Shown: in pieces, positions 1 through 64,000 of the stretch
How positions within the stretch are numbered: position 1 is the stretch's first letter
How the letters are laid out: each line of letters starts with the position of its first letter
Source of the DNA: a virus
IMG/VR virus record: IMGVR_UViG_3300025154_000061
Location: 1 to 64,000 of that record
Length of the DNA: 64,000 nucleotides
Direction: 5' to 3' (one strand)
Program-made: the position numbers and the translations under genes
Notes under the pieces: generated by a model
The model's input: the letters and a program-made list of their open reading frames with translations, nothing else
The model's database searches: none
What the model was told of the DNA's origin: nothing

Positions 1-87
1 GCCGGGAGCTTCTCGGCCCCGACGGCGCGCGCCGCCGCGATCGATCGCCTCGTCGCCTCTCTCGTCGCCGCGAAGCTCCCGGCTTGA
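1..87 (+). CDS. 3' end of upstream gene (partial)
   Basis: Frame 1 open from base 1 to TGA at 85-87 with genome-typical codon usage. Confidence 0.5.
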   Translation, partial: AGSFSAPTARAAAIDRLVASLVAAKLPA

Positions 88-94
88 CCCCTCG

Positions 95-123
95 TTGACG
101 CTTTTCGTGCTCTAGGCTAGTCT
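95..123 (+). promoter_or_regulatory. sigma70-like promoter TTGACG-N17-TAGTCT upstream of head genes
   Basis: -35 at 95-100, -10 at 118-123, intergenic, about 30 nt before ATG 153. Confidence 0.6.
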
Positions 124-152
124 TTCCCCCGAAGACGCGGGGGGCTACCATC

Positions 153-1742
153 ATGACGACAATCGGGATCGCCCGCTACGCGGGGATCGACTTCGCCGCG
201 CCCGAGACGCTGCGCGAGATCGCTCGCGCCGCACTCGTGAAGGCGGCCGAGATCGCCCCGCCCCTCCCCGAGTTCGTGCTCTCGCTCGCCAAGAAGATCG
301 CCGACGAGGGCGCGCTCGATCCGATCGACGTCGCCTTCGCGTGCGAGTTCTTCGCGCAGCGCGGCGTCGAGAAGAGCGACAACGAGCGCCTGACGCTGAC
401 GACCGACCTCTTCGGGGGCGTCGGCTGTGCCGAGTGGGCGCGCGGGATCGTCGAGAAGATGCACGTCGCCGACGACGCCGCCTGCGCCGAGGCTGGCGCG
501 CCGCGTGCCGAGCCCGAGCCCGTCTCGAAGCGCCTCGCCACGATCACGCGGGCCGACCGCCGTCGCGTCGCCGAGGTGCTCGCCAAGCTCGCCGACTGCC
601 CGCCCGTCGACTTCGGCTTCGTCGAGGGGGACGTCGGGATCGGCGTCGTTCAGACGCACGAGGTCGGGCTCTCGTTCGCGCAGACGCTCTCGAAGCGCGC
701 GCATGGCGGGCAGCCGGTCGAGATCACCTCGCCCGAGTTCGTCGCGCTGGCGCAGATCGCGCCCGATCACGACTGGCCCGCACTCGCCAAGGCCGCCGCC
801 GAGGGCGATCCGGCCGGGCTCGCCGAGGCGTTCGACACGATCTCGGCGTTCGATCTCGCGGCTTCCGACTTCGATCTCGTCGCCCGCCTGCGGCCCGCCT
901 CGGTCTATACCAACCTGCGCTTTTTGAAGAAGAGCCCCGAGCCGGGCGCCGACGCGATCCGCGTCGAGATCCTGACCCCGGGCAATCAGTTCGAGCGCAA
1001 CGGCGTTCTCGACGGCTCGGGCGGCTTCGTCAATCTGCGGTGCCCGATCGCGAAGACCTCGGCCGCGTGGTTGAAGGTCGGAACCGAGGCCCCCGAGATC
1101 GTCGACGTCGACGGCCGCGTCGACCGCTACCGCGCCCGCGACGTCTTCAAGTGGGCGGCGGGGGCGCAGGGCGACGACCTGCGCGAGTTCTACTTCGAGG
1201 GGAAGATCGTCAAGGGGCGGCACCTCTTCGAGCGCGACGCCGACGGGGTTTGGAAGTTCTACCGCCCCGCCGATCAAGAAATGGCTTCCGACGTGCTCGA
1301 AGACGACCCGGCCGCGATCGTCAAGTGCGCGATCGAGAAGGTCGACGAAGATCGCCGTCTCGTGACCGGCGCCGTGCTCGTGCCCGGGATGCTTCGCGAC
1401 GACGGCAGCGTCGACGGGAAGGTCGACGCGCAGGGCGACGTGATCGACGCGGCGACGATCGAAAAGGCCGCGCACGAGTTCCTTTCGGGCTACAACCGAT
1501 CGACGAAGCTCGGGCTTATGCATAAGTCTTGGCCCGCCTATCTGCAACTCGTCGAAAGCTATGTCGCCCCGCACGAGATCACGCTCGGCGCGAAGACCTA
1601 CCCGGCCGGGACTTGGATCGCGACGAGCAAGGTTCTTGACGACGAGAAGTGGGGGCTTGTAAAGTCGGGCCGTCTCACGGGGTATTCCATCGGGGGGATA
1701 CTTCGCGCGGGTCGAATGATTCAAGGGGGATCCAATGGCTGA
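153..1742 (+). CDS. XkdF-like putative prohead protease with long N-terminal extension
   Basis: C-terminal motifs RRLVTGAVLVPG, VDAQGDVI, IEKAAHEF, VESYVAP, GTWI, WGLVKSGRLTGYSIGG typical of the PBSX XkdF family; upstream of scaffold and MCP; GGGGG RBS. Confidence 0.85.
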   Translation: MTTIGIARYAGIDFAAPETLREIARAALVKAAEIAPPLPEFVLSLAKKIADEGALDPIDVAFACEFFAQRGVEKSDNERLTLTTDLFGGVGCAEWARGIVEKMHVADDAACAEAGAPRAEPEPVSKRLATITRADRRRVAEVLAKLADCPPVDFGFVEGDVGIGVVQTHEVGLSFAQTLSKRAHGGQPVEITSPEFVALAQIAPDHDWPALAKAAAEGDPAGLAEAFDTISAFDLAASDFDLVARLRPASVYTNLRFLKKSPEPGADAIRVEILTPGNQFERNGVLDGSGGFVNLRCPIAKTSAAWLKVGTEAPEIVDVDGRVDRYRARDVFKWAAGAQGDDLREFYFEGKIVKGRHLFERDADGVWKFYRPADQEMASDVLEDDPAAIVKCAIEKVDEDRRLVTGAVLVPGMLRDDGSVDGKVDAQGDVIDAATIEKAAHEFLSGYNRSTKLGLMHKSWPAYLQLVESYVAPHEITLGAKTYPAGTWIATSKVLDDEKWGLVKSGRLTGYSIGGILRAGRMIQGGSNG

Positions 1743-2844
1743 CCGCACGGCGAAGCGTGCCCTCGACGATATCCGGGTCGACGAACTGTCGATCGTCGAT
1801 CTGCCCGCGAACGAAGAGCCCTTCGCGATCGTGAAGAACGCGGCGCCCGAGCCCACCCCGGCGCCCGCCCCCGACACCACCAAGGCCGAGCCGCCCGCGC
1901 CGCCCGCGCCCGAGCCCGATCCCAAGCCCGCCGACGCGGGCGACAAGCCCGGGTGCTTCGGCATGAACGGCGAGCCCCTCGACGGCCTCGACTGCGCTTC
2001 GTGCCCCTTCGGCGGCGACTGCCTCGCGGCGACGCCCGAAGAGAAGCGCAAGCCGAAGGCGCCCGCCAAGACCGACGAGCCCGAGCCCACCCCGGCGCCC
2101 GAGCCCACGACCAAGGCTGTCGGCACGCCCGCTCACGACGCGCTGCTCGCCGAGAAGCTCGGGATGATCTCGGGTGTCGCCGCGCAGATCGCGAGCATGG
2201 CGCCCGACGCGACCCCCGAGGGGCTCGCGAAGCTCCGCTCGCAGGTCGACGCCCTCGGCGATCTGACGTGGTCGGTGCGCAACCTGCCCGTCGAGGCTAT
2301 GGCGCTCTCGAAGCGCTACACCGAGGCGCTCGGCAAGAACGACGCGAAGGGCGCTCTCGCCGTCGTGGGCGAGGCGATCGCGAAGGTCACGGGCACCGAC
2401 CCGACGATCGTCGCCGCGCCCGCCCCGGCGCCGACCCCCGCCGCCGAGCCCGAGCCCGTGAAGAAGAACGCCGCCGCTCGCCTCGACGCCGCCCTCGGCA
2501 AGATCGAAGCGGTCATGACCAAGCGGGGCGCGACGCAGTTCGGCGAGATCGCCGGGCTGCTCGACAAGCGCCTCGAAGACGATCCCGACGCGGTCGACCT
2601 GCGCGCCGCGCTCGAAGAGGTGCGCGAGGTCGTGAAGTCGCTCGAAGGCGTGCCCGACCTGTCGAGCCTCTTCGAGAACCTGACGAAGCGCGCCGATCCG
2701 GCCGCCGTCGCGGCCGCCGAGGTCGCCGATCTGCGCAAGCGGATCGAGCGGATCGAGGGCGCGGGCCTCACGAAGAGCACGGGCGGCGATCCCGCCCCGG
2801 CCCCCGCGCCGCGTTCGGTGTGGGAAGGATCGCCGATCGGCTAG
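1735..2844 (+). CDS. capsid scaffold/protease-associated protein
   Basis: N-terminal DIRVDELSIVDLPANE motif, Pro/Ala-rich linkers, helical C-terminus; directly before MCP. Confidence 0.7.
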   Translation: MADRTAKRALDDIRVDELSIVDLPANEEPFAIVKNAAPEPTPAPAPDTTKAEPPAPPAPEPDPKPADAGDKPGCFGMNGEPLDGLDCASCPFGGDCLAATPEEKRKPKAPAKTDEPEPTPAPEPTTKAVGTPAHDALLAEKLGMISGVAAQIASMAPDATPEGLAKLRSQVDALGDLTWSVRNLPVEAMALSKRYTEALGKNDAKGALAVVGEAIAKVTGTDPTIVAAPAPAPTPAAEPEPVKKNAAARLDAALGKIEAVMTKRGATQFGEIAGLLDKRLEDDPDAVDLRAALEEVREVVKSLEGVPDLSSLFENLTKRADPAAVAAAEVADLRKRIERIEGAGLTKSTGGDPAPAPAPRSVWEGSPIG

Positions 2845-2897
2845 AGGCCGAACCGGCGTGCGAGCACGACCGCGAACGTGAACCAGGGGGAAAGAAG

Positions 2898-4091
2898 ATG
2901 CGCAACGAAGAACTCTTGAAGGCCGCGATCACGGCGGCGGGCGCGCTCGCCACGACCGGCAAGCTGTCGCCTGAGCAGAGCGACAAGTTCCTCGACTACA
3001 TCGTCGACGAGACGAGCCTCGCGAACAACGCCCGCGTGATCAAGATGCAGGCCGAGACGCGCGAGATCAACAAGATCGGCGTCGGGAAGCGCGTCATGCT
3101 GCCCGCGACCGAGGCGACCGACCCGGGCACCCGGCGCGGCGTCACGACCTCGAAGATCGAACTCACGACCCGCGAGTTCATGATCCCCTTCGAGATCTCG
3201 GATCGCTTCGCCGAACTCGCCGTCGGCGCGAAGGGCGACGTCAAGGATCTCATCGTCAAGATGATGGCGAAGCAGGGCGCCAACGACCTCGAAACCCTCT
3301 ACCTGCGCGGCGACGTGCTCGGCGAGGCGACCCTCGAAGGCGACGTCGTCGACGGCGGATCCGACACGCTCTTCGTCAAGGATCCGCTGCTCGCGACCTT
3401 CGACGGGTGGCTGCGCAAGGCCGACGCGGGCAACCTCTTCAACGCCAACGGCGCGAACATCGGCGCGAGCGTCTTCTCGGCGATGATCCGCAAGATGCCC
3501 ACCAAGTTCCGCCGCAACCGCAAGGATCTGCGGTGGTTCGTGCCGAGCGACCTCGCGCAGTTGTGGCGCGAACGCGTCTCGGCCCGCGCGACGACCGAGG
3601 GCGACAAGGCGCTCGGCGGCGACTCGGGCCTCGCGCCCTTCGGGATCCCGCTCGTCGAAGTGCCCCTCCTGCCCTTCGAGCCGCCGACGGTCCAGCACGT
3701 CACGCTCCCGGGCACGACCAAGGTCAGCCTGCGCTACGCGCCGATCTCGAACGTGGTCGTGACCCCGACGACGCTCGGCTCGACGCCGACCGCGAAGTTC
3801 GTCGAGAACACCGACTACGAGGTCGACCTCGTCGCGGGCACGATCAACCGCAAGGCGGGCGGCGCGATCGGCGACGGCGTCACCGTCAAGGTGACGTTCC
3901 TCGCGCAGCCGCAGATCCTCCTGACGCACTTCGAGAACTTCATCGTCGGCCTCGGCCGCGATATCCGCGTCGAGAAGGATCGGAACATCTACACCCGCAT
4001 GGACCAGTACGCCGTGACCCTCACGGCGTCGGTCGCGTGCGAAGAGCCGACGGCGATCGTCAAGGGCTACAACGTCGGCCTCGGCGTCTAG
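2898..4091 (+). CDS. major capsid protein (XkdG-like, HK97 fold)
   Basis: ATG 2898 after GGGGG RBS; motifs GKLSPEQSDKFLDYIVD, DLETLYLRGD, FDGWL, MIRKMPTKF, FGIPLVEVP, IRVEKDR. Confidence 0.9.
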   Translation: MRNEELLKAAITAAGALATTGKLSPEQSDKFLDYIVDETSLANNARVIKMQAETREINKIGVGKRVMLPATEATDPGTRRGVTTSKIELTTREFMIPFEISDRFAELAVGAKGDVKDLIVKMMAKQGANDLETLYLRGDVLGEATLEGDVVDGGSDTLFVKDPLLATFDGWLRKADAGNLFNANGANIGASVFSAMIRKMPTKFRRNRKDLRWFVPSDLAQLWRERVSARATTEGDKALGGDSGLAPFGIPLVEVPLLPFEPPTVQHVTLPGTTKVSLRYAPISNVVVTPTTLGSTPTAKFVENTDYEVDLVAGTINRKAGGAIGDGVTVKVTFLAQPQILLTHFENFIVGLGRDIRVEKDRNIYTRMDQYAVTLTASVACEEPTAIVKGYNVGLGV

Positions 4092-4099
4092 TTCCGGGT

Positions 4100-4139
4100 G
4101 GGGGCGATAGGCGGGCCTAGCGCCTGACCTATCGCCCCC
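4100..4139 (+). terminator. GC-rich hairpin after MCP
   Basis: Inverted repeat GGGGGCGATAGG (4100-4111) / CCTATCGCCCCC (4128-4139). Confidence 0.55.
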
Positions 4140-4176
4140 TGCTCGGTTCTTGCGCACGGCGACGAAGGGGGAACGC

Positions 4177-4467
4177 ATGGCGCGGTTGATCGTCCCGAAG
4201 GTGAACGTCGAACTCGACGCGAGCACGCTCGCGCAGGTCGCCGACCGCTCGACGGCGGGATCGCTGCGTCTCTTCGCCGGGCAGCCTGCCCGGTTGACCG
4301 ACGGCGAGATCGAGGCGCTGCGCGTCGCTGGCGTTCGCTTCGTCGAGCACGTCGCCAAGAAGGCCCCCGTCAAGCCCGCCCCGGCGCTCGTCGAGGCCCC
4401 GAAGCCTGCGCCGAGGAAGCGCGGGGGCGACGCCCCGACGAGCGATCCCGAAACCGCGACCAAGTAA
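4177..4467 (+). CDS. small hypothetical virion-cluster protein
   Basis: AAGGGGG RBS then ATG 4177; typical codon usage. Confidence 0.65.
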   Translation: MARLIVPKVNVELDASTLAQVADRSTAGSLRLFAGQPARLTDGEIEALRVAGVRFVEHVAKKAPVKPAPALVEAPKPAPRKRGGDAPTSDPETATK

Positions 4468-4476
4468 GGGGGAACC

Positions 4477-5010
4477 ATGATCCGCAAGCTCTCGAACAAC
4501 GACGTCGCGGGATCGGGTGTGGCGGCCGACCACGCGGCCGCGCTGCTCTCGAAGTTCAATTCGCTCGTCAACGGCGCCTCGAAGCTCGACGCCGACGTCG
4601 TGCTCGTGAACGACGACCCCTACGGCCCGCACGACTTCCTCGTCGTGTTCGGCTTCACGGGCGACGCCGCGAAGTTCCTCGGCGCCGCCGTCTACGAGCG
4701 CGCGCTCGTCGCGGGCGGCGGCCCCGGCTTCGTCGGTGCCGACGTGACGATCGGCGTCGTCGACGTCGCGACCTCGACCTTCGTCGGCGTCAGCAAGACC
4801 GCGACGCTCGCCGCCGACGACAAGGTCGGCGTGATCGAGTTCGACGACACGGCCGAGAAGACCACGGCGATCACCGACGAGGCGTTCGCCGCGCTCGCCG
4901 GGGGCGGCGGCTCGCTGCCGTCGCACTATTGGGCCGCCGTCGTCACCGTCCCGGCCTCGAAGACCTTCGCCGCCCGCATCGTCGGCGCCGTCGAACTCGC
5001 GACCCGCTAA
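4477..5010 (+). CDS. hypothetical structural protein (possible head decoration)
   Basis: RBS, Val/Ala/Thr-rich beta-like composition, position in head cluster. Confidence 0.65.
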   Translation: MIRKLSNNDVAGSGVAADHAAALLSKFNSLVNGASKLDADVVLVNDDPYGPHDFLVVFGFTGDAAKFLGAAVYERALVAGGGPGFVGADVTIGVVDVATSTFVGVSKTATLAADDKVGVIEFDDTAEKTTAITDEAFAALAGGGGSLPSHYWAAVVTVPASKTFAARIVGAVELATR

Positions 5011-5127
5011 CGCGCGAGAAGCCCCGCCGTTCGCTTCTGCGCCTTCGCCCCTCACGAAGACACCCCTTCGCCTCTCGAAACGCGTCTGCGTCGATCCTCG
5101 TGCGAGCGGAGGGCCGATCGGCCGAAC

Positions 5128-5156
5128 TTGCACGAACACAATCGCGGCGGTAGACT
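5128..5156 (+). promoter_or_regulatory. sigma70-like promoter TTGCAC-N17-TAGACT
   Basis: Intergenic, exact 17-nt spacer, upstream of ATG 5190. Confidence 0.55.
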
Positions 5157-5189
5157 TCGCCGCGTCAATTCGTCTCGTCGGGGGAAGGA

Positions 5190-5561
5190 ATGTCGAACAC
5201 GCTGCGCCCGGGGCTTTGGTCGGTCTGTCGCACCGAGAAGGGGGCGCCTGTCGCCGCCGACGGCTCGACGAGCGGGGTCTTCCCGAACCGTCAGGGGTTG
5301 ACGAACTGCGACGGCTACGACTCGATCCTCGTCGGGGCGAAGCTCGCGGGCGGCGTCGCTCCCGACGTCGACGTCGAGATCCTCGCCTACGACGGCACGC
5401 TCGACGCCTTCTTCGTGCTCGGCACGCTCGCGGGGCTGGCCGACTCGGAAGTCGCCGAGGCGACCGTCTACGGCGCCCGGGTCTTCGCGCGGATCGTGCA
5501 GGTCACGGGCAACCCGACGAACGTCGCGCTCTACGTCATGCCCGGGAGGGCTCACCCGTGA
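5190..5561 (+). CDS. hypothetical structural protein
   Basis: RBS GGGGAAGG; beta-rich 123-aa protein. Confidence 0.65.
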   Translation: MSNTLRPGLWSVCRTEKGAPVAADGSTSGVFPNRQGLTNCDGYDSILVGAKLAGGVAPDVDVEILAYDGTLDAFFVLGTLAGLADSEVAEATVYGARVFARIVQVTGNPTNVALYVMPGRAHP

Positions 5562-6643
5562 TCGTTCTGCCGCTGCAAGGCGAAGACTTCCGCGCGAAGA
5601 ACGAGCCCGCGCTCGCCGTCTGCGACGAGTTCGGCCGCCTCGTCGACGCCGACGCCGTCGATGCCTGCGTCGAGTATCTCGACGGGGGCGCGTGGCGCGT
5701 GGTCTTCGATTGGGCGAGCGTGCTCCCGTCGCGGTTCGACCGTGGGTGCTACGCGGCCGCCTTCGGGGGTCAATCGCCCTACGAAGACCCCGGCGAGATC
5801 ACGGCCGGGCTCTTCCGTTGGATCTTCCGCTACAAGCCCGCCTCGTCGCGCAGTTTCGCCACGCCCCCGAGCGTGGGCGCCGACTACGTCTACGTCGAGC
5901 GCTACTTCTTCCTCGCCGCCGACGCGCAGAAGAAGTCGCGCTCGATCCTCGGGAACCCCGTCGCCGTTCGCGAGGCCCTCGGCGTCAGTGAATCGCGCCT
6001 TTCGTGGGCGGCGATCGTCGAGGCTCTCGATCTCTGGTCGAGCATGATCGAGCGCGTCGCGCGCCAGCGCTTCCGGCTCTACCGGGCCGCGAAGCCCCTG
6101 CGCGTCGACCGCAACCGATCGCGGATCCTGCACCTCGACGAGCCCGTGCGCCTGCTCTCGCTCGTCGACTCGACGGGCTACGAGTTCGACGTCGCCGGGA
6201 TGATCGCGCAGCGCGTGTCGCCGTTCGCCGTCTACGGCGTCGAGGGCGACGAGCGTTTCAACCCCCGGATCGAGTTCTTGCAGACCCTTTCGACGGGCTC
6301 GATCTTCACCCCGTCGAGCCTCGACTCGTTCCTCTCGGGGATCACCTACACCGCGATCGGGCTGTGGGGCTTCGTCGACCCCGAGACGCTCGACGCCCCG
6401 ATCGAGATCAACGAGGCAGCGAACCGTGGCGCCGTGCTCTCGTTGAAAGACGCGCTTCGCCGCCCCGAGTTCGCCCGGGTCGGCCCCGTCACGAGCGAGA
6501 CGACCGACGGTCACTCGATCTCGTTCGGGATGGGCTTCGCCCCTCTGCGATCGGGGATGCTTGCCTATCTGCGCGACCCCGCGATCCGCGACGCCGTGCG
6601 CCTCTATACCGGCCCCGTGAAACTCCGCTCGCCCGGGGGTTAG
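5558..6643 (+). CDS. head-tail adaptor/connector-like protein
   Basis: GTG overlapping upstream TGA; C-terminal VTSETTDGHSISF motif like gp6/gp15-type connectors. Confidence 0.6.
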   Translation: MIVLPLQGEDFRAKNEPALAVCDEFGRLVDADAVDACVEYLDGGAWRVVFDWASVLPSRFDRGCYAAAFGGQSPYEDPGEITAGLFRWIFRYKPASSRSFATPPSVGADYVYVERYFFLAADAQKKSRSILGNPVAVREALGVSESRLSWAAIVEALDLWSSMIERVARQRFRLYRAAKPLRVDRNRSRILHLDEPVRLLSLVDSTGYEFDVAGMIAQRVSPFAVYGVEGDERFNPRIEFLQTLSTGSIFTPSSLDSFLSGITYTAIGLWGFVDPETLDAPIEINEAANRGAVLSLKDALRRPEFARVGPVTSETTDGHSISFGMGFAPLRSGMLAYLRDPAIRDAVRLYTGPVKLRSPGG

Positions 6644-6645
6644 AC

Positions 6646-7056
6646 GTGCCTATTCCCCGCCTCGTTCACCCCGTGCCCGTGCGCGTCGTGCCGCTCGCGA
6701 AGGCCGACTCGGCGTTCGACGAAGACCTGCGCGAGCCCATGCGCGAGGTCGAGGGCGGCGACACGATCGAGACGGTCGCGCAGGTATCCTACAACGTCGA
6801 CGCGCGCAGCCTGCCGATCGGGATCGTCGAGGGCGTGTCGGGATACCTGCTTTTCTTGCGGGCGGATCTTGAAGCTGACGGCTACGCCCCGAAGATCGGC
6901 GACCGCATCGTCGAGATCGGTAACTCGGGCGAGACGCTGCTCTTCGTGGTCTTCGTTCGCGACGGGGCGCACTACCCCGACGCGGGCGGCGCGACGACCC
7001 GCTATGTCTACTTCAACGATCGGCGGCCGAGCGCGCAGATCCCGAGCATGATCTAG
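6646..7056 (+). CDS. head-closure (stopper)-like protein
   Basis: Size, synteny, motifs FDEDLREP, GYLLF, PKIGDRI. Confidence 0.55.
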   Translation: MPIPRLVHPVPVRVVPLAKADSAFDEDLREPMREVEGGDTIETVAQVSYNVDARSLPIGIVEGVSGYLLFLRADLEADGYAPKIGDRIVEIGNSGETLLFVVFVRDGAHYPDAGGATTRYVYFNDRRPSAQIPSMI

Positions 7057-7065
7057 GGGGCTGGC

Positions 7066-7707
7066 GTGGCGAAGACTGGCGTCAAGAAGGGGCCGGGGTG
7101 GGACGCGTTGAAGGTGAAGCTCGGCGCCCTCGGCATGACCTCGGCCGACGCGACCTTGAAGACCGAGGTCGCCAAGGCGACCCGCTTGAACTGCCTGCTC
7201 GGCGTGCGCTATATGCGCGACTACATAGCGAAATCGACCGGCCTCGACCCGAACGCCGTCTTGACCCGCCTCGTCAAGCGCTCGTCGCGCGCGCTCGTCG
7301 ACACGGGTCAAATGCGGCAGGCGGTCACGTTCCGAATCAAAGAATGGAAGACCGGCTTCGCTGGGATCGCGCGCAATGCGGGCGTCGGCGGGGCGACGTT
7401 CAACGTCGCGATCATCGTTCACGACGGGGCGACGATCCCCGTTACCGCAAAAATGCGAACGCTCTTCGAGCTTCTCGCGCAGGCGAGCGAGGGGAAGCGC
7501 GATCCTGCGAAGCTCACGGGGCGCGCGGCCGACCTTTGGAAACGAACGAAGCGCTTCAAGTGGCGGCGTCTCTCGAAGGGCACGACGCAGATCGTGATCC
7601 CCGCCCGGCCGTTCGTGTCCTACACCGTGCTCGACCTGAACTTGCAAGAGGCCGTGCGCGAGAACTACGAGATCGCCGTCAAGAACGCGATCGCGAAGGG
7701 GATCTAG
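7066..7707 (+). CDS. neck/virion morphogenesis protein
   Basis: SSRALVDTGQMRQAV and IPARPF motifs typical of neck/morphogenesis proteins. Confidence 0.7.
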   Translation: MAKTGVKKGPGWDALKVKLGALGMTSADATLKTEVAKATRLNCLLGVRYMRDYIAKSTGLDPNAVLTRLVKRSSRALVDTGQMRQAVTFRIKEWKTGFAGIARNAGVGGATFNVAIIVHDGATIPVTAKMRTLFELLAQASEGKRDPAKLTGRAADLWKRTKRFKWRRLSKGTTQIVIPARPFVSYTVLDLNLQEAVRENYEIAVKNAIAKGI

Positions 7708-7708
7708 G

Positions 7709-8992
7709 ATGAAGCGCACGATCTCGCACGCCTTCGACGCGGGGGAAGACTCGCTCGCGAAGTGGGATCGCGGCGCCTCGGTCGTCGAGTGGGTGTCGAC
7801 GCCGACGGCGAGCTTCTTCCGCTTGCAGGCCGCCGCCGACGGCACCTACGCCACGGGCTCGATCGTGCGCTTGGCGTGCCCCGAGATCACGATCTCGCGT
7901 CACAAGGCCGAGATCTTGGGCGGTTGGGTCACGGCTGGCGATCAACCTCGGGGAACGATGATTCGCGCCCGCCTGTGCGCCGACGGGGTCGATCTCTTCT
8001 ACTCGGGCGGGGTATGGCGCGCGGCGGGCGCCGACGAGTGGTTCGACGACCTCGTCGCGCTGAATACCGCCCTCGCCGTCACGCCGATCTCGTTCGAGCG
8101 CGTGCGCCTTGTGCTCGGCTTGGGCACGGCCGACGCGCGTCGCACCCCGAAGATCACGGCCGCAGCGATCGCCGTCGTCGTCGACGGGCTCGGGAGTGTC
8201 GTCGAGGAACTCGTCGCCCGCGATCTCTTCGCCCGGTTGCGCGAAGACGTCGCCGCCGAGGCGAGCGTCGTCGTGAAGTGGCCCGCTACGGGGGGATCTC
8301 TTGTCGTTGGCGACGTGATCGACGGCGCAGGCGCCGAGCCCCTGTCGATCGTCGACGTGCTCGGGATCTATCTCGACTTCGGCGGGCACGGCGAGACGGG
8401 CGAGAATCTGCTCGTCGTCTACGACCCCGGCATGAAGACAGCCCAAACGACCGAGTCGATCACCGCTGGCGTGCGCGTGCTCGTGCGCGTGCGCGCCGCT
8501 GTCGAGTTCGCGATCGTGACGCATCCCGACTTCTACGAGATTGCCAAGACCCCCGCGATCGTCGTCGAGGCGATCGACGAAGAGACGACCGGCGAGCCGA
8601 TCGCCGAGACGCACTTCCCCTATCTGTCGACGGCCGGGGGCTACGACCCCGGGGGCGCGCCCCTCGCCCTTGTCGTGCCGCCGCCCGTCGAGATCGATCT
8701 CGTGCTGCGACTGCGTGTGCTCGGGTCGCGCTCGCTCGAAGTGCTTCGACTCGTCGAAGATGTCGAATCTTCCCTTCGATCCCGACCCGTGCTAGGTTGT
8801 GGCGGGACCGGGGAAGAGGTCATTTTGCAGATCGCCGAAGGGCAAGCCTATTCGCCGAGGCCCGACAACGGGCACGCGCAAGACGCGACGATCTCGGTGC
8901 GGCTTGGCGGCGTGAAGCGTTGGATCTCTCGTGACGGGCGCGCAGGGCGTCACGTCGCGACGCTGAACGCGCGGGTAGGAACGCAGACGTAA
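7709..8992 (+). CDS. putative tail terminator/completion protein
   Basis: Immediately before the sheath gene; codon usage; function from synteny only. Confidence 0.5.
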   Translation: MKRTISHAFDAGEDSLAKWDRGASVVEWVSTPTASFFRLQAAADGTYATGSIVRLACPEITISRHKAEILGGWVTAGDQPRGTMIRARLCADGVDLFYSGGVWRAAGADEWFDDLVALNTALAVTPISFERVRLVLGLGTADARRTPKITAAAIAVVVDGLGSVVEELVARDLFARLREDVAAEASVVVKWPATGGSLVVGDVIDGAGAEPLSIVDVLGIYLDFGGHGETGENLLVVYDPGMKTAQTTESITAGVRVLVRVRAAVEFAIVTHPDFYEIAKTPAIVVEAIDEETTGEPIAETHFPYLSTAGGYDPGGAPLALVVPPPVEIDLVLRLRVLGSRSLEVLRLVEDVESSLRSRPVLGCGGTGEEVILQIAEGQAYSPRPDNGHAQDATISVRLGGVKRWISRDGRAGRHVATLNARVGTQT

Positions 8993-9003
8993 GGGGGATC
9001 ATC

Positions 9004-11799
9004 ATGGCGATCGTTCGTCGGTGGGGCGTCACCCACGCAGCCGGGACCGCAGTCGTCGAGCAGCCCGCGCAGGAAGCGATCAATGCGAGCGCCCTCGGGT
9101 GGTTCGCGCCGATCGGCAAGTTCGAGCGCGGCGAGATCTCGAAGCCCGGCACGCCCGCGATCAACAAGTGCTACACCGCTGACGACCTCGCGCGCAAGAT
9201 GGGCTCGCGGATCGACGGGAGCTTCGCCCCCGACGTCTGCGAAGACTTCTTCGCCTACGGGCAGGGCGCGGGCGGGCTCGTGCCGATCCGTATCACCGAC
9301 GGCACCGAGATCACCCCCCACGTCGACCTTTACTCGCGCCATTGGGGCACCGACTACACCGCCCCGCACGGCACCGCCCCGACGCAGCGCTCGAAGGTTC
9401 CCGTGCTGCGTGTCAGCGCGAAGAACGCGGGTCGGTGGGGTGGTCGCAAGCGCCTCTTCTTCAAGACGATCGCGCTCGCCGACGTCGCCGCCGCCTTCAC
9501 CGAAACGACCGTCACCTTCGCGGGCGAGGCGTTCGTCGTCGACGAGTTCAAGGGCGCGCTGCTCGTGCTCGTCGCGGGCGCCGTCGCCGTCTCTTACCGC
9601 GTGATCTCGAACACCGCGACCGTGATCACCGTCGAGGCCGATTCGATGATGGAATCGGATCTCGGCGCGGCTGCCGACACGTCGTGCGTGCTCGTCGAGC
9701 CGAACGAACTGCTCGACAGCGGCGCCCGCTACGCCCTCGGCGTCAAGGTCGTCGGCGCCGAGGTCGATCCGTCGACGAACTTCGGCCTCGAAGTCTACGT
9801 CAACGAGGCGCTCGTCAAGCCGTTCCGCACGCTGTCGCTCGACCCCGCCTCGCCCTACTACGTCGAGAAGGTGATCAACGACGACGCGAGCAACGACTAC
9901 GTCGTCGTCGACGACCTGTGGGCGGGGCTCTCGCTGCCCGTCACCCCCGAGGCCCGCCCGGCGAACTTCTACGGCAAGCTCGCCGCGCTGACCGCGACGA
10001 AGGCGACGTTCAACGTCTGCCAGATCGTCGACGTCGAAGATGCGAACGTGCAAGTCGTCGACGTCGACACGAGCGGCGTCGTCGCCCCGAGCGTCGGGCA
10101 CAACGACGAGATCTTCGCGGGGCCGGTGCGCCTGACCTTTACGTGGGTGCTCGCCTCGAACAAGTACACCGTCGCCGCGACGGCGATCCGCGACAAGAGC
10201 GTCGTCTTCAAGACCCTTCCCGACTTCGCGGTCGGCGCGGGCGCGCAGGCGAACAAGGTCTACACCGCGAACTCGTTCCTGCCCGCGATCACGATCGACC
10301 ACAAGGGCGCGGTCGCGAACACGAAGACGTTCGTCGTCGACTTCCTGCCCGTCCCGGTGCTCGAAGCGACCTTCAACGGGCACGTCATGCCCGACGTCGC
10401 CGGGAAGCCCCTCGCCCGGCTGCGCGTGAAGAGCGCCACGGTCGACAGCGTGACGATCGAAAGCGGCGACCTGACGACCTACGGGCAGGCCCCGACGCAG
10501 GCGAGCGTCACGGGCACGGCGATCGGCGCCGGGGCGACGTTCACCTTCGTCGTCGGCGCGGGCACGAGCGACGCCTTCGCGTTCAACGTCGACGGTCGCG
10601 GCGCGATCGTCGGGACGCTGCCCGCTGGCGGCGCGATCACGCTGGCGGCGATCGTCGCCGCGATCAACGCAGTTGCGAACCCGATCCTGGGCTACAACCC
10701 CGCGAGCGCGACGGCCGACGGCAAGGTCAAGATCACCTCGGGGTGGTTCGAGGGCGGCGGCCCCGCCTCGTCGGTCGAGGTCGCGACGGCCGCGAACGAC
10801 TGCTACACCGTGCTCGGCCTCACGGTCGCCACGACGCGCGGCACCGAGGGCAAGCTCGCCGGGCTCTCGTTCCCCGAGCAACTCGGCGGCGGGCACGACG
10901 GCGGCACCCCGAGCGATAACGACTACCTCGAAGCCCTCGCGGTCGACGACGGCCCCTTCTCGCTCGTCACCCCCGAAGACGGGATCGGCACGCTGCGAAT
11001 CTCGCTCGCGGGCGTGACCTCGACGACCGTCCAGAAGGCCGCGATCACGCTGGCCGAGGCGCACAATCACCAATACCTGACGAACATCCCGGCCGCGAAC
11101 GTCACGACGCAGGCGATCGTCGACTACGTCAACGACACGATCGGCCGCAGCGACTTCGCGGCGCCCTTCTTCCCGTCGTGGGTCGACGTGCCCGATCCCG
11201 ACAAGTCGGGGATCGTCTTGAAGCGCATCCCGATCGACGGGCAGATCGCGGGCTTGATCGCCCGCTACGCCCACGCGAACGAGGGCTACCACGTTCCGGC
11301 CGCAGGGCTCGACGCGAAGCTCTCGCGCGTGGTCGCGCTGCCCCTCGACGTGAAGTTGATCAACGCCGAGGCGCTCACGCCGCAGGGGATCAACCCGATC
11401 CAGAAGAAGCGCGGCTCGTTCGTCGTGTGGGGGATGCGCTCGCAGAACGCGACCGCCGCGTTCAAGCAGTTGACCCACCGAATGCAACTCTCGCACTACG
11501 AATGGACGTTCCTCTCGTCGCTCGATTGGGTGATCTTCATGCTGAACGTGCCGACGACGCGCGGGAACGTCGTCACCGCGTTCCGCGAGTTCTTCAAGCC
11601 CGAGTTCGCCAAGGGCGCGATCACGGGCAGCGACTTCGACGACGCCTGCTCGATCAAGTGCGACGCGGGCAACAACTCGCAGGCGAGCGTCGACGACGGC
11701 GAACTCTACGCCGACGTCGCGGTGCGCATTCCGAGCTTCGTCGAGCGCTTCGTGATCCGGGTGTCGAAGGCTGGCGTCTTCGAGGGGACGTCGAACTAG
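9004..11799 (+). CDS. contractile tail sheath protein (931 aa, with inserted domains)
   Basis: C-terminal motifs FFPSWV, GQIAGLIAR, VPAAG, LTPQGINPI, VVWGMRS, IKCDAGNN, VERFVIRV. Confidence 0.92.
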   Translation: MAIVRRWGVTHAAGTAVVEQPAQEAINASALGWFAPIGKFERGEISKPGTPAINKCYTADDLARKMGSRIDGSFAPDVCEDFFAYGQGAGGLVPIRITDGTEITPHVDLYSRHWGTDYTAPHGTAPTQRSKVPVLRVSAKNAGRWGGRKRLFFKTIALADVAAAFTETTVTFAGEAFVVDEFKGALLVLVAGAVAVSYRVISNTATVITVEADSMMESDLGAAADTSCVLVEPNELLDSGARYALGVKVVGAEVDPSTNFGLEVYVNEALVKPFRTLSLDPASPYYVEKVINDDASNDYVVVDDLWAGLSLPVTPEARPANFYGKLAALTATKATFNVCQIVDVEDANVQVVDVDTSGVVAPSVGHNDEIFAGPVRLTFTWVLASNKYTVAATAIRDKSVVFKTLPDFAVGAGAQANKVYTANSFLPAITIDHKGAVANTKTFVVDFLPVPVLEATFNGHVMPDVAGKPLARLRVKSATVDSVTIESGDLTTYGQAPTQASVTGTAIGAGATFTFVVGAGTSDAFAFNVDGRGAIVGTLPAGGAITLAAIVAAINAVANPILGYNPASATADGKVKITSGWFEGGGPASSVEVATAANDCYTVLGLTVATTRGTEGKLAGLSFPEQLGGGHDGGTPSDNDYLEALAVDDGPFSLVTPEDGIGTLRISLAGVTSTTVQKAAITLAEAHNHQYLTNIPAANVTTQAIVDYVNDTIGRSDFAAPFFPSWVDVPDPDKSGIVLKRIPIDGQIAGLIARYAHANEGYHVPAAGLDAKLSRVVALPLDVKLINAEALTPQGINPIQKKRGSFVVWGMRSQNATAAFKQLTHRMQLSHYEWTFLSSLDWVIFMLNVPTTRGNVVTAFREFFKPEFAKGAITGSDFDDACSIKCDAGNNSQASVDDGELYADVAVRIPSFVERFVIRVSKAGVFEGTSN

Positions 11800-11808
11800 C
11801 AGGCGCTA

Positions 11809-11826
11809 CGATAGGCTAGCCTATCG
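11809..11826. promoter_or_regulatory. perfect 18-bp palindrome CGATAGGCTAGCCTATCG
   Basis: Intergenic between sheath and tube; identical copy at 60733-60750, near copy at 27092-27109. Confidence 0.7.
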
Positions 11827-11847
11827 ACAACGAGAAAGGGGGCTCGC

Positions 11848-12291
11848 ATGACCGCCAAGGGAACGATCAAGGCCGACCATATCTCGACGAACGCGATCAA
11901 GCTGCTCGTGATCGGGCTGCCCGAGTTCGTGATCACCGAGCTTTCGGGGCTCGAAGAGGAACTCGAAACCGTCGAGCTTCCCGACCGCACGGTCGCGTCG
12001 GGCGGGAACACCAAGGCTTCCGAGTTCACCGTCAAGACCCCCATGCACCACCTCGTCGAGCAGGCCGCGTGGGAAGCGTGGTTCAAAGAGGGGCAGGATC
12101 CCGTGTCGCCCCTCTACAAGAAGGCGGGCACGCTCGTTCACCCGTCGATCTCGGGCGGGACGCTGCGCACCTACTCGGTCGTCGGCGTCTTCGTCAAGAA
12201 GCGCAAGCTCCCCGACCTCAACATGAAGGGCGAGGGCGAAATGGCCGTCGTCGAGTGGACGCTCTCGGTCGACGACGTGCTGCCGATCTAG
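11848..12291 (+). CDS. tail tube protein
   Basis: 147 aa after sheath; motifs LSGLEEE, WEAWF, KKAGTL, VEWTLSVD like T4 gp19-type tubes. Confidence 0.85.
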   Translation: MTAKGTIKADHISTNAIKLLVIGLPEFVITELSGLEEELETVELPDRTVASGGNTKASEFTVKTPMHHLVEQAAWEAWFKEGQDPVSPLYKKAGTLVHPSISGGTLRTYSVVGVFVKKRKLPDLNMKGEGEMAVVEWTLSVDDVLPI

Positions 12292-12330
12292 TCGGCGAGG
12301 CACCAAGAGGGCATTGGAAGGCAGGCCAAA

Positions 12331-13236
12331 ATGAGACGGGCTACCGTTGCCGAACTTCGCGACCGCCTACCCGTGGGCAAGGTCGCGGCCGACGGCACCC
12401 GCGCTCGGTCGTTCTCGTTCAAGCGCTGGCGCGGCGCCGACGAACGAGTGATCGGCGCGATCCGAGAAGAGAACCGTTCGATCTCGGCGGGCGCGTTCGC
12501 CGCCGAGGTGCTCGCGCACTTCCTCGCCGACTGGCAGGGCGAGAGCTTCGAGGGGCTGTCGAAGGGCGAGAAGCGCCTTCGGATCTCGCAGTCGTGGGCG
12601 GCCGACGTCTACGCCGCTTGGTTCGAGCTTCGTCGTCGGGCGCTCTCGAACGAGTTCGACTCGCGCCTGCACTGCGCGCAGTGTCGCACGCCGTTCGACT
12701 ACATCGTTGACGTGGGCTCGATCGACTCGCTCGAACTCGAAGACGGCGAGGCGATCTCGACGCCCTTCGCGTTGCGCGACGGGTTGTCGTGGCAGGGGCA
12801 GGATCGCAAGCTCTTGACCCTCGAACCGCTGCGATGGGAAGCCTACGAGGCACTCGCCCCGGGGAACGAGGTCAACCTCGGGACGGTCAAGCTCGCGGTC
12901 TGTGCGAGCGCGATCGTCGGGCTCGAAGGGATCGCCTCGCGGGTGAAGCTCCCGACGACCGCCCTCGACGACCTGTCGAAGTTCGATCTCGAATCGCTCT
13001 CGGCGTGGGTCAACGAGAACCAGCCCGGCCCCGTGCTCTTGATCGAGACGCACTGCCCGAAGTGCAAGGCCCCGATCGCCCGGTCGTTCCCGTGGGTGTA
13101 TGACGTTTTTTTCTCGGCGAAGACTTCTTCGACCTCCGCACCCCTGAGCGGTGGCGCCGGGAAGTCTTCGCCCTTGCCTACGGCGTGCCCGGCTTCACCG
13201 TCGATCTCGACGGGGCAACCCCCGCCGACCGAATAG
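12331..13236 (+). CDS. tail assembly chaperone/baseplate hub assembly protein (T4 gp26-like), short form
   Basis: Between tube and tape measure; two CxxC motifs; slippery T-tract after ...YDVFF. Confidence 0.75.
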   Translation: MRRATVAELRDRLPVGKVAADGTRARSFSFKRWRGADERVIGAIREENRSISAGAFAAEVLAHFLADWQGESFEGLSKGEKRLRISQSWAADVYAAWFELRRRALSNEFDSRLHCAQCRTPFDYIVDVGSIDSLELEDGEAISTPFALRDGLSWQGQDRKLLTLEPLRWEAYEALAPGNEVNLGTVKLAVCASAIVGLEGIASRVKLPTTALDDLSKFDLESLSAWVNENQPGPVLLIETHCPKCKAPIARSFPWVYDVFFSAKTSSTSAPLSGGAGKSSPLPTACPASPSISTGQPPPTE

Positions 13237-13307
13237 CGTGGTTGAAGCTCTTGCGCGAGCAGCAGGCCCGCGAAGAGCGGGCGCGGGCCGACGCCGCGAA
13301 GAAGTGA
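13107..13307 (+). other. programmed -1 frameshift site (T TTT TTC) and extension ORF of tail chaperone
   Basis: Heptamer at 13107-13113; -1 frame reads FLGEDFFDLRTPERWRREVFALAYGVPG...RIAWLKLLREQQAREE...KK to TGA 13305-13307, 10 nt before the tape measure start. Confidence 0.8.
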
Positions 13308-13317
13308 GGGGGCTACC

Positions 13318-15678
13318 TTGGAACGCCTCGGCCTCGAAGCGGTCTTCGAATTCGACCCCTCGCACGGGATCTCGGGCGCGAAGCGCGCCGAAGTCGCAAT
13401 GAGAGCCCTCGAACGCGGCGTCGACAAGGTCGGCAGCGGCGTTGGAAAGATGGGCGAGGGCTTCCGACAGGCGACCACGGCACTTGCCCCGGCCCTTCTC
13501 GCGGTCGGCGCCGCGACCGCCTTCGCGGTCAAGAACTTCGTCGATTTCAATTCCGAGTTCGCCAAGATCGGGACGCTGCTCGACGGGGGCACTCGCGAGG
13601 CCCGGGGGTTCACCCGGGACGTCGAGCGCCTCGCCTTGCAGTTCGGCAAGGGCACGAAAGACATTCAGGCCGCCATGTTCCAAACCCTGTCGGCGGGTGG
13701 GTCGGCGGCGAAGCACCCGATCGAGGTCTTGAAGGCTGCGGGCATGGCGGCGACGGCGGGCTTCACCACGATCGAGACGGCGGCCGACGGCTTGACGAAT
13801 GTCCTGAACGCCTACGGGATGAACGTCAGCGAGGTTGGGCGGATCAACGACGCCTTCTTCATTGCCAACCGCGAAGGCAAGACCACGGTCGACGAACTCG
13901 CGAAGTCGATAGGGCAGGCCGCCCCGACCGCCGCGCTCGTGGGGGTGCCGCTCGAAGAACTCACGAGCGCGATCGCCCTTATGACCACGCAGGGCATTGA
14001 CACGCAAATGTCGGTCGTGTCGATCAATCAAGCGCTGCTCTCGTTCGTCAAGCCCTCGCGCGAGGCCGCGAAACTGGCCGAACAATACGGGATCGATCTC
14101 TCGCTGTCGGCCTTGAAAGCCAAGGGGTTCCGACAGGCCCTCGCCGACGTGAACGACAAGATCGGCGACAACGAAGACGCGCTCGCCATGCTCTTCGGGA
14201 ACGTGCGCGCCTTCCGCGCCGCCGCCTCGCTGGCAGCCGAGGGCGGCGCCGCCTTCTCGCGCGTGCTCGAAGCGACGCGCACCGAGACGGGGATCACCGC
14301 CGAGAAGTTCCGCGACGTGACGGGCGATATCGGCTTCCAGTTCAAGCGGCTTCTACCTGCGGCCGGGATCGCCGCGAACCGGATCGGGAAGGCGTTCGCC
14401 GAGGTCTTCAACCTCGCTGAAGCGAGCGGGGGCGCTGATTGGATCGAGGCGAACCTCGACCGGATCGAGCAGAAGGCGAAGGCGTTCTTCGCCTCGGTCA
14501 AGCGGGGGTTCAACGAGCTTCGGATCGGCGAGAAGATCGAGGCCGCCCGCGCCGCGTTCGAGCGCCTCGGCAGGTCGATCGACGCGACCTTCGGCAGCGA
14601 GTCGGGGCGGCGCGTCGCCGATATGGCGCTCGCGATCGGTGCGATTGGGATCGTGGCCGCCCCGTTGTTGTTCGCGCTGTCGCCGATCGTCGGGATGATT
14701 GGCGGGATCGGCAAGGCGGCGCTCGGCCTCGGCGAAGCGTTGGGGGGGATCGCGACCACCGTCTCGGGGCTCGGCGCCTCGATCCTCGGTGTCGCTGACG
14801 CGTCGGCGATTCTCGCCGGGGCGGTTGGCGGGGCTGCCGTCGTGGGCGCCGTTGCCGTGGGCGCCGCTGCCGTCGAAGCCTACCAAGACAAGTCGACCGG
14901 GCTCTCGCTGGCGATCGACAACCTGTGGGGCTCGATCAAGAACCTTTGGACCGTGATCGCCGAGTCGGCCGCGTTCATTTCCGCGCAGGCCCCGGGCGCG
15001 TGGCAGGGGTTCGTGAACGTGATCGGCGAGGTCGCTCGCGGCGCGGTTCACCTTCTGACGATCGGGATCGAGCTTCTCGGCGTCGCGTTGAAGGGGGTTG
15101 GGCTCGTGATCGCCGGGATCGTTTGGTTCCTCGACGAGATCGCGCAGTCGATCTCGGCCGTGATTCGCGAGGTGCGCGACGCCTACTACGCCGTCGGGAC
15201 TATGACCGGCCTATGGGAAGACAACCGGGCCGCCGTCGAGCACTACAACCGCGAGGTCGAGCGCACCGTCGCCGCCGCCGAGACGCACCGACAGCAGGTC
15301 GAGATCGACGCGCGCGCCTACCAATCGCTCGCCGCAGCGACCGAGGCCGCCGCGAACGCCGAGAACGCCCTCGCCCGTGCGAAAGACTCGCGCCGGGCGA
15401 GCGAAGCGGGCTACGGCGACGCGCTGACCGACGAGATCCTCTCGGATATCGCCGGGGCGAAGAAGAGCGAGATCGTCGCGACGTCGAACGCAGTTGCCAA
15501 CGCGACGAGCAAGCAGAAGATCGAGGTCACGGCGAACTTGAAGGTCGACGGGCAGACGATGAACGCCGCGACCGGGCGCGCGCAGGTCGAGCTTTCCGAG
15601 CGCGCCGGGGCGAACGTCACCCCGTGGCAGCGTCGAACCATGATCGAGCGCGGCGCGCAGGCCGCGACTGCGGGGTAG
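13318..15678 (+). CDS. tail tape measure protein (TP901 family)
   Basis: TP901-type core (AGFTTIETAADGLTNVLNAYG, GKTTVDELAKSIG), Ala/Gly-rich helical repeats; TTG start with RBS. Confidence 0.92.
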   Translation: MERLGLEAVFEFDPSHGISGAKRAEVAMRALERGVDKVGSGVGKMGEGFRQATTALAPALLAVGAATAFAVKNFVDFNSEFAKIGTLLDGGTREARGFTRDVERLALQFGKGTKDIQAAMFQTLSAGGSAAKHPIEVLKAAGMAATAGFTTIETAADGLTNVLNAYGMNVSEVGRINDAFFIANREGKTTVDELAKSIGQAAPTAALVGVPLEELTSAIALMTTQGIDTQMSVVSINQALLSFVKPSREAAKLAEQYGIDLSLSALKAKGFRQALADVNDKIGDNEDALAMLFGNVRAFRAAASLAAEGGAAFSRVLEATRTETGITAEKFRDVTGDIGFQFKRLLPAAGIAANRIGKAFAEVFNLAEASGGADWIEANLDRIEQKAKAFFASVKRGFNELRIGEKIEAARAAFERLGRSIDATFGSESGRRVADMALAIGAIGIVAAPLLFALSPIVGMIGGIGKAALGLGEALGGIATTVSGLGASILGVADASAILAGAVGGAAVVGAVAVGAAAVEAYQDKSTGLSLAIDNLWGSIKNLWTVIAESAAFISAQAPGAWQGFVNVIGEVARGAVHLLTIGIELLGVALKGVGLVIAGIVWFLDEIAQSISAVIREVRDAYYAVGTMTGLWEDNRAAVEHYNREVERTVAAAETHRQQVEIDARAYQSLAAATEAAANAENALARAKDSRRASEAGYGDALTDEILSDIAGAKKSEIVATSNAVANATSKQKIEVTANLKVDGQTMNAATGRAQVELSERAGANVTPWQRRTMIERGAQAATAG

Positions 15679-15681
15679 CGC

Positions 15682-16467
15682 ATGGGGATCGCTCTCGGCA
15701 AGTGGCCGTTCCCGAAGCCGCCCCTCTGGTCGCTCGTCTGCCTCGAAGGCGTCTTCGAGGATCAAGAGATCAAGGGGCAGTTCCCGCCCGAGGCGTTCAC
15801 CGAGAACGTCTCGACGAGTTGGTCCGACCTCGCGATCGCGAAGCGGCGCGAGCCGATCTTGCAGTGGTCGAGGGGCGAGGCCGAGACGGCGAGCTTCTCG
15901 GCGAAGCTGTGGGCTGAACGGCTTTCCGACGATATTCTCTCGCAAGTGACGATGATCCGCGCCACGGTCGAGCCCGACGCCGACCTCGGGCGGCCGCCCC
16001 TGTGGCGTTTCGCGTGGGGGCCGATCGAGTTCGACTGCGTCGTCGTCGAAGTGGGCGGGATCGTCTACGACGGGCTATGGTCTGACGGCAGGATCAAGGG
16101 CGTGACGTTCGCGCTGCGCCTGCGAAAAGTCGTCGACAAGCTCTCGCTCGAACCGATCGACCCGGCCGCCCCGGTTCACGATTCGCTTTACTCGCCGGTC
16201 GTCGCTGGCGAGACGTTCGAGAGCATGGCGGGCCGACAGTATGGCGAGCCTATGATCGGGGTTCTCTTGCGCCAGCGTTCGAAAGTGGCGTTCCCAAGGC
16301 CCGGCGAGATCGTGCGACTGCCCGAGGCGGGCCGCTTCGCGGGCAAGCCCTACAAGCCCCTCGCCTACGCCCTCGGCGATTCGCCCGCCGCCGTTGCCGT
16401 GCGCTCGGCGCGCCTCGACGAAGCCGCACGCGACGCCGAAGTTCCCCTCGTGAGGGCGGATCAATGA
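15682..16467 (+). CDS. tail tube initiator/LysM-like baseplate protein
   Basis: RPPLWRFAWG motif and LysM-like segment VVAGETFESMAGRQYGEP. Confidence 0.75.
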   Translation: MGIALGKWPFPKPPLWSLVCLEGVFEDQEIKGQFPPEAFTENVSTSWSDLAIAKRREPILQWSRGEAETASFSAKLWAERLSDDILSQVTMIRATVEPDADLGRPPLWRFAWGPIEFDCVVVEVGGIVYDGLWSDGRIKGVTFALRLRKVVDKLSLEPIDPAAPVHDSLYSPVVAGETFESMAGRQYGEPMIGVLLRQRSKVAFPRPGEIVRLPEAGRFAGKPYKPLAYALGDSPAAVAVRSARLDEAARDAEVPLVRADQ

Positions 16468-17744
16468 CCGCTCGCGATTTCATGGCGCCCGCCTTCCGGC
16501 TCTTCGTCGAAGGGCACGAGGTCGGCGAAGAGGTCACGCAGCACGTTGTCGAGATCGACGTCGAGCACACCGTCGACGTGATCTCGAAGACGTCGATCGT
16601 CGTGCAAGACGCCGACAACCGTTGGACTGACTCGATCCTGTGGGAACCGGGGAACGAGGTTGACGTCTTCATGGGCTACGGGAACGCCCTCGGGCACGTC
16701 GGGCGCTTCGAGATCCTGCGGCACCTTCCCGACTACCCCGAAGACGGGGTTCCGACGTTGAAGATCTCGGGCTACGATCGCGCCTACCGAATGACCCGCC
16801 AATCGGTCGACGTCACGGGTGCAAAGCGCGCCCCGAAGAAGAAAGACAAGCTCGCCGAGGCGGGCCGGGTGTGGGCGAACACCTCGATCGGCGAGGTCGT
16901 GTCGTTCGTCTGCGCGAAATACGGGATCACGCCCGACATTGACCCCGAGATCGCGACCAAGCAGATCGGAACCTTCGTGCAAAAGAAGGGAACGAGCGAC
17001 TACAAGATTCTTCGTTATCTCGCGAACATATACGGCGCCGAGTTCTTCGTCGAGTTCGTGCCCGAGTTCGCAGCGATCGAGGGCGTGTCGTTCGGCGCGA
17101 TCAAGGCGAAGGGCGCGGGGGTCGCGCCGTCGTCGAGCGCGCCCGGGTGGGTCTGCCGTTTCCGCCTGCCGAAGAACGCCAAGCAAGAAAAGACCTACGA
17201 GTTCGAGCGCGGCACCCCGACGGCGACGATCCTGTCGGCCTCGGTCGATTGGGGGATCGATTCGAGCGTAGTCGACGTGCAAGTCTCGGTCTTCGATCGG
17301 GCGAAGGGCGAGTTCGTGGTCGTCAACGCCGAGGCCCCCGAGCCGAAGGGCAAGCCGAAGCGCTTCTCGCCGGGGCTTTTCGCGCAGGGCGGCACGCTCG
17401 GCGAGGTGAAGACCGACGCCACGACCGCCGACGCGATCGAGAGCCCTTCGGCGATCAAGATCGCGGCGCAGGGGCACTCGATCGACGTGCCGACGAGGTC
17501 GTTCAAGAACGCCGAAGAGGCGATCGCGTTCGCGCAAACGTGGTTGGAACGGCACCGCGACGCCTTCCTCGTCGCGCGGGCGACCCTCCCGGGCGTCGAA
17601 ACGCTGCGGGGAGGGCAGACGCACCGCTTGAAGGGGCTCGGGCGGCGCTACGACGGCGACTTCTACTTCGCGGCCGTGCGGCACCGCTACGATTCGAACA
17701 CCTACCGAACCGAAGTGATCGCCCGAAAGGTCGTCGAGGTCTAG
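16464..17744 (+). CDS. baseplate hub protein (late control D/gp27-like)
   Basis: Motifs FMGYG, LKISGYD, QKKGTSDYKILRYLA, GLGRRYDGDFYF..VRH. Confidence 0.85.
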   Translation: MTARDFMAPAFRLFVEGHEVGEEVTQHVVEIDVEHTVDVISKTSIVVQDADNRWTDSILWEPGNEVDVFMGYGNALGHVGRFEILRHLPDYPEDGVPTLKISGYDRAYRMTRQSVDVTGAKRAPKKKDKLAEAGRVWANTSIGEVVSFVCAKYGITPDIDPEIATKQIGTFVQKKGTSDYKILRYLANIYGAEFFVEFVPEFAAIEGVSFGAIKAKGAGVAPSSSAPGWVCRFRLPKNAKQEKTYEFERGTPTATILSASVDWGIDSSVVDVQVSVFDRAKGEFVVVNAEAPEPKGKPKRFSPGLFAQGGTLGEVKTDATTADAIESPSAIKIAAQGHSIDVPTRSFKNAEEAIAFAQTWLERHRDAFLVARATLPGVETLRGGQTHRLKGLGRRYDGDFYFAAVRHRYDSNTYRTEVIARKVVEV

Positions 17745-17746
17745 CA

Positions 17747-18466
17747 ATGGGGCACACCTTCCGCGATATCTTCGCCGCGATCGTCGTCGACGTGAACGAT
17801 CCCGAGAAGCGGGGTCGGATCAAGGTCAAGAGCGGGGCTCTTCTCGCCGAGGGGACCGATTACCCCGATTGGATCGAGCCTGCCTTCCCCTACGCGGGCA
17901 ACTCGGCGGGGTGGTTCGCCGTTCCTCCCGTCGAATCGGCTGTCGAGATCGAGATCGTCACGGGTTCGAGTGACGACGACGCGCCCGGTGAGTCGTTCGC
18001 GATCGACGCCCAACCCCGTTGGCGCTGCGGGCTCTACAAGACGACCGAAGACGTGCCCGCCGACCTCGCCAAGAACTACCCGCAGCGCGTCGGGATCGCG
18101 ACGCCGGGCGGGCAAGTGCTCGTTTTCGACGACAAGCTCTCGGAAACGATCTTGAAGTTCGGGAAGTTGCGCCTCGGCGGCGACGCCAGCGATCAACCGC
18201 TCGTGCTCGGGACGGTCTTTCTCTCGTTCGCCGGGGCGTTGATCGACGCGATCGTGTCGCATTTGCATATGGTCGACCTGTCGATCCTCGTTCCGGCCCT
18301 CGCCCTCTACTTCCTCCCGATGGTTCCGCCGCCTGCGCCGCCGCCCCCGGGGGCTGGCCCGTCGACGACCCCGCCGTTGAACGCCCCCGCCTTCGTCGCG
18401 TTGAAGGCTTCCCCGATCACCGATCGGGTGATAGTCTCCGACGTGGCGTTCACGCAGAAGTCGTGA
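17747..18466 (+). CDS. baseplate spike protein (gpV/gp5 OB-fold)
   Basis: VVDVNDPEKRGRIKV, GWFAVPPVESAV; His-x-His near the C-terminus. Confidence 0.85.
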   Translation: MGHTFRDIFAAIVVDVNDPEKRGRIKVKSGALLAEGTDYPDWIEPAFPYAGNSAGWFAVPPVESAVEIEIVTGSSDDDAPGESFAIDAQPRWRCGLYKTTEDVPADLAKNYPQRVGIATPGGQVLVFDDKLSETILKFGKLRLGGDASDQPLVLGTVFLSFAGALIDAIVSHLHMVDLSILVPALALYFLPMVPPPAPPPPGAGPSTTPPLNAPAFVALKASPITDRVIVSDVAFTQKS

Positions 18467-18479
18467 GGGGAGGGGCACC

Positions 18480-18839
18480 GTGCGGGGTTTGGCGCTTCCG
18501 ATTGTGGTCGTGCAAGGGCGGGCGAGGATCTGCGACGGCGAAGAGCAGGTCGCGAAGCTCGTTCTTCTGTCAATGCTCGACGGCGAGAGCGCAAATCCGT
18601 TTAACGGCGACGTCGGCCTCTCGGCGCCCGTCTTCTCGCTCGATAGCGGGGCGACGCGGGCGAAGATCTCGCGATCGATCACCCGGAATTTCGCGCGTCT
18701 GCAAGCTGGCGGCCGGGCGAAGCTCTTGTCGATCTCGTTCGACACCCCGAAGGGCGACGAGGCGGTCGTTCGGGTGCGCTACCGCGATCTCGAAACCGAC
18801 GAAGAGCGCGAGGTCGTGCGCGACGTGCGGAGGGCTTGA
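18480..18839 (+). CDS. baseplate wedge protein (gp25/GPW-like)
   Basis: 119 aa between spike and J-like gene; ends VRVRYRDLET. Confidence 0.75.
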   Translation: MRGLALPIVVVQGRARICDGEEQVAKLVLLSMLDGESANPFNGDVGLSAPVFSLDSGATRAKISRSITRNFARLQAGGRAKLLSISFDTPKGDEAVVRVRYRDLETDEEREVVRDVRRA

Positions 18840-18841
18840 AA

Positions 18842-21016
18842 ATGGCGAAGCTAGCTGCAACCACCTTTAGATTCAGTGGTCTCTACTACCCGGAAATTCT
18901 TCAAGATCTGACGGTTCACGGTCGGATCAACACCCCCGAGATTACCGACGAGGATCCGCACGAGCCCTTCGTTCAGTTTCGCCGCGAAACCGCCTACGCG
19001 TTGCACAACGCGAACGTCTTGCTCGACCATATCGCCCTTGAAGCCTTGCTCCCGACGGCCCGCCTGCGCGAGACGGTGCGCGGGCAACTCGCCTTGATCG
19101 GCTACCGCCTCGCGCAGCCCTCGCCCGCCGTCGCCGAACTCGTCGCGAAGCTGTCGAGCCCGCTCTCGGGGGCGACGACGTTCGCGCGGGGGGCGCGCTA
19201 TGCCGTCCCGGGCACCAAGACGACCGCCGAGATCCGCTTCGAGCAGAGCGCCGACCTCGTCGCGAGCGCGTCGCGTTACCCGACGAAGGTGCTCGAAGAC
19301 GACGCGGGCGTCGTGACCGACCGCACGAGCGCCGCCACGACCCCGGGGGCCTTGTGGGTGCCGTGGGGCGCCGGTCCCGTCAGCGGCGACGCGCTTTACG
19401 TCGGGCACGATTCGGTCGAGTGGGTGAAGACGTCGTTCGTTCTCGGCGGGCTTGGGCTCACGGGCTCGCCCGACTTCGTGATCGAATACTACGACGGGGG
19501 CGTCGACGATTGCGCCCCTGACGCCGTCGCCGTTGCGGGCGGCGGGCTCGTCGTCGACCTGACGACCCTTCTCGGCCCGCTACACCGGCACGGCGCGACC
19601 GTGCGCGTGCGCTGCGTGGCGACGGGTGTCTACGAAGACGTCGTGTCGACGTGGAACGGCGGCACCTCGACGAACGAGGCGACGACGTCGACTTTTCTCG
19701 GGCAGGCGATCGCCTCGGTTGCCCCCGGCGACTACGTCGTCGGCGCCCCGTGGAAAGAGTTCGAGGGGCTCGTCACCGAGATCTCGGCCGATCACCTCAC
19801 CGTTTCGCTAGAAACGCCCCTTCCCGAGTCGACGTCGCGTCAGTGGCAGAAGACCACGGTCGCCGCGACGATCGACGCCTATTGGTGGCGCCTGCGTTGG
19901 TTGGCGACCTTCGGCTCGGCCCTCACGTTCGACACGATCGAGATCGACGACGGCGAGCAGTTCGTCAAGTTCGAGGCGATCCAAGGCGAGAGCGTCACCG
20001 ACAACCCGGCCGGGTCGTCTTCGGGCGATTCCGACCAAGTGATCTTGACCTCGCGGGAAGACGTGATCGACGGCTCGCTCGTCGTCTACGTCGACGAGGG
20101 ATCGGGGTGGGTCGCGTGGGGCAGCGTCGACGACTTCCTCTCGTCGACGAGCACCTCTCGGCACGCGGTCGTCGACTACGACGAGAGCGGGCGCGCGATC
20201 GTCATGTTCGGCGACGGGGCGCACGGGATGATCCCGCCGACCGGGACCGACAACTATCGCCTCGACTACCGCGTCGGCGCGTCGGCCGACGGCAACGTCG
20301 GCGCGGGCGAGATCTCGCGCAACCTCTCGGGCTCTTCTCGCGTGCGCAGCGTGACGAACCCCCGGGCGGCCGTCGGTTGGCAGCCCGCCGAGGGCGGGAC
20401 CGACGCCGATCTCGCCCGGGTGAAGATCGCAGGCCCCGCGACGCTGCGCACTATGGGGCGGGCGCTGACCGCCGACGACTGCGAAGCCCTCGCCGTCGCC
20501 TACAAGACCGCGAACGGCTCGCGGCCCGCGCTGCGCGCGAACTCGATCGAGGAAGCCTTCGGCGTGAAGACGATCGGGCTCTACCTCGTCGGGGCGGGCG
20601 GGGGTGCGCTGACGGTCGATCAACTCGACGAGTTCGATCTCTACTTCAACGGCGACCCGATCGAGAACCTCTCGGGGGTTCTCGTGCTGAACTCCGAATT
20701 GACCTCGGCGAACTACTCGCCCAAGACGATCGATGTCGTGATCACGACCAAGGGCGGGACGCAGGCGGTAGTCGAGCAGGCGATCGCCGCCTACCTGTCG
20801 CCTGTGGCGAAGGTAGCGAGCGGGCCGAACGTCGGCGCGTGGTTGCACGAGTTCGACTCGGCCGTCTACCTGTCGAAGATCGACGCGATCGTTCACGACG
20901 CCGATCCCGACGTGCGGGGCGTCGTCGCGCTGACGCTGAACGGCGCCGCCCTCGACGTCACCTACGGGCCGACCGAACTCCCGACGCTTGGAACTCTCGC
21001 CGTCATCGTTACTTAA
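18842..21016 (+). CDS. baseplate J-like wedge protein
   Basis: LPTARLRETV..LIGYRL, VMFGDGAHGMIPP, YRVG..ADGNVGAGEI, RALTADDCEALA. Confidence 0.88.
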   Translation: MAKLAATTFRFSGLYYPEILQDLTVHGRINTPEITDEDPHEPFVQFRRETAYALHNANVLLDHIALEALLPTARLRETVRGQLALIGYRLAQPSPAVAELVAKLSSPLSGATTFARGARYAVPGTKTTAEIRFEQSADLVASASRYPTKVLEDDAGVVTDRTSAATTPGALWVPWGAGPVSGDALYVGHDSVEWVKTSFVLGGLGLTGSPDFVIEYYDGGVDDCAPDAVAVAGGGLVVDLTTLLGPLHRHGATVRVRCVATGVYEDVVSTWNGGTSTNEATTSTFLGQAIASVAPGDYVVGAPWKEFEGLVTEISADHLTVSLETPLPESTSRQWQKTTVAATIDAYWWRLRWLATFGSALTFDTIEIDDGEQFVKFEAIQGESVTDNPAGSSSGDSDQVILTSREDVIDGSLVVYVDEGSGWVAWGSVDDFLSSTSTSRHAVVDYDESGRAIVMFGDGAHGMIPPTGTDNYRLDYRVGASADGNVGAGEISRNLSGSSRVRSVTNPRAAVGWQPAEGGTDADLARVKIAGPATLRTMGRALTADDCEALAVAYKTANGSRPALRANSIEEAFGVKTIGLYLVGAGGGALTVDQLDEFDLYFNGDPIENLSGVLVLNSELTSANYSPKTIDVVITTKGGTQAVVEQAIAAYLSPVAKVASGPNVGAWLHEFDSAVYLSKIDAIVHDADPDVRGVVALTLNGAALDVTYGPTELPTLGTLAVIVT

Positions 21017-21028
21017 TAGGGGGCGAAC

Positions 21029-22321
21029 GTGGCAGGGCTTGAAGAGCGCGCGCTAGGCTGGCCCGACGAGACGGGCGTCGCCGCGAATATCGTTGGCCCG
21101 GTTGCAACCGACGTTCCGCCCGTGGGGGTTTACGACTCGCTGCCCGAGTCGCTGCGCATGATCGACGAGACGCTCGGGAACGGGCTGCTCGCGCGCTACT
21201 TCGCGCGAATCGACGAGCACTTCGCCCGCTTCGCGCAGAAGGCTTGGAAGATCCCCCGCCTGACCGACGTCGCCAACGTCCCGCCCGAGATCGTCGACGC
21301 GCTGCGCTACCTCGTCGGCCTCGGTGACGACGCGATCCCCGCCTCGGTCTATGAGCAGATCGCGGGCGACGATCGCGCGACGGCCCGAAAGCTCGTGAAG
21401 GGCGCGTGTCGTTTTTGGGCGCGACGTGGGCGACGCGACGCGCTCTACGATCTTTGCCGCTTGATCGTCAACGACAGGCCCGCGATCGATTCGTGGTTCG
21501 ACGTGCGCTTCCTCGTCGGCGAGGTCTTCGTCGGTGTGACCGCGCTACCGGGCGCCGACCCGTGGGCGCTGATCGCCGACGTTGGGCTCGCGACCCCCGG
21601 GATCACCTCGGGCGAAGTCGCCGTGTCGATACGCCTGCCTATCGCCTCGGGCGATCTGACCGAGGCCCTCGCCGCGATCGTGGTCCTGACGCTCGCCCGG
21701 CCGGTCGCCGAGCGCTACGAGGTCGCCCTCGTCGACTTCCTCGACACCTTCGCGATCGAGCGGGGCTCGAACTGGCAGACCAAGTCGGGGCCGCAGACGA
21801 CTTGGATCGCGGGCGACTCGTCGATCCCGCAACTCCCGGGCTTGCTCTTCACCGAGAACGGGCAGCGTGAAGGCGCGGCGCCCCCTCTCGCGTCGACGTG
21901 GGCTCAATACCACGTCTCGGCCGTGATCGATTGGCTTGCGTCGCAAGAGGCCGTTTTGCGCTTCTACGTGCTCGACGATTCGAACTACTACTTCGCGCGG
22001 TTCGCACCCCCGGGGACGGTCGAGATCGGGAAGGTGATCCTCGGCGTGTCGACTGTGCTCGCGACGACCGCCGTCGTCGACCTGTCGACGCCCGCCCCTC
22101 GGGGGATCCGGGTCAACGTCGAGGAAGACAACGTCGGCGTGAATCAGATCGACGTGTGGGTCGACGGGGATCTCGTGCTTTCTCACCACGGCGACAGCGA
22201 TCGTCGCAGTGGCGCGATCGAGTTCGAGGCGACGAGCGCCCCTGTCGGCGGCGCGGGCTTCATCCTGCAACGGGTCGAACTTTTCACGCACCCGCTCACC
22301 GTGCTACACTTGACCCCGTAG
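21029..22321 (+). CDS. baseplate/tail protein I-like with C-terminal lectin-like beta-sandwich
   Basis: gpI-like N-terminus (LPESLR..D..LLARYF, WARRGRRDAL); beta-rich C-terminus. Confidence 0.65.
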   Translation: MAGLEERALGWPDETGVAANIVGPVATDVPPVGVYDSLPESLRMIDETLGNGLLARYFARIDEHFARFAQKAWKIPRLTDVANVPPEIVDALRYLVGLGDDAIPASVYEQIAGDDRATARKLVKGACRFWARRGRRDALYDLCRLIVNDRPAIDSWFDVRFLVGEVFVGVTALPGADPWALIADVGLATPGITSGEVAVSIRLPIASGDLTEALAAIVVLTLARPVAERYEVALVDFLDTFAIERGSNWQTKSGPQTTWIAGDSSIPQLPGLLFTENGQREGAAPPLASTWAQYHVSAVIDWLASQEAVLRFYVLDDSNYYFARFAPPGTVEIGKVILGVSTVLATTAVVDLSTPAPRGIRVNVEEDNVGVNQIDVWVDGDLVLSHHGDSDRRSGAIEFEATSAPVGGAGFILQRVELFTHPLTVLHLTP

Positions 22322-22334
22322 GGGAGGCGCGACT

Positions 22335-25085
22335 ATGGCAACCGAGCAAAGATCCGTTCGGCTTTACGATAAAAAGCTCTTGGGCCTCGCCGACTTGAAG
22401 GATCGTTGGTTCGATTACTTGAAGTCGAACGTCGAGACGATCTTCGCCCGGGTGTGGGGGCGCGTTCCGGGGCTCTTCGCCGCCCTCGATCTCGATATCA
22501 CGGTCGCGAATGCCTTCTCGCTCGACCCCGTGTCGTTTGCGGCGCTCGACGGGAACGGCGGTTGCATCGTCAACACCGCTTCCGACTACACCTCGAACGT
22601 CACCTTCAAGAACACCGTCGCGACGAGCTATGAGGTCGGGCTCTTGAACGTCACGATCCCGAGCGGGGTCGAGCGCAACCCGCGCACGGGCGACGCCGCC
22701 TACTCGGCGAACGAAGAGATCCTCGGGTTCGTGAAGCAGCCGACGTCGATCCTCGGCTACTCGGGGCCGGGGCTTTCGATTCGCGTCGATAGCCTCTTTC
22801 AAGCGGGCGTGTCGAACTCGGGGCGCGCCGTGCGCGTCTACCTCGTGACGCCTCGAAGCGCGGTTTCGACGGTCGCGTTCGAAGACTGTTACGTCACCTA
22901 CGCCAGCGGGCAGAACCGGATCACGACGACGGGCACGCTCGGGCAGGGGATCCCGTCGAGTATGGTCGCCGCCGACTACCGCGTCGCGCTGCTCGGGCCG
23001 ATCGTGGCCGAGGGCGTCGGCGCGCTTGCCGCGATCGAGCCCCTCGCGACCTACGTCGGGACCGTGGTCGGCGGCGGGGCTGGCAACCCGCCCGCCTCGA
23101 AAGACACGAGCGCGCAAAACGTCTTCTCGACGACGGGGATCGGCTTCCTCGGCGAAGTGATCGAGATCGACGCCCACGGGCACGCGAAGATCTGCGTCAA
23201 GGCCGACGCCAGCGACGCGGACACGCCGCAGATTTCGGTGAAGTCGGCGGCGGGCGCGCGCCTCTTCACGGTCGACGAAGACGGCGACGCGACGATCGGC
23301 GACGGCACCGCTGCGACGTCGCCCCTCTTCAAGCTCGACGGCCTCGCGGCCGATCTCGATCTGCTCGTCGATGCGGGGGTTCCGACCGTGCGCTCGGTGG
23401 GCGCCGACAAGGATCTTCAACTCTTGGCGACAGGCACGGGCGCGGCCGTCGTGGCGGCGCGCTTGCGTGCCCTCTCGACGTTGAAGATCTTCGACGTCAA
23501 CGCGGCGGCCGGGGTCGACTTCTCGTCGGCGAGTGACACCGCGATCGACGCCGCGCTACCGTCGAACCTGCTCGGCGCGATCAACGTCATGGGCGAGCAC
23601 GCTACCGCGTTGCAATGGGCGTTTTCGACCGTGCTCTTGACGGGCGGGCTCGTCAGCGGCGAGGGGGCGGCGACGCTCGACGCGCCGATCTCGGCGTCGT
23701 TCTATCTCTACAACGGGCGTCGCTACTACAGGGCGGGCACGACGATCGCGCTGCCCGACAACGCGACGAGCTACGTCTACTGGAATGCGGCGACGAACGC
23801 CTATGCTTGGACGGCGTCGATCACGTTCGGCGGGACGGCGCGCGTCTACCTCGCCCGGGTGACGACGACGGCGGGCGGGATCGACTTCGGCGATATCGCC
23901 GACCTGCGGGCGCCGCTGAATATGCTCGGTTCGCGTGACGAGATCCTCGTCGGCCCGACCGGGACTGACGGGGTGCAGTTCAACACGATCGGGCGCGCTC
24001 TCGAATACGTGCGCGAGCACCTCGATCCGACGTCGGGAACGGCGACGCGGGCGTTCAAGATCAAGCTCGTCGGCCCCGTGGTCGAAACGACCCTCCCCCT
24101 CACGATCCCCTGTAGTGGGATCACGATTGAGGGCTCGTCGACCGACCCCGCGCGACCCGCGTCGGTGACGTGGTCGGGAGATACGCTGCTCTTTGACCTG
24201 AACGCGAAGAGCTATCTCGTCTTCCGCGATCTCGCGCTGCGATTCTCGTCGGCGACCCCCGCTTCGGCTGCCGCGCTGCGTGCGCCGTTTGGGGGTACGG
24301 GCCTCTCGCAGTTCTGCGTTTTCGACAACGTGCGCCTCGAAAACGTAGGGTTGACCGCCAATGGCCCGCATTTCTTCCTCGCGGGTGCTTGGGCGCCGGG
24401 GTCGGGGCTCTCGCACACCGTTTTCCGCAAGTGCTCGGCCGAGTTCGTCGCCAACGGCGGGATCGAGTGCTACTCGTTCAGCGATTCGACGGTTGTCGAC
24501 TGCGAGTTCTACTCGGATCTCGCCCTCTACAACGCGGCCGTTGGCGGCCGAGACGGGATCCACGCGGCGACGGGCGCGCTCGTTCGCGTCATGCGGACCC
24601 GTCTCGAAAAGTTCGAGTTGCGGGGGGTGTGGTTGACGGGCGTCGACGACGCCCTCGTCGACGGCAACTTCGTTTTCGGGTGCGGGTATGAGGGGATCTC
24701 GTTCCCGTTGGGCGGCGGCGTGCGCTGCAAGGTGACGAACAACACCGTCATGGGCTGCGCGACGCAGTTCACAGCGGCCCAAGACGCCTATGCGATCGTG
24801 GTCGAGCAAGACGACGCGTCCGTCAGCGACAACTACGCGCCCGTTGTCAACAATGCCCCTGCGGGCGGGAAGTATGTCGCCGGGCTGCTCGCCAACGGGC
24901 ACCGCATGACGATCACGGGGAACAACGTCGTCGGCGTCGGCGGCGGTGGCGCGACACAAGCGGGGATGGTTCTTGGCGCGAACGCGAACGCCTGTATCGC
25001 GACGGGCAATCACTTCAACGGGCGGGGAGTCACCGATCTCGGCGCGGCTAATCTCTGCGACCTCTTGGTCGCGAATCAGCCCTAG
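22335..25085 (+). CDS. tail fibre/spike with C-terminal right-handed beta-helix
   Basis: FNTIGRAL linker followed by repeated V/I-x-G/D/N-N beta-helix motifs; last gene of the tail cluster. Confidence 0.75.
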   Translation: MATEQRSVRLYDKKLLGLADLKDRWFDYLKSNVETIFARVWGRVPGLFAALDLDITVANAFSLDPVSFAALDGNGGCIVNTASDYTSNVTFKNTVATSYEVGLLNVTIPSGVERNPRTGDAAYSANEEILGFVKQPTSILGYSGPGLSIRVDSLFQAGVSNSGRAVRVYLVTPRSAVSTVAFEDCYVTYASGQNRITTTGTLGQGIPSSMVAADYRVALLGPIVAEGVGALAAIEPLATYVGTVVGGGAGNPPASKDTSAQNVFSTTGIGFLGEVIEIDAHGHAKICVKADASDADTPQISVKSAAGARLFTVDEDGDATIGDGTAATSPLFKLDGLAADLDLLVDAGVPTVRSVGADKDLQLLATGTGAAVVAARLRALSTLKIFDVNAAAGVDFSSASDTAIDAALPSNLLGAINVMGEHATALQWAFSTVLLTGGLVSGEGAATLDAPISASFYLYNGRRYYRAGTTIALPDNATSYVYWNAATNAYAWTASITFGGTARVYLARVTTTAGGIDFGDIADLRAPLNMLGSRDEILVGPTGTDGVQFNTIGRALEYVREHLDPTSGTATRAFKIKLVGPVVETTLPLTIPCSGITIEGSSTDPARPASVTWSGDTLLFDLNAKSYLVFRDLALRFSSATPASAAALRAPFGGTGLSQFCVFDNVRLENVGLTANGPHFFLAGAWAPGSGLSHTVFRKCSAEFVANGGIECYSFSDSTVVDCEFYSDLALYNAAVGGRDGIHAATGALVRVMRTRLEKFELRGVWLTGVDDALVDGNFVFGCGYEGISFPLGGGVRCKVTNNTVMGCATQFTAAQDAYAIVVEQDDASVSDNYAPVVNNAPAGGKYVAGLLANGHRMTITGNNVVGVGGGGATQAGMVLGANANACIATGNHFNGRGVTDLGAANLCDLLVANQP

Positions 25086-25111
25086 TCGAGCGATCACCCA
25101 CGGGGGCAGCC

Positions 25112-26086
25112 GTGACAACCGAGCAGTTCTACAAGGCGGCGGCGCAGTTCAACGAGAAGGCGGCGGGTAAGATCTGGCCCGTCGCCCTTCTGCCTTGGTG
25201 GGTGCGCGGGATCGACCCGCTTTCGCACGCCTTCGTCGACGCCGTCGCGGGCTACCAACGCGCGCACGGGCTCGACGTCGACGGCAAGCTCGGGGGCGAC
25301 ACTTGGGGCGCGATCGTGGCGACCGAGCACGTTCGCGAGCCCGACGTCACGCAGGCCGCCCCGCGCTTCGAGCCGTGCCTCGGCGATAGGTACGCCTATC
25401 GACCGACGGCGCGCGTCGAGAAGGCCCGCACGAAGCCCGTCAAGGGGCTCGGGCTGCATACCACGGGGATCGGGATCTTCAACGCGGCGACGAAGCGCGG
25501 GATCTCGGTGCGCGCCGTGCTCGATTCGTTGATCTCGCAGCCGAGCGCCTACTCGCCGAACGCCTACGTCGTGCCCGGGGGCGACGTGATCGTCGTCGTG
25601 CCGCCGAACGAGCAGGCCCTTCATGGGGGCTACGGCTCGACGCGCGCTCTCTACGCGCAGGGGTTCGAGGCGTGGTCGCGCTACGTCGGGAACGGTGGGG
25701 CCGAGTCGGTTCGCCCCGGGGCGAAGCCGGGCCGATACGATGCCTGGGCCGCGCTCGCGAAGCGCTACGGCTTCAAGAGCCCGCTCGAACTCACGGCCGA
25801 CCCGAACAACGAGCTTTACGCGGTCGACCTCGTGCCCGTCTACGCCGACGGGATCAAGGGCGAGCACTACGACGACGCGCAGATCGATCGGTTGGCCGAG
25901 ATCGCGGTATGGGCGGCCGGGCGATTCGGGTTTCCGCTCGCCTTCCCGCGTGTCTTGCAGCATATGCATTGGAATCCGCTGACGCGGTGGGCTTGGGATG
26001 TCGGGGGCGACTTCTCATTCGCCCGGCTCGGCGCTGCGATTCGCGCGCGGGGCGTCGACGTGAAGCTCGGCGCGGGCGACGACTAG
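25112..26086 (+). CDS. endolysin: peptidoglycan-binding domain plus amidase-like domain
   Basis: AVAGYQRAHGLDVDGKLGGDTW (PG-binding_1) and LGLHTTG...LQH (Amidase_2-like). Confidence 0.75.
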   Translation: MTTEQFYKAAAQFNEKAAGKIWPVALLPWWVRGIDPLSHAFVDAVAGYQRAHGLDVDGKLGGDTWGAIVATEHVREPDVTQAAPRFEPCLGDRYAYRPTARVEKARTKPVKGLGLHTTGIGIFNAATKRGISVRAVLDSLISQPSAYSPNAYVVPGGDVIVVVPPNEQALHGGYGSTRALYAQGFEAWSRYVGNGGAESVRPGAKPGRYDAWAALAKRYGFKSPLELTADPNNELYAVDLVPVYADGIKGEHYDDAQIDRLAEIAVWAAGRFGFPLAFPRVLQHMHWNPLTRWAWDVGGDFSFARLGAAIRARGVDVKLGAGDD

Positions 26087-26097
26087 GGGGAGGGGGG

Positions 26098-26589
26098 ATG
26101 CCTAAATTCGTGAAGCGCCGGGGGGCTCTTCTCGTGCTCGTGATCGTGGCCGTCGCGGGGGTCATGCTCGCGGCGGGCGCCGCGTTCGCGCAAGGCGAGG
26201 CCGCAGCGATTCCGGCCGGGCTGCCTTGGAACGCGATCGCGTTCGGGGGCATGGCGGGGTTGCAGATCTTGACGCTCGCCGTTCAGTTCGCGAAGGGCAG
26301 CGCGCAGCGGATTGACGGGATCAACGACCAAATGGTCGCGCAGGTCGAGACGGTCGAGGCCGCTATCGAGGCGCGAATCGTCGGCGTCGAGAGCGCCTTC
26401 GGCGAACTGAACTCGAACCTCGCTGCGGTCGCGAACGCCTTCGCCGACGTCATGAACGACGATCGCATTCACCGCTACTATCACGACGTCGAATGCGCTC
26501 GGCGACACGAAGAGCCTACGCCGCCTGAGCCGAAGCGGATCTCTCTGCCGAAATTCGCCGAGATCACCACGGGAAGGAAGCCGTCATGA
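26098..26589 (+). CDS. membrane protein of lysis cassette
   Basis: Signal/TM segments then a coiled coil; RBS GGGGGAGGGGGG. Confidence 0.6.
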   Translation: MPKFVKRRGALLVLVIVAVAGVMLAAGAAFAQGEAAAIPAGLPWNAIAFGGMAGLQILTLAVQFAKGSAQRIDGINDQMVAQVETVEAAIEARIVGVESAFGELNSNLAAVANAFADVMNDDRIHRYYHDVECARRHEEPTPPEPKRISLPKFAEITTGRKPS

Positions 26590-27107
26590 AGCGCCTTTGC
26601 GCCGCCCTCGCCCTTTCGCTGCTCGCGTTCCTCGTCGTTCCGCACCTCGCCGCGCAGACCGCCGGGGCGTTCGACACCCCGGGGGCTGCCTCGACGGCGA
26701 CCCCTGCGCCCTCGCCGACGGCCGAGCCCTCGTTCGACGACGTCACGACTACGACGACGGTCGTCTCGACCTCGACGGCGCCGCTCACCCCGGGCGAGAT
26801 CGAGTCAATGCTCGTTTCGATCCTCGCCGGGCTCGTGCTCGGGCTTGTGATCGCGATCGGGAAGGCGATCCCCGTCTTCTCGGCGTCGGCCTCGAAGGGG
26901 TCGTTCGCGAACAAGGCGATCGTCCCGGTCGCGCTGCTCGTCGGGATTGGCTTCGCAGCGGTCAAGTCGGCTGCGATCGGGCCGCCGATCGTCGACGAAG
27001 CCTCTTGGAACGCCCTTCTCTTGCGGGGCGTCGAGATCTCGGCAATGGCGGCGGGCTTCCGGTCGTGGGTGAAGACCTTCGGGCGCCCGACCGATAGGCT
27101 AGCCTAA
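26586..27107 (+). CDS. holin-like membrane protein
   Basis: Signal peptide plus 2-3 hydrophobic helices, downstream of endolysin. Confidence 0.55.
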   Translation: MKRLCAALALSLLAFLVVPHLAAQTAGAFDTPGAASTATPAPSPTAEPSFDDVTTTTTVVSTSTAPLTPGEIESMLVSILAGLVLGLVIAIGKAIPVFSASASKGSFANKAIVPVALLVGIGFAAVKSAAIGPPIVDEASWNALLLRGVEISAMAAGFRSWVKTFGRPTDRLA

Positions 27108-27109
27108 CG
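27092..27109. promoter_or_regulatory. palindrome copy CGATAGGCTAGCCTAACG (1 mismatch)
   Basis: At the end of the late/lysis operon. Confidence 0.6.
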
Positions 27110-27327
27110 TTACGCCTCGCGAATCGCCCTCGTATAGCGCCAATCCAGCGCGCACCCCTCCCCGAGAATCTTCAATCGCGCCAACGACTTGCGAGAATGG
27201 CCCTTTATACGCCCGAGAAGGCCCCTTCCTGCGTTCCGCCCCCGCGGGGGCGGTCGTCGTAGCCCCGAGGCCCTAGAAACGTCGCGGCGACCCCGCCGCG
27301 TTGGCCGTCGACGGGCTCTCTTCGTGC

Positions 27328-27355
27328 GCGACGGTCGACCGTCAGGCGGCGTAGA
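27328..27355 (+). promoter_or_regulatory. GCGACG-N16-CGTAGA promoter-like motif
   Basis: One of 8 copies with identical spacing; ends 8 nt before the helicase ATG. Confidence 0.7.
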
Positions 27356-27363
27356 GTCGGGCG

Positions 27364-29760
27364 ATGATACGAGCGACCCAAACCGACGCCCGCGTGACCC
27401 TCGATCGCTTCGCCGACGATCGCGACGAGGTCTATCGCCTGCTCGATCGGCGCTTCCGCTACAAGGTCGAGGGCTACGAATACGCCCCCGCCTACCAAGC
27501 TCACCGTTGGGATGGTTGGACGCACCTCGTCAAGAAGGCGAGCGGGGTCGCGCTCGTCGTTCCGCTCGGGATCTGGCCCGAGTGCGCCGAGGTGCTCGCC
27601 GAGAACGGGGTCGAGTTCGAGCACGTCGACGAGCGCCGCCCGGTCGCGCCGCTCGACGGCGACGTCGAGTGGGTCGGCCCGACGCTGCGCGACTACCAAC
27701 GCGAGGCCCGCGACGCCGCGATCGCCTCGGGCTCGGGGGTCTTGAAGCTCCCGACCCGCGCGGGGAAGACCTTGATCGCCGCCTCGATCGCGCACGCCCT
27801 ACGCCTGCGGTCGATCTTCGTCGTGCCTTCCGAAATGCTGCTACGTCAGACCGCCGCCGCGTTCGCGAAGGCCCTCTCGGGGCTGCGCGTCTCGACGATC
27901 GGCGACGGCGAGTGGGATAGTTCGGGCGACGTGGTCGTCGCGACGATTCAAACCTTGTCGGCCGTGATAGAGACGAGGCGCTTTCGCACGCTCTCGCGCT
28001 CGTTCGATATTGCTTTTATTGACGAATGCTTTCCGGCCGGGACGCTCGTTGACGGCGTCCCGATTGAGGCGATCCGTGAGGGCGATCTCGTGACAGCCTA
28101 CGATCCCGACTCGGGATCGTTCTCTTCGCGGCGTGTCGCACGCACGTTCAAGCGTCCGGCCCCCGGGGGGCTCGTGACGATCGCCACGACGGCCGGGACT
28201 GTCTCTTGCACGCCGAATCACCCGTTCTTCACCCGGCGTGGTTGGGCGGCCGCCGGGGTGCTTGACGTTGGCGAAATGGTGGCTTACGCTACCGGCCCGA
28301 CGGGGTTAGATGAAAGGGGCGGGGATGAAGCGCAAGGTGATTCAGGGGAAGTGCGTCGAGTGCGGCTCGCAGATCGAGATCGTGGGATACAATCGGTGTC
28401 ACCTTTACGAGACGACGGGCCGGGGGTACTGCTCGGAAGTCTGCAAAAAGACTTGGATGTCCCGCCGTTGGTCAGAAACGATGGCCCGCACGAATCGAGT
28501 TTACGCGTCGGCGAGGATGCGCAAGCACAACCCGATGCACGACCCCGAAGTGCGCGAGGCCGTGACTGCGAAAGCTCGGGCTCGTGGTTGGCCTGTCGGC
28601 GTGCCGCGAGGGGGGAACGGGCACGGGCCGACGAGCGCGCAATCGACGTTGGCACTCGCTCTTGGCTGGGCGATCGAAGTAGCTGTGCCGACGGGCAGGG
28701 GGGCTCGCGCGAAGGGATTCCCGCCTTGCTACAAGATCGACGTAGCGAATCCGGCCGCGAAGATAGCCGTCGAGATCGATGGATCGGGGCACACCTCGAC
28801 GCGCGTCAAGCTAGCCGACGAGCGCAAGGCCGCGTTCTTGCGTGGGCTCGGGTGGAAAGTATTACGATTCAAGAATCAGGAAGTGATATCGGATCTTCCG
28901 ACGGTGATTGCCTCGATTATGTCTACAATTTAGAAGTCGAGGGCGTGCATACATATACGGCGAATGGCTTTGTCGTGCATAATTGCCACCACCTCTCGGG
29001 GCAGGGCGACGCGTGGCGCGCCGCCGCGAATGCGATCGAGGCCCGGCACCGCTTCGGGCTGTCGGCAACGGTCGGGCTCGACCCCGTCGGCGAGAACGAT
29101 GCAACCGACGTTTGGCTTCGCGCCGTCTGCGGCCCGATCGTCTACGAGGTTGCGATCTCGACCTTGATCGAGGCGGGTTACCTCGTGCGGCCGACGATCC
29201 GCTTTTTGCGCCACGGGGCGCCCGATCTGCCTTACGACCGTTGGTCGACGCGCGCCTACGCCGACGGGATCTCGAAGTGCGAGAAGCGCAACGAGAGGAT
29301 CGTCGCCGAGGCTGCGCGCTACGCGGGGCGCGGGCTGCGCGTGCTCGTCGACGTCGCCCGCGTGGGGCACGCCCGAGCCCTCGCCAACGCCTGCGCAAAG
29401 GCCCTTCCGCCCGGCCGGGTCGCCCTACTGCTCGGCACCTCGTCGGGCGACGAGCGCGCGGCCGTCGTGGCGTCGTGGCGTCGTGGCGAAGTGCTCGTCG
29501 TGGTCGGGACGATCCTCGGCGAAGGCGTCGACATTCCCGAACTCTCGGTCGTGATCAACGCCGAGGGGGGCAAGGCGAACGTCTCGGGGCTTCAACGCCT
29601 GCGCAACCTGACGCTCTCGCCCGGTAAGACCGAGGCGATCGTCGTCGAGTTTCTCGACACGCATCACCCGCACCTCTGCGATTGGACGGCACGCCGCCTC
29701 GCGCTCTACAGGCGTGAACGCGCCTTCAAGATCGAGGCTGAACCGAAGGGGGCAACGTGA
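27364..29760 (+). CDS. superfamily 2 (DExH) helicase containing an intein
   Basis: LRDYQ, PTRAGKT, DE|intein|CHH, GLSAT, GEGVDIP motifs. Confidence 0.92.
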   Translation: MIRATQTDARVTLDRFADDRDEVYRLLDRRFRYKVEGYEYAPAYQAHRWDGWTHLVKKASGVALVVPLGIWPECAEVLAENGVEFEHVDERRPVAPLDGDVEWVGPTLRDYQREARDAAIASGSGVLKLPTRAGKTLIAASIAHALRLRSIFVVPSEMLLRQTAAAFAKALSGLRVSTIGDGEWDSSGDVVVATIQTLSAVIETRRFRTLSRSFDIAFIDECFPAGTLVDGVPIEAIREGDLVTAYDPDSGSFSSRRVARTFKRPAPGGLVTIATTAGTVSCTPNHPFFTRRGWAAAGVLDVGEMVAYATGPTGLDERGGDEAQGDSGEVRRVRLADRDRGIQSVSPLRDDGPGVLLGSLQKDLDVPPLVRNDGPHESSLRVGEDAQAQPDARPRSARGRDCESSGSWLACRRAARGERARADERAIDVGTRSWLGDRSSCADGQGGSREGIPALLQDRRSESGREDSRRDRWIGAHLDARQASRRAQGRVLAWARVESITIQESGSDIGSSDGDCLDYVYNLEVEGVHTYTANGFVVHNCHHLSGQGDAWRAAANAIEARHRFGLSATVGLDPVGENDATDVWLRAVCGPIVYEVAISTLIEAGYLVRPTIRFLRHGAPDLPYDRWSTRAYADGISKCEKRNERIVAEAARYAGRGLRVLVDVARVGHARALANACAKALPPGRVALLLGTSSGDERAAVVASWRRGEVLVVVGTILGEGVDIPELSVVINAEGGKANVSGLQRLRNLTLSPGKTEAIVVEFLDTHHPHLCDWTARRLALYRRERAFKIEAEPKGAT
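28262..28290 (+). promoter_or_regulatory. intein-internal sigma70-like promoter TTGACG-N17-TACGCT
   Basis: -35 at 28262-28267, -10 at 28285-28290, 35 nt upstream of nested ATG 28325. Confidence 0.7.
28325..28933 (+). CDS. nested DUF559/Vsr-like PD-(D/E)XK endonuclease with N-terminal Zn finger, in the +1 frame inside the intein
   Basis: CVECG..YCSEVC; HNPMHDPEVR; YKIDVA...IAVEIDGSGH...DERKAAFLRGLGWKVLRFKN; AGGGG RBS; alternative ATG at 28310. Confidence 0.88.
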   Translation: MKRKVIQGKCVECGSQIEIVGYNRCHLYETTGRGYCSEVCKKTWMSRRWSETMARTNRVYASARMRKHNPMHDPEVREAVTAKARARGWPVGVPRGGNGHGPTSAQSTLALALGWAIEVAVPTGRGARAKGFPPCYKIDVANPAAKIAVEIDGSGHTSTRVKLADERKAAFLRGLGWKVLRFKNQEVISDLPTVIASIMSTI

Positions 29761-30002
29761 AGAACCTTCTCGCTTGGTTGGGATTGAAGCCGAGGCCCGC
29801 GAACGGACACGCGACCAATCCTCGCGCGACGCTTCCGGGGGTGCCCGACGTAGATCCGGCGCTCGCGCACTTCCGCCGCGACGACTCGGGGCGCCGCCTC
29901 TGCGCCTGCGGGAACGTGGCGAAGGGCGGGCGGGCGCAGTGTGGGCCGTGCTCGCGCGGCGAGCGCTTCGTTCGCTTCGGGGGAGGCGAACCGAATTTCT
30001 AG
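29757..30002 (+). CDS. small Cys-containing hypothetical protein
   Basis: GTG overlapping the helicase stop; CACG...CGPC. Confidence 0.55.
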   Translation: MKNLLAWLGLKPRPANGHATNPRATLPGVPDVDPALAHFRRDDSGRRLCACGNVAKGGRAQCGPCSRGERFVRFGGGEPNF

Positions 30003-30016
30003 GCTCGGGGGATCCA

Positions 30017-30772
30017 ATGCCGACGCGGGAAGAGATCGTCGCGGGTATCGATCAAGCTCGGGGCCTTACGCCGCCCCTCGAAGTGCTGCGCGCGTGCCGC
30101 CGACTGACGCTGTCGGGGGTGTCGAGCGTTCCGGCGCTCGTTGACGGGCGTTGGTTCGCGGTCGTGTCGACGGCGACCTCGACGTTTGCAATGCCGATCG
30201 CCGGGTCGACCTCGCGCGTCGGCCGCCTCTACGACCGGATCTTCCCGGTCGGGACGCGCTCGGTGCTCTTCGGGGTTCACCATTGGGCGTTGCACCCCGT
30301 GCTCGTCGCGCTGGCGTGGCGCAAGCTCTACGGGGCATGGCCGACGCCTCGCGAGGCCGCCTGTATCTTCGTTCACGATCTCGGCTACCTCGGGAAGCGC
30401 ACGATCGACGGCGCCGACGGCAAGCGTCACCCGGTCGCCGGGGCGACGATCGCCGAGCGCCTCTTCGGCGCCGAGTGGGGGGCGCTCGTGCTCTTCCATT
30501 CGGGCGACTTCGCGAAGGCGAAGGGCGGCGCGATCTCGAAGCTCTACGCCCCCGACAAGCTCTCGTTCTCGCTCTACCCGCGCGCCCTCTATCTCGCCCT
30601 CGCCCGGTTGACGGGCGAGCTTCACGAGTATCGGGCGACGGCCGCGATCGCGGGGGTCGTCGACGAGCACCTTCCCGACGTCGTTTGGTTCGACGTGATC
30701 TCTGCGCGCATGGCGGCGAAGGCTTCAAGATCGGCCGCTGCGTTCAGGGCGGCAGGGGGCGACAGGGGTTGA
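30017..30772 (+). CDS. HD-domain-like phage protein
   Basis: GTRSVLFGVH..LHP, IFVHDLGY, HPVAGA, LFHS, PDKLS motifs. Confidence 0.7.
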   Translation: MPTREEIVAGIDQARGLTPPLEVLRACRRLTLSGVSSVPALVDGRWFAVVSTATSTFAMPIAGSTSRVGRLYDRIFPVGTRSVLFGVHHWALHPVLVALAWRKLYGAWPTPREAACIFVHDLGYLGKRTIDGADGKRHPVAGATIAERLFGAEWGALVLFHSGDFAKAKGGAISKLYAPDKLSFSLYPRALYLALARLTGELHEYRATAAIAGVVDEHLPDVVWFDVISARMAAKASRSAAAFRAAGGDRG

Positions 30773-30932
30773 CGATGCGCGTCGATCGCTGCTACCTTCG
30801 AGCCCGCCTTCCGTTTCCTTCCCATTCGCTCGGGGTCGGCCGGGAGATCGCGCGGGCTGCCTCTCGCGTGATCGCCCACGGGGGCCGACCCTCGCCACGA
30901 TTCGGCCGCACAACGTTACCGCAGGGCGCCGC

Positions 30933-31847
30933 ATGAAGCGCCCCGCCTTCTGCCCGCTCGACGCGCTGCGCGCCTACCTTGGCGCGATTGCGAGCGGGCT
31001 CGGGGGCGACGGGGCGATCGAGCAGATCGCGCGCGTGACGCAGTGTTCCCGGGCTGGCGTCTACCGCCTGCTCGACGATCTTCGCGGGGTGGGGCTCGTG
31101 AACGGCGATCGCCTCGTGCTCTTCGCAAAGGGGTTGACGGTTCATTCTCATGCGCCGGGCGAAGAGTGCGCGGGCGAGATCGTGCTGACGCTCGCCGAGT
31201 CGGCCGATATGCTCGCCTGCGCTGCCGCCGGGCCGCTGCCGTGCGCCAACCTTCCGCTTGCGCTGTTGCCCGAAGAGCGCGCCAAGCTCGCCGCCGAGCT
31301 TCGACAAGGGGCGGCCGAGATCTGCGTCGTGCGCGAGAGGCGCCGCGAGAAGATCACGCCCGACGACGAATACCTCTTTCGGCTCTACTCGGCCCGTCGC
31401 GTGCGGATCGACGTGGCGTGGTCGGGCGGTCGCTGCCCGAAGAAGATCGCCGACGCCCGGCGCCTGCTCGTGCGACACCACGTCGAGAAGCCGCAGTTCG
31501 CCGCCTATCTCGATTGGCTTTTCGAGAACTTCCCGAAGTGGTCGAAAGAGAAATTGCACTACCCGCCGATCGGGATCGTGGCGTCGCAGTCGGTGATCGA
31601 CTCGTTTGTCGCGACGCTCGGGGAACGCCCGTTGAACTGGCGACGCGCCGTCGAGATTCTCGCCGAGGGGGGCTTCGCCGACGTCAACGTCTTCGTCGCC
31701 CTCGACGTCGCCAAGATCGCTCGCGCCAAGAACCGCGACCCGCGCACGCTGCGCGGGCTCGACGGGCGCTACCCCGACGCGGTCGCCTACCTGCTCGAAC
31801 GCTACGCCGAGATCGGGATCCTACCCACCGAAGAGGCCGCCCTATGA
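30933..31847 (+). CDS. hypothetical protein with N-terminal wHTH-like segment (possible replication initiator/loader)
   Basis: IARVTQCSRAGVYRLLDDL helix-turn-helix-like; coupled to the DnaB gene. Confidence 0.5.
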   Translation: MKRPAFCPLDALRAYLGAIASGLGGDGAIEQIARVTQCSRAGVYRLLDDLRGVGLVNGDRLVLFAKGLTVHSHAPGEECAGEIVLTLAESADMLACAAAGPLPCANLPLALLPEERAKLAAELRQGAAEICVVRERRREKITPDDEYLFRLYSARRVRIDVAWSGGRCPKKIADARRLLVRHHVEKPQFAAYLDWLFENFPKWSKEKLHYPPIGIVASQSVIDSFVATLGERPLNWRRAVEILAEGGFADVNVFVALDVAKIARAKNRDPRTLRGLDGRYPDAVAYLLERYAEIGILPTEEAAL

Positions 31848-33169
31848 CCACGACGATCGACGTAGAGTTCGAGCGAGACGTTGTCGCCTCGTGCCTGCGC
31901 GACGAAGACTTCGTGCGCGCTGCGCTGCCTACGCTCTCGCGGCACAATTTCTCGTCGAAGCCCCTCGCGTTCCTGTGGGATGCGATCTCGACGAACTTCG
32001 TCGGCTCGCGCGAGCTTGTGACGCCGCGCCTGCTCTTCGCCAGGATCGATCGCGACTTCGCCCGCGAGGAAGAGCGCGACTTCATGCTCGACGTCGTGCG
32101 CGGGCTCTACGCCCGCAAGCCTGCCGCGCCGCGATCGTCGCTCGACCAGATCCGCGAGTTCGTGCGCCTGACCTCGGCCCGCGACACCGTCGGCGAGATC
32201 CTCGAAGGGCTTGACTCGGGGGATCTCGCGCGGGCCGAGGCCGCCATGATTGCCGGGATCGAGCGCGCGAGGAAGGTCGTCGACGACGACGAGCCCGTCG
32301 AGTGGGCGACGTCGGCCTCGGCCCGCCTCGATCGCTACCGCCGCGAGAAGTCGATCGCCTCGATCAAGACGCCGCTCGAATCGCTGAACCGCTTCCTCGG
32401 GGGCGGGATGCGCCCCGGGCACCTTGGCTTGATCGTGGCGACGACGAACGTCGGCAAGTCGTCGCTCGCGACTGACTTCGGCTACTGCGCCGCCTTCCAT
32501 TCCGACGCCGCCGTGATTCACCTCACGACCGAAGAGCCCGAATTCGAGCAGTCGGCCCGCTACGACAGCCGCTTCACGGGGATCGAGCGTTCGAAGTTCT
32601 TGCGGGGGGATCTGAGCGAGGCCGAAGAGATCTTCTACCTCGACCGCTTCAAGAGGCGCGAGGCCGAGATCAACCGGATCGCCGTGAAGGAAATCGGGAC
32701 CGGGGGAAGCGCCGTTGTCGTGCGCCTGCTCGCCGAGTGGGCGAGAAGGAAGCACCCGACGCGGCCCCTGCTCGTGATCGTCGACACGCCCGATCAATTG
32801 AAGATGCCGGGCAAGAGCGAGTCGAAGCGCCTCGACGCGACCGACGTCTATCTCGGGCTGCGTGGCATGGCGTTAGACAAGTCTTTAGCCCCGATCGCGG
32901 TGTGGGCAGTCACCCACGCCCCGGCCGCGTTCGAGGGGAAGAGCTTGACCCCGAAGGCCGTCAGCGAGTCTTACGACAAGGCGCGCTGTGCCTCGGTCAT
33001 GGTAGGCGCCGAGGAAAAGGGCGATCTGCCGTCGGGCAAGAAGACGATCGTCGTGCGAATCGTGAAGAACCGTCTCGGCCCCGTGAAGCATTACCGGATT
33101 TACACCGAGGCAGACTTCGGGATCTGCAAGTTCGAAGAGGTCGCGGGATGCGAGGAAGACGAGGAATAG
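31844..33169 (+). CDS. dnaB: DnaB-like replicative helicase
   Basis: Walker A ATTNVGKSS, LTTEE, VIVD, IVKNRLG; DnaB-like N-terminus. Confidence 0.85.
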   Translation: MTTTIDVEFERDVVASCLRDEDFVRAALPTLSRHNFSSKPLAFLWDAISTNFVGSRELVTPRLLFARIDRDFAREEERDFMLDVVRGLYARKPAAPRSSLDQIREFVRLTSARDTVGEILEGLDSGDLARAEAAMIAGIERARKVVDDDEPVEWATSASARLDRYRREKSIASIKTPLESLNRFLGGGMRPGHLGLIVATTNVGKSSLATDFGYCAAFHSDAAVIHLTTEEPEFEQSARYDSRFTGIERSKFLRGDLSEAEEIFYLDRFKRREAEINRIAVKEIGTGGSAVVVRLLAEWARRKHPTRPLLVIVDTPDQLKMPGKSESKRLDATDVYLGLRGMALDKSLAPIAVWAVTHAPAAFEGKSLTPKAVSESYDKARCASVMVGAEEKGDLPSGKKTIVVRIVKNRLGPVKHYRIYTEADFGICKFEEVAGCEEDEE

Positions 33170-34179
33170 CCCGCGCCTTCGACGTCGAGGGCTACGTCGA
33201 TCGCGAGATCGGGGTCGTCTCTCGCTCGACCGGGAAGCACGGCGCCGAGTTGATCTGCGTCTGCCCGTTCTGCGGGCGCCCGAAGCTCTACGTCAACGTC
33301 GAGTCGGGGCTTTGGGTCTGCTACCGCTGCGCGCCGAAGGGCGGCACCGTGATCGACCTCGTCGCCAAGACGCAGGGGATCCCGCGATCGCAGGCTCGCG
33401 AGATCGTCGCCGACCCGAAGAGCGCCCCGGGCGAGTCGCTCGAACGGATCGCCGAGCGGGCCGCCGCCTCGCTCGACGAAGAGGCCCGGCACGAGCGGCG
33501 GATCGACGCCCCGCGCGTCTCGCTCGACGTGGGGCTGCCCGACGAGTTCGTGCCGATCTTCGACGCCGCCTCGGGGACGTGGCGGATCCCCGACTACTGC
33601 CGCGAGAGGGGCATTCGCGGCCGCACCGCCCGCGCCTACGGCCTCGGCTATTGCACGGGCGGCCGCTACGGCGGGCGGTTGATCTTCCCGGCGCACGTCT
33701 TCGGCGAGACGGTCACGTTCCAAGGGCGGATCATGCGCCCGCTGGCAGACGACGAGCACGTTCCGAAGTATCTCGGCCCGTCGGTCGAGAAGAGCGTCGC
33801 CGTCTACGGGCTCGACGAGGCGATCGGGGTGCGCCGCGTGGCGCTCGTCGAGGGGCCGATTGACGTCGTGAAGCTCTATCAATTCGGCGTGCCTGCGGTC
33901 GCCCTTATGGGCAAGTCGGCGAGCATGGGGCAGGCGACCACGCTTTCGCGAGCGGGGTTCAGGTCGATCGACCTACTGCTTGACGCCGACGATCCGGGGA
34001 TAGAAGCTCGCGCCGACGCCGTCGCGGTCTTGGGTCTGACCTTCGACGTTAGACTTGCCTTTCTACCCTACGGGGTCGATCCGGGGTCTGCGACCCGCGA
34101 CCAAGTCGAAGACGCTCTCGCCCTCGCCCGTGCCCCGAAACTTAGCGAAACGATTGGCCGATCTAGAAAAGCGACGTGA
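33148..34179 (+). CDS. DNA primase (Zn finger + TOPRIM)
   Basis: CPFCG..CYRC, GRLIFP, FQGR, PKYL, VEGPIDV, LLDADDPG; start codon uncertain. Confidence 0.88.
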   Translation: MRGRRGIARAFDVEGYVDREIGVVSRSTGKHGAELICVCPFCGRPKLYVNVESGLWVCYRCAPKGGTVIDLVAKTQGIPRSQAREIVADPKSAPGESLERIAERAAASLDEEARHERRIDAPRVSLDVGLPDEFVPIFDAASGTWRIPDYCRERGIRGRTARAYGLGYCTGGRYGGRLIFPAHVFGETVTFQGRIMRPLADDEHVPKYLGPSVEKSVAVYGLDEAIGVRRVALVEGPIDVVKLYQFGVPAVALMGKSASMGQATTLSRAGFRSIDLLLDADDPGIEARADAVAVLGLTFDVRLAFLPYGVDPGSATRDQVEDALALARAPKLSETIGRSRKAT

Positions 34180-34184
34180 TCTTT

Positions 34185-34226
34185 TCAAAAAGTATTGACG
34201 TGCCTATCCTCCCCGACTATACCTGT
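34185..34226 (+). promoter_or_regulatory. duplicated promoter cassette copy 1 (TCAAAAAGTATTGAC-N11-CCCCGACTATACCTGT)
   Basis: Same flanks and spacing as 35285-35326; TTGACG-N17-TATACC. Confidence 0.75.
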
Positions 34227-34261
34227 AGTCGACCGCCACGACGGCGGGGAAGGGGCACCCA

Positions 34262-35194
34262 ATGACGACCGAACGACCGACGCTGCGATTCGGGGTTGCG
34301 ACCGTTGCAGTTCGTGACGACCTGACGCCTTACGACGAAGTCTTCGTTCCCGAGTGGGACGAGAATTTCCAAGTCGACGACCGGCTCTTCGAGACGCTCG
34401 CCGTCTGCGCCGCCGACGATATCCCCGCGCTGCTCGTCGGCCCGGCCGGGTGTGGCAAGACGCAGGGCGTCAGAATGATCGCCGCCCTTCTGAATCAGCC
34501 CGTGCGCAAGATCTCGCTGAACGCCGACGTGCGGTCGAGCGACTTCGTCGGGCAGAAGTCGATCGACGTCGACGAGGCGACGGGCACCTCGATCGTCACC
34601 TTCAAAGACGGGATCCTTCCCGACGCTATGCGGCGCGGTCATTGGTTGGTTCTCGACGAGTTCGACGCCACGCCCCCGGGGATCGCCTTCGTGCTGCAAA
34701 GCGTGCTCGAACCCGGTCACGTCTTGACGCTGCTCGACAACTACGGCGAAGTCGTGACCCCGCACCCGAGCTTCCGCCTCTTCGCCACGGGCAACACGAT
34801 CGGCAAGGGCGACGAGTCGGGACTCTACACCGGAACGAACGTCATGAACGAGGCGACGCTTGATCGCTTCGTCACGATCGAATGCACCTACGTTGTCCCG
34901 TCGGTCGAGTGCGAGATCCTGACCTCGAAGACGGGCGTCGCCGCGCAGATCGCGAAGCGCCTCGTCGACGTGGCGACGCTCGTTCGGCAGGGGTTCGACA
35001 AGAACGAGTGTTTCTGCACCTTCTCGACGCGCCGCCTGCTCGCGTGGGCTGCCTTCACGACCCGGTTCGGCGCCAACGACGCCGCCGTCGTGCGGGGCTA
35101 CAAGCTCGCGGTCGCCTCGAAGCTCGGCCGCGAGGATCGGCTCTACGTCGCCGGGGTCGTTCAGCGTGTGATCGGCCTCGACGTCGCTCGCTAA
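34262..35194 (+). CDS. MoxR/CobS/CbbQ-NirQ-type AAA+ ATPase
   Basis: GPAGCGKT, LVLDEFD, FRLFATGNT, NEATLDRF, FSTRRLLAW. Confidence 0.9.
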   Translation: MTTERPTLRFGVATVAVRDDLTPYDEVFVPEWDENFQVDDRLFETLAVCAADDIPALLVGPAGCGKTQGVRMIAALLNQPVRKISLNADVRSSDFVGQKSIDVDEATGTSIVTFKDGILPDAMRRGHWLVLDEFDATPPGIAFVLQSVLEPGHVLTLLDNYGEVVTPHPSFRLFATGNTIGKGDESGLYTGTNVMNEATLDRFVTIECTYVVPSVECEILTSKTGVAAQIAKRLVDVATLVRQGFDKNECFCTFSTRRLLAWAAFTTRFGANDAAVVRGYKLAVASKLGREDRLYVAGVVQRVIGLDVAR

Positions 35195-35284
35195 CCCCGC
35201 CCCGTCGGTGTGCATCATGAAGAAAATCGACCCTCGCCCCGGCCGCCCTCGGGGCGGGGCTGCGCCTCTCGTGTCGATTTCTAG

Positions 35285-35326
35285 TCAAAAAGTATTGACC
35301 CGTTGCGGCGCCCCGACTATACCTGT
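35285..35326 (+). promoter_or_regulatory. duplicated promoter cassette copy 2
   Basis: TCAAAAAGTATTGACC...CCCCGACTATACCTGT upstream of the vWA gene. Confidence 0.75.
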
Positions 35327-35359
35327 GGGCGAGGGCACGACGCCCGAGGGGTTGACGAA

Positions 35360-37645
<2,286 letters not shown>

Positions 37646-37649
37646 GGTC

Positions 37650-38291
37650 ATGGGGCAGATCGCGAAGGCAGTCGCGCTCGAAGTTCGTCAGTTCGCCCGC
37701 ACGGCTACCCGGGCGATTCTCTTCCGGTTCCCGTGCGAGGCCGATCGGGAAGACCTCGAACAAGAGGCGGCGATCGGGATCCTGCGCGCGCTCGGGAAGC
37801 TCGACGACGCGCGGCCCGAGGCCGAGCGCCGCTCGTTCTTGATCTGCGCGGGGCGTCGAGCCGCGATCGACGCGCTGCGGCACCGCAAGCGGCACGCGCG
37901 CGACGTTCTCGGGTTCGTGCCCGTAGAAGAGTCGGTCGATTGGAACGGCGCCGCCTTCGTGGGCTGCCGCGACGGCGTGCCGTCAACGGATCCGTGGGGC
38001 GAGTTCGCCTCGGCCGACGACCCCGACGGCGCGTTCGTGACCGCCGAGATCGCGGCGCGGATCGTTGACGTGCTCGAACTGGCCGAGTCGCGCATGACCC
38101 CGGGGCAGCGGGCGATCTTCCGCGCCCGCGTCTACGGCGAGATCGTGCCCGAGCAGTTCGCGCACGTCTCGCAGTCGGGGGTTCGGGATTTGGCGGCGCG
38201 TGCCCGTGCGTGCGTGAACGCGGCTTCGAGGGATCTAGGATGCGTCGATTTGATTGGTCCCGTCGAGTGCGTCGACTTGCTCGCGATCTAG
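37650..38291 (+). CDS. phage RNA polymerase sigma factor (sigma70 family, region 2 + region 4-like)
   Basis: DREDLEQEAAIGILRAL..D...SF....RRAAIDALR (region 2); MTPGQRAIF...VSQSGVR (region 4-like). Confidence 0.8.
   Translation: MGQIAKAVALEVRQFARTATRAILFRFPCEADREDLEQEAAIGILRALGKLDDARPEAERRSFLICAGRRAAIDALRHRKRHARDVLGFVPVEESVDWNGAAFVGCRDGVPSTDPWGEFASADDPDGAFVTAEIAARIVDVLELAESRMTPGQRAIFRARVYGEIVPEQFAHVSQSGVRDLAARARACVNAASRDLGCVDLIGPVECVDLLAI
37900..37927 (+). promoter_or_regulatory. GCGACG-N16-CGTAGA motif inside the sigma gene
   Basis: Exact match to the recurring motif. Confidence 0.55.
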
Positions 38292-39013
38292 GCGACCGGC
38301 CCGAGTGCGTGGGGCACTACGAGGCGGGCAATCTAGAGTGCGACGGCTCGCCCTCGTGCGCGTGGCGCGCGCCGTGCCGTGCCTATCGCGATCACTGCGC
38401 GATCCGGGGGATCAACCCCGAGGTCGAGAAGGCCGCGACGCCGCCCGACGCGCTCAATGCGTTGATCTTCGCCGTGCTTCGGCAAGCCCCGCCCGAGGGT
38501 GGGTATGCCCGTGCCCACAATTCAACGCGGGGCTGGCGCCGCTTCCTCGACGCCTACGTCGACGCGCTGCCCGAGGGCGTGGTCGTGCAAGCGTCGCGCG
38601 ACGTCGCCCTCGTTGGCGAACTCTACGTCGTGACGTGGGCAGGGCGCCGCGAGGGGCGCATTCGCGCGGGCGGGATCCGGGTGCGAACGACGATGAAGGG
38701 GAACGAGATCCCGATCGTGCGTTACTGGCCGACGCGTTACGACCGCATGACGCCCGAGATCGAGATTCGGGCAGATCTCGCACGCCTGCTCGAAGTCTTT
38801 CCGGCCGCCCGGGGGATCCCGTGGCGTTGGTCGGAAAAGCACGCGAACGGCGAGGCGAAACGCCCGCTCGGCTCGCTTGCGTCGAAGGTGCCGTCGGAAC
38901 GGATCGAGGATATCGCCCGGCTCGCCGCCCGCGCTCTCGGGGCAGGCTTGATCCGCGACTGCCGCGTTCGCGGTTCGGGCGTCGAAGTCAAAGGGAAGGG
39001 GGAACGATCATGA
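38240..39013 (+). CDS. hypothetical protein with N-terminal Cys cluster
   Basis: PECVGHY...ECDG..CAW..C; codon usage; start uncertain. Confidence 0.55.
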   Translation: MRRFDWSRRVRRLARDLGDRPECVGHYEAGNLECDGSPSCAWRAPCRAYRDHCAIRGINPEVEKAATPPDALNALIFAVLRQAPPEGGYARAHNSTRGWRRFLDAYVDALPEGVVVQASRDVALVGELYVVTWAGRREGRIRAGGIRVRTTMKGNEIPIVRYWPTRYDRMTPEIEIRADLARLLEVFPAARGIPWRWSEKHANGEAKRPLGSLASKVPSERIEDIARLAARALGAGLIRDCRVRGSGVEVKGKGERS

Positions 39014-39393
39014 CCAAGCTCGAAGACGCTCGCGCCCGGTTCGCCGCGAAGAACGGCGCCGCGAAGCCCGCGTCGACGCCGTCGCCCGAGCCCGCGCGCC
39101 CGAAGCAAAACGTCGCCGCCATGCTAGGCAAGGGGGGCGGTTCGACGGGGATCGACCCTGCCGCCATGCGCACCGCACGGGGGCGGGGTGGGCGGTTCAC
39201 GCTCGACCGCGCCCACGACGACGCGACGATCGGCTTCGGCAAGTATTCGGGAACGCGCGTTTCGGTTCTCGCGAATGACGAGGAAGGGCGGGGGTATCTG
39301 CGTTGGATGCTCACCCAAGAGTTCCCCGAGGCGCTGCTCGAAATCGTGCGGCACGCTCTCGACTCGACGCCTGAACTCGGGGGCCGACGGTGA
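39010..39393 (+). CDS. small protein with DUF3820/ExoX-C-like motif
   Basis: IGFGKYSGTRV...GYLRWML. Confidence 0.65.
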   Translation: MTKLEDARARFAAKNGAAKPASTPSPEPARPKQNVAAMLGKGGGSTGIDPAAMRTARGRGGRFTLDRAHDDATIGFGKYSGTRVSVLANDEEGRGYLRWMLTQEFPEALLEIVRHALDSTPELGGRR

Positions 39394-39656
39394 TCGACGT
39401 CGCCCGTCTGCGCGCTCGACGCGAGGGCTCGATCCGCTTCCCGGTCGAGAACGCCGGGAGGCTCGACGTCGTGCTCGGCTTCGGCCCGTTCAAGGGCTAC
39501 GCTGCGAGCGCGATCGCGCTGACGTCGAGGGGGCGCGCCTACCTGTCGCGCCTTTGGTGCGAGCACGGGCTACCGCACGCGGTCAAGAGCGCGATCGCGT
39601 GGCAACTAGAGTTCGCGCTCGACGAGCCCGACTCACTCTTCGGCGAGGTGTGCTGA
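39390..39656 (+). CDS. second DUF3820-like small protein
   Basis: LGFGPFKG...GRAYLSRLW. Confidence 0.55.
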   Translation: MIDVARLRARREGSIRFPVENAGRLDVVLGFGPFKGYAASAIALTSRGRAYLSRLWCEHGLPHAVKSAIAWQLEFALDEPDSLFGEVC

Positions 39657-42600
39657 ATGCCCGAGAACTTCGTTCACTGCCACGTTCACACCCACGCGAG
39701 CGCCTTCGACGGGCTCGGCACCGCGAGCGACTTCTTCAAGCGGGCTGCCGAAATGGGGCAAGTCGCCCTCGCGACGACCGAACACGGCACGCTGCGCGGG
39801 CTCTACGAGGCGACGACGGCCGCGAAAGAGACGGGGGTCAAGTTCATCCCCGGGTGTGAGTTCTACCTCGCCGACGACGCCCTCGCGCGGGGGTTGACGA
39901 AGGAAGAGAAAGCCGCGATCGAAGGGGCGGCCGCCCGTGACGGCGGCGATCCGAAGGAACTCGCCAAGGCGGCCGAGCGCCTGCGCCGCGAGCGCGATCA
40001 CGTCACGGTTTGGGCGCTCGACGACGAGGGGCTCGGGAACTTGATCGCGCTCTCGTCGTGGTCGTGGCGAGAGGGCTTCTATTACAAGCCGCGCGTCGAC
40101 GTCGCCCGGTTGACGTCCCGTTCGCGCGGGCTCGCGATCTCGACGGGCTGTCTCGGGGGCGTCGTTTCGGCGCCGCTGCGAGTCGGCGACGTGCGCGTCG
40201 CGTTCGACCGCCTCGACCGCCTCGTCGCTGCGTTCCCCGGGCGAGTCTACGTCGAGCTTCAACCGCACTGCCCGCCCGGGGCCGAGGGGCTCGCCGAGAA
40301 GCTCGCCCGGCTCGCGCGCGACTACGATTTACCCGTGATCGCGACGCAGGATGCGCACTACCCCCGCCGCGACGACAGCGTCGCGCAAGAGGCCCTCTTG
40401 TGCGTGGGGACGCGCGACAAGATCGCGAACCCCGATCGCTTCCGCTTCGACTCTCGCGAGTATTGGCTTCGCTCGCGCGCTGAAATGGCCGAGGCGTTCG
40501 CCGCGAACTGCCCCGGGCTCTCGTCGCTCGTCGTCGAGAAGGCTCTCGACGAGACGGTCGCCTTCGCTGAACGGTGCTCGGCCCGGCTTGCCCTCCCCGG
40601 CGCGGGCGCCTACCTCGCCGCGCCCGCGTTGCCCGAGGGCGTGACGACCTACGATGCTTGGTTGCTCCACCTCTGCGCGATCGGTTCGATCGCGAGATAT
40701 GGCAAGTCTATTTCCGATCTTCCGACCGAGCACCTCGCCCGGCTGCGCGCCGAACTCACGACGATCAAGAGCCTCGGCTTCGCTGCTTACTTCGCAATGG
40801 TCTACGACCTGCGGGCGTGGGCTCGCGCGCAAGGGATCTTCGTCGGCCCGGGGCGTGGGTCGGCCGCAGGCTCGCTCGTTGCCTACCTCGCGAGGATCGT
40901 CGACGTCGACCCGATCCGACACGGGCTGTCGTTCGATCGCTTCCTCGCACCCGGCCGCGTCGACCTGCCCGATATCGATCTCGACTTTGAAGACGAGCGC
41001 CGCGACGAGGTGCTCGTCTACCTGCGCGAGCGCTACGGCGAAGACCGGGTCGCGCATATCTCGACGGTGGGAACGATGCGGGGGAAGAGCCTCGCCCGCG
41101 ACCTCGGCCGGATCTATGGCGTGCCCGATCGCGACGTCTCGGCCGTCGCCTCGGTGCTACCCGACGCGACAGAAGACGTGCCTATGATCGAGGCCCTCGC
41201 CTCGACCGCGATCGGCCGCGAGTTTGCCGAGCGCTACCCCGACGTCGTCGACGTGGCGACGCGCCTCGAAGGTCAAATGCGCGGGGTGGGGCTTCACCCC
41301 GCAGGCGTGGTCGTCTCGCGCGTTCCTGTCGCCACGATCGCCCCGGTCGAGACTCGCCCGCGCAAGGGCGGGGAACGGGTCGCCGCTGTCGCGTGGGATA
41401 TGGTGGCGGTAGAGAAGGCGGGGTTCGTCAAGATCGACGTGCTCGGGCTGCGCGCGCTCTCGTTCTTGCGGCGCGCCTGCCTGCTCGCCGGGATCGCCGA
41501 CCCGACGACGATCGAACTCGAAGACGCCGAGGCCCTCGACGCCTTCACTGCGCACCGCTTCGGCGGGATTTTCCAGTTCGACACGCCCTCGGCCCGCAAG
41601 GCTTGTCGGGGGTTCGTCTTCCGCCGCTTCGCCGATATCGCCGCCATGACCGCGCTCGACCGCCCCGGCCCTATGCAGACCGGCATGGTTGCCGAGTTCG
41701 TGAAGCGCAGTGAAGATCCGTCGCTCGTGCCCGCGTTCAATCCCGTCTACGATAGGATCACCGCCGAGACGTTCGGGGTCGTGGTCTACCAAGAGCAGAT
41801 CGTCGCGCTGGCCCGCGAGCTTGCAGGCTTCACGCCCGAGGCCGCCGACAAGTTCCGCAAGGCGATCTCGAAGAAGAAGCGGGAAGAGGTCGATGCGATC
41901 CTGCCCGTCTTCGTGAAGGGCTGCGTCGACGTGGGCGGGATGGATCGGGGCGACGCCGAGAAGTTTGCAGAATCATTGGAGGGCTTCGCCGAGTATTGTT
42001 TCAACAAGGCGCACGCGATCTCGTATGCCGCGATCGCGCTTTGGTCAATGCACTTGAAGGTTCACTATCCCGAGGCGTTCTTCGCCGCGTTCTTGCAGAC
42101 CGAGCCGAACGCCCAAGTTCAATTGAGAGTCGCCGCCGAGGCCCGGCACCTCGGGATCCCGGTCATGCCGCCCGACGTCAACGCCGCCGCCGAAGGGCTT
42201 ACGCTTGCCTATTCCTCGACCGGGGCCGCGCAGATCGTGAACGGGATCGCCGAGATCAAGGGGATCGGCAAGCCGACCGCCGCCTCGATCGCGGCCCGCG
42301 CGCCGTTCAAGTCGCTTGTCGACTTCTACGATCGCACGGCTGGCGACGGGCTGCGCGTCACGGTCGCGACGTTCGAGCTTCTCGCCCGCGCTACCGCCTT
42401 CCGCTCGCTCTTCCCGAGCGTGCGCTTCCTCGTCGAGAACGCCCGCGAGGTGTGGGATTGGTTGAAGGTGGGGGTCGAGCCCGTGCTCGACGTCGACTAC
42501 GACTACGACGGCGACACGATCGCTCGAATCGCTGGCGAGGTGTGCCCGCTCTACGTCGACGCGAAGGGGCGTTCTGCGTTCACGGTCGTCGAGCGCCTAC

Positions 42601-43259
42601 TTCGAGAGGGGACACGCCGCGAGATCGCTACCGTGGGCGAAATCGCCGACGCTGGCGCCTACGTCGTGCTCGCCCGCGTCAGCGCCGCCCGGCTCTTCTC
42701 GGAAGACGGGGGCGGGAAGACGCTTCGAGTGCTGCTATCCGACAACGAGGGCGCCGAGGTCGCCGCGAAAGTCGATCAAGACGTGACCGAGGCGACGCTC
42801 GGGGTGCTCGACGATCCCGGTCGGCTCGTGCTCGTCGTGTTGCGCGTCTCGAATCGCGGGATGATCACGGTTGAAGTCGGGCTCGACGCGAACGCAGCGA
42901 TCACCACGTCTTCGCCGCTCGCCGACGCGATCTTGCGCCCGAAGCGCACGAGCCCCCGCGACCCGGGCGCCGCCCTCGAACGCACCCCGCCCGACGCGTC
43001 GTTCGCTGCCGAGGGCGTGGTCGTGCGATCCTTGAAGCGCCGCGACAAGTCGGGGGGCAAGCTGCGCGTCGTGACCCTTGCCGGTTCGGCGGGCTTCGCG
43101 CGCTTCTTCGTCTTCGATCGTCGGCACCGCGCCGACGTCAAGGCGCTGACCGTCGGCGCTCGGGTGCGCGTCAAGTTGACGCGCCTCGAAGGCGACGCCG
43201 CCTGCCTCGCCGACGCGGCCGTCGAGGTGTGCGCGACGCTTGCGCCCGCCGTTTCGTAA
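39657..43259 (+). CDS. dnaE: DNA polymerase III alpha subunit (family C, PHP domain)
   Basis: HCHVHT, TEHG, GPGRGSAAGS, LPDIDLDF, KIDVLGL, YQEQ, FNKAHA motifs; no intein. Confidence 0.95.
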   Translation: MPENFVHCHVHTHASAFDGLGTASDFFKRAAEMGQVALATTEHGTLRGLYEATTAAKETGVKFIPGCEFYLADDALARGLTKEEKAAIEGAAARDGGDPKELAKAAERLRRERDHVTVWALDDEGLGNLIALSSWSWREGFYYKPRVDVARLTSRSRGLAISTGCLGGVVSAPLRVGDVRVAFDRLDRLVAAFPGRVYVELQPHCPPGAEGLAEKLARLARDYDLPVIATQDAHYPRRDDSVAQEALLCVGTRDKIANPDRFRFDSREYWLRSRAEMAEAFAANCPGLSSLVVEKALDETVAFAERCSARLALPGAGAYLAAPALPEGVTTYDAWLLHLCAIGSIARYGKSISDLPTEHLARLRAELTTIKSLGFAAYFAMVYDLRAWARAQGIFVGPGRGSAAGSLVAYLARIVDVDPIRHGLSFDRFLAPGRVDLPDIDLDFEDERRDEVLVYLRERYGEDRVAHISTVGTMRGKSLARDLGRIYGVPDRDVSAVASVLPDATEDVPMIEALASTAIGREFAERYPDVVDVATRLEGQMRGVGLHPAGVVVSRVPVATIAPVETRPRKGGERVAAVAWDMVAVEKAGFVKIDVLGLRALSFLRRACLLAGIADPTTIELEDAEALDAFTAHRFGGIFQFDTPSARKACRGFVFRRFADIAAMTALDRPGPMQTGMVAEFVKRSEDPSLVPAFNPVYDRITAETFGVVVYQEQIVALARELAGFTPEAADKFRKAISKKKREEVDAILPVFVKGCVDVGGMDRGDAEKFAESLEGFAEYCFNKAHAISYAAIALWSMHLKVHYPEAFFAAFLQTEPNAQVQLRVAAEARHLGIPVMPPDVNAAAEGLTLAYSSTGAAQIVNGIAEIKGIGKPTAASIAARAPFKSLVDFYDRTAGDGLRVTVATFELLARATAFRSLFPSVRFLVENAREVWDWLKVGVEPVLDVDYDYDGDTIARIAGEVCPLYVDAKGRSAFTVVERLLREGTRREIATVGEIADAGAYVVLARVSAARLFSEDGGGKTLRVLLSDNEGAEVAAKVDQDVTEATLGVLDDPGRLVLVVLRVSNRGMITVEVGLDANAAITTSSPLADAILRPKRTSPRDPGAALERTPPDASFAAEGVVVRSLKRRDKSGGKLRVVTLAGSAGFARFFVFDRRHRADVKALTVGARVRVKLTRLEGDAACLADAAVEVCATLAPAVS

Positions 43260-43260
43260 C
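43233..43260 (+). promoter_or_regulatory. GCGACG-N16-CGTAAC motif upstream of the HU-like gene
   Basis: Recurring motif, 16-nt spacer. Confidence 0.6.
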
Positions 43261-43285
43261 ACTGGCAGACCTGGGGGAACGAAGC

Positions 43286-43567
43286 ATGAAGAGCACGAAC
43301 CAATCGACCCTTGCAGACGTCGCCCGCCGAGCGGGCGTCGACGCAGAGGTCGCCGAGAAGATCGTCGAAGCGCTGCTCGAAGAGGCGAAGCTCGGCCGCA
43401 AGGTTTGGATCCGCTCGCTTGGGATCTTCCGGGTGACGCATACCAAGGCCCGCGAGCACGCGACGCCGCTCGTGCCCGGGGGGATCGCCAAGATTCCCGC
43501 GCGCTGCGTGCTGCGCTTCCGCAGTTCCGAGGCCGCGCAAGAGTTCTTGAATCGGGGGCAGGCGTGA
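43286..43567 (+). CDS. HU/IHF-like DNA-binding protein
   Basis: GRKVWIRSLGIF...KAR...KIPAR.VLRFR. Confidence 0.85.
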   Translation: MKSTNQSTLADVARRAGVDAEVAEKIVEALLEEAKLGRKVWIRSLGIFRVTHTKAREHATPLVPGGIAKIPARCVLRFRSSEAAQEFLNRGQA

Positions 43568-44172
43568 CGACGTCGCCCGCTGCCCGGCACAAGGCCGTCG
43601 GCCGCACGTTCACGCTCGACGGGGGCGAACGCGTGACGCTGCTCGTTGGGGATCTCTTCCCGGGCGAGGATCTCGACGAGGAAGCCGGTTGGTTGTCGTC
43701 GACGATCGGGCTCGTCGGGGAACTGCTCGGGCAGACGACGCACGCGCTCGAACGCGAAGACGCCGCCTATCGACGTTGGCGCGCGGGGGCTTCGCGCGAC
43801 GTGCTCGCCAGCGAGCCGAAGACCCCCGAATGGAAGATCAAGCACGAGGTCGAGAACGACCCGAAGTTCGAGGCGTTCAAGAACCGGGTCGCCGCGCTCG
43901 AAGGCGACAGCGAGTTCTTGCGCGCCTATCACGACGCGCTGCGCACCAAGTCGAGCATGATCCGCGCCCGGGTGGAACTGCGCGGGGGCGAGCGCCGCTC
44001 GCAGCACGAGCCCGACACGCGCGGGGACGAGGAACGAGGATCGGCCGGGGGTGTCACCCGGCCGCGCTTCTACGAGCCCGAGGTTCGCGAGCCGACCGCC
44101 GATCGTGCGGCCCGCGTGCGAGAGGCTCTCGCGAACGGCAGGAAATCACCGAAGGAAGGGGAACGGCAATGA
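43564..44172 (+). CDS. coiled-coil protein, possible UvsY-like recombination mediator
   Basis: Helical, KTPEWKIKHEVENDPKF; located before SSB and RecA. Confidence 0.45.
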   Translation: MTTSPAARHKAVGRTFTLDGGERVTLLVGDLFPGEDLDEEAGWLSSTIGLVGELLGQTTHALEREDAAYRRWRAGASRDVLASEPKTPEWKIKHEVENDPKFEAFKNRVAALEGDSEFLRAYHDALRTKSSMIRARVELRGGERRSQHEPDTRGDEERGSAGGVTRPRFYEPEVREPTADRAARVREALANGRKSPKEGERQ

Positions 44173-45461
44173 GTCTCGATCTTGGCAAGCTGCGCGATCG
44201 CCACGCGCAGGGGAAGCGTTTCGCTGGCGGCGACAAGGGGTCGTTCTTGAAGATCCCCGACGGCCTCTCGACCTACTACCTCGTCGCGCCGACCGAGGCA
44301 ATGGGGGGGATCCCGTTCGTCGAGTTCCTCGTTCACCGCGAGGTCGGCCCCGAAGGCAAGATGACCGTGTGTCTCGCCGACGAGAACGAGATCTTGCGCG
44401 ACCCGAGCGTCGCGCCCGCGCTGCGCGAGAAGGGCGTCGACGTCGGTCGCTGCCCGGTCGACGACTTCCTCGCCGACGACGCGGCGGCCGCGTCGCTGCC
44501 CGAGGTGAAGCTCGCGAAGATGGTCGCGAAGCCGCAATATCTCTTCGCGGTCGTGCCGTGGGAAATCCAGAACGCGGCGGGCGAACTCGTGCCCCTGCCC
44601 GACGGCGATCGCGTGCCCCGCCCGCTCTTCTGCGGCCCGCAGATATGGGATGGGATCTGCGACGTGATCGAGGCCGAGGGCAACGTCACCGATCCGAACG
44701 CCGCGATCTTGATCCGCATCAAGAAGAGCGTCGTCAAGAAGCGCACGAGCTACAAGGTCGAGGTCGACACCCGCTGCATTCGCGAGCCGATTCGGATCTC
44801 GAAGTCGACCAAGGCCGCGATCGCCGCCGCCTGCGCCTCGACGGGCGACTGCAACCTCTTCCGCATCGTCGTCAACATGACGAAGAGCGCCGACGTCGTC
44901 GACGCCTTCCTGCGCGGCGACACGGTCGAGACGCGCACGACGACCACGGGCGACGCCAAGCCGCACTGTTACTCGAAGGATCACGACCACGACGACGACG
45001 AGTGTCGCGTCTGCGTCTACGAGGTCGACTGCGCGAAGGCGTGCGGCACCGCGCCGTTCAAGGGCGCCGACAAGCCCGCGCCGCGTGGCGCCGTGACCGC
45101 CGCGCCCGCCACGAAGCCCGCCCCGGCCGCTGCCGCCGTCAAGGCGCCCGCCGCCCGCGCGGCCGCCCGGCCCGCGACGCCGCCGCCCCCGCCGCCCGAA
45201 GAGGAAGAACCCGAGTTCGACGCCGACCCGCCCGCGCCCGAACCGCCCCCGCCGCCGCCGCCCGCGCGTCGTCGTGCGGCGACGCCCCCGCCGCCGCCCG
45301 AGCCCGAGAGCAGCGTCGACGACGCGTTCCCCGACGAGCCCGAGCCCGGCGACGAGCCCGAGCCCGCCGAGGCCCCCGCCGCCGCGCCCGTCGACGAGGA
45401 TCCCCTCGCCGAGATCGACCGCGAACTCGAAGCCCGCCGCGCGCGCAAGGGCGCCCGTTAG
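44169..45461 (+). CDS. single-stranded DNA-binding protein (gp32-like) with Pro-rich acidic tail
   Basis: FLKIPDG, H..V, C...CPV, TDP..A..IRIKK...TSYKV; acidic C-terminus; next to RecA. Confidence 0.7.
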   Translation: MSLDLGKLRDRHAQGKRFAGGDKGSFLKIPDGLSTYYLVAPTEAMGGIPFVEFLVHREVGPEGKMTVCLADENEILRDPSVAPALREKGVDVGRCPVDDFLADDAAAASLPEVKLAKMVAKPQYLFAVVPWEIQNAAGELVPLPDGDRVPRPLFCGPQIWDGICDVIEAEGNVTDPNAAILIRIKKSVVKKRTSYKVEVDTRCIREPIRISKSTKAAIAAACASTGDCNLFRIVVNMTKSADVVDAFLRGDTVETRTTTTGDAKPHCYSKDHDHDDDECRVCVYEVDCAKACGTAPFKGADKPAPRGAVTAAPATKPAPAAAAVKAPAARAAARPATPPPPPPEEEEPEFDADPPAPEPPPPPPPARRRAATPPPPPEPESSVDDAFPDEPEPGDEPEPAEAPAAAPVDEDPLAEIDRELEARRARKGAR

Positions 45462-45496
45462 AACCTTCAACCCGGGAACTTGATCGAGGTCTTTCA

Positions 45497-46633
45497 ATGT
45501 CGCACCGTGGCGCGTTCAGCACGAAGAAGGCGAAGTCGATCGCGAGCGCCCTCGCCCGCGATAAGGCGTTCGCCGAGTTCGACGATATCGTCGCGACGCG
45601 ACGACGCACGACCTCGATCTCGACGGGGTCGCCAACCCTCGATCTCGCAATCGGGATCGGGGGTTGGCCCCTCGCCCGGCTCTCGATCCTTCACGGGGGC
45701 GAGGCGACCGGCAAGACGACGATCGCTCTCGAAGCGGTCGCGCAGTGGCAGCGCGCCGGGGGCGTCGTGCTCTACGCCGACGTCGAGCACGCGCTCGATC
45801 TCGACTACCTCGCCCGCGTCGTGCCCGATCCCGAGGGGATCATTCTGACGCACCCGCCCTATATCGAGAAGGGCTTCGAGTTGTTCGCCGCCTTCATCGA
45901 TCGGGCGCGTGCCGCGAGCGTCGACGCGCCGCTCTTGATCGTGCTCGACTCGTTGCAGGCGTGGCCCGCAATGCGCACGTTCAACGGCGAGTATGATCGC
46001 CAGGACTACGGCCCCGAGGCGAACGCCTATTCGCGCGTGCTGCGCAAGTTCACCCCCAAGCTCTCGACGAGCAACACCGCCATGATCGCGATCTCGCAAG
46101 TGCGAACCAAAATGGACGGGTGGGGGAACTCGAAAGAGAAGGTCGGCGTCGGTCAAGCGCCGCTCTTCTATGCCAGCGTGATCGCCGACGTGAAGTCGAA
46201 GACCTTGCGCGGCACGACCGCCGAGGGCGTGACCGGGAATCACCTTCGGGTTCGCGTCGTCAAGAACAAGGTCGCCCCGCCGTTCCGCACGGCCGAGTTC
46301 GAGATCATCTTCGGCAAGGGCTTCGACCGCGTGCGCGCGCTCGTCGACTGCGCCAAGACGATCGGCGTCGCCCGTGCCTTGAAGGGGAAGATCCTTTGGA
46401 CGATCGACGGCGCCAAGGCCGACGCCTCGGGGCGAGCCTACGAGTGGGCGGCCGACGATCTGTCGAGTCTGCTCGTGAAGGCGCCCGACCTCTACGACGG
46501 GCTCTTCGATCACGTTCACGATCTGCTAGTCGCCCGGCCCGACTTGATCGCGGTCGAGGTCGACGCCAGCCCCGCCGAGATCGACCTCGACGCGCCGCCC
46601 GCCGACGCGCCCGAAGACGAGGGCGACGCGTGA
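45497..46633 (+). CDS. recA: RecA recombinase
   Basis: ISTGSPTLDLAIGIGGWP, GEATGKTT, DVEHALD, VKNKVAPPFRTAEF. Confidence 0.95.
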   Translation: MSHRGAFSTKKAKSIASALARDKAFAEFDDIVATRRRTTSISTGSPTLDLAIGIGGWPLARLSILHGGEATGKTTIALEAVAQWQRAGGVVLYADVEHALDLDYLARVVPDPEGIILTHPPYIEKGFELFAAFIDRARAASVDAPLLIVLDSLQAWPAMRTFNGEYDRQDYGPEANAYSRVLRKFTPKLSTSNTAMIAISQVRTKMDGWGNSKEKVGVGQAPLFYASVIADVKSKTLRGTTAEGVTGNHLRVRVVKNKVAPPFRTAEFEIIFGKGFDRVRALVDCAKTIGVARALKGKILWTIDGAKADASGRAYEWAADDLSSLLVKAPDLYDGLFDHVHDLLVARPDLIAVEVDASPAEIDLDAPPADAPEDEGDA

Positions 46634-47439
46634 CGCTACCGCACGACAAGCCCAAGAAGCCCGCGAAGCGCAAGCGCCCGGCCCGGCCCGAGGTCTTCGC
46701 GCGGTCTGCGGGGATCACCGCGCCGCGCCGCGATTGGGAAGCCGTGGGGCTAGACGTGTCTATCAATCACGCCGGGGCGGTCAAGCTCGACGGCGTCGAC
46801 GGGGAGCTTCTCGACTTCGCGTTCTTGACGCCCCTCGTCGGGCTCGCGAAGTCGAGCCGCTCGTTCGGCACGCGGATCCCCGCGTTCAAGCAGGCCGACG
46901 TCGAGCGGCACCAATCCGAGATCGACCGCCTGCGTTGGTTGCGCGAGTGGTTCGGCCGCCTCGCCGACCGCCTCTTCCCGCTCGACGGGGTCGACTACTT
47001 CGTCGCGATCGAAGACTACGCTCTCGACGCCGCCCGGGGGGCTCACCAAATGGGCGAGGTCGGGGGAGCGCTGCGGTTGGCGTTGTTCGACTTCGCCGCC
47101 CGGCACCCCGGCCGCTCGATCAACCTGCGCTTTTGGGAACCGGGTTCAGTCAAGATCTTCGCGACCGGCAACGGCAACGCCGAGAAGGAACTCGTCGGCG
47201 AGTGCGCTCGCGCCAAGTGGCGCACCGCGCCGCTATTCGGCGACGACGACGTCGACGGGGATCTCGCCGACGCGCACACCCTCGCCCGCATGGTTTGGCG
47301 CGAGTGCCGCGTTCGCCTCGGTCGCGACGCGCTCGCCGACCTGCCCGACGAAGAGCGCCGGATCTTCCTGCGCACCACGAAGAGCGAGCCCGTCGCGGTA
47401 TGCGACAGGCCGTTCGCGAGCTACCATGCCCCCGCGTAA
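46630..47439 (+). CDS. RuvC-like Holliday junction resolvase
   Basis: VGLDVS, VAIEDYA, GEVGG, VKIFATGNGNAEK, DLADA. Confidence 0.85.
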   Translation: MTLPHDKPKKPAKRKRPARPEVFARSAGITAPRRDWEAVGLDVSINHAGAVKLDGVDGELLDFAFLTPLVGLAKSSRSFGTRIPAFKQADVERHQSEIDRLRWLREWFGRLADRLFPLDGVDYFVAIEDYALDAARGAHQMGEVGGALRLALFDFAARHPGRSINLRFWEPGSVKIFATGNGNAEKELVGECARAKWRTAPLFGDDDVDGDLADAHTLARMVWRECRVRLGRDALADLPDEERRIFLRTTKSEPVAVCDRPFASYHAPA

Positions 47440-48295
47440 CCTTCGAGAACTCGGCGCCGAGTGGGCGACGTGCGCGCGTTGCCCGTTGCACGAGCGGCGC
47501 TCGTGCGTGATCGTGGGGGCTGCGGTCAAGAACGCGCCGACCGTCGACGATCCCCTTCTGCTCGTGATCGGCGAGGCGCCCGGCAGCGAGGAAGACGCCG
47601 AGGGCGTGCCGTTCGCCGGGAAGGCCGCCCGGGTCTTGCACGACGAGATCTTCGCGGGGGCTGGCGTTAGGCTTGCCTATGTCTCGAACTGCGTCGGCTG
47701 TCGCCCGCCCGGCAACCGCACCCCGGCACGCGCCGAGATCGAGGCGTGCGCGCCGCGTGTCGCTGCGTTGATCGAACTCACCGCGCCCGACGCGATCGTC
47801 GTGGTCGGCCCGGTCGCCGAGGAAGCCCTCGCCTCGGGGGTGTGGGGCGAGGGGGCCTCGACGCTGCCTTCCTGCGCGATCCTTCACCCGGCGACCCTTC
47901 TACACCGGGGGCACCCGACCGACGCAACGCGCCGGGCTTTGCGCGCCGAGGTCGCCAAGATCTCGCGCCTGCTCGTGCGCCTCGGGGCGAAGAGGCCCGC
48001 CAAAGCCGAGCCCGTGCCCGAGGTCGCCGAGGTCGTCGCGCCCGAGTGCGCGCACGTCGGGGTTCCGCTCGGTCGGCTCGTCGCTCGCGACGGCCGCGAG
48101 GCGCCCCTCGTAGTTTGTCGCGAGTGCGGCGTCGCCCTCTCGGATCCCAAGGCGGCAGGATTGACGCCAAGGCGTTCCGGCCGTCGAGGGGATACGACGT
48201 CAGGGGGCGCGCGCTCGAAACGCGCCACAATCGATCCTCGTGCGTCAGGCGACGAACGGGAGGGGGTAGACGATGCGACTCGCAACGATCGGTGA
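47426..48295 (+). CDS. uracil-DNA glycosylase family 4
   Basis: CARCPL, IGEAPG, GVPFAG, CRPPGNRTP, LHPA. Confidence 0.9.
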   Translation: MPPRNLRELGAEWATCARCPLHERRSCVIVGAAVKNAPTVDDPLLLVIGEAPGSEEDAEGVPFAGKAARVLHDEIFAGAGVRLAYVSNCVGCRPPGNRTPARAEIEACAPRVAALIELTAPDAIVVVGPVAEEALASGVWGEGASTLPSCAILHPATLLHRGHPTDATRRALRAEVAKISRLLVRLGAKRPAKAEPVPEVAEVVAPECAHVGVPLGRLVARDGREAPLVVCRECGVALSDPKAAGLTPRRSGRRGDTTSGGARSKRATIDPRASGDEREGVDDATRNDR

Positions 48296-49523
48296 TCTTC
48301 ACGTCGTCGACGGTGAACTCGACACGCAAGGCCCCGTGCTCGACGAGATCGCCGCAGGGGTCGAAGAGGCCCGGCCCGATCTCGTGCTCGTCGTGGGCGA
48401 TCTGTCGGGACACCGCGTCCCGCACAAGGCGACGCCCCGCGAGCGAAACGCGCTCGTCGGCTTCTTCGCGAAGCTGGCGCAGTGTGCGCCCGTCGTGATC
48501 GTGCGGGGGAATCACGACTACCCGCGCGATTGGGAGTTCCTGAACGCGATCGGCGGGCATTCGTTCTACTCGATCGGGTTCGTCGACGAGCCTTCGACGC
48601 TGACCGCTGGCAAGGCGGGGGCGCTCGCGCTCGTCGCGTGCTTCCCGTGGGTCGACCGTTCCCGGTTCGGTCCCGACGTCGACTACGGCGAGGCCGTGCG
48701 CACGCTCTACGACGCCGTCGTCGACGAGGCGCGCTCGACGATCGCCACGCTGCCCGACGACGAGTTGCCGAACGCCGTGGTCGCCCTCGGTCACTGCGCG
48801 ATCGCCGGGGGCATGATCGGGATCTTCGGTCAACCGTCGGTCCCGACCGCCGATCCCGTGGTCGCGATCGACGACGTCTGCCCGAGCGACGTCTTCGACG
48901 CGGGGTTCTTCGGGCACTACCACGCGCCGCAGGAACTACCCCGAGAGGGCGAGAGCGGGGGCGCCGCGTGCCGCTACGTGGGAAGCGCTTTCGTGTCGCA
49001 GCACGGCGAAGCGACCGCGAAGTCGTGGGGCGTGGTCGATATCTCGGGCGAGGGCAAGGCCCGAGCGCGAGAGATCCCGATCCCGCAGGCCCCGCGCGTG
49101 CTCTTGCGCGTCGACGGCGTCGCCCGTCGCATCGTCGAGATCGTGCCCGCCGCCCTTGTCGGGCTCTCGGCCGGGACGTTGATCGACGAGTGCAAGCCGA
49201 TCGCCTTACCTCGGGGCGCGCCGAGCGCGAGCGTGAAGGTGCGGATCGAGGGGGCGATCTCGATCACCGAGGCGGCCCGCGCGTTCGATGAGATCGCCGC
49301 GTTGGTCGCCCCGGCTGCGCACTCGATCAAGCGCGAGTTCGCGATCGAGCGCGTCGCCCGTGCTCGCGAGGGCGCCGACGAGATCGCCAAGGCGACGACG
49401 ACGGCCGACAAGCTCGCGCGCTACCTCGACACGATCAACCCCGCGCCGAGAGGCGTGATCCGCAAGCGGGCGATCGCGTTGCTGGCCGAAATCGAAGCGA
49501 CGCTCGACGCCCCGATCGCGTAG
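48273..49523 (+). CDS. sbcD: SbcD/Mre11-like nuclease
   Basis: GDLH, GDL, GNHD, GHYH metallophosphoesterase motifs. Confidence 0.9.
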   Translation: MRLATIGDLHVVDGELDTQGPVLDEIAAGVEEARPDLVLVVGDLSGHRVPHKATPRERNALVGFFAKLAQCAPVVIVRGNHDYPRDWEFLNAIGGHSFYSIGFVDEPSTLTAGKAGALALVACFPWVDRSRFGPDVDYGEAVRTLYDAVVDEARSTIATLPDDELPNAVVALGHCAIAGGMIGIFGQPSVPTADPVVAIDDVCPSDVFDAGFFGHYHAPQELPREGESGGAACRYVGSAFVSQHGEATAKSWGVVDISGEGKARAREIPIPQAPRVLLRVDGVARRIVEIVPAALVGLSAGTLIDECKPIALPRGAPSASVKVRIEGAISITEAARAFDEIAALVAPAAHSIKREFAIERVARAREGADEIAKATTTADKLARYLDTINPAPRGVIRKRAIALLAEIEATLDAPIA

Positions 49524-49524
49524 T
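49497..49524 (+). promoter_or_regulatory. GCGACG-N16-CGTAGT motif
   Basis: Recurring motif upstream of ATG 49557. Confidence 0.6.
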
Positions 49525-49556
49525 TCGGGCGAGGCGCGCACACCACGGGGGCGATC

Positions 49557-49895
49557 ATGACGACCGACGGCAAGCTCGACGTCACCAAGTCGACGAAGAA
49601 GCGGGGCGATCTCGCCCCGGGCGCAGCGAGTGAGGCCGTGCCGGTCCCCTCGGGGCTGGCGCCTTCGGCGCACGAGCCCGAACATAGGTTCGCGCGGATC
49701 CGCGTGAACAAGGGGGCGACGATCAACATTGGCCGAATGGAGTTCCTTCGCTGCGACGTCGCGGTCGAACTCCCGTGCAAGCCCGATCTCGCCTCGCTCG
49801 ACCGGGCGATCGATATCGCCGATACGATCGCGAACGACCGCCTCGTCGCTGAGATCGAGAACGCCCGCAAGCAGTCGGGCGGGGGCGACAAGTGA
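49557..49895 (+). CDS. hypothetical phage protein
   Basis: RBS; GATINIGRMEFLRCDV motif. Confidence 0.65.
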   Translation: MTTDGKLDVTKSTKKRGDLAPGAASEAVPVPSGLAPSAHEPEHRFARIRVNKGATINIGRMEFLRCDVAVELPCKPDLASLDRAIDIADTIANDRLVAEIENARKQSGGGDK

Positions 49896-51718
49896 AGACC
49901 TACCCCTCGCTCTTGCGCGCCGCGAAGATCGAAATGCACGGGGCCTTTCAGCCCCGCAAGATCGACGGGCTCTTCTCGGCCGACGACGTCGAGAAGATGC
50001 GCCAAGGCGGCCGCGACGCGGGCCGCCCCTCGGGGTGGGATCCCGCGCGCTACGAGCCGATCAAGGTGTGGAACCCCGACAGCAACGACGCGACCTGCCC
50101 GGCCGCGCTGCGCGATCGCTTCGCCGAGTGGTTCGTGATCAAGGGCTTTCACCGCCTCGCGCTGGCGAGGGCGTGCGGGATCGAGTCGCTCGACGTGATC
50201 GTCTGCGCGGGCTCGTTCGACGAGGCGGTCGCCGCGAGCAAGCGCTCGAACTTCGAGACGCGCGCGCTTCACCCGATCGACGAAGCCGCCGTCTATCGCG
50301 ATCGCCTTGAAGCGGGCGACACGCCCGAGCAGATCTCGCGCGACCTCGACCGCCGCGCGCCCGCCTACTACCGCAAGCGGGCCGCCGTCGCCTACCTGTC
50401 GCCCTCGTTGATCGCCGACGTGCGCTCGGGGCTTCTGCGCCTCGACTACGCCGAGCACGTCGGCCGCGCCGCGCAAGTCGGGGCGAGCCCGGCCGCGCAG
50501 GTCGCGATCGCCTCGGTCGCTGCCCGAACTTCCATGCGCGCCGAGCTTTTCGGGCGTTACGTCGACAAGGTGATCGCCGCAATTGCCGCCGCGAAACCGG
50601 GCGAAGACGTGGTCGACGTCGCCGCCCGCGAGGGGAAGACGCTTGATCTCTTCCCGCCGACGTTCGACGCGGGGGTCGCTGCCGTCGAGTCGATCACGAT
50701 CGGCGAGGCTCGACGCGAGAGCGTGCGCGACGGGTGGGCGTCGATCGGGCACGCCGCCCGAGCGCAGTTGAAGCGCCTCGAAACCGAGGGGGTTCCGCCC
50801 CCGCCCGCCCTTGGAAGGTTGATCGCCATGATCGATAAGCAGCGCGCAGGGGAAGACAGGGCGGTCGCCGCGAGCGTCGGGGCAACCGACACGCGCGAAG
50901 CGCTGCCGTTGATCAAGTGGGTCGGGTCGAAGCGCACCGAGGCCCCGACGCTCGCCGCGATCATTCGCGCACGCCTGCGGCCCGGCGCCGAATACTTCGA
51001 GCCCTTCTTCGGATCGGGCTCGGTCTTCTTCGCCGTCGCCCCCGAAACCGCCGTGATCGGCGACGTGCTCGAACCCGTGGTAAACCTTTACAAGTCGACC
51101 CGAGACGACCCCCGCGCGGTCTTCGCCGCCATGCGGGCGATCGTCGAGAAGGGGCTCGACAAGGCGTCGTTCCTCGCCGCCCGTGACGCCGACCCGCCCG
51201 CCGATCGCTTCGAGCGCGCGGGGTGGTTTCTCTACCTGAACCGCACGGGGTTCAACGGGCTGTGGCGCACGAACAAGTCGGGCAAGCTGAACGCCCCCTT
51301 CGGCACGCCGAAGACCGTCGCCGCCTTCCCGACGCTCGATCGCTTCGAGCGCTGCGCCGAGATTCTCTCGGGCGCCGTGCTCTACTGCGGCGACTACTCG
51401 AAGGGCGTCGCCCGCGCCAAGGCTGGCGACGTGGTCTTCGCCGACCCGCCCTACCCCGGCACGTTCAGCGACTACGCCAAGCGCACGGGGCCGATCGACT
51501 ACGCCAAGCTCGCCGCCGACCTGCGCGCCGCGCACGATCGGGGGGCGCACGTCGTGACGACCCTCGCCGCGAGCGAAGACCTCGACGCGCTCTTCTCGCC
51601 TTGGTGCTACCGCGTCGACCTTTCGCGCACCTCGAACGTCTCTTGCAAGGCGTCGACGAGGGGCGAGTTCAAGCAGGTCGTTTGGTGCTCGCACGAGCGA
51701 GAGGGGGCCGCCGAATGA
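49892..51718 (+). CDS. ParB-like domain fused to Dam-family DNA adenine methyltransferase
   Basis: N-terminal FQPR, PIKVW, IKGFHRL; C-terminal IKWVGSK, EPFFGSGSV, LNRTGFNGL, DPPY. Confidence 0.85.
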   Translation: MKTYPSLLRAAKIEMHGAFQPRKIDGLFSADDVEKMRQGGRDAGRPSGWDPARYEPIKVWNPDSNDATCPAALRDRFAEWFVIKGFHRLALARACGIESLDVIVCAGSFDEAVAASKRSNFETRALHPIDEAAVYRDRLEAGDTPEQISRDLDRRAPAYYRKRAAVAYLSPSLIADVRSGLLRLDYAEHVGRAAQVGASPAAQVAIASVAARTSMRAELFGRYVDKVIAAIAAAKPGEDVVDVAAREGKTLDLFPPTFDAGVAAVESITIGEARRESVRDGWASIGHAARAQLKRLETEGVPPPPALGRLIAMIDKQRAGEDRAVAASVGATDTREALPLIKWVGSKRTEAPTLAAIIRARLRPGAEYFEPFFGSGSVFFAVAPETAVIGDVLEPVVNLYKSTRDDPRAVFAAMRAIVEKGLDKASFLAARDADPPADRFERAGWFLYLNRTGFNGLWRTNKSGKLNAPFGTPKTVAAFPTLDRFERCAEILSGAVLYCGDYSKGVARAKAGDVVFADPPYPGTFSDYAKRTGPIDYAKLAADLRAAHDRGAHVVTTLAASEDLDALFSPWCYRVDLSRTSNVSCKASTRGEFKQVVWCSHEREGAAE

Positions 51719-54615
51719 AGATCGAACGCGTGCGCCTCGACGGGATCACCCGCTACCGCAGGCCGATCGAACTCGCGCTTCCCGAGGGGGTCGTCGCGAT
51801 CGTCGGGCCGAACGGGTGCCTACAGGGCGACGTAGAGATTTACGATCCAACGGACGGATCGTCCGTCGCCGTTCGCGATCGTTACAATCGGGGCGTGCCG
51901 TTTCACGTATGGGCGTTAGGGCCGCATGGGGTCGTAACGACGGCCGCAATGCCCCCTTGCAAGTATCCGCCCGCTCAAATGCTGCGATTGCGGTTCGCGG
52001 ACGGGAAGTCGATTACGGTGACTCCGGCGCACAAGTTTTGGAGCGGCGCCGAGTGGTTGACAGCTTCCGCCATTTTTCAAGCCCTGCGAGAGAACGGGCG
52101 CGTCCGGCTGCCGTCCAGTTCGGCCGCTTACCTGTCAACTCATGCCGAAGATGATCTGCGTTGGTGCGAAATAATTCCAGATTCTCCGGGCGGTTGTCGG
52201 CGTGTTCCCCGTTGCGATGATGCACGACTTCTTCCGGCAGAAGTCGGCGCCCGAGAATCCGTTCCATTACGAGGCGATGCTCCCGAACTAGCCCTTTGCG
52301 ATCTGCGTCGGGGTGATACGGAAGCCGTAGAAGAATGTAGCCGTCGGCGTCAATCACCCGACCGCCGCGCCACGACCCATTGCGAGCGCCCGGCGCTCCC
52401 CGGTCACGAATCGCTCCTCCGACGTTGCGGATTGCCTTCGCGATCCGGCTTTGATTCGAGTGCATTGACCGGGCGATCTCCGCGAGACTCGCCCCGCTCT
52501 CGTAGCGTGCAAGAGCTTCGCGCCTCCGCTCATCCGTCCAATTCTGACGCATCGACGCCCCCCGGGGTTATGGTTCCTTTCGAAACATACCCCGCGATTG
52601 ACCCGTCGACAATCGAAATTGTCGCGGTTGGCGAGCTACCGTGCGAGCCTTACTACGACTTCCACGTCCCGGTTCACCTAAACTATTGGGCCGCCGGGGT
52701 CTGGAATCACAACTCCGGCAAGACGACGCTTCTCGAATGCCTCGGCCCGGCCGTCTTCTTCCGCGAGTTGCCGACCCGCGAGCCCTCGGGAATCCAGAAT
52801 TGGATCGGGCCGAAGGGCGGCCGGATCGAACTCGACTTCGTGCGGGGCTCGCGCCGCTACGAAGCGATCGTCGAGATCGACGGGTCGGGCAGGCAAGCCG
52901 CGTTCCTGACGTGCGACGGGGTCAAGCTCGCGTCGGGCAAGGTGCGCGACTACGACGTCGAGATCGCGAAGGTGGTCGGCAACCGCGACGCCTTCTACGC
53001 CTCGGTCTTCGGGATGCAGGGCGGGGGCGGGCGCTTCGAGTCGCTCGAAGTCACCGACCGCAAGGCGATCTTTCGCTACTACCTCGGGCTCGACCGGGTC
53101 GACAAGGCGCACCGCGCCGCCCGCGCCCGCCTCGAAGCGCTCGACGTCTCGAAGATCGCCACGCTGCGCGCCGATCTCGAAGCCTGCGAGACGGCGATCG
53201 CCGAGGCCGAGGCCGACGTCAAGGCTGCGGTCTTCGCGGCCGACGCCGAGCGCGAGGTAAGTCGCAAGGCGCGCGCCAAGCTCGACGACCTGCTCGCGCT
53301 CTCGTCGACGGCCGAACTCGTCGACGCCTACGACACCGCTCTCGACGCGGCGGGCGAGGCGCAAGACGCGCTCACCGCCCTACCTGCCCGCCCGGCCGCC
53401 GCGCCTGCGCCGACGGGCGACAAGGGCGCCGCTACGATCGCCTTAGAGGCCGCGAGGAAGAAGAACGAGGGCTACCTCGTCAAGAGCGCCGAGATCGCCC
53501 GCGTCGGCTCTTCGCTGGCGACGGCGAACGCCGACCTCGTGCGGGCGAACAAGGCGACCGAGCGTCTCGCGCGCGTGCCGTGCAAGGGCGAGGGCGCCTT
53601 CGCCGGGTGCGAGTTGCTGCGCGACGCGATCGCCGCGCGCGAATCGATCGCTGCGCTGCGCGACGTGTGCGCCAAGGCCGAGCAGGCGCACGAGACGTTG
53701 AAGGTCGAGGTCGCCGCGCTCGTCGTGCCCCGCGAGAAGCTCGACGCACTGCGCGCCAAGGTCGCCGAGGCCGAGCGGGAACTTGAAGCGCACCGCCTCG
53801 GGGCCGAGCGCTGCCGCGCCTACGACGAGAAGCGCGATCGACTGAACCGTGCGCTCGCTGACGCGAAGAGGCAGGCCGCCGCGCTGCGTGCCCGGCTGCC
53901 GAAGGTGATCGACGACGTGCCGTCGCTGGCGCAGATCGACGCCGCTCGCGAGGCGAGCGCCGCCGCGAGTGCCGCCTACGAGAAGGCGATCCGCGAGCAC
54001 GAGGCGGGCGTCGCTGCGTTCGGCGGCGCCCTCGATCGCAAGGCCGGGATCGAGAAGGCCCTCGCCGCCGAGGAAGCTCGCGCCGCCGACGCGCCCGCGC
54101 TCGAACTGCTCGCCCGCGCTCTCGGGGCGAACGGGATCCAAGCCTACGAGATCGACGCCGCAGGCCCCCGCGTCTCGGCCCTCGCGAACTCGCTCTTGCA
54201 TGCCTGCTACGGGCCGCGCTTCGACGTCGAGGTGCGCACGACGAAGGCGTTGAAGAGTGGCAAGGGCGAGAAGGAAGACTTCGACGTCGTCGTCTACGAC
54301 AACGACAGCGGGATCGAGAACACGATCGCCGGGCTGTCGGGGGGCGAGAAGGTGATCGTCGACGAGGCGCTTCGGCTGTCGCTCGTGATCTTCGCCGACG
54401 AGCGCCTCTCGGTTCCGTTCCGGGTGCTCTACCGCGACGAGACGATCGGCGGGCTCACCCGGGACAACCGCGCCGCCTATGCGCGAATGCTTCACCGCGC
54501 CCGCGATCTCGGCGACTTCGGGCAGATCTTCCAAGTGACCCACGACGAAGAGTCGAGCGAGAGCGCCGATGTCGTGATCGCGATCGACGAGTCGGGCAAT
54601 GTCTCGGTCGCATGA
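51715..54615 (+). CDS. sbcC: SbcC/Rad50 ATPase containing an intein
   Basis: GPNG|intein|SGKTT, coiled coils, LSGGEK, YRDE, VTH. Confidence 0.92.
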   Translation: MKIERVRLDGITRYRRPIELALPEGVVAIVGPNGCLQGDVEIYDPTDGSSVAVRDRYNRGVPFHVWALGPHGVVTTAAMPPCKYPPAQMLRLRFADGKSITVTPAHKFWSGAEWLTASAIFQALRENGRVRLPSSSAAYLSTHAEDDLRWCEIIPDSPGGCRRVPRCDDARLLPAEVGARESVPLRGDAPELALCDLRRGDTEAVEECSRRRQSPDRRATTHCERPALPGHESLLRRCGLPSRSGFDSSALTGRSPRDSPRSRSVQELRASAHPSNSDASTPPGVMVPFETYPAIDPSTIEIVAVGELPCEPYYDFHVPVHLNYWAAGVWNHNSGKTTLLECLGPAVFFRELPTREPSGIQNWIGPKGGRIELDFVRGSRRYEAIVEIDGSGRQAAFLTCDGVKLASGKVRDYDVEIAKVVGNRDAFYASVFGMQGGGGRFESLEVTDRKAIFRYYLGLDRVDKAHRAARARLEALDVSKIATLRADLEACETAIAEAEADVKAAVFAADAEREVSRKARAKLDDLLALSSTAELVDAYDTALDAAGEAQDALTALPARPAAAPAPTGDKGAATIALEAARKKNEGYLVKSAEIARVGSSLATANADLVRANKATERLARVPCKGEGAFAGCELLRDAIAARESIAALRDVCAKAEQAHETLKVEVAALVVPREKLDALRAKVAEAERELEAHRLGAERCRAYDEKRDRLNRALADAKRQAAALRARLPKVIDDVPSLAQIDAAREASAAASAAYEKAIREHEAGVAAFGGALDRKAGIEKALAAEEARAADAPALELLARALGANGIQAYEIDAAGPRVSALANSLLHACYGPRFDVEVRTTKALKSGKGEKEDFDVVVYDNDSGIENTIAGLSGGEKVIVDEALRLSLVIFADERLSVPFRVLYRDETIGGLTRDNRAAYARMLHRARDLGDFGQIFQVTHDEESSESADVVIAIDESGNVSVA
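52013..52552 (-). CDS. nested antisense HTH + HNH endonuclease inside the SbcC intein
   Basis: YESGASLAEIAR (HTH), NGSWRGGR..DGY, EHRLVME..LGR.L...EVVHHRNG..DNRPENLEL; GGGGGG RBS 5 nt before ATG. Confidence 0.9.
   Translation of the reverse strand: MRQNWTDERRREALARYESGASLAEIARSMHSNQSRIAKAIRNVGGAIRDRGAPGARNGSWRGGRVIDADGYILLRLPYHPDADRKGLVREHRLVMERILGRRLLPEEVVHHRNGEHADNRPENLELFRTNADHLRHELTGKRPNWTAAGRARSLAGLEKWRKLSTTRRRSKTCAPESP
52584..52612 (-). promoter_or_regulatory. intein-internal antisense promoter TTGTCG-N17-TATGTT
   Basis: -35 at 52612-52607, -10 at 52589-52584, about 30 nt upstream of HNH ATG 52552. Confidence 0.65.
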
Positions 54616-55618
54616 CCTCGCCGCCGCCAACGCCGAGAGCGCGAGGCGCTACGATTGGACGCCTCGCGACTTCGGCGCGCTCGACTTCGACGACGTGCTC
54701 GCCGAGAAGGTGCGCGCGTTTCAGCGCGATCGCCTGCTCGACGAGACGGGCTTCGTCGACGCCCGCACGTTCAAGGCGTTCCTGCAATGGCAGGTCGCCT
54801 ACGACGACGGCTCGAAGGATCGCGAGCGCGAGGCGAACCCGCCGCCCGTCGCCGACGTCAGCGTCTATCCCGACAACGATCCGCGAGTGCTCGCGACGCG
54901 CGTCTTCCGCGCGTCGAACTGCGTCGTCTCGGCTCTCGATCCCGCGATCTGCGACGTGCTGACGGGCTGCGGAAAGAGGGCGAACGTGATCACCTCGCCC
55001 CGTGCGTGGGAAGGGGCCGCCCGCGCGTTCGAGGGCGCGCCCCTCGTCGACGTAGGGGCCGCGCTCTCGACCCGCATCCTAGACGAAGGTCGAGCGTCAG
55101 GCGCCAAGGGTTGCGCGTTCGCCGTCTTCGCCCTCTCGTCGGCCGACTTCGACACGAACGAGCGCGCGCCGACGTGGGCGGGCGACACCGTCGCGCGAAT
55201 CAAGGCGCTCGTCGGCGACGTGCCCGTCGGCGTGCTCACTGCGATCTGCGTGCGTGACGCCCGCCGCGTTGAACGTCGCCGCGCGTGGGCTCGGCTCGCC
55301 GCGTTCGACGCCGCGCTGCCCCTCGTGCCCGGCCCCTATACCGGGGTCGAGACTGCGACGGGGCTCGCCTCGTTCGAGTGGGCGATCTATGGGCAGATCC
55401 GCGCGCCGTTTCAATTCCCCGTCTACGCTGGCCCCGCGAACGCCCCGATCGAGCAGCAAGAGCAAGAGCTTTTCCGTCTGCGCGATTGGCTTGCCCGGTG
55501 GGGGTTTCGGGGTTACGGTGCCCGGGTGTCGAGCGATAGGCTAGTCAAAGCCCTTGTCGGGGACGTCCCCCGCGAGGTGGTTCGGATCGACGTGCGCCGT
55601 GAAGGCGCCCAAGACTGA
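54599..55618 (+). CDS. protein with PG-binding-like N-terminus and unknown C-terminal domain
   Basis: KVRAFQRDRLLDETGFVDARTF resembles PG-binding_1. Confidence 0.55.
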   Translation: MSRSHDLAAANAESARRYDWTPRDFGALDFDDVLAEKVRAFQRDRLLDETGFVDARTFKAFLQWQVAYDDGSKDREREANPPPVADVSVYPDNDPRVLATRVFRASNCVVSALDPAICDVLTGCGKRANVITSPRAWEGAARAFEGAPLVDVGAALSTRILDEGRASGAKGCAFAVFALSSADFDTNERAPTWAGDTVARIKALVGDVPVGVLTAICVRDARRVERRRAWARLAAFDAALPLVPGPYTGVETATGLASFEWAIYGQIRAPFQFPVYAGPANAPIEQQEQELFRLRDWLARWGFRGYGARVSSDRLVKALVGDVPREVVRIDVRREGAQD

Positions 55619-55628
55619 GGGGGATCCC

Positions 55629-56120
55629 ATGTTGGTATTCATGCAGCCCAACGTGATCGACGCGATCAAGTCGTGCGTCGGGAAGGTGGTCGTGATCGAG
55701 ACGGCCGAGGGTGTGACGCGCCGGGGCAAGCTGACGCAGATCCGCACGCGGGCGATCAACGTCGGGGTGCGCACGGGCGAGCCCCGCGAGTTCGTGCCCG
55801 GCATTCGCGCGACTCGCTCGCGCGACTTCAACTTCCCGATCGAGTTCATCCTCGACGGCGACGCGGCCGATCCGATCCCGTTCGCGACCTGCTCGCGCTT
55901 CGACGTCGACGGGGTCGCCGAGAAGATCGACGTCGTCGCCGAACTCGCCGAGATCGAGAAGGCCGAGAAGAAGGGCGCCGAGCCCGCGAAGAAGCCCGCG
56001 CCCGAGGCGCCCGCCAAGGCCGAGCCCAAGACGTCGGCCGTCGACGACGCCTTCCCCGATCCACCCCCGGCCGAGGGCAAGAAGGGCGTGGGCGCGACGC
56101 CCAAGGCGCCCAAGGCGTAG
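55629..56120 (+). CDS. hypothetical protein
   Basis: RBS GAGGGGG; K/A/P-rich tail. Confidence 0.65.
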   Translation: MLVFMQPNVIDAIKSCVGKVVVIETAEGVTRRGKLTQIRTRAINVGVRTGEPREFVPGIRATRSRDFNFPIEFILDGDAADPIPFATCSRFDVDGVAEKIDVVAELAEIEKAEKKGAEPAKKPAPEAPAKAEPKTSAVDDAFPDPPPAEGKKGVGATPKAPKA

Positions 56121-56121
56121 A
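56094..56121 (+). promoter_or_regulatory. GCGACG-N16-CGTAGA motif
   Basis: Recurring motif upstream of the HTH regulator. Confidence 0.7.
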
Positions 56122-56158
56122 AGGGGCGAACGCACCAACGCAACGACAGGGGGCGAAC

Positions 56159-56704
56159 GTGGGCGAAGAGCAGAGGGCAACGCAGGCGGCGGGGCGCAAG
56201 CTCGTGATCGCGGATCTCGGGCTCGTGAACCGGGCGATCTCGGCCGCCTTCAAGGCGGGCAGCGACTACAAGCTGCTCGAAGTGGGCGCGCGCTTGCAGG
56301 AAGACAAGCGGCTTCCGCCGAAAGACGTGCTCTTGCAGCGCGCCATGAACCAAGCGGGGATCCCGAACGGGCTGCCCGTCTTCGACGTGGCGTCGGGGGC
56401 CGACCCCGCGACGGTGGCGCTGCGCGTCAAGCACGAGGTCGCCGAGGGCGAGGGGCGCCCGACGCCCACGATCGGCGACTACCTGCGCCGGGCTCGCGCC
56501 GGGCGGCCGCAGGGCGAGATCGCCAAGGCGGCCGGGATCTCGGTCGAGACGCTCGCGCGCTACGAGAGCGACGGCGTCGCGCAGAAGGGCGAGATCCTGG
56601 CCAAGATCGGCGACGCCCTCGGGGTGCCGAAGGCGCACGCCGCCCTTTGGATCAAGCTCGCCGACGCGACCAAGGGCGCCAAGACCCCCGCTGCCGCCGC
56701 CTGA
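56159..56704 (+). CDS. XRE-family HTH transcriptional regulator
   Basis: IGDYLRRAR..QGEIAKAAGISVETLARYES....LAKIGDALGV. Confidence 0.8.
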   Translation: MGEEQRATQAAGRKLVIADLGLVNRAISAAFKAGSDYKLLEVGARLQEDKRLPPKDVLLQRAMNQAGIPNGLPVFDVASGADPATVALRVKHEVAEGEGRPTPTIGDYLRRARAGRPQGEIAKAAGISVETLARYESDGVAQKGEILAKIGDALGVPKAHAALWIKLADATKGAKTPAAAA

Positions 56705-56709
56705 CCCGT

Positions 56710-56748
56710 CCCCGGGGCTGCCTGCGTTGGGGCGGGCGCTCCGGGGGC
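56710..56748 (+). terminator. GC-rich hairpin after the regulator
   Basis: CCCCGGGGC/GCTCCGGGG and GCCTGC/GCGGGC pairing; weak U tract. Confidence 0.4.
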
Positions 56749-56779
56749 TTGGGTCTTCGCCTCGTCGAAAGGCCCGCCT

Positions 56780-57256
56780 ATGACTTCGATTGTCGTTTCA
56801 ATCCTCGCCGCCCTCGCGCTGCAACCGACGAGCAAGATCTCGAAGCCCGAGGCCGTCGCCTTCGCGATCGTGGCGCACGTCTGCGCCTGCCTTCATGACG
56901 TGCCGCCCGTCGAAGCGATCGCGAACGCCTACGTCGAGAGCCGCTTCGACAACGCCGCCGAGGCCGGGCACGGTCGGGGGCGCTTCCAAGTTCTCTGCGG
57001 CCCGGGTCGGCGTTGGTGCTCGCCGTTGGTTTGGGCGTTCAAGCTCGACGTGCGCGGCCCGATCCTGAACGCCTACGAAGGGGCGCGTCGCATGGGCGCG
57101 TTCTTGCACGACTGGCGCCCGGCCGTGCGCGCCCGCTACCTTTGCCACTACAACGCGGGCTCGCGCTGCGACGCCGACGGGCGCCGCCACGAAAGGCGCG
57201 TGAAGGCCGTTCTCGCGAGGCTCGCCGATCGCCTGCCCGATTCCCGCGCCTTCTGA
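56780..57256 (+). CDS. lytic transglycosylase (SLT)-like protein with signal peptide
   Basis: AYVESRF, GRFQV, HYNAG motifs; hydrophobic N-terminus. Confidence 0.65.
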   Translation: MTSIVVSILAALALQPTSKISKPEAVAFAIVAHVCACLHDVPPVEAIANAYVESRFDNAAEAGHGRGRFQVLCGPGRRWCSPLVWAFKLDVRGPILNAYEGARRMGAFLHDWRPAVRARYLCHYNAGSRCDADGRRHERRVKAVLARLADRLPDSRAF

Positions 57257-57263
57257 CCTGCGA

Positions 57264-57291
57264 GCGACGCACGGGCACGCCGACGCGTAGA
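57264..57291 (+). promoter_or_regulatory. GCGACG-N16-CGTAGA motif
   Basis: Intergenic recurring motif upstream of ATG 57319. Confidence 0.7.
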
Positions 57292-57318
57292 ACCGGGCGA
57301 ACAAGCAAGGGGTCGAGA

Positions 57319-58173
57319 ATGTCGAAGCCCGTTCCGCCCGAATTCAAAGAGAGCGTGCTCGGTCTGCTCGTCGACCGGATCAAGGCGGCCCGGCCCGAGG
57401 TCGTGGTCGTGGGGGTCGTCGACGCGACCTACAAGTCGCCCGTCTGCTCGATCGTCTTCGACGCCGACCCGCTCGATCCCGAGGGCACGACCCGCAAGAC
57501 GATCGCGCAGGCCGAACAAGACAACGCGCCCGGCCCGATCGCGTTCGACCTGGGCTTCGCCAAGCCCTACGGCAGCGACAAGACGAAGGTCACGCTTCAT
57601 TCGCGCAAGTGGTCGTTCGGCGCCGACGAGTCGAAGACGTTGACGCAGAGGCGCGACGGCGACTTCAACCTCTCGCTCGGCGCGGTGTGGGTGCTCGACG
57701 TGCTCGACGACGTCAAGCGCTGCCGCCTCGCCAAGAAGAAGGCGGCCGAGGATCGCGCCGTGATCGTCGAGGCGGTCTTCGAGAAGCTCGGCTCGAAGTT
57801 CTGCGACCCCTCGACGGGCGCGCCCTTCGCCCGCCGCGAAGACGGCACGGCCCCGGGTTCCTACCGTATGAACGCCGCGAGCGATCGAACGCGCCTCGAC
57901 GTCGTGCGCGTCGACCCTTCGGGCGTCGACATTCCCTGCGTCAAGATCGAGGCCGTGCTTCACGGGGTGCCCCTCGACGCCGCCGAGCGCATCTTGCGCC
58001 GCCTCGTGCTCGAAGGCTTCGTCGACGAGGCGCCGCGCTGCCCGCCGAACGAGGTCTTGCGCAAGGCGTTCGCGCACGCCGACGCGACCCACGAAGAGCG
58101 CCTCGCCGAGCACGACGCCGCGTTCCTGCCCGGGGTCGACGCGCGGCCCGACCTCACCGACCCGCGCGAATAG
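57319..58173 (+). CDS. hypothetical protein
   Basis: RBS AAGGGG; codon usage. Confidence 0.7.
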   Translation: MSKPVPPEFKESVLGLLVDRIKAARPEVVVVGVVDATYKSPVCSIVFDADPLDPEGTTRKTIAQAEQDNAPGPIAFDLGFAKPYGSDKTKVTLHSRKWSFGADESKTLTQRRDGDFNLSLGAVWVLDVLDDVKRCRLAKKKAAEDRAVIVEAVFEKLGSKFCDPSTGAPFARREDGTAPGSYRMNAASDRTRLDVVRVDPSGVDIPCVKIEAVLHGVPLDAAERILRRLVLEGFVDEAPRCPPNEVLRKAFAHADATHEERLAEHDAAFLPGVDARPDLTDPRE

Positions 58174-58182
58174 GGGCGACCC

Positions 58183-58722
58183 ATGACGACGACCACGACA
58201 GCGCCCGAGACGGGCGCCGAAGAAGCGCTCGGTTGGCTTGGCGGCGACGCCGCCCGCCTGACCGCGCTCGCGAAGCGCTGCGCCCGCATCGTCGACAAGC
58301 TCGCCCCGATCGGCGACGAACTGCGCACGCAAGACAACCTCGGCACGAGCGATCCCGTCTTCATCGTTCAGCAGAAGCGCCGGATCTATGGCGGCGACGA
58401 GGGCTACGGCGATCACGTTTGGGTCAACGACGGGTGCGAGGCCGACGAGGAAGATCACAAGCGCTTCGACGAACTCGACCGGAACTTCGACGAGATCCCC
58501 GAGGGGTGGTCGCGCCTCGACTACGTCGACGTCTTCGACTTCGTGCGTGCGTGCTTCACCCGCAAGGCGGCCGAGCGCTACCTCGAAGAGAATCGCCACA
58601 ACCTGACCGAGCCCCGGATCTGGACCGACACCGCCTATCGCAATCGCGAATGGATCGAACTGCGGGCGCTCTTCGTCGAGTGCTCGCAGATCGTCGAGGA
58701 AGAGCGGGGCCGCCCGCTATGA
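58183..58722 (+). CDS. Ead/Ea22-like phage protein
   Basis: TQDN..TSDPVFIVQQKR...ACFT...YLEENRHNL..PRIW...YRNREW. Confidence 0.6.
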   Translation: MTTTTTAPETGAEEALGWLGGDAARLTALAKRCARIVDKLAPIGDELRTQDNLGTSDPVFIVQQKRRIYGGDEGYGDHVWVNDGCEADEEDHKRFDELDRNFDEIPEGWSRLDYVDVFDFVRACFTRKAAERYLEENRHNLTEPRIWTDTAYRNREWIELRALFVECSQIVEEERGRPL

Positions 58723-58934
58723 CGCTCGCGACCTGCAACCCCGCGCTCGCGACGGCCGTCGGTGCGGCGGTAGGGCTGGCGCTCTTTCTCGCTGCGATCG
58801 GCCTCGGCGCGCTCGTGCGTGGGCTCGTGCGGGATCGTGAGTTCCGACGTTGGGCGCTGCGCGAGAGCGCCGAGATCGCAGCATGGATCGCCCTCACCCT
58901 ATCCGCGCTCGCCCTTCTTCGGTCGTGCGCATGA
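58719..58934 (+). CDS. small membrane protein
   Basis: Two hydrophobic helices; ATGA overlaps. Confidence 0.55.
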   Translation: MTLATCNPALATAVGAAVGLALFLAAIGLGALVRGLVRDREFRRWALRESAEIAAWIALTLSALALLRSCA

Positions 58935-59194
58935 CGACCAAGGCCGAGGCCCGCGTAGGCGAGATCGTGGTTGCCGCCATGCGCGCGATCGCGGCCCGGG
59001 GCGACCGGGCGATCGTCTTCGTGACGCAGGGGCGCCGCGTCGAGAGCGATCTCGCGCCCGTCGTGGCGCGCGGGATCGACGACGTGCGCTTCGCCGAGGC
59101 CGTGCTCGTGCTGTCGGCGAACGGCTCGTCGATCGTCGTCGCCAAGAACAACCACGGGCGCCCCGAGGCGATCCCGCTCGACGAGCAATCGTGA
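58931..59194 (+). CDS. small protein resembling the DnaB C-terminal subdomain
   Basis: AEAVLVL....IVVAKNNHGRP. Confidence 0.45.
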   Translation: MTTKAEARVGEIVVAAMRAIAARGDRAIVFVTQGRRVESDLAPVVARGIDDVRFAEAVLVLSANGSSIVVAKNNHGRPEAIPLDEQS

Positions 59195-59370
59195 ACCGCG
59201 CCGACGACCTCGCCCTCGTGCTCGAAGTCTTCGCCGTGCGTTGGGTCGGGCAGACCTGCGCCCGCCTCGCTGGCGCGCAGACGTGGGCCTACGACCTCGA
59301 CGTTCGCGAAGTGGGCTACCTCGCCCGGGTCGTGACGTTGATCGCGACGCCTGCCCCGCCTGACGCGTAG
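59191..59370 (+). CDS. small hypothetical protein
   Basis: GTGA overlap with the upstream stop. Confidence 0.45.
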   Translation: MNRADDLALVLEVFAVRWVGQTCARLAGAQTWAYDLDVREVGYLARVVTLIATPAPPDA

Positions 59371-59371
59371 A
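59344..59371 (+). promoter_or_regulatory. GCGACG-N16-CGTAGA motif
   Basis: Recurring motif; shares 19 nt GCGTAGAAGGGGCGAACGC with the copy at 56115. Confidence 0.7.
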
Positions 59372-59398
59372 AGGGGCGAACGCTTCGAGGGGATCGCC

Positions 59399-59608
59399 GT
59401 GAAGCTCGCCGACGCCCGCCAACGCCACGACGAACGCACGCCGCGCGAGGTGCCGATCGTGCATTGGGCGGATCCCGCGCCTGACGCGCCGGGCTTTCGT
59501 TCGGTGCTCGCCGTCTGCGGGAACCTCGCGGGCTTCGCTGCGACGCACGCCTACGACACGACCTGCCCCGAATGCCTCGCCCGGTTGCGCGAAAGGTCGG
59601 GGAAGTGA
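59399..59608 (+). CDS. KLADAR-leader protein 1 (His/Cys-containing)
   Basis: Starts VKLADARQRH; H..CG...TCPEC. Confidence 0.6.
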   Translation: MKLADARQRHDERTPREVPIVHWADPAPDAPGFRSVLAVCGNLAGFAATHAYDTTCPECLARLRERSGK

Positions 59609-60018
59609 AGCTCGCCGACGCCCGCGATCGCTTCGTGCGTGGCGTCCCGACGTCGACGCCGCCCTTCACCGCTTCCGAACTGCTCGCCGCGTTGAAGGCG
59701 GCCCGCCTTCCGCTGACCGCTGGCGAGTTCGACGCAACGCACGAGTGGGCGATCCGCTACGGGCTGCCGCTCGCAGACGTGGTCGAGCGCATGAAGAAGG
59801 CGACCGACGACAAGGCCCTCGAACGCGCACAACGCAAGCGCCTCGACGCCAGCGCTCGCGCGCAGATCGACGCCGCGTTCGAGGCCCGCGAGCATTCGCC
59901 CGAAGCGCACGAGAGCCGCACCGCTGCGGATCTCTACCGGGAGGGGCACACTGTAGCCGACGCGGTCGCGATCGTCGTGGAATCGGCCGCCGCGTTCGCC
60001 AAGAGGGGCAGGCCGTGA
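59605..60018 (+). CDS. KLADAR-leader protein 2
   Basis: Starts VKLADARDRFVRGVPTSTP; GTGA overlap. Confidence 0.6.
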   Translation: MKLADARDRFVRGVPTSTPPFTASELLAALKAARLPLTAGEFDATHEWAIRYGLPLADVVERMKKATDDKALERAQRKRLDASARAQIDAAFEAREHSPEAHESRTAADLYREGHTVADAVAIVVESAAAFAKRGRP

Positions 60019-60743
60019 AGCTCGCCGACGTGCGCGCCCGCTTCGAGAAGGGGGTTCCGACCTCGACGCCCGAGGTCGAGGCCGTGACCGAGCCCGCCGA
60101 GCGCCCCGAAGACTACGGGCCGCACCTCTTCTCGACCCGCGAGCAACTCGAAAAGCTCGCCGACGCGTTCAAGGCTGGCGCGGTGTCGGCGAGTGCCTTC
60201 GGCGAGGCGTTCGCCCGCGTGGGTCGTTCGTTCGCCCACGGCTTCGGCACGCCGCCGACGTTCGTAATGTCGCTCGAACTGGCCGAGGCATACAAGAAGG
60301 CCGGGATCTCGGGCGTCAGCGTCGAGGGGCCGACGGTCGATCGCGTCGCCGGGATCAAGGTCGTGACGAGCCCGCACGTTCCAAAGGGGACCGTGCTAGT
60401 CGTCGGCGACGATCCATTCGCGGGGGTGAAGGGGATCTTCGACGACCCGCCCGCGCACCCCGCCTGTCGGTGCGGGATCGATCACGGCTTCATGGCCGAA
60501 GACGCGCTCGCGCTGTCGAGGATCTCGGCCGACCCGTGCGGCTTCGAGGCCCGCTTCCCGCGCCTCTTGAATCGCGACTTCAAGTTCGCCGCGCAGGCTC
60601 GCGCCGCAGGGCTCGCCGCCGCCGCGTGGGTCGTGCGCCTCTTCGCCTCGGTGGTCGGAGGCAGTCGACCGCCCGAACCCCGCGCCCGGTCGCCTACCTG
60701 CGCCCGGTTCGGGGCGCTTCTTGCGTGTCAACCGATAGGCTAG
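60015..60743 (+). CDS. KLADAR-leader protein 3 (mosaic)
   Basis: Starts VKLADVRARFEKGVPTSTP; GTGA overlap. Confidence 0.6.
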   Translation: MKLADVRARFEKGVPTSTPEVEAVTEPAERPEDYGPHLFSTREQLEKLADAFKAGAVSASAFGEAFARVGRSFAHGFGTPPTFVMSLELAEAYKKAGISGVSVEGPTVDRVAGIKVVTSPHVPKGTVLVVGDDPFAGVKGIFDDPPAHPACRCGIDHGFMAEDALALSRISADPCGFEARFPRLLNRDFKFAAQARAAGLAAAAWVVRLFASVVGGSRPPEPRARSPTCARFGALLACQPIG

Positions 60744-60750
60744 CCTATCG
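60733..60750. promoter_or_regulatory. perfect palindrome CGATAGGCTAGCCTATCG
   Basis: Identical to 11809-11826; 30 nt upstream of the 80-bp repeat. Confidence 0.7.
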
Positions 60751-60779
60751 CCAACCCCGCACGCCAAGCCGACCCGCGA

Positions 60780-60859
60780 ACAATCGACACAAGCCCTTCG
60801 CTTTTTTCTTGCGACGTTTACGCCCTAGACGTAAAAGGAAGGCGTCGGCAATGACGCCG
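60780..60859 (+). repeat. 80-bp intergenic repeat copy 1 (putative early promoter/leader)
   Basis: 79/80 identical to 62248-62327; T-tract, TTGCGA-N17-TAAAAG, hairpin GGCGTC-GGCAAT-GACGCC. Confidence 0.9.
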
Positions 60860-60873
60860 CGCAGGGGTTGAAG

Positions 60874-61194
60874 ATGAACGCCGTTCAGACCGAGACGATT
60901 CGCCAGTTCGTGACCCTCACGCCCGAGAGCCTGCGCTCGAACGGCCGCACCTTCAAGCGCACGACGACGCTCTTCGGCGCCGGGACCGAGGTCGTCTTCG
61001 CGTGGGCGAGCAAGCGCAAGGGCGCCTTCTGCGCCGACAAGGTCGTCGCGACGGTCGCCTACGACCACGCGAGCGACACCTACGGGATCAAGGTCGTTCG
61101 GTTCGACGGCGTCACCTTCGCGACCGAGACGCTCGCCGACCTCGACGGCGCGACCTTCGAGGCGTTCGAGAACGTCGCCGCGATCGCGGCGTAG
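60874..61194 (+). CDS. hypothetical early protein
   Basis: Follows the 80-bp repeat; AGGGG RBS. Confidence 0.7.
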   Translation: MNAVQTETIRQFVTLTPESLRSNGRTFKRTTTLFGAGTEVVFAWASKRKGAFCADKVVATVAYDHASDTYGIKVVRFDGVTFATETLADLDGATFEAFENVAAIAA

Positions 61195-61206
61195 GGGGGG
61201 GCGGCC

Positions 61207-61413
61207 ATGAAAGAGCACTGCGGGAACTGCGCGAAGACGCGCACCTTGTTCGACGTGACCGGGGCGCTCGCCTCTCACACGACCTGCGGCGTCGAGGCCG
61301 TGATCGGCGAGGCGACCGATCAACCCCCGAAGCGCTGCGTCTGTCAGAACGTCTACGACGAGACGAAGCCCGAGGGCTGCCCGGGTTGGGCGAAAGCGGC
61401 GGTGACGCGATGA
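61207..61413 (+). CDS. small Cys-rich protein
   Basis: CGNC...C...CVC...CPGW. Confidence 0.6.
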   Translation: MKEHCGNCAKTRTLFDVTGALASHTTCGVEAVIGEATDQPPKRCVCQNVYDETKPEGCPGWAKAAVTR

Positions 61414-61625
61414 CCTGCGAGCGCCAGATCGACGGGCTGTATATGGTGCGTGGGCTCGGGGCGCCCTTCCTCATGGCCGACAAGCCCCGCAAGCTCGGGA
61501 TGACCGACCCCGCCCGTAAGGGGTGGGCGTTCGCCCGTACCAACGGGCTGTCGTTCGGTTGGGGGCACAAGACCCGCAAGGCGTGCTTGGTCGAGATTGA
61601 ACGCGTCATGAACCGCGACGCGTGA
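61410..61625 (+). CDS. small hypothetical protein
   Basis: ATGA overlap. Confidence 0.55.
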   Translation: MTCERQIDGLYMVRGLGAPFLMADKPRKLGMTDPARKGWAFARTNGLSFGWGHKTRKACLVEIERVMNRDA

Positions 61626-61635
61626 GGGGGCAGCC

Positions 61636-62205
61636 GTGATCGAACGACACGAGATCTTGATCGCCAGCGTGGCCGAGGGGGACGTCGTTACCTATTGGTC
61701 GAGGAAGAGAAAGCAAGTGCGCACGGGGCGCGTCGTGCTCGTGCGGCCGCGCAAGCATACCTTGAAGGTCGAGCACGCGCGCGGCTTCAACGAAGAGATC
61801 GACCCCGCCGACGTGCGCCGCGTCGAGCGCGAGGGGCCGCCGCCGTTGACCGAGGCGCAGGCCGCCGCGTTGAAGCACACCCTCGACGGGATCGACGCCT
61901 GCCTCGATTTGCTCGCCAGCGACGAGAAGGCCCCGCCCGCCGTTCACCCGTTCAAGGCTGCGGTCGAAGCCGCCCTCTCGCGTGGCGGCGTCTTGAAGGG
62001 CGATCTCTGCGACGCCCTCGGGCGGGGCTCGCGCCCGGCTTGGTTCACCGAGATCATGGGACGGGTCGAGAGGGGCACGGCGACGATCGACGAGATCGGA
62101 TCGATCGCTGTCGTCTGCGCCAAGCACGACCCCGAGGCGACTCGCCGCGCTCGCTACCTGCGGGATCTCGTGCTGCTCGCCTTCGACTTCGGCACCTACC
62201 AATAG
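61636..62205 (+). CDS. hypothetical protein (SH3/KOW-like N-terminus)
   Basis: VAEGDVVTYW...GRVVLV...LKVE; RBS GAGGGGG. Confidence 0.6.
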   Translation: MIERHEILIASVAEGDVVTYWSRKRKQVRTGRVVLVRPRKHTLKVEHARGFNEEIDPADVRRVEREGPPPLTEAQAAALKHTLDGIDACLDLLASDEKAPPAVHPFKAAVEAALSRGGVLKGDLCDALGRGSRPAWFTEIMGRVERGTATIDEIGSIAVVCAKHDPEATRRARYLRDLVLLAFDFGTYQ

Positions 62206-62247
62206 ACAGCCCTATCGCTCGGCCTCGCCTGCCGTGCGGCCTTCCCG

Positions 62248-62327
62248 ACAATCGACACAAGCCCTTCGCTTTTTTCTTGCGACGCTTACGCCCTAGACGT
62301 AAAAGGAAGGCGTCGGCAATGACGCCG
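62248..62327 (+). repeat. 80-bp intergenic repeat copy 2
   Basis: 79/80 identical to 60780-60859. Confidence 0.9.
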
Positions 62328-62343
62328 AGGCGAGGGGCCGAAG

Positions 62344-62571
62344 ATGGAAATGGTTCAGGCGGTTCGTAGCGAGATCGTGAAAGACACGTTCCCCGGTTCG
62401 CGTCGCCCCTACGGCGTGCGCGTCTACCTGACCACGAACTACGGCACCGAGATCAAGGCCGTCGATACGTTCAACGGGGGCACGGGCTACAAGACGCGCC
62501 CCGAGGCCCTCACCGCCGCGCGCGGCTTCGTCGCCGCCTACGCGCCGCACGTCTCAAAGACCGGGAACTAG
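62344..62571 (+). CDS. small hypothetical early protein
   Basis: Follows the 80-bp repeat; GAGGGG RBS. Confidence 0.65.
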   Translation: MEMVQAVRSEIVKDTFPGSRRPYGVRVYLTTNYGTEIKAVDTFNGGTGYKTRPEALTAARGFVAAYAPHVSKTGN

Positions 62572-62580
62572 GGGATCAAG

Positions 62581-63042
62581 ATGGATCAAGCGACCTTCGA
62601 CACCCGCGCCGCCCTCTACGTCGACGTCGTCTCGCGGCTCCCCTTCGGCCGCGCCTTCCGCGCCCGGTTCGCTGGCGTCTCGCCCGTGACCGGGATCCGC
62701 TTCAACGTCGGCGACCCCTGCCGCATGATCGACGGCCTCGGCTGCGTGCCTGACGCCGATATGGGAACCGAGCGCCTCTCGATTCGACAGGGCGACACCG
62801 TCGCCCGCGTGCTCGACCGCTGCAACCTGCCGACCGTCGAGCGGGCGAAGGCGTGGGCGACCCGCGCCGACGTGCGCATCGTCGCGACGGTCAACGCGCA
62901 GGGGAAGGCGACGCCCTACGCGGCCGACGCGCAAGGTCGCTTCGGGCGCTCGGGTTGGGGCGGTCACGTCGAGCCCATGACCGACAAGCAGATCGCCGCC
63001 CGCATGAACGCCGCGACGCTGCTTGTCGCGTGGCCGAAGTAG
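62581..63042 (+). CDS. hypothetical protein
   Basis: RBS AGGGG; codon usage. Confidence 0.65.
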   Translation: MDQATFDTRAALYVDVVSRLPFGRAFRARFAGVSPVTGIRFNVGDPCRMIDGLGCVPDADMGTERLSIRQGDTVARVLDRCNLPTVERAKAWATRADVRIVATVNAQGKATPYAADAQGRFGRSGWGGHVEPMTDKQIAARMNAATLLVAWPK

Positions 63043-63088
63043 CACCTCCTGCACCTCCTGCCGATCTGCGTTGCGCCTGCACCTCCTG
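63042..63088 (+). repeat. three copies of GCACCTCCTG
   Basis: 63042-63051, 63051-63060 and 63079-63088, intergenic. Confidence 0.8.
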
Positions 63089-63097
63089 CCCCTTCCC

Positions 63098-63125
63098 GCG
63101 ACGCCCGACCCCTTCCTCTCGTAGA
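63098..63125 (+). promoter_or_regulatory. GCGACG-N16-CGTAGA motif
   Basis: Intergenic recurring motif upstream of the KTSC gene. Confidence 0.7.
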
Positions 63126-63155
63126 ACTCGGCGAAGACACCCCGCAGGGGCTACC

Positions 63156-63422
63156 ATGACCGACGCCGCGCCCGTCAGAACGATCCCGAAGCTGACCCCG
63201 GTCGACTCGTCGAACATCAAGGCGATCGGCTACGCCAAGGCCGCCCGCGAGTTGTTCGTCGAGTTCAACAAGGGCGGGCTCTACGTCTATCTCGACGTCC
63301 CGCCCGAAGAGGCGCTCGCCTTCGTGAAGGCCGAGAGCCTCGGCTCGCACCTCGCCAAGCGGATCAAGCCGACCTTCCGCTTCGAGAAGTGCCCGTCGCA
63401 GCCCGTCGAGGTGAGGCCGTGA
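63156..63422 (+). CDS. KTSC domain protein
   Basis: PVDSSNIKAIGY....LFVEFNKGGLYVYLDVP......KAESLGS....IKP. Confidence 0.9.
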   Translation: MTDAAPVRTIPKLTPVDSSNIKAIGYAKAARELFVEFNKGGLYVYLDVPPEEALAFVKAESLGSHLAKRIKPTFRFEKCPSQPVEVRP

Positions 63423-63643
63423 AGCGCCAGCGCTGCGACGCCGACACGGGCGGCCCCGGGAAGCCTTGGAAGCATTGCACGCGGCCCGCCGTCGTGAAGA
63501 TCTGGACGAAGGGCGGCGTCGAGCTTTGCTACTGCGACGAGCACAAGGCGCGGGCTAACGACACGACGGGCCGCTACCATTCCGGCGCCGCCTCGACGCT
63601 GTCGCTCGTGCTCGAACCTGCGGGGGTTAACGATGCACTTTGA
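63419..63643 (+). CDS. small Cys/His protein
   Basis: C...C...CYCDEH; GTGA overlap. Confidence 0.55.
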   Translation: MKRQRCDADTGGPGKPWKHCTRPAVVKIWTKGGVELCYCDEHKARANDTTGRYHSGAASTLSLVLEPAGVNDAL

Positions 63644-64000
63644 GATCTGCCGCGAGACACTCTCGGCCGCGCTGCGTTCGCTCTCGACGGGGATCGAGGT
63701 CGTGCGGCTTGAAGCCGACAAGACCCAACCGAAGCGGATCGCCCTCGTCGCGCGCCTGTCGGGCGTCGAGGTGACGACCTTCGTTCGCGCCTTCGGCGTG
63801 CGTTGGTCGGGGGCTTGCAGCCTGCCGCGCGCGGTGCTCGCGCGAGTCGTCGGCGCCATGCCCGCCAATGCGATCGAGTTCGAGTCGGTCGCCGGGTGGC
63901 GCACGAGCCCCGCCTTGAGGTTCAAGCCCGATTCGCCATCGGCTTGCGAGGCGATCCCGGGTTGGAATGCGCGCCGGGGTGTGCTCGTCAGCGGCGGCAC
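63633..64000 (+). CDS. partial gene, N-terminus resembling a beta sliding clamp (DnaN-like)
   Basis: My translation: MHFEICRETLSAALRSL...VRLEA...SGACSLPRAVLARVVGAMPANAIEF; runs off the window end. Confidence 0.4.
   Translation, partial: MHFEICRETLSAALRSLSTGIEVVRLEADKTQPKRIALVARLSGVEVTTFVRAFGVRWSGACSLPRAVLARVVGAMPANAIEFESVAGWRTSPALRFKPDSPSACEAIPGWNARRGVLVSGG

Follow-up and report, generated by a model that had tools for sequence, protein, structure and literature searches.

Two genes of this uncultured groundwater phage, one for a Superfamily-2 (SF2) DNA helicase and one for an SbcC/Rad50-like ATPase, are interrupted by elements that we consider very probably composite and selfish, each pairing a class-1 intein with an overprinted homing-endonuclease gene that is translated on its own. 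Both lie in a window of 64,000 nucleotides (positions 1 to 64,000 of IMG/VR record IMGVR_UViG_3300025154_000061), and their features are listed in Table 1. For this phage's own two copies, we infer splicing, expression, cleavage target, and activity from sequence.

Table 1. Features of the two intein loci in the window (slashes mark predicted splice junctions)
Feature	Position	Strand	Remarks
SF2 DNA helicase precursor gene	27364-29760	+	798 aa; ~479 aa after predicted splicing
Intein 1, class-1 type, 319 aa	28027-28983	+	Helicase motif II, DE/C...HN/CHH
Intein 1 splicing regions	~28027-28311 and ~28822-28983	+	
Promoter-like site, TTGACG-17-TACGCT	28262-28290	+	8/12 consensus matches; putative
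GGGG run upstream of nested Vsr-type ATG	28302-28305	+	
Nested homing-endonuclease gene, 207 aa	28310-28933	+ (+1 frame)	Vsr/DUF559, EDxHD-type
Intein 1 stop-free "shadow" linker	~28312-28821	+	Rich in R, S, G, D, and P
Dual-coded core	28850-28876	+	Nuclease GWKVLRFKN over intein C-terminal VESIxIQE
SbcC/Rad50-like ATPase precursor gene	51715-54615	+	966 aa; ~667 aa after predicted splicing
Intein 2, class-1 type, 299 aa	51817-52713	+	Walker A P-loop, GPNG/C...HN/SGKT
Intein 2 folded parts	~51817-52101 and ~52594-52713	+	AlphaFold model
Nested antisense homing-endonuclease gene, 179 aa	52013-52552	-	HNH_3
Intein 2 disordered linker	~52102-52593	+	AlphaFold model
GGGGGG run upstream of antisense HNH ATG	52563-52558	-	
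Promoter-like site, TTGTCG-17-TATGTT	52612-52584	-	8/12 matches; putative; in intein 2 C-terminal coding region

The helicase open reading frame (ORF) carries Pfam ResIII, DEAD, Helicase_C, and Intein_splicing domains, the last (PF14890) scoring 38.7 to 41 bits for intein 1 against a cut-off of 35.8. Its N- and C-exteins match positions 243 to 384 and 385 to 621, respectively, of PHROG 16 ("DNA helicase"), so that the two abut on the profile and the insertion is clean. Intein 1 runs from C1 to a terminal HN followed by Cys (an HN/C junction), with TPNH as block B, and 12 aligned family members show little or no variation at residues C1, H65 (in block B), H318, and N319. Read at its junctions, excision would restore the helicase sequence DE-CHH. 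At the second locus, the ATG of the SbcC-like ORF (start at 51715) overlaps the stop of an upstream methyltransferase gene. The C-extein matches PHROG 77 ("SbcC-like subunit of palindrome specific endonuclease"; E = 4.5e-36), and Pfam SMC_N is matched at a subthreshold level only. Intein 2 has C1, a TPAH block B, and an HN/S junction, and its excision would restore GPNG-SGKT. Its Pfam Intein_splicing score (14 to 16 bits) is below the cut-off. An AlphaFold model of intein 2 has pLDDT values of ~80 to 89 at residues 1 to 95 and 260 to 299 and below 50 at residues 96 to 259; all 28 Foldseek matches to this model (E ≤ 0.001) are intein or intein-like (Hint) splicing domains, the best being the Mtu RecA mini-intein (2in0; E = 6e-7). 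Residues C1, H72, H298, and N299 are invariant in five relatives.

We asked how probable it is that these insertions do not splice and are instead surface loops read through by the host protein. Read-through insertions with out-of-frame HNH genes do exist, as in the ShiLan hidden-HNH insertion (PMC11855218). Here, however, conservation extends to every splicing residue and to the Hint fold, and both inserts split a catalytic motif, Walker A in one case and Walker B in the other. In P-loop ATPases, a loop of 300 aa in either motif would abolish ATP binding or hydrolysis. We regard the absence of splicing as very unlikely.

The product of the nested gene in the helicase locus has an N-terminal, zinc-ribbon-like part with a CxxC motif, followed by a Vsr/DUF559 nuclease domain (Pfam DUF559, 46.3 bits, E = 4e-12, cut-off 20.6). 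The profile of its family, searched against the PDB, matches 3hrl (E = 3e-12) and, more distantly, the homing endonuclease I-Bth0305I (3r3p; E = 0.002). The AlphaFold model of the protein (pLDDT 84.5) has 3r3p, 3hrl, and 1vsr as its top Foldseek matches. Residues D144, E155, D157, H161, and D170 are among those invariant in 11 sequences and, by analogy, would be the residues of the EDxHD motif. The GC3 signal of the locus moves into the nested frame at 28285 to 28870, and the nested gene overlaps the C-terminal splicing region of intein 1 by ~110 nt (~28822 to 28933). This overlap includes the dual-coded core, in which the nuclease peptide is invariant and the intein peptide is conserved in family alignments; the core is also the sole stretch of the nested gene with a blastn match to Vibrio phage CP-T1. 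At the SbcC-like locus, the antisense product has a helix-turn-helix-like N-terminus followed by an HNH_3 nuclease (PF13392, 33.1 bits, cut-off 24.8), with matches to PHROG HNH families down to E = 7e-27. Its residues H111, H112, N114, and N124 are invariant in the family alignment, and the last ~30 codons of its gene overlap residues 66 to 95 of intein 2.

A first-pass annotation made from the DNA letters had described two unsplit inteins with intact splicing blocks, whose Arg/Ser/Gly/Pro-rich, non-protein-like middles are the shadows of complete nuclease genes, one in the +1 frame (DUF559/Vsr) and one antisense (HNH). Our analysis bears out this description. There is no stop in either intein frame, the splicing residues are present and conserved, the nuclease matches exceed the curated Pfam thresholds, and the central intein-frame segments are rich in R, S, G, D, and P, with R+S+G+P+D+E+A making up 68 to 74% and hydrophobic residues 16 to 19% of each.

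At a GC content of 68%, long alternative-frame ORFs occur everywhere, and the nested ORFs might be coincidental: many overlapping ORFs of more than 150 aa are found in the window, including an antisense ORF of 757 aa opposite a real gene. We had initially expected open intein frames to be trivial at this composition. To judge chance, synonymous codons of the nested genes were shuffled 5,000 times and stops were counted in the intein frame. Shuffled sequences had means of 5.1 (helicase locus) and 3.3 (SbcC-like locus) intein-frame stops, against none observed, and the fraction of shuffles that were stop-free was 0.0008 at the helicase locus and 0.012 at the SbcC/HNH locus, the latter a modest statistic on its own (p ~0.012). 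By family, shuffles gave 5 to 18 expected intein-frame stops in the Vsr family and 2.7 to 11.7 in the HNH family, and none were observed. None of the 5,000 shuffles was stop-free in any relative with 29 to 51% GC or in Vibrio phage CP-T1, and the fraction in a relative with 66% GC was 0.017. As a negative control, free-standing HNH relatives have three to eight stops in the same phase. These shuffle tests reject our initial expectation: GC content does not account for the open intein frames, which selection maintains. With the layout retained at 29 to 35% GC, where open frames of 200 codons do not arise by chance, and with both nested ORFs matching domains above curated thresholds, coincidence is hardly credible.

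Sequencing or assembly frameshifts could in principle have displaced a Vsr-type domain that is truly in frame, as in a canonical bifunctional intein, and an in-frame version of this nuclease family does occur in a UvrD-helicase intein (L014/L015). Such an error is exceedingly improbable. Contigs from three other groundwater/soil samples, which cover the helicase locus only, match our sequence exactly, free of indels, over both intein junctions and the greater part of the nested gene; the +1 phase is found again in independent loci (see below) and in finished genomes of cultured phages; and the explanation is inapplicable to the antisense HNH gene. The check for an assembly artefact suggested in the first-pass annotation thus comes out in favor of unsplit frames at the helicase locus. 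The same contigs are without polymorphism, and no intein-less allele is among them. The helicase C-extein, searched against viral contigs, yielded no close relative and hence no near-relative intein-less allele, and blastn searches of both host genes against GenBank phages returned only the short dual-coded stretch in CP-T1-like phages.

The suggestion that the two loci belong to a recurrent class is borne out by relatives of the nested genes. Among 68 distinct relatives of the Vsr-type gene in IMG/VR (30 to 67% GC), 66 lie in the +1 frame within a contiguous intein, 2 are free-standing, and none is in a split intein. The 26 closest relatives of the HNH gene in IMG/VR are all antisense, in one codon phase, and in P-loop inteins. 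Cultured phages, among them Vibrio phage CP-T1 and Pectobacterium phage Koroua, carry both layouts in helicase and terminase genes. Although the exteins vary (SF2 and SNF2 helicases, terminase, and here an SbcC-like ATPase), insertion is always at Walker B (DE/C) or Walker A (G/SGKT). For the sense layout, the observed phase forces a host-frame stop in 0 of 400 dipeptides and the other phase in 5; for the antisense layout, the observed phase has 5 such forced dipeptides against 0 for a codon-on-codon arrangement. Genetic-code constraint was considered as the source of the phase-lock; since a more permissive antisense phase than the observed one exists, shared ancestry explains the phase-lock better.

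Selection and mobility were assessed in relatives whose nucleases are only 35 to 52% identical to the window's copies, and these data thus describe the families and not this genome's own population. In BLAST comparisons of the central region, the nuclease frame accounted for 90 of 90 pairs (median, 79 bits), against 27 bits for the intein frame. Between Vibrio phages K391 and 1.088.O, the nuclease frame has 35 synonymous and 6 nonsynonymous substitutions; read in the intein frame, the counts are 5 and 36. The corresponding ratios in the HNH family were 45:38 and 20:63; two further HNH pairs (L126/L127 and L133/L134), too divergent for single substitutions to be counted, agree in direction only. 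By these substitution counts, the nuclease frame is under purifying selection in relatives, which is what the first-pass annotation had asked to see checked. In Vibrio phage pairs, the intein is 4 to 6% diverged, compared with 20 to 23% for the exteins (Fisher p = 8e-29 to 8e-44), and on this sequence comparison the intein has recently spread horizontally in related Vibrio phages. The same contrast is an indirect sign that the nuclease may cut alleles lacking the element.

On expression of the nested genes, the first-pass annotation is not confirmed. It had assigned each gene its own sigma70-like promoter and a G-rich ribosome-binding site inside the intein. The 17-nt-spaced promoter-like sites do exist, and G-runs lie 4 to 5 nt upstream of the ATG in both genes. 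However, sites matching the consensus at 8 of 12 positions occur about once per 1.6 kb of strand across the window and are not above background, which does not favor independent promoter function, and a consensus promoter scan of both inteins reported none. No RNA family was matched when the whole window was searched against Rfam, and thus nothing points to an intron enclosing the nuclease genes.

It might be proposed that the +1 nuclease instead arises through programmed +1 ribosomal frameshifting and is fused to the N-extein of the helicase and the N-terminal half of the intein, given that the two frames share a strand and that the promoter-like site upstream is weak only. We find this very improbable. 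Every family member has its own ATG, with the conserved CxxC N-terminus starting 5 to 15 residues from it in the family alignment, and AGGAG-type ribosome-binding sites lie upstream of the gene in several relatives. Furthermore, we noticed no conserved slippery site, and such a fusion would leave the helicase unspliced.

A different possibility is that the copies in this genome are relics, that is, inteins that splice and are inherited vertically, with nuclease genes that are silent or inactive and have not yet decayed. Such a phase is expected in a homing cycle, and a mini-intein in which just a remnant of the overlap is left (L016) fits it, as do the failure to find a strong promoter and the metagenome contigs described above, which include neither an intein-less allele nor polymorphism. 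On the other hand, neither ORF is truncated or lacks any family-invariant catalytic residue, the model of the nested Vsr-type protein is a confident one, and the inteins have 56 to 65% GC against a genome background of 68 to 70%, a difference that suggests their fairly recent arrival. We therefore think it unlikely, if less so than the other alternatives considered here, that the two elements are relics.

If the loci are composite selfish elements, as we prefer, the host gene would be translated straight through the element, the intein frame being held stop-free. The Hint halves would fold together with a disordered linker of ~165 aa between them, and self-excision of the intein would restore motif II of the helicase (DECHH) or the Walker A loop of SbcC (GPNGSGKT). 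The nuclease gene would be overprinted on the dispensable middle of the intein. Ribosomes might initiate internally on the helicase mRNA to express the +1 Vsr/EDxHD-type gene, or a weak internal promoter might serve it, while the HNH gene would need an antisense transcript. In co-infecting phages, the nuclease would then cut alleles that have the same nucleotide-binding motif but no intein, and recombinational repair would copy intein and nuclease together into the cut allele. A broader reading, which we judge to have an even chance of being correct, is that the two loci represent two large phase-locked families, with +1 Vsr/EDxHD-type genes in Walker B (DE/C) inteins and antisense HNH_3 genes in Walker A (G/SGKT) inteins. 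The overlap would be a stable, actively homing state, as opposed to an in-frame fusion or a split intein, and the elements would hop between unrelated ATPases (helicases, terminases, SbcC) by recognizing the DNA of nucleotide-binding motifs.

Contrary to the first-pass annotation, which knew of no description of this architecture, overlapping endonuclease genes in unsplit inteins are already described. As cited by later work, Gorbalenya (1998) reported a LAGLIDADG endonuclease encoded antisense/out of frame in the DnaX intein of cyanobacteria, and Phillips et al. (2026; bioRxiv 10.64898/2026.09.14.751524) treat a DnaX intein with an overlapping endonuclease ORF and analyze selection in both frames. 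As in our loci, a separately read endonuclease ORF overlaps within an unsplit intein; unlike both, the DnaX intein has a LAGLIDADG nuclease, a cellular host gene, and another insertion site. Gosselin, Arsenault, and Gogarten (2025; bioRxiv 10.1101/2025.01.02.630785) describe contiguous inteins with endonucleases antisense or out of frame, in actinophage genes for DNA polymerase, minor capsid protein, terminase, and thymidylate synthase, and they also propose extein switching via nucleotide-binding sites. Gosselin et al., Phillips et al., and, as cited by later work, Gorbalenya propose that such loci arose when a free-standing endonuclease gene invaded an intein. Our loci resemble those of Gosselin et al. 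in being contiguous phage inteins with intact splicing blocks and a central overlap in another frame or strand. The four types given there are antisense LAGLIDADG, antisense VSR-like, frame-3 endonuclease-VII-like, and in-frame HNH, and include neither of the pairs found here, a sense +1 Vsr-like gene in helicase motif II and an antisense HNH_3 gene in an SbcC-like Walker A motif. A literature search found no report of either intein combination. Unlike those actinophage cases, ours come from an uncultured groundwater phage, with relatives spanning 29 to 70% GC.

Other known systems share parts of this arrangement. In the "fractured genes" of Dassa et al. (2009; PMC2677866), the halves of a split intein flank a free-standing endonuclease gene of the Vsr-like or GIY-YIG type. 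These resemble the helicase locus in the Vsr-like endonuclease family and in occupying phage DNA-metabolism genes, and the 3′ end of the endonuclease gene overlaps the C-terminal part of the intein by 6 to 69 bp, compared with ~110 nt here. However, the host gene of a fractured locus consists of two ORFs and its intein acts in trans, whereas the host gene and intein form one uninterrupted frame at both of our loci, as in 66 of the 68 Vsr-type relatives. The idea that such elements are precursors of split inteins, raised in the first-pass annotation, is a published hypothesis of Dassa et al. (2009; PMC2677866); the counts of contiguous, free-standing, and split relatives indicate that the contiguous form is the stable and common state in the Vsr-type family and no obvious transient. 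I-Bth0305I (Taylor et al. 2011; PMC3239194; PDB 3R3P), the prototype of the EDxHD homing-endonuclease family, is the top structural match of the nested Vsr-type protein and shares its Vsr-like catalytic fold and conserved E/D/H/D residues; it differs in being distant in sequence and encoded in a recA group I intron, without an intein. The ShiLan domain (Arsenault et al. 2025; PMC11855218), a stop-free insertion in a phage DNA methylase with a hidden out-of-frame HNH gene, is like our HNH locus in that the host frame stays open across the overlap. It has no splicing domain and its nuclease gene is on the same strand, whereas a complete Hint domain flanks the antisense gene here.

Altogether, these results show that overlapping endonuclease genes in unsplit inteins are common and maintained by selection across phage base compositions, and are not curiosities of a few actinophages. 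Annotation routinely misses the nested genes: no annotated nested gene was found among the 30 Vsr-gene matches listed, and the gene is unannotated in CP-T1 gp10, in Koroua CDS0009, and in five other Vibrio phage records. Surveys that seek in-frame endonuclease domains will wrongly class such elements as mini-inteins whose linkers are "junk". Among cultured carriers, CP-T1 and the Vibrio phages from Nahant are tractable systems in which to study how an overprinted or antisense nuclease is expressed and whether it drives intein homing, and the elements provide natural cases of 90 to 600 nt selected in two frames at once.

Two genes in the window, encoding a superfamily-2 helicase and an SbcC-like protein, each contain a contiguous intein within which an endonuclease gene is read in another frame or from the opposite strand. 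The first-pass annotation called these dual-coding inteins, and the observation is real; the mechanism that it proposed, an unsplit intein sheltering a separately encoded homing endonuclease, is essentially right. The source IMG/VR virus record is 92,259 bp long at ~68% GC, with the window forming its first 64 kb, and the public runs containing the window sequence are groundwater and soil metagenomes. Exactly two matches to the Pfam intein model were found genome-wide, at these two loci, and the GC content of both inteins is below that of their surroundings. Across both junctions of intein 1 and most of its nested gene, a 41-kb contig (depth 74, the probable source) is identical to the window with 0 indels, as are low-depth contigs from three other samples over the same span.

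Features of the two intein loci and of other genes in the window (slashes mark intein junctions)
Feature	Position	Size and frame	Description
Superfamily-2 helicase ORF	27364-29760	798 aa	ResIII, DEAD, Helicase_C domains
Intein 1	28027-28983	319 aa	Insertion point between motif II Glu and CHH
Nested Vsr-type ORF	28310-28933	+1 frame, 207 aa	DUF559 match above cut-off
CobT-like ORF	35303-37645	+	C-terminal vWA domain (CobT_C E 1.4e-23)
Methyltransferase ORF	49892-51718	+, 608 aa	C-terminal D12-class N6-adenine DNA methyltransferase domain
SbcC-like gene	51715-54615		C-extein 52714-54615
Intein 2	51817-52713	299 aa	Walker A loop split as GPNG/C...HN/SGKT
Nested HNH ORF	52013-52552	Opposite strand, 179 aa	HNH_3 match above cut-off

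Intein 1 begins with Cys, has TPNH in block B, ends in HN followed by Cys, and reaches the Pfam Intein_splicing cut-off. Its insertion is clean, since the helicase exteins adjoin at consecutive positions (384/385) of the PHROG 16 helicase profile. Across intein residues ~96 to 265, R/S/G/P/D/E/A make up 74% of the intein frame, and the codon-position GC signal shifts from the helicase frame to the +1 frame. A profile built from the Vsr-type ORF and ten relatives picks up 3hrl, a DUF559 structure, at E 3e-12, and I-Bth0305I, a homing endonuclease, at E 0.002. The AlphaFold model of this protein is confident (pLDDT 84.5), and structurally it comes closest to I-Bth0305I, 3hrl, and E. coli Vsr. 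At 28850 to 28876, an invariant motif near the C-terminus of the nuclease, GWKVLRFKN, shares its coding DNA with VESIxIQE, which is conserved in the C-terminal region of the intein.

The true start of the SbcC-like gene is at 51715; its C-extein matches PHROG 77 "SbcC-like" (E 4.5e-36), and Pfam SMC_N is sub-threshold only. Because Pfam evidence for intein 2 is weak (14 to 16 bits), it was folded together with four relatives. Residues 1 to 95 and 260 to 299 of the AlphaFold model form confident beta structure, while residues 96 to 259 are disordered. With this model, Foldseek gave 28 matches at E ≤ 0.001, to intein or intein-like (Hint) splicing domains, of which the Mtu RecA mini-intein ranked first (E 6e-7). 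Among phage HNH families, the nested ORF has matches with E values as low as 7e-27. Its last ~30 codons overlap intein residues 66 to 95, and the region upstream of it lies within the C-terminal coding part of the intein. The SbcC-like C-extein enters the PHROG 77 profile at position 332 of 967, with an N-extein of just 34 aa, which suggests that the profile itself includes an insert ~300 columns long at this position in the P-loop; inteins may thus occur there in other phage SbcC-like proteins. The methyltransferase gene lies directly 5′ of the SbcC-like gene, its stop overlapping the SbcC-like start by 4 nt.

Long alternative-frame ORFs are abundant in this GC-rich genome, and the openness of the intein frames was therefore tested directly. 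Synonymous codons were permuted within each nested gene, preserving protein and codon usage, and intein-frame stops were counted. The Vsr-type gene has 0 stops against a shuffle mean of 5.1 (0.08% of 5000 shuffles stop-free), and the HNH gene 0 against 3.3 (1.2% of 5000). On whether this openness is more than chance, the decisive evidence is that of the relatives. Among nine distinct IMG/VR contigs with Vsr-type homologues (29 to 50% GC), 0 of 5000 shuffles were stop-free in each, and all nine homologues lie in the +1 frame of a contiguous 769- to 1439-aa ORF with intein blocks. At least 256 Vsr-type relatives emerged from a broader scan; the best 68 distinct loci comprise 66 in the +1 frame of a contiguous intein, 2 free-standing, and 0 split. 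The HNH gene has 238 relatives, and in each of the 26 closest distinct loci the gene lies antisense within a P-loop intein, always in the same codon phase. No long antisense host frame was found for 44 more distant HNH relatives, and five distant relatives tested directly had 3 to 8 stops in that phase, providing a built-in negative control.

Selection was compared by frame, as the first-pass annotation had proposed, in relatives rather than in the window's own population, and it is the nuclease frame that is conserved. In BLAST comparisons of the central region among relatives, the nuclease frame was conserved in 90/90 pairs (median 79 bits), while the intein frame gave only 27-bit echoes. 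Between the nested ORFs of Vibrio phages K391 and 1.088.O, synonymous and nonsynonymous differences number 35:6 in the nuclease frame versus 5:36 in the intein frame, and three further Vibrio phage pairs agree. The one usable HNH pair gave 45:38 versus 20:63.

The Vsr-type element always sits just past the Walker B DE, either directly or after DExH(K) in SNF2 hosts, and is found in ResIII and SNF2 helicases and a terminase. The HNH element always precedes the Walker A S/T-GK-S/T, in terminases, a helicase, and, in the window, the SbcC-like ATPase. In the Vibrio phage pairs used for the substitution counts, inteins diverge by 4 to 6% versus 20 to 23% for the flanking helicase exteins, with sharp boundaries (Fisher p 8e-29 to 8e-44), a sequence signature of recent horizontal transfer. 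Aligned sequences from Vibrio phages K391, 1.088.O, and 1.194.O (L200 to L202; intein at 759 to 1826) rise sharply from ~70 to 83% identity in the exteins to 90 to 99% in the intein, in sequence terms a clear trace of an intein transferred recently between cultured phages.

A tblastn search of GenBank phages with the Vsr-type gene matched 40 records, 37 from Vibrio phages, 2 from Corynebacterium phages, and 1 from a Pseudomonas phage; for the 30 of these that were listed, the overlying feature had no annotation beyond helicase, P-loop NTPase, coil containing protein, or hypothetical protein. In Vibrio phage CP-T1 (L196, JQ177061.1 6842-9823), the 993-aa gp10 contains a 353-aa intein with a +1 ORF of 249 aa, unannotated in GenBank and with 0 stops against 10.7 expected. 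Pectobacterium phage Koroua (L197, PQ008972.1 2451-4715) has an antisense HNH gene within an unannotated P-loop intein; the host gene, terminase-like and adjoining the portal gene, is labelled only "hypothetical protein," and the nested endonuclease gene is without annotation. Helicase and terminase genes of viable phages therefore have these layouts.

Other arrangements were seen among the relatives. In L014 (2560-3456) and L015, the same Vsr/DUF559 family is in frame, as the canonical endonuclease domain of a UvrD-type helicase intein; one nuclease lineage therefore has both overlapping and in-frame forms. L016 (2578-3003) has a 142-aa mini-intein at the same helicase site (DE/C...HN/CHH), with only the last ~38 nuclease residues, the dual-coded stretch, left in the +1 frame, and looks like an endonuclease-deleted descendant. 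A jumbo-phage helicase (L007, 1536-4433, on a 313-kb contig) has two inteins in one gene, a Walker A mini-intein (ATG/C...HN/SGKTE) and a DE/C intein with a +1 Vsr-type gene.

The claim that each nested gene has its own promoter was not confirmed: promoter-like sites exist inside the inteins, but each scores 8/12 and is absent from the consensus-scan output, against a background of ~1 per 1.6 kb of strand. Both nested ATGs are preceded by G-runs, and clear AGGAG-type sites occur in several relatives. Independent initiation of the Vsr-type gene is favoured because a conserved CxxC domain begins a few residues after the ATG.

The arrangement had also been presented as a new architecture, which earlier work contradicts. 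Gorbalenya (1998), as cited by later papers, already noted antisense LAGLIDADG genes in contiguous inteins. Gosselin, Arsenault and Gogarten (2025) described actinophage inteins with antisense LAGLIDADG, antisense VSR-like, and frame-3 endonuclease-VII-like genes, proposing free-standing endonuclease invasion and extein switching at nucleotide-binding sites, and Phillips et al. (2026) analysed an out-of-frame endonuclease in a cyanobacterial dnaX intein. The same Vsr-like family was reported between split-intein halves, its 3′ end overlapping the intein C-part (Dassa et al. 2009). Our literature search turned up neither a same-strand +1 Vsr-like gene nor an antisense HNH gene within an unsplit intein, and by that search the two combinations of nuclease, orientation, and host gene are new; the kind itself is known and recently described. 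What is added is that both elements belong to large, phase-locked families that are maintained by selection and apparently mobile.

Elsewhere in the window, ~900 nt of the CobT-like ORF (35900 to 36800) are almost without T on the + strand (AT skew 0.75 to 1.0) and encode a repetitive acidic D/E/G/K/S/T linker.

Follow-up and report, generated by a model that had tools for sequence, protein, structure and literature searches.

A viral helicase mini-intein with a zinc-ribbon/DUF559 endonuclease gene overprinted in its +1 frame

A viral SF2 helicase gene very probably carries a composite mobile element, in which a class-1 mini-intein sits in helicase motif II and a homing-endonuclease gene of the free-standing type is overprinted in the +1 frame of the intein linker. 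Judging from sequence and structural models, the intein would be removed from the helicase by protein splicing, the endonuclease would be translated from an internal start, and the two would spread together by homing. The window analyzed is a stretch of 64,000 nucleotides (positions 1 to 64,000 of IMG/VR record IMGVR_UViG_3300025154_000061) and is part of a 92-kb viral contig. The coordinates that a sequence-only reading had given for the helicase ORF, the intein and the nested ORF all hold. So does its main reading, an unbroken intein with a separate zinc-finger and DUF559/Vsr-like gene in the +1 frame, which the ORFs, Pfam matches and predicted folds now support. The features are as follows.

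27364..28026, + strand: N-extein of the SF2 helicase, ending in D-E of motif II
28027..28302, + strand: N-terminal Hint half (intein residues 1-92), with Cys1 and block B T62-x-x-H65 (28210-28221)
28303..28827, + strand: helicase-frame linker (residues 93-267), the alternative reading of the endonuclease gene, stop-free and otherwise unconstrained
28313..28324, + strand: putative Shine-Dalgarno-like purine/G-rich stretch (AAAGGGG, then GGGG) just 5′ of ATG 28325, read from the sequence
28325..28933, + strand: nested endonuclease gene, +1 frame, 202 aa plus TAG, with an alternative ATG at 28310
28352..28444, + strand: Cys4 zinc ribbon (C10, C13, C36, C40)
28625..28930, + strand: DUF559/Vsr-like PD-(D/E)xK nuclease domain (endonuclease residues 101-202)
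28828..28983, + strand: C-terminal Hint half (residues 268-319), with blocks F and G, ending in H318-N319
28886..28933, + strand: dual-constraint segment, encoding the endonuclease C-terminal tail (…IMSTI) and stop in one frame and intein block F (…DYVYNLEV) in the other
28984..29760, + strand: C-extein, opening with the +1 Cys (C-H-H, motif II) and containing the Helicase_C domain

The helicase ORF (27364-29760) encodes a 798 aa protein of the UvsW/ResIII type. The N-extein matches Pfam ResIII (1e−17), DEAD and, weakly, UvsW_N, the C-extein matches Helicase_C, and the PHROG scan returned PHROG 16 DNA helicase (1e−50). The insert of 957 nt (28027-28983) is a class-1 intein of 319 aa that interrupts motif II (DE|CHH). 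It begins with CFPAGT and ends with VVHN, followed by C. Removal of the intein joins FIDE to CHHLSG and so restores a DExH motif II, as expected of an in-frame insertion in a conserved host motif. Intein-less homologues have DECHH, DEVHH or DEAHH at this position, and at the DNA level the intein-less junction reads …GACGAA|TGCCACCAC…. The host ORF is unbroken: it is one 798-aa frame with no stop across the insert, and not the two ORFs with one intein half each that mark a fractured gene.

The intein has every residue needed for splicing (C1, T62-P-N-H65, H318-N319 and the +1 Cys). Across 32 inteins, C1, T62, H65, V299, Y300, V317 and N319 are invariant and H318 is nearly so. Pfam Intein_splicing matched above its cut-off (2e−10). 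The AlphaFold (AF2) model predicts a complete Hint fold assembled from intein residues 1-92 (beta strands, pLDDT 91-98) and 268-319 (pLDDT ~97 except in a loop at 284-297). The ordered Hint halves superpose on the NpuDnaB mini-intein (4o1r) with Z 20.0 and an rmsd of 1.4 over 130 of 142 residues, and on NrdJ-1 and gp41-1 with Z 18.7 and 17.9, respectively; 30 intein/Hint chains matched the intein model at a Z of at least 8. The ~175 linker residues between the halves are predicted to be disordered, with pLDDT 40-50 and no secondary structure. The helicase-frame reading of the overlap matched no family, in agreement with the sequence-only reading. That reading had also put forward structure prediction as a check, and the model indeed shows an intact Hint fold with a disordered insert. 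A search of Rfam at a permissive threshold gave no match, so nothing points to a group I or group II intron.

The nested ORF lies on the same strand at an offset of one nucleotide from the helicase frame ((28325-27364) mod 3 = 1). An in-frame TAG (28307-28309) directly precedes the alternative ATG at 28310. Its own stop, TAG (28931-28933), straddles the TTA-GAA codons of block F (VYNLEV), in agreement with the earlier placement of the stop inside the block F codons. The gene has full-length relatives at 40-50% identity, and 29 homologues are called as genes. A profile search of the ORF, which the sequence-only reading had put forward as a check, matched Pfam DUF559 (PF04480) on residues 136-201 at 4.2e−12. 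The score was 46.4 bits, with the cut-off at 20.6, and the genome search scored 47.5 bits. The predicted structure is confident (pLDDT 89) and has long helices after the zinc ribbon. The ribbon itself is predicted as a two-strand hairpin (pLDDT > 90) and is weakly like the MYM/FCS zinc finger and the L33 zinc ribbon; among 22 homologues C13, C36 and C40 are invariant and C10 is present in at least 90%. Neither the Pfam nor the PHROG scan matched a NUMOD family anywhere in the endonuclease, including the basic segment that the sequence-only reading had labelled NUMOD-like.

Foldseek placed I-Bth0305I (3r3p) at the top with a weak E-value (6.6e−3), and because its E-values were weak the nuclease domain was compared again with VIA-align. 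The best match was then the DUF559 structure 3hrl (Z 11.7, rmsd 1.2, 81 residues aligned), followed by 3r3p (Z 9.9) and Vsr (1cw0/1vsr, Z 9.3/8.5). A profile search against the PDB gave the same order (3hrl, 6e−9; 3r3p, 6.7e−3), and a single-sequence search against the PDB found 3hrl only. Y136, K137, D139, E150, H156, D165 and K168 are invariant among the 22 homologues and D152 is kept in at least 90%. From this conservation D139, E150, D152, H156, D165 and K168 are putative active-site residues.

The endonuclease frame evolves under purifying selection, and constraint on the intein frame that it overlaps is relaxed outside block F. Between loci, amino-acid identity is 0.43 in the endonuclease frame and 0.24 in both the helicase frame and the third frame. 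Pairs at ≥90% nucleotide identity differ 13, 16 and 72 times at endonuclease codon positions 1, 2 and 3. The helicase frame is nonetheless kept open, and the double coding is kept by selection. Across 69 distinct loci ~753 helicase-frame stops are expected and none is observed, with 1021 in the third frame. In the window copy, synonymous resampling of the nested ORF gave 4.3 expected helicase-frame stops against none present (P(no stop) = 0.010, only moderately unlikely for this copy alone given its high GC); the remaining frame has 9.

The codon rule behind this is simple. A helicase-frame stop requires T at the third position of an endonuclease codon and AA, AG or GA at the start of the codon after it. 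NNT and NNC codons are always synonymous, so any such stop can be removed silently and the overlap costs the endonuclease nothing. Before codons that begin with AA, AG or GA, T is found at endonuclease codon position 3 in 0 of 3811 cases; elsewhere T/(T+C) is 0.58. The same silent removal works for a same-strand +2 offset, except where Met or Trp is followed by A.

The sequence-only reading held that two functional sequences overlap. This clearly stands only over the final ~45 nt, where block F is encoded; the remainder of the overlap is open in the helicase frame but not conserved there. Only in the stretch 28886..28933 does helicase-frame conservation (0.44-0.59) reach or exceed that of both the endonuclease frame (0.42-0.46) and the third frame (0.40-0.48). 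The strand 5′ of block F (W-x-R-V-D/E-S) was also considered as a dual-constraint segment, and we make no such claim for it because its helicase-frame conservation is not above that of the third frame. Its conservation may mirror the GWKVLRF of the endonuclease.

Nesting in the +1 frame is what is normally seen in a large family of phage elements. It was found in 80 of 83 viral or phage loci, namely 77 of a sample of 80 from the at least 328 IMG/VR relatives and the Vibrio phages CP-T1, 104E43.1 and 1.194.O. Among bacterial genomes it was found in 63 of 80 loci, or 49 of the 54 with full-length endonuclease similarity. Corynebacterium phage phi673 has it too. The carrier loci range from 25 to 68% GC and are spread over many bacterial phyla. 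None of the examined loci has a +2 offset. A single locus, L054, is an in-frame fusion of the N-extein, N-terminal Hint half and endonuclease, with the C-terminal part in another frame. When the helicase was searched against phages at the DNA level, the sole match was 142 nt long, in CP-T1-like phages.

The signals by which the endonuclease would be expressed are faint. Nearly every copy has an ATG, GTG or TTG start a few codons 5′ of the first CxxC. At the family's starts a Shine-Dalgarno sequence with at least 5 matching bases is found in 39%, against ~25% in in-gene controls, a weak enrichment. A simple sigma-70 scan of 27000-30200 found neither promoter-like nor terminator-like sites; one candidate promoter, TTGACG-N17-TACGCT (28262-28290), failed this consensus scan. 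RNA folding of 81-nt windows at 12 endonuclease starts revealed no shared stable hairpin, with z-scores between −0.7 and +1.3 in 11 and −2.47 in L004 alone.

Two alternatives concern the reading frame itself. The window comes from a metagenomic contig, and the element could in principle be a canonical intein with an in-frame endonuclease, thrown out of register by compensating sequencing or assembly indels; L054, with three of the parts in one frame, would fit. However, more than 140 independent loci share the +1 offset, some of them in finished genomes of cultured phages, and this refutes the error reading, which we consider practically nil in probability. The recurrence at +1 also disposes of the outcome that the sequence-only reading had named as fatal to its own proposal, namely that relatives have the nuclease in frame. 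The TAG just before the start and the stop inside block F give the endonuclease frame ends of its own. A search for longer proteins (355-2000 aa) with the endonuclease in frame found none at E ≤ 1e−10, which is weak evidence. Alternatively, ribosomes might undergo programmed +1 frameshifting out of the helicase frame and make a fusion of N-extein, N-terminal Hint half and endonuclease. Both ORFs are on one strand and one mRNA, the Shine-Dalgarno support for internal starts is weak, and L054 demonstrates that such a fusion can exist as DNA. Against this, nearly all copies have the start codon shortly before the first CxxC, the upstream TAG closes the +1 frame so near the start that there is almost no room for a shift, and the starts have no stable RNA element. 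We regard frameshifting as very unlikely.

The distribution of the element points to mobility. The insert is absent from 36 of the 41 closest helicase homologues, several of which have an empty DECHH site, and the nearest helicase relatives are 470-500 aa long and lack it. The patchy occurrence of the insert among helicase homologues could also be the outcome of repeated loss. Between loci, endonuclease and intein sequences often resemble each other's counterparts much more closely than the exteins do, e.g., 65% and 54% vs. 26%. Free-standing relatives of the endonuclease also exist, and one is directly upstream of an intein-less helicase.

We propose that ribosomes would translate the helicase frame across the whole 957-nt insert and that the Hint halves (1-92 and 268-319) would then fold together around the disordered loop of ~175 residues. 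From the sequence and predicted structure, canonical splicing (Cys1, T-x-x-H, His-Asn and the +1 Cys) would restore DE-CHH and an active helicase. The endonuclease would be made separately from the same mRNA, presumably by initiation at the internal ATG 28325. As the family distribution suggests, it may cut helicase alleles that lack the intein, at the DECHH codons or close to them, after which recombinational repair may copy the intein and endonuclease into the cut allele.

The activity and the beneficiary of the nuclease can each be read otherwise. The window copy may be a relic whose intein still splices while its nested endonuclease has become silent or inactive, with a helicase frame that is open partly from high GC. 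The probability of an open frame in this copy (0.010) is not extreme, neither the promoter scan nor the Shine-Dalgarno test provides a proven expression signal, and homing-cycle theory expects decay after fixation. Yet the full-length ORF keeps all positions that are invariant in the family, among them the four Cys and Y136, K137, D139, E150, H156, D165 and K168, its model is confident (pLDDT 89), and purifying selection is evident across the family; we find decay in this copy improbable. The nuclease might instead serve the phage by cutting the helicase genes of co-infecting competitors (marker exclusion), with homing as a by-product. Free-standing relatives adjoin intein-less helicases or replication genes (L047, L048), and phage nuclease genes at genetic-exchange boundaries are documented (PMC10448857). 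Strict co-inheritance with the intein at one site and a similarity of endonuclease and intein above that of the exteins better fit the spread of a selfish unit, and a primary role in exclusion seems unlikely.

In public records these genes are only "helicase" or "hypothetical protein" (CP-T1 gp10, phi673 gp43 and many Vibrio phages), with both intein and endonuclease unannotated, and gene callers will systematically miss the nested endonuclease family. Out-of-frame endonucleases have been called rare, yet here they are the standard layout, which makes the family a large natural data set on the merger of inteins with free-standing endonucleases into single mobile units and on the origin of split inteins. 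It is also a clean case of overlapping genes, in which one frame is informative and the other need only stay open under a simple codon rule. As tools, it offers a mini-intein predicted to tolerate a disordered insert of 175 residues and a pool of putative site-specific nucleases in the zinc-ribbon/DUF559 enzymes.

The general layout has already been described in 2025-26 preprints, and out-of-frame intein endonucleases are published; the literature searched contained no same-strand, Vsr-like version in a helicase. Non-canonical inteins with the endonuclease outside the intein frame were reported in actinobacteriophages (Gosselin, Arsenault and Gogarten, bioRxiv 10.1101/2025.01.02.630785), where a free-standing endonuclease gene invading a mini-intein was proposed as the origin. 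These share with the present element a contiguous and presumably splicing intein, an open host frame and a separate endonuclease ORF at the usual insertion region, and they include Vsr-like endonucleases matching 3R3P. However, the actinobacteriophage Vsr-like genes are antisense and lie in DNA polymerase, minor capsid, terminase or thymidylate synthase, whereas the present gene shares the strand of its SF2 helicase and is shifted by +1. The one shifted gene on the same strand there resembles endonuclease VII and lies in frame 3; it is not a zinc-ribbon/DUF559 gene. The layout was called rare there, and here it is the rule in more than 140 loci and many phyla. An out-of-frame LAGLIDADG endonuclease has also been described in a cyanobacterial dnaX intein (Phillips, DeSimone and Gogarten, bioRxiv 10.64898/2026.09.14.751524, citing Gorbalenya 1998). 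That intein likewise forms a pair of same-strand overlapping ORFs, with the endonuclease frame under purifying selection, a relaxed intein frame and sporadic presence relative to the extein tree. It differs in endonuclease family, in its +2 ORF, in its host gene and in its cellular lineage.

I-Bth0305I is the prototype EDxHD homing endonuclease (Taylor et al., 2011, PMC3239194; PDB 3R3P). Like the nested endonuclease it is phage-borne within a self-splicing element and has a C-terminal Vsr-like nuclease behind an N-terminal DNA-binding region. Its element is a group I intron in recA and its N-terminus is of the NUMOD/HTH type, in contrast to the intein and the Cys4 zinc ribbon followed by long helices found here. 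At the sequence level our endonuclease is closer to DUF559 (3hrl, 6e−9) than to I-Bth0305I (7e−3), which in the profile alignment has N at a family-consensus Asp (D152 column, P0001).

The sequence-only reading was correct that Vsr-like endonucleases are reported between split inteins. In fractured genes (Dassa et al., 2009, PMC2677866), a free-standing endonuclease gene of the Vsr-like or GIY-YIG type lies between the parts of a split intein. These too are phage genes of DNA metabolism, including helicases, with a Vsr-superfamily endonuclease at the insertion point of the intein. The 3′ end of the endonuclease overlaps the C-terminal intein part by 6-69 bp there and at block F here, and the intein fold resembles their gp41-1 (Z 17.9) and NrdJ-1 (Z 18.7). 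Fractured host genes consist of two ORFs and rely on trans-splicing, whereas the helicase frame continues without a break here and shares 600 nt with the endonuclease gene. The endonucleases of fractured genes have NUMOD-type N-termini in place of a Cys4 zinc ribbon. The element works like the precursor state of the fractured-gene model and not like a split intein; split helicase forms are suggested by PHROGs 16259 and 9690. More tentatively, and with some doubt on our part, the +1-nested family might be a long-lived contiguous ancestor ("step II") of phage fractured genes and of fast split inteins such as gp41-1 and NrdJ-1. The +1 register would then be no accident of a single insertion but one of the two shifted registers in which host-frame stops are silently removable, so that the intein/endonuclease pair could persist indefinitely, and L054 would be a break in progress toward the fractured arrangement.

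The viral contig around the window comprises 92,259 bases and is estimated to be ~90% complete. It encodes an SF2 helicase whose ORF contains an intein and, one base out of register on the same strand, an endonuclease gene. The coordinates put forward in the sequence-only reading were all correct, based on ORF, frame, and Pfam evidence.

Features of the helicase locus
27364-29760 (+), SF2 helicase, 798 aa (Pfam ResIII 1e-17, DEAD, Helicase_C; PHROG 16 'DNA helicase' 1e-50)
28027-28983 (+), intein insert, helicase residues 222-540 (first residue Cys, CFPAGT…; end …VVHN, then Cys)
28325-28933 (+), nested ORF, 202 aa; (28325-27364) mod 3 = 1, a one-base downstream shift from the helicase frame

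Taking out the insert fuses FIDE to CHHLSG, which forms DExH motif II. The insert matches Pfam Intein_splicing at 2e-10, over the cut-off. The DUF559 domain proposed from sequence was borne out by an HMM search (nested ORF residues 136-201, E 4e-12, far over threshold), and the nested TAG stop does lie inside intein block F (VYNLEV), where it spans the TTA-GAA codons. A second possible ATG of the nested ORF is found at 28310, with an in-frame TAG immediately before it.

The nested protein was modeled confidently from a 22-sequence alignment (mean pLDDT 89) as a two-strand N-terminal zinc ribbon, long helices, and a C-terminal alpha/beta domain. Zinc-ribbon residues C13, C36, and C40 are invariant in the alignment and C10 is kept in at least 90% of it. 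The C-terminal domain aligns with the DUF559 protein 3hrl (Z 11.7, rmsd 1.2 over 81 residues), the catalytic domain of the homing endonuclease I-Bth0305I (3r3p, Z 9.9), and E. coli Vsr (1cw0/1vsr, Z 9.3/8.5). I-Bth0305I is also the best Foldseek match of the nested protein, and a profile of the endonuclease family matches 3hrl (6e-9) and 3r3p (7e-3). Thus, within the Vsr superfamily, the nested nuclease is of the DUF559 type, and it may plausibly belong to the EDxHD homing family.

A +1 gene could be a frameshift error in a copy whose relatives carry the nuclease in frame, but the +1 layout recurs across cultured phages, IMG/VR, and bacterial loci, and is neither such an error nor unique to the window. 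In 40 phage records, a region annotated as 'helicase' also encodes a full-length homolog of the nested protein (~40% identity). Vibrio phages CP-T1 (46% GC), 104E43.1 (42%), and 1.194.O (50%), as well as Corynebacterium phage phi673, carry the ORF at +1 within an unbroken helicase ORF, and the intein borders are DEC…HN|CHH, as in the window. The cultured-phage records of CP-T1 (gp10), phi673 (gp43), and two further loci (L002 and L003) read only 'putative helicase', 'hypothetical protein', or 'coil containing protein'; neither intein nor nested gene is annotated. A pattern scan of IMG/VR gave 328 relatives, and 77 of the 80 loci fetched from these (30-67% GC) are nested at +1, within open frames of 1.5-7.5 kb (2.0-7.5 kb where uncut by a contig end). 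Among bacterial genomes and MAGs, the layout was found in 63/80 fetched loci, and in 49/54 of those with full-length similarity; carriers include Chloroflexota, Verrucomicrobiota, Cyanobacteriota, Planctomycetota, Bacillota, Ktedonobacter racemifer, and other groups. None of the fetched loci has the endonuclease ORF at +2, and in only one of them (L054) do this ORF and the upstream half share a frame. No longer protein with the endonuclease in frame turned up in a search for such proteins, although this result counts as weak evidence. Of 67 distinct loci, 46 have the unit inserted at DE|CHH, and most others have a near variant of this site.

In L054 (2838-5098), the N-extein, Hint-N, and endonuclease share one 397-aa ORF, while the C-terminal Hint half and C-extein are in another frame that is open from 3428 only. 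This locus is either a natural fractured/split form or a frameshift error. Within the window helicase, PHROG 16259 (330 positions) spans only the N-extein and N-terminal Hint half and PHROG 9690 (306 positions) only the C-terminal Hint end and C-extein, which hints at split versions of this helicase in phages. In seven loci (L066, L076, L077, L118, L125, L127, L160), the unit sits at a slightly shifted site: GH, AH, or HA takes the place of DE before the intein, and the C-exteins include CYK, CGK, CFK, CGV, and CAD. The host ORFs of L066, L077, L118, L127, and L160 are 5-7.5 kb, suggesting that the unit may have jumped into other helicase-containing proteins.

Purifying selection acts on the endonuclease, and the helicase-frame linker need only remain open. 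Amino-acid identity among loci is 0.43 in the endonuclease frame vs. 0.24 in both the helicase frame and the non-coding third frame, and pairs of at least 90% nucleotide identity differ 13/16/72 times at endonuclease codon positions 1/2/3; the endonuclease is therefore the selected protein. Helicase-frame conservation catches up solely over the final ~45 nt, which encode the endonuclease tail and stop in one frame and block F in the other. Expected stops were calculated by resampling the synonymous codons of each endonuclease ORF with local codon usage. For the window copy, 4.3 stops are expected in the helicase frame, with a probability of 0.010 of having none; for the other loci, 2.7-21 are expected. 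Summed over 69 distinct loci, ~753 were expected vs. 0 observed, with 1021 in the third frame. A helicase-frame stop arises only where T closes one endonuclease codon and AA, AG, or GA opens the next. The endonuclease ORFs avoid T completely at such positions (0/3811), whereas elsewhere T/(T+C) is 0.58. Since swapping NNT for NNC never changes the amino acid, an open helicase frame costs the endonuclease protein nothing.

The intein structure was predicted with 32 homologous inteins. Residues 1-92 and 268-319 are beta-rich with pLDDT >90 except for one loop, and in the model and structure alignments they form a complete Hint fold, close to the NpuDnaB mini-intein (Z 20.0, 130/142 residues, rmsd 1.4) and the split inteins NrdJ-1 (Z 18.7) and gp41-1 (Z 17.9). 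Residues 93-266 have pLDDT 40-50 and are modeled without secondary structure. The prediction thus agrees with the earlier suggestion of an intact Hint fold bearing a disordered loop, which is the part overlapped by the nested gene. Splicing residues C1, T62, H65, and N319 are invariant in the 32 inteins, and H318 nearly so.

The best-supported reading combines three putative activities. The helicase frame would be translated straight through and the protein then spliced; the endonuclease would be initiated independently within the mRNA from ATG 28325, which follows an AAAGGGG/GGGG stretch; and it would drive homing into empty alleles. Internal initiation has indirect support: almost every endonuclease copy has a start codon a few codons ahead of the first CxxC, but Shine-Dalgarno enrichment is weak. 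In several Vibrio-phage-like copies (L001:2346-2368, L003:2313-2335, L039:439-461), the best Shine-Dalgarno match, GAGGT, is written in the conserved D-E-V-L codons at the end of Hint-N, so the putative start signal overlaps the intein coding sequence too. A consensus scan passed no sigma-70-like promoter, including a candidate from another sequence-only note. We saw no RNA structure common to the endonuclease starts, and an Rfam search gave no sign of an intron.

The 41 closest relatives of the window C-extein share 31-57% identity (the nearest 20, 40-57%), and 36 are insert-free helicases of 446-515 aa, seven with an empty DECHH site and the remainder with DEVHH or DEAHH. Between carriers, endonuclease and intein are often far more similar than the surrounding essential helicase (L056 vs. 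L083: endonuclease 65%, Hint-N 54%, C-extein 26%). Free-standing endonuclease relatives occur in L047, L048, and five genome loci. Together, these observations fit a scenario in which a free-standing endonuclease entered a mini-intein in the past, after which the two spread together as a single unit. In L048 (3355-5623), the free-standing gene is directly upstream of an intein-less DEAH helicase, its 3′ end inside the helicase start; in L047 (3338-3979), it lies amid replication genes with no intein nearby.

The same phage encodes an SMC/SbcC-like ATPase (51223-54615, +, 1130 aa, Pfam SMC_N 2e-6) whose Walker A motif is interrupted by an intein-like insert (…GPNG|CLQGD … VWNHN|SGKTT…). We consider this insert a putative second non-canonical intein, with a weak Intein_splicing match (51973-52713). 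The opposite-strand ORF within it (52013-52552, -, 179 aa, HNH_3 4e-8, over the cut-off) looks like an antisense homing endonuclease.

The first link between Vsr-like endonucleases and inteins came from split inteins, whose two halves flank a free-standing endonuclease gene that overlaps the C-terminal half by 6-69 bp (Dassa 2009, PMC2677866). Two recent preprints, both citing Gorbalenya 1998, report contiguous inteins whose endonuclease is encoded in a different frame or on the opposite strand. In actinophage inteins, where the layout is termed rare, the genes are antisense Vsr-like, antisense LAGLIDADG, and frame-3 endonuclease VII-like (bioRxiv 10.1101/2025.01.02.630785); in a cyanobacterial dnaX intein, a LAGLIDADG gene is out of frame (bioRxiv 10.64898/2026.09.14.751524). 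An out-of-frame, intein-free HNH insert is a related known case. The actinophage Vsr-like genes are antisense, whereas the zinc-ribbon/DUF559 endonuclease of the window family is on the same strand at +1, and unlike the dnaX case it sits in a helicase motif II intein. Out-of-frame intein endonucleases are already known, but the literature searched does not describe the same-strand +1 zinc-ribbon/DUF559 form in the helicase motif II intein.

Follow-up and report, generated by a model that had tools for sequence, protein, structure and literature searches.

The Walker A motif of an sbcC-like phage gene is interrupted by an intein with an opposite-strand HTH-HNH gene that probably encodes its homing endonuclease

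The Synechocystis DnaX and Chloroflexus SpoVR-like inteins are reported to carry antisense LAGLIDADG open reading frames (ORFs) (Gorbalenya 1998; Gogarten 2002). Such ORFs are also found in minor-capsid inteins of actinobacteriophages (Gosselin et al., bioRxiv 10.1101/2025.01.02.630785). The nucleases described so far as antisense in inteins are reported to be of the LAGLIDADG and Vsr-like types (Gorbalenya 1998; Gosselin 2025). A cyanobacterial dnaX intein holds an out-of-frame LAGLIDADG, and the intein survey in the same work records HNH nucleases only as in-frame domains (bioRxiv 10.64898/2026.09.14.751524). In fractured genes, the halves of a split intein flank a free-standing endonuclease gene (Dassa et al. 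2009, PMC2677866). In the ShiLan element a phage methylase gene conceals an HNH ORF in another frame (Arsenault et al. 2025, PMC11855218). We found no report in the literature of an antisense HNH gene in an intein.

We analysed a 64,000-nucleotide stretch of viral DNA (positions 1 to 64,000 of IMG/VR record IMGVR_UViG_3300025154_000061, hereafter the window), in which an sbcC-like ATPase gene is interrupted at its Walker A motif by an intein that has an HTH-HNH gene on its opposite strand. The element is very likely a mobile class-1 intein that is contiguous and splices in cis, with the antisense HTH-HNH gene as its homing endonuclease. The host gene and the parts of the intein are located as follows.

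51715..54615, plus strand: sbcC-like ATPase gene, 966 codons and a stop, a single uninterrupted ORF spanning the intein
51715..51816, plus strand: N-extein, 34 aa, ending ...VGPNG, the first half of Walker A (from the sequence)
51817..52713, plus strand: class-1 intein, 897 nt / 299 aa (from the sequence, invariant residues, HINT model and lower GC)
51817..52146, plus strand: N-terminal splicing domain, about aa 1-110, with beta strands in the model; aligns with the N part of mini-inteins of 139-196 aa
52147..52599, plus strand: read-through linker, about aa 111-261, the stop-free translation opposite the HNH gene
52600..52713, plus strand: C-terminal splicing domain, aa 262-299, blocks F and G (YYDFHVP...NYWAAGVWNHN)
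52714..54612, plus strand: C-extein, beginning SGKTTLLE, the second half of Walker A (from the sequence, the junctions and PHROG)

Both the ORF list and the sequence place the start of the host gene at ATG 51715 and its stop at 54615. In PHROG the C-extein is assigned to phrog_77 ('SbcC-like subunit of palindrome specific endonuclease', E 4.5e-36), and SMC_N is matched weakly. An SbcD-like metallophosphoesterase is encoded upstream, at 48273-49523. A blastn search with the sbcC-like gene against phage records returned 0 matches. The same allele, bridging both intein junctions, was present in contigs from four other groundwater/soil runs; neither an intein-less nor an HNH-less allele was seen in these four runs, whose cover is patchy. 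The same phage also has a helicase intein with a +1-frame DUF559/Vsr-like ORF.

The original prediction of an SbcC intein at 51817-52713 was borne out by the residues from Cys1 to Asn299, by Ser +1, by the Walker A junction and by the HINT model. The Cys codon occupies 51817-51819, the Asn codon 52711-52713 and the Ser +1 codon 52714-52716. The sequence features of a class-1 intein are present throughout, namely the block A Cys, the T-x-x-H of block B (T69-P-A-H72), the Asp of block F (D281), the His-Asn of block G (His298-Asn299) and Ser +1. C1, H72, D281, H298 and N299 do not vary across 38 aligned inteins, in which T69 is conserved to at least 90%. The insertion is in-frame, and removal of the intein restores GPNG and SGKT as one Walker A site (GPNG/SGKT, the slash marking the insertion point); the intein-less sbcC junction reads GGGCCGAACGGG/TCCGGCAAG. 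Nearly all of the roughly 73 related loci with a mapped junction conform to G/[STC]GK[ST].

The AF2 model of the intein has the HINT fold, with a pLDDT above 95 for aa 1-100 and 271-299 (93-98 within the former segment, 97-98 in the latter). In Foldseek its best match is the Mtu RecA intein 2imz (E 9e-7, probability 1.0), and a probability of 1.0 was also obtained for the Ssp DnaB and Ssp/Npu DnaE inteins. Pfam Intein_splicing is matched weakly (16 bits, cut-off 35.8). The C-terminal domain is the most conserved part of alignments A1 and A3. The intein differs from its flanks in composition, with a GC of 0.60 versus 0.70 and a GC3 of 0.68 versus 0.91; like the range of host genes given below, this speaks for mobility. 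Between the splicing domains, the linker is modelled with a pLDDT of 62-64 for aa 111-130 and 37-50 for about aa 130-260, and with no secondary structure past about aa 116. The idea that it is a genuine plus-frame domain was rejected on account of this low pLDDT, of the 22% identity among relatives given below and of its being missing from mini-inteins.

Opposite the linker and the end of the N-terminal domain lies the minus-strand gene, with these features.

52013..52552, minus strand: HTH-HNH gene, probable homing endonuclease, 179 aa and TAA (from Pfam, PHROG, homologues, the AF2 model and the I-HmuI match)
52558..52563, minus strand: likely ribosome-binding site of the HNH gene, GGGGGG-N5-ATG, typical of this phage
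52424..52534, minus strand: predicted three-helix HTH DNA-binding domain, aa 7-43 (helices 7-18, 23-29 and 34-43 in the model)
52127..52390, minus strand: predicted HNH catalytic core, aa 55-142 (N.SWRGG, EHRLVME, VVHHRNG, DNRPENL, NADH)
52013..52146, both strands: overlap of the two coding sequences, in which the HNH gene's 3' end faces the folded end of the intein N-domain, from block B onward

The original prediction described this ORF at 52552-52013 as lying wholly inside the intein, with an N-terminal HTH, the motifs N.SW.GG, EHRLVME, VHHRNG and DNRPENL, and a stop overlapping block B (ITVTPAH). All of this was recovered: the coordinates agree, and the motifs are present and largely conserved among 50 relatives. 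The start codon is ATG 52552-52550, and the TAA stop, read as TTA on the plus strand at 52013-52015, lies inside the ATT ACG of SITVTPAH. Codon position 1 of the HNH gene coincides with position 1 of the sbcC frame. As also argued there, the HNH gene needs a separate transcript of its own, because the two genes are on opposite strands. None of the listed RNA runs contains this DNA. A consensus scan found no sigma-70-like promoter in 51700-53000. A GGGG(G) run stands 5-9 nt before the ATG of most plus-strand genes of the phage, and the GGGGGG before the HNH start would play the same role; it is the one feature of the locus that speaks for expression of the HNH gene.

The product of the minus-strand gene scores 33.1 bits with Pfam HNH_3 (PF13392; cut-off 24.8, E 4e-8) and matches PHROG HNH families down to E 7e-27. 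It has 1,935 homologues, the best of them 60-65% identical. Its AF2 model is confident over the full length (mean pLDDT 89.8). The best nuclease match of the model is I-HmuI (1u3e), with a Foldseek probability of 0.93 at E 0.29 and a VIA Z of 7.0 over 84 aa at 21% identity; Foldseek against the PDB gave 0 matches at E <= 0.001, and a wider VIA search gave middling Z scores only. I-HmuI, an HNH homing endonuclease encoded by an intron of Bacillus phage SPO1, nicks DNA and belongs to the same Pfam family, HNH_3, as the window protein. The HTH resembles the HTH domains of GcrA and Tc3 transposase (VIA Z 6.5-7.1) and of Tn3 resolvase (6.3), and Pfam HTH matches are weak. With regard to a possible beta-beta-alpha-metal fold, the core is modelled with two strands (109-112 and 125-128) and a helix (131-139), and the match to I-HmuI is only middling. 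W61, H92, R93, E108, H112, N120, N124, N131 and H134 are invariant in the 50 HNH relatives. The catalytic His and the metal-binding Asn or His residues of HNH_3 are thus conserved, with H112, N120, N124, N131 and H134 in putative individual roles. Within the two-strand overlap, the HNH gene encodes a piece of the core, a C-terminal helix (aa 148-171) and the tail. Both products are modelled confidently there, the intein with a pLDDT of 93-98 up to residue 100 and the HNH helix with 85-94.

Long spurious ORFs are numerous in this GC-rich DNA. The suggestion in the original prediction that this is the only convincing minus-strand gene of the 64 kb is neither supported nor contradicted by GC3, which does not discriminate between frames here: 33 minus frames have a GC3 of at least 0.8. 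Mini-inteins also occur in the family, and the ORF could in principle be a decaying remnant or a chance product of a GC-rich genome, inside a mini-intein with a junk linker. We regard this as extremely improbable, since the ORF scores above the Pfam and PHROG thresholds, its catalytic residues are invariant, identity among relatives reaches 55% in the HNH core, the model is confident from end to end, and the ORF is intact and preceded by a ribosome-binding site.

The state of the host frame opposite the HNH gene was then compared with that of the other frames. Over the HNH ORF there are 0 stops in the sbcC frame and 4-7 in the other four frames. Under synonymous shuffling of the window sequence 3.3 stops are expected, and the probability of an open frame is 0.0085. 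The host frame is open in 49 of 50 non-redundant related inteins, most of them with P < 0.01 each, and chance as the reason for the open frame was rejected on this test. It is likewise open in 61 of the 62 related HNH-bearing loci, where other frames contain 3-22 stops. When the 80 best IMG/VR loci were retrieved through the HNH alone, which introduces no bias toward open frames, 77 had an open host frame. In two free-standing HNH relatives the corresponding frame contains 8 and 17 stops. The HNH gene is antisense in all 62 related loci, in a constant relative frame. Pairwise identity among relatives across the read-through stretch is 55% in the HNH frame but 22% in the host frame. Intein and HNH divergence are correlated (Mantel r 0.585; none of 5,000 permutations reached this value). 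The two coding sequences are both intact, the host frame is kept open by selection, the HNH protein sequence is itself under selection, and intein and HNH gene are inherited together as a unit. The case is a clear natural instance of selection acting over the long term on the two strands of a single DNA segment.

These counts bear on whether the precursor is made as one chain. In a fractured-gene arrangement, the N-extein with the N-intein and the C-intein with the C-extein would be separate chains joined by trans-splicing, and an open frame between them would be irrelevant. One relative, L002, an AAA ATPase, is split in this manner, with 6 host-frame stops and an AGAGG-N8-ATG just before the C-terminal intein domain. 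The window has an ATG at 52570, just before its C-terminal intein domain, which a gene caller took as the start of a 681-aa fragment of sbcC. The G-run is only 2 nt from this ATG, against the usual 5-9 nt of the phage. There is no host-frame stop in the window, so the N-part would be unable to terminate, and the frame is open in 49/50 and 77/80 loci against strong odds, which argues that read-through matters. We therefore give the split arrangement little credence for the window and favour a contiguous, cis-splicing precursor. Some trans-splicing may take place besides, because ATG 52570 lets a gene caller start the 681-aa product before the C-domain.

The original prediction also proposed a search for related inteins with and without the insert, and both kinds were found. 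At least 592 HNH relatives are present in IMG/VR, and 142 loci were examined. The same intein resides in terminases, AAA+ proteins, clamp loaders, helicases and SMC/SbcC proteins, all P-loop ATPases. Its cultured carriers include Pectobacterium phages such as Koroua and Ymer (host P. brasiliense) and Pseudoalteromonas phages such as PHS3, in which the intein or the HNH gene is unannotated. The Koroua terminase is annotated as 'hypothetical protein' and its HNH gene has no annotation; a promoter scan of this locus found nothing upstream of the HNH gene on the right strand. In PHS3 a truncated 'terminase large subunit' is annotated downstream of the HNH gene, and a single 708-aa ORF spans the whole. 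HNH-deleted mini-inteins occur in the family. L085 differs from its HNH-bearing twin L082 by a single in-frame deletion of 567 nt that kept a 3' remnant of the HNH gene. Thus, the element is present in many different P-loop genes, and both split and HNH-deleted derivatives exist. No in-frame or sense HNH version was found among the 142 loci.

Free-standing HNH relatives exist in phages, and the HNH gene might accordingly be an independent selfish passenger in a tolerant intein loop, with a different target and without mobilising the intein. We hold this to be improbable. Members of the HNH subfamily are almost confined to P-loop inteins (77 of the 80 closest relatives) and always stand in the same frame relation; the HNH co-diverges with the splicing domain, and the pair recurs in unrelated host genes.

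The reading that we prefer, a homing endonuclease encoded antisense to its own intein, would work as follows. The intein lies between the Gly and Ser of Walker A in the phage sbcC-like gene, with a complete, I-HmuI-like HTH-HNH gene of the HNH_3 type filling, on the opposite strand, the slot usually taken by an in-frame endonuclease domain. Ribosomes on sbcC would read straight across the region of the HNH gene, whose opposite strand offers some 150 codons without a stop, and the product of this stretch would be a disordered loop. The two halves of the HINT domain, N and C, would come together on folding and splice the intein out, leaving GPNGSGKT. The HNH protein would be made from its own minus-strand transcript, with its own GGGGGG-N5-ATG start. 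It would nick or cut P-loop alleles that lack the intein, and recombinational repair would copy in both intein and nuclease gene, which amounts to homing. A role of the minus-strand transcript as antisense RNA against sbcC is speculative. We are doubtful of the broader proposal that antisense HTH-HNH P-loop inteins are a major unrecognised vehicle of intein spread in phage ATPase genes and that the layout itself is adaptive. If it were true, nuclease expression would be coupled inversely to that of the host gene, through convergent transcription or antisense RNA, which would keep toxicity low, and the stretch of about 130 nt that encodes folded protein on both strands would lock nuclease and splicing domain together. 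Such an adaptive layout and lock would explain why the arrangement is stable in one frame relation, without a sense version in the 142 loci.

The antisense HNH layout is widespread and is kept by selection in many phages. It adds a fourth nuclease type and a large, diverse family to the inteins with a separate, overlapping homing-enzyme gene. It also speaks for an origin of intein endonucleases from free-standing nuclease genes that invade mini-inteins. The stages, namely contiguous, split (L002) and with the HNH deleted (L085 versus L082), are found side by side, so the evolutionary cycle can be tested. Since cultured carriers exist, expression from each strand, splicing across an unstructured insert of 150 residues, and homing are also open to experiment. 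For annotation, the consequence is that gene callers split or mislabel host genes, as seen for the window sbcC and for the Koroua and PHS3 terminases.

The antisense layout itself has thus already been described, and the window element is the HNH version of an arrangement known for other nucleases. Like the antisense-LAGLIDADG inteins, it is contiguous, has an open host frame and carries an opposite-strand nuclease ORF between the splicing blocks; both are thought to arise when a free-standing nuclease gene invades a mini-intein. It differs in its HTH-HNH_3 nuclease, in occupying the Walker A site of many ATPases and in having at least 592 HNH relatives in IMG/VR. It is set apart from both the antisense LAGLIDADG and the Vsr-like cases because its nuclease is an HNH_3. 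With the cyanobacterial dnaX intein it shares overlapping frames, with purifying selection on the nuclease frame and, within the overlap, relaxed selection on the host frame, and it differs in nuclease family. An in-frame HNH intein reported in 1997 likewise combines an intein with an HNH nuclease; there the HNH belongs to the intein polypeptide, whereas the window HNH is antisense and never part of the precursor. I-HmuI and the window protein both join an HNH core to a helical DNA-binding module, but the gene of I-HmuI is a sense-strand ORF within a group I intron, and the HTH of the window protein is N-terminal. ShiLan also has a hidden HNH ORF overlapping a stop-free host frame; its HNH is on the same strand with no detectable splicing domain, while that of the window is flanked by a complete intein. 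Fractured genes share with the window a phage enzyme gene and intein halves around a separate nuclease gene, and both fit the model in which nuclease genes invade mini-inteins. In fractured genes, however, one strand carries all three ORFs, the intein is a genuinely split one, and nucleases of the GIY-YIG or Vsr-like types are present (PMC2677866). In the window, no stop follows the N-intein and the nuclease is not on the same strand; the intein is contiguous with an antisense HNH, and only its relative L002 has the stop and start of the split form.

The IMG/VR record behind the window is a linear sequence of 92,259 bp, about 90% complete and recovered from groundwater metagenomes, of which the window represents the first 64 kb. 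Three nested features are considered here:

51715 to 54615, + strand: sbcC-like gene, a single ORF from ATG to stop, intein included
51817 to 52713, + strand: intein of 299 residues, from its Cys codon to ...VWNHN, inside the Walker A motif
52552 to 52013, - strand: HNH gene, an ORF of 179 residues from ATG to TAA, wholly within the intein

Translation of the sbcC-like gene gives an N-terminal stretch MKIERVRLDG...VGPNG, followed by the intein and then by SGKTTLLE, so that removal of the 299-residue insert re-forms the Walker A motif GPNGSGKT. For the C-extein, the PHROG match is 'SbcC-like subunit of palindrome specific endonuclease' (E 4.5e-36), and an SbcD-like phosphoesterase gene is found upstream. 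The insert carries a complete catalytic set (Cys1, Thr69-x-x-His72, Asp281, His298-Asn299 and Ser +1), which is invariant or nearly so in an alignment with 38 relatives. The AlphaFold model calculated from this alignment has pLDDT values of 93-98 at residues 1-100 and 97-98 at residues 271-299. Among solved splicing domains it matches that of Mtu RecA (2imz, E 9e-7), and also the Ssp DnaB and Ssp/Npu DnaE inteins with a target TM up to 0.83. Motifs and model indicate that the insert is an intein. Its GC content (0.60, GC3 0.68) is lower than that of the exteins (0.70, GC3 0.91), which points to a recent arrival.

Several peculiarities were seen alongside. The N-extein has only 34 residues, yet the phrog_77 alignment to the C-extein (52714-54612) begins at profile position 332 of 967; about 300 positions of intein may therefore be built into this SbcC-like profile. 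Between sbcD and sbcC, a 608-residue ORF (49892-51718) contains a D12-class N6-adenine methyltransferase domain (E 7e-30), preceded by an N-terminal part of about 340 residues that has no Pfam match. The same phage bears a second non-canonical intein in a ResIII/DEAD helicase gene (27364-29760; Pfam Intein_splicing, E 3e-9, above cut-off), with a nested ORF (28325-28933) in the +1 frame of the same strand that matches DUF559 (Vsr-like, E 4e-12). In some terminases among the related loci (L097, L113, L133, L141 and others), the intein follows the Lys of the P-loop (GK|T), a step further on than G|[STC]GK, and several inteins end in KN, AN, SN or EN instead of HN. Two of 40 C-exteins scanned (alignment A2) match Intein_splicing and two match Hint_2, and some host genes may for this reason contain further inteins downstream of that in the P-loop.

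The original prediction described the minus-strand ORF as an HTH-HNH endonuclease gene lying wholly inside the intein, with its stop overlapping intein block B. The coordinates bear this out, 52552-52013 falling within 51817-52713, and the TAA reads as TTA on the plus strand, in the codons ATT-ACG of SITVTPAH. The assignment as an HNH endonuclease also holds: the product scores 33.1 bits against Pfam HNH_3 (cut-off 24.8), matches PHROG HNH families down to E 7e-27 and has 1,935 homologues, the best of them 60-65% identical. No variation occurs among 50 relatives at residues H92, R93, E108, H112, N120, N124, N131 and H134. In the model (mean pLDDT 89.8), three helices at residues 7-43 form the expected N-terminal HTH. 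A putative beta-beta-alpha core follows, with its strands at 109-112 and 125-128 and its helix at 131-139, and residues 148-171 make up a further helix at the C-terminus. The sole nuclease among its top structural matches is I-HmuI, a phage homing endonuclease and HNH_3 member; the match is middling, with a Foldseek probability of 0.93 but an E of 0.29, and a VIA Z of 7.0 over 84 residues. The ORF is a genuine HNH endonuclease gene with a predicted nuclease role.

The sbcC frame opposite the HNH gene contains no stop within 52013-52552; each of the other four frames contains 4-7. An open frame of this kind might arise by chance. When synonymous codons were permuted inside the HNH ORF, preserving both the protein and its codon usage, the sbcC frame remained open in 0.85% of shuffles, with 3.3 stops expected. 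A search with intein motifs gave 80 viral and 5 genomic loci, 62 of which contain a homologue of the HNH gene, always on the opposite strand and between the splicing domains. In 61 of these 62, the host frame is stop-free over the whole HNH ORF, its codon position 1 coinciding with that of the HNH gene, whereas 3-22 stops interrupt the remaining frames of that strand; the loci span 35% to 67% GC. Filtering to less than 80% identity left 50 loci, of which 49 keep the frame open, and for most of them the per-locus P is under 0.01. A search based on the HNH protein, which has no bias to open frames, gave at least 592 IMG/VR stretches. Among the 80 best of these, the HNH gene is enclosed in an open antisense frame in 77; this frame is 184-1,787 codons long and exceeds 530 in every case but one. 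P-loop intein ends (G|[STC]GK or GK|T) were present in all but one of those loci inspected by eye. The corresponding frame contains 8 and 17 stops in two free-standing HNH relatives that served as controls, gp30 of Mycobacterium phage Jabbawokkie and a Caudoviricetes HNH gene. Shuffles, non-redundant loci and HNH-based search together rule out chance: the host frame is not open by accident. The element belongs to a large family in which selection maintains coding on two strands. Related inteins with and without the insert, which the original prediction had proposed to look for, both exist, as the 62 HNH-bearing loci and mini-inteins of 139-196 residues.

Over the same nucleotides of the HNH core, mean pairwise identity among 50 relatives is 55% in the HNH frame versus 22% in the host frame. 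The host-frame translation opposite the HNH gene has no modelled secondary structure beyond about residue 116 and a pLDDT of 37-50 for about residues 130-260, and this stretch is absent from the mini-inteins. On these grounds the host frame is only kept free of stops, the encoded loop being tolerated where inteins usually accommodate an endonuclease. Things differ from 52013 to about 52146: here the HNH gene's 3' end, with its confidently modelled C-terminal helix, faces the folded end of the intein N-domain.

Divergence of the splicing domains and of the HNH core is correlated (Mantel r 0.585; none of 5,000 permutations as high), and the relative frame of intein and HNH gene is constant across related loci. 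The exteins of these loci share nothing but the P-loop: 22 of 40 C-exteins belong to large-terminase N-terminal families (14 Terminase_6N, 8 Terminase_3), and the remainder to AAA+ proteins, clamp-loader subunits, helicases, SMC/SbcC and TraG-like proteins. Intein and HNH gene behave as a single mobile unit. Stages of decay are present among the related loci. In an AAA ATPase gene (L002; IMGVR_UViG_3300049489_001113, 223-1293), six host-frame stops opposite the HNH gene and an AGAGG-N8-ATG start ahead of the C-terminal intein domain make this a split form of the element, resembling a 'fractured gene' except that the nuclease is antisense. Two loci of one Chloroflexi MAG (CALBSQ01), L082 and L085, are 90-95% identical alleles or paralogues that differ by one clean in-frame gap of 567 nt (L082 3040-3606). 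As a result L085 lacks the 5' portion of the HNH gene; the 3' remnant still present there shows that this mini-intein came about by deletion.

Cultured phages also carry the element. In Pectobacterium phage Koroua (PQ008972, L086, record 2451-4715) and its relatives, an unannotated antisense HNH homologue, above the HNH_3 cut-off in Koroua, lies in a 754-residue 'hypothetical protein' encoded next to the portal gene. This protein is an intein-bearing large terminase. In Pseudoalteromonas phage PHS3 (KX912252, L087) the HNH gene is annotated, and the terminase appears in the annotation only as a truncated 'terminase large subunit' downstream of it; a single ORF of 708 residues spans the HNH gene on the other strand. 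The element is of interest to intein and phage specialists, helps annotation and can be tested in cultured phages.

If the HNH protein is made, a separate minus-strand transcript is logically required. Expression is the weakest part of the case: none of the RNA runs contains this DNA, and a consensus scan of 51700-53000 revealed no promoter. The HNH start is preceded by GGGGGG-N5-ATG, which fits the G-run found before most of the phage's own genes. Ribosome-binding sites in this phage consist of GGGG or GGGGG 5-9 nt before the ATG, not AGGAGG, as at the plus-strand gene starts 153, 1735, 9004, 48273 and 51715. That the minus-strand RNA regulates sbcC is speculation.

Family searches, models and related loci all support the overall reading first proposed, and the element is very probably a P-loop intein that splices in cis and carries its HTH-HNH homing-endonuclease gene in antisense orientation. 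Among intein nucleases, one survey lists HNH as in-frame domains only (Gosselin 2025, bioRxiv 10.1101/2025.01.02.630785). In 'fractured genes' (Dassa et al., PMC2677866) the gene is split and every ORF lies on one strand, whereas the window element is contiguous with its HNH gene antisense. The ShiLan element (PMC11855218) hides an HNH gene on the same strand and lacks a splicing domain, in contrast to the antisense gene and intein found here. An antisense endonuclease ORF within a contiguous intein is known from Synechocystis DnaX (Gorbalenya 1998, as cited in preprints), and selection on the dnaX intein is frame-specific (2026 preprint, bioRxiv 10.64898/2026.09.14.751524); full-text literature searches returned no report of an antisense HNH gene in an intein. 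The element does not form a separate category beside the known antisense-endonuclease inteins.
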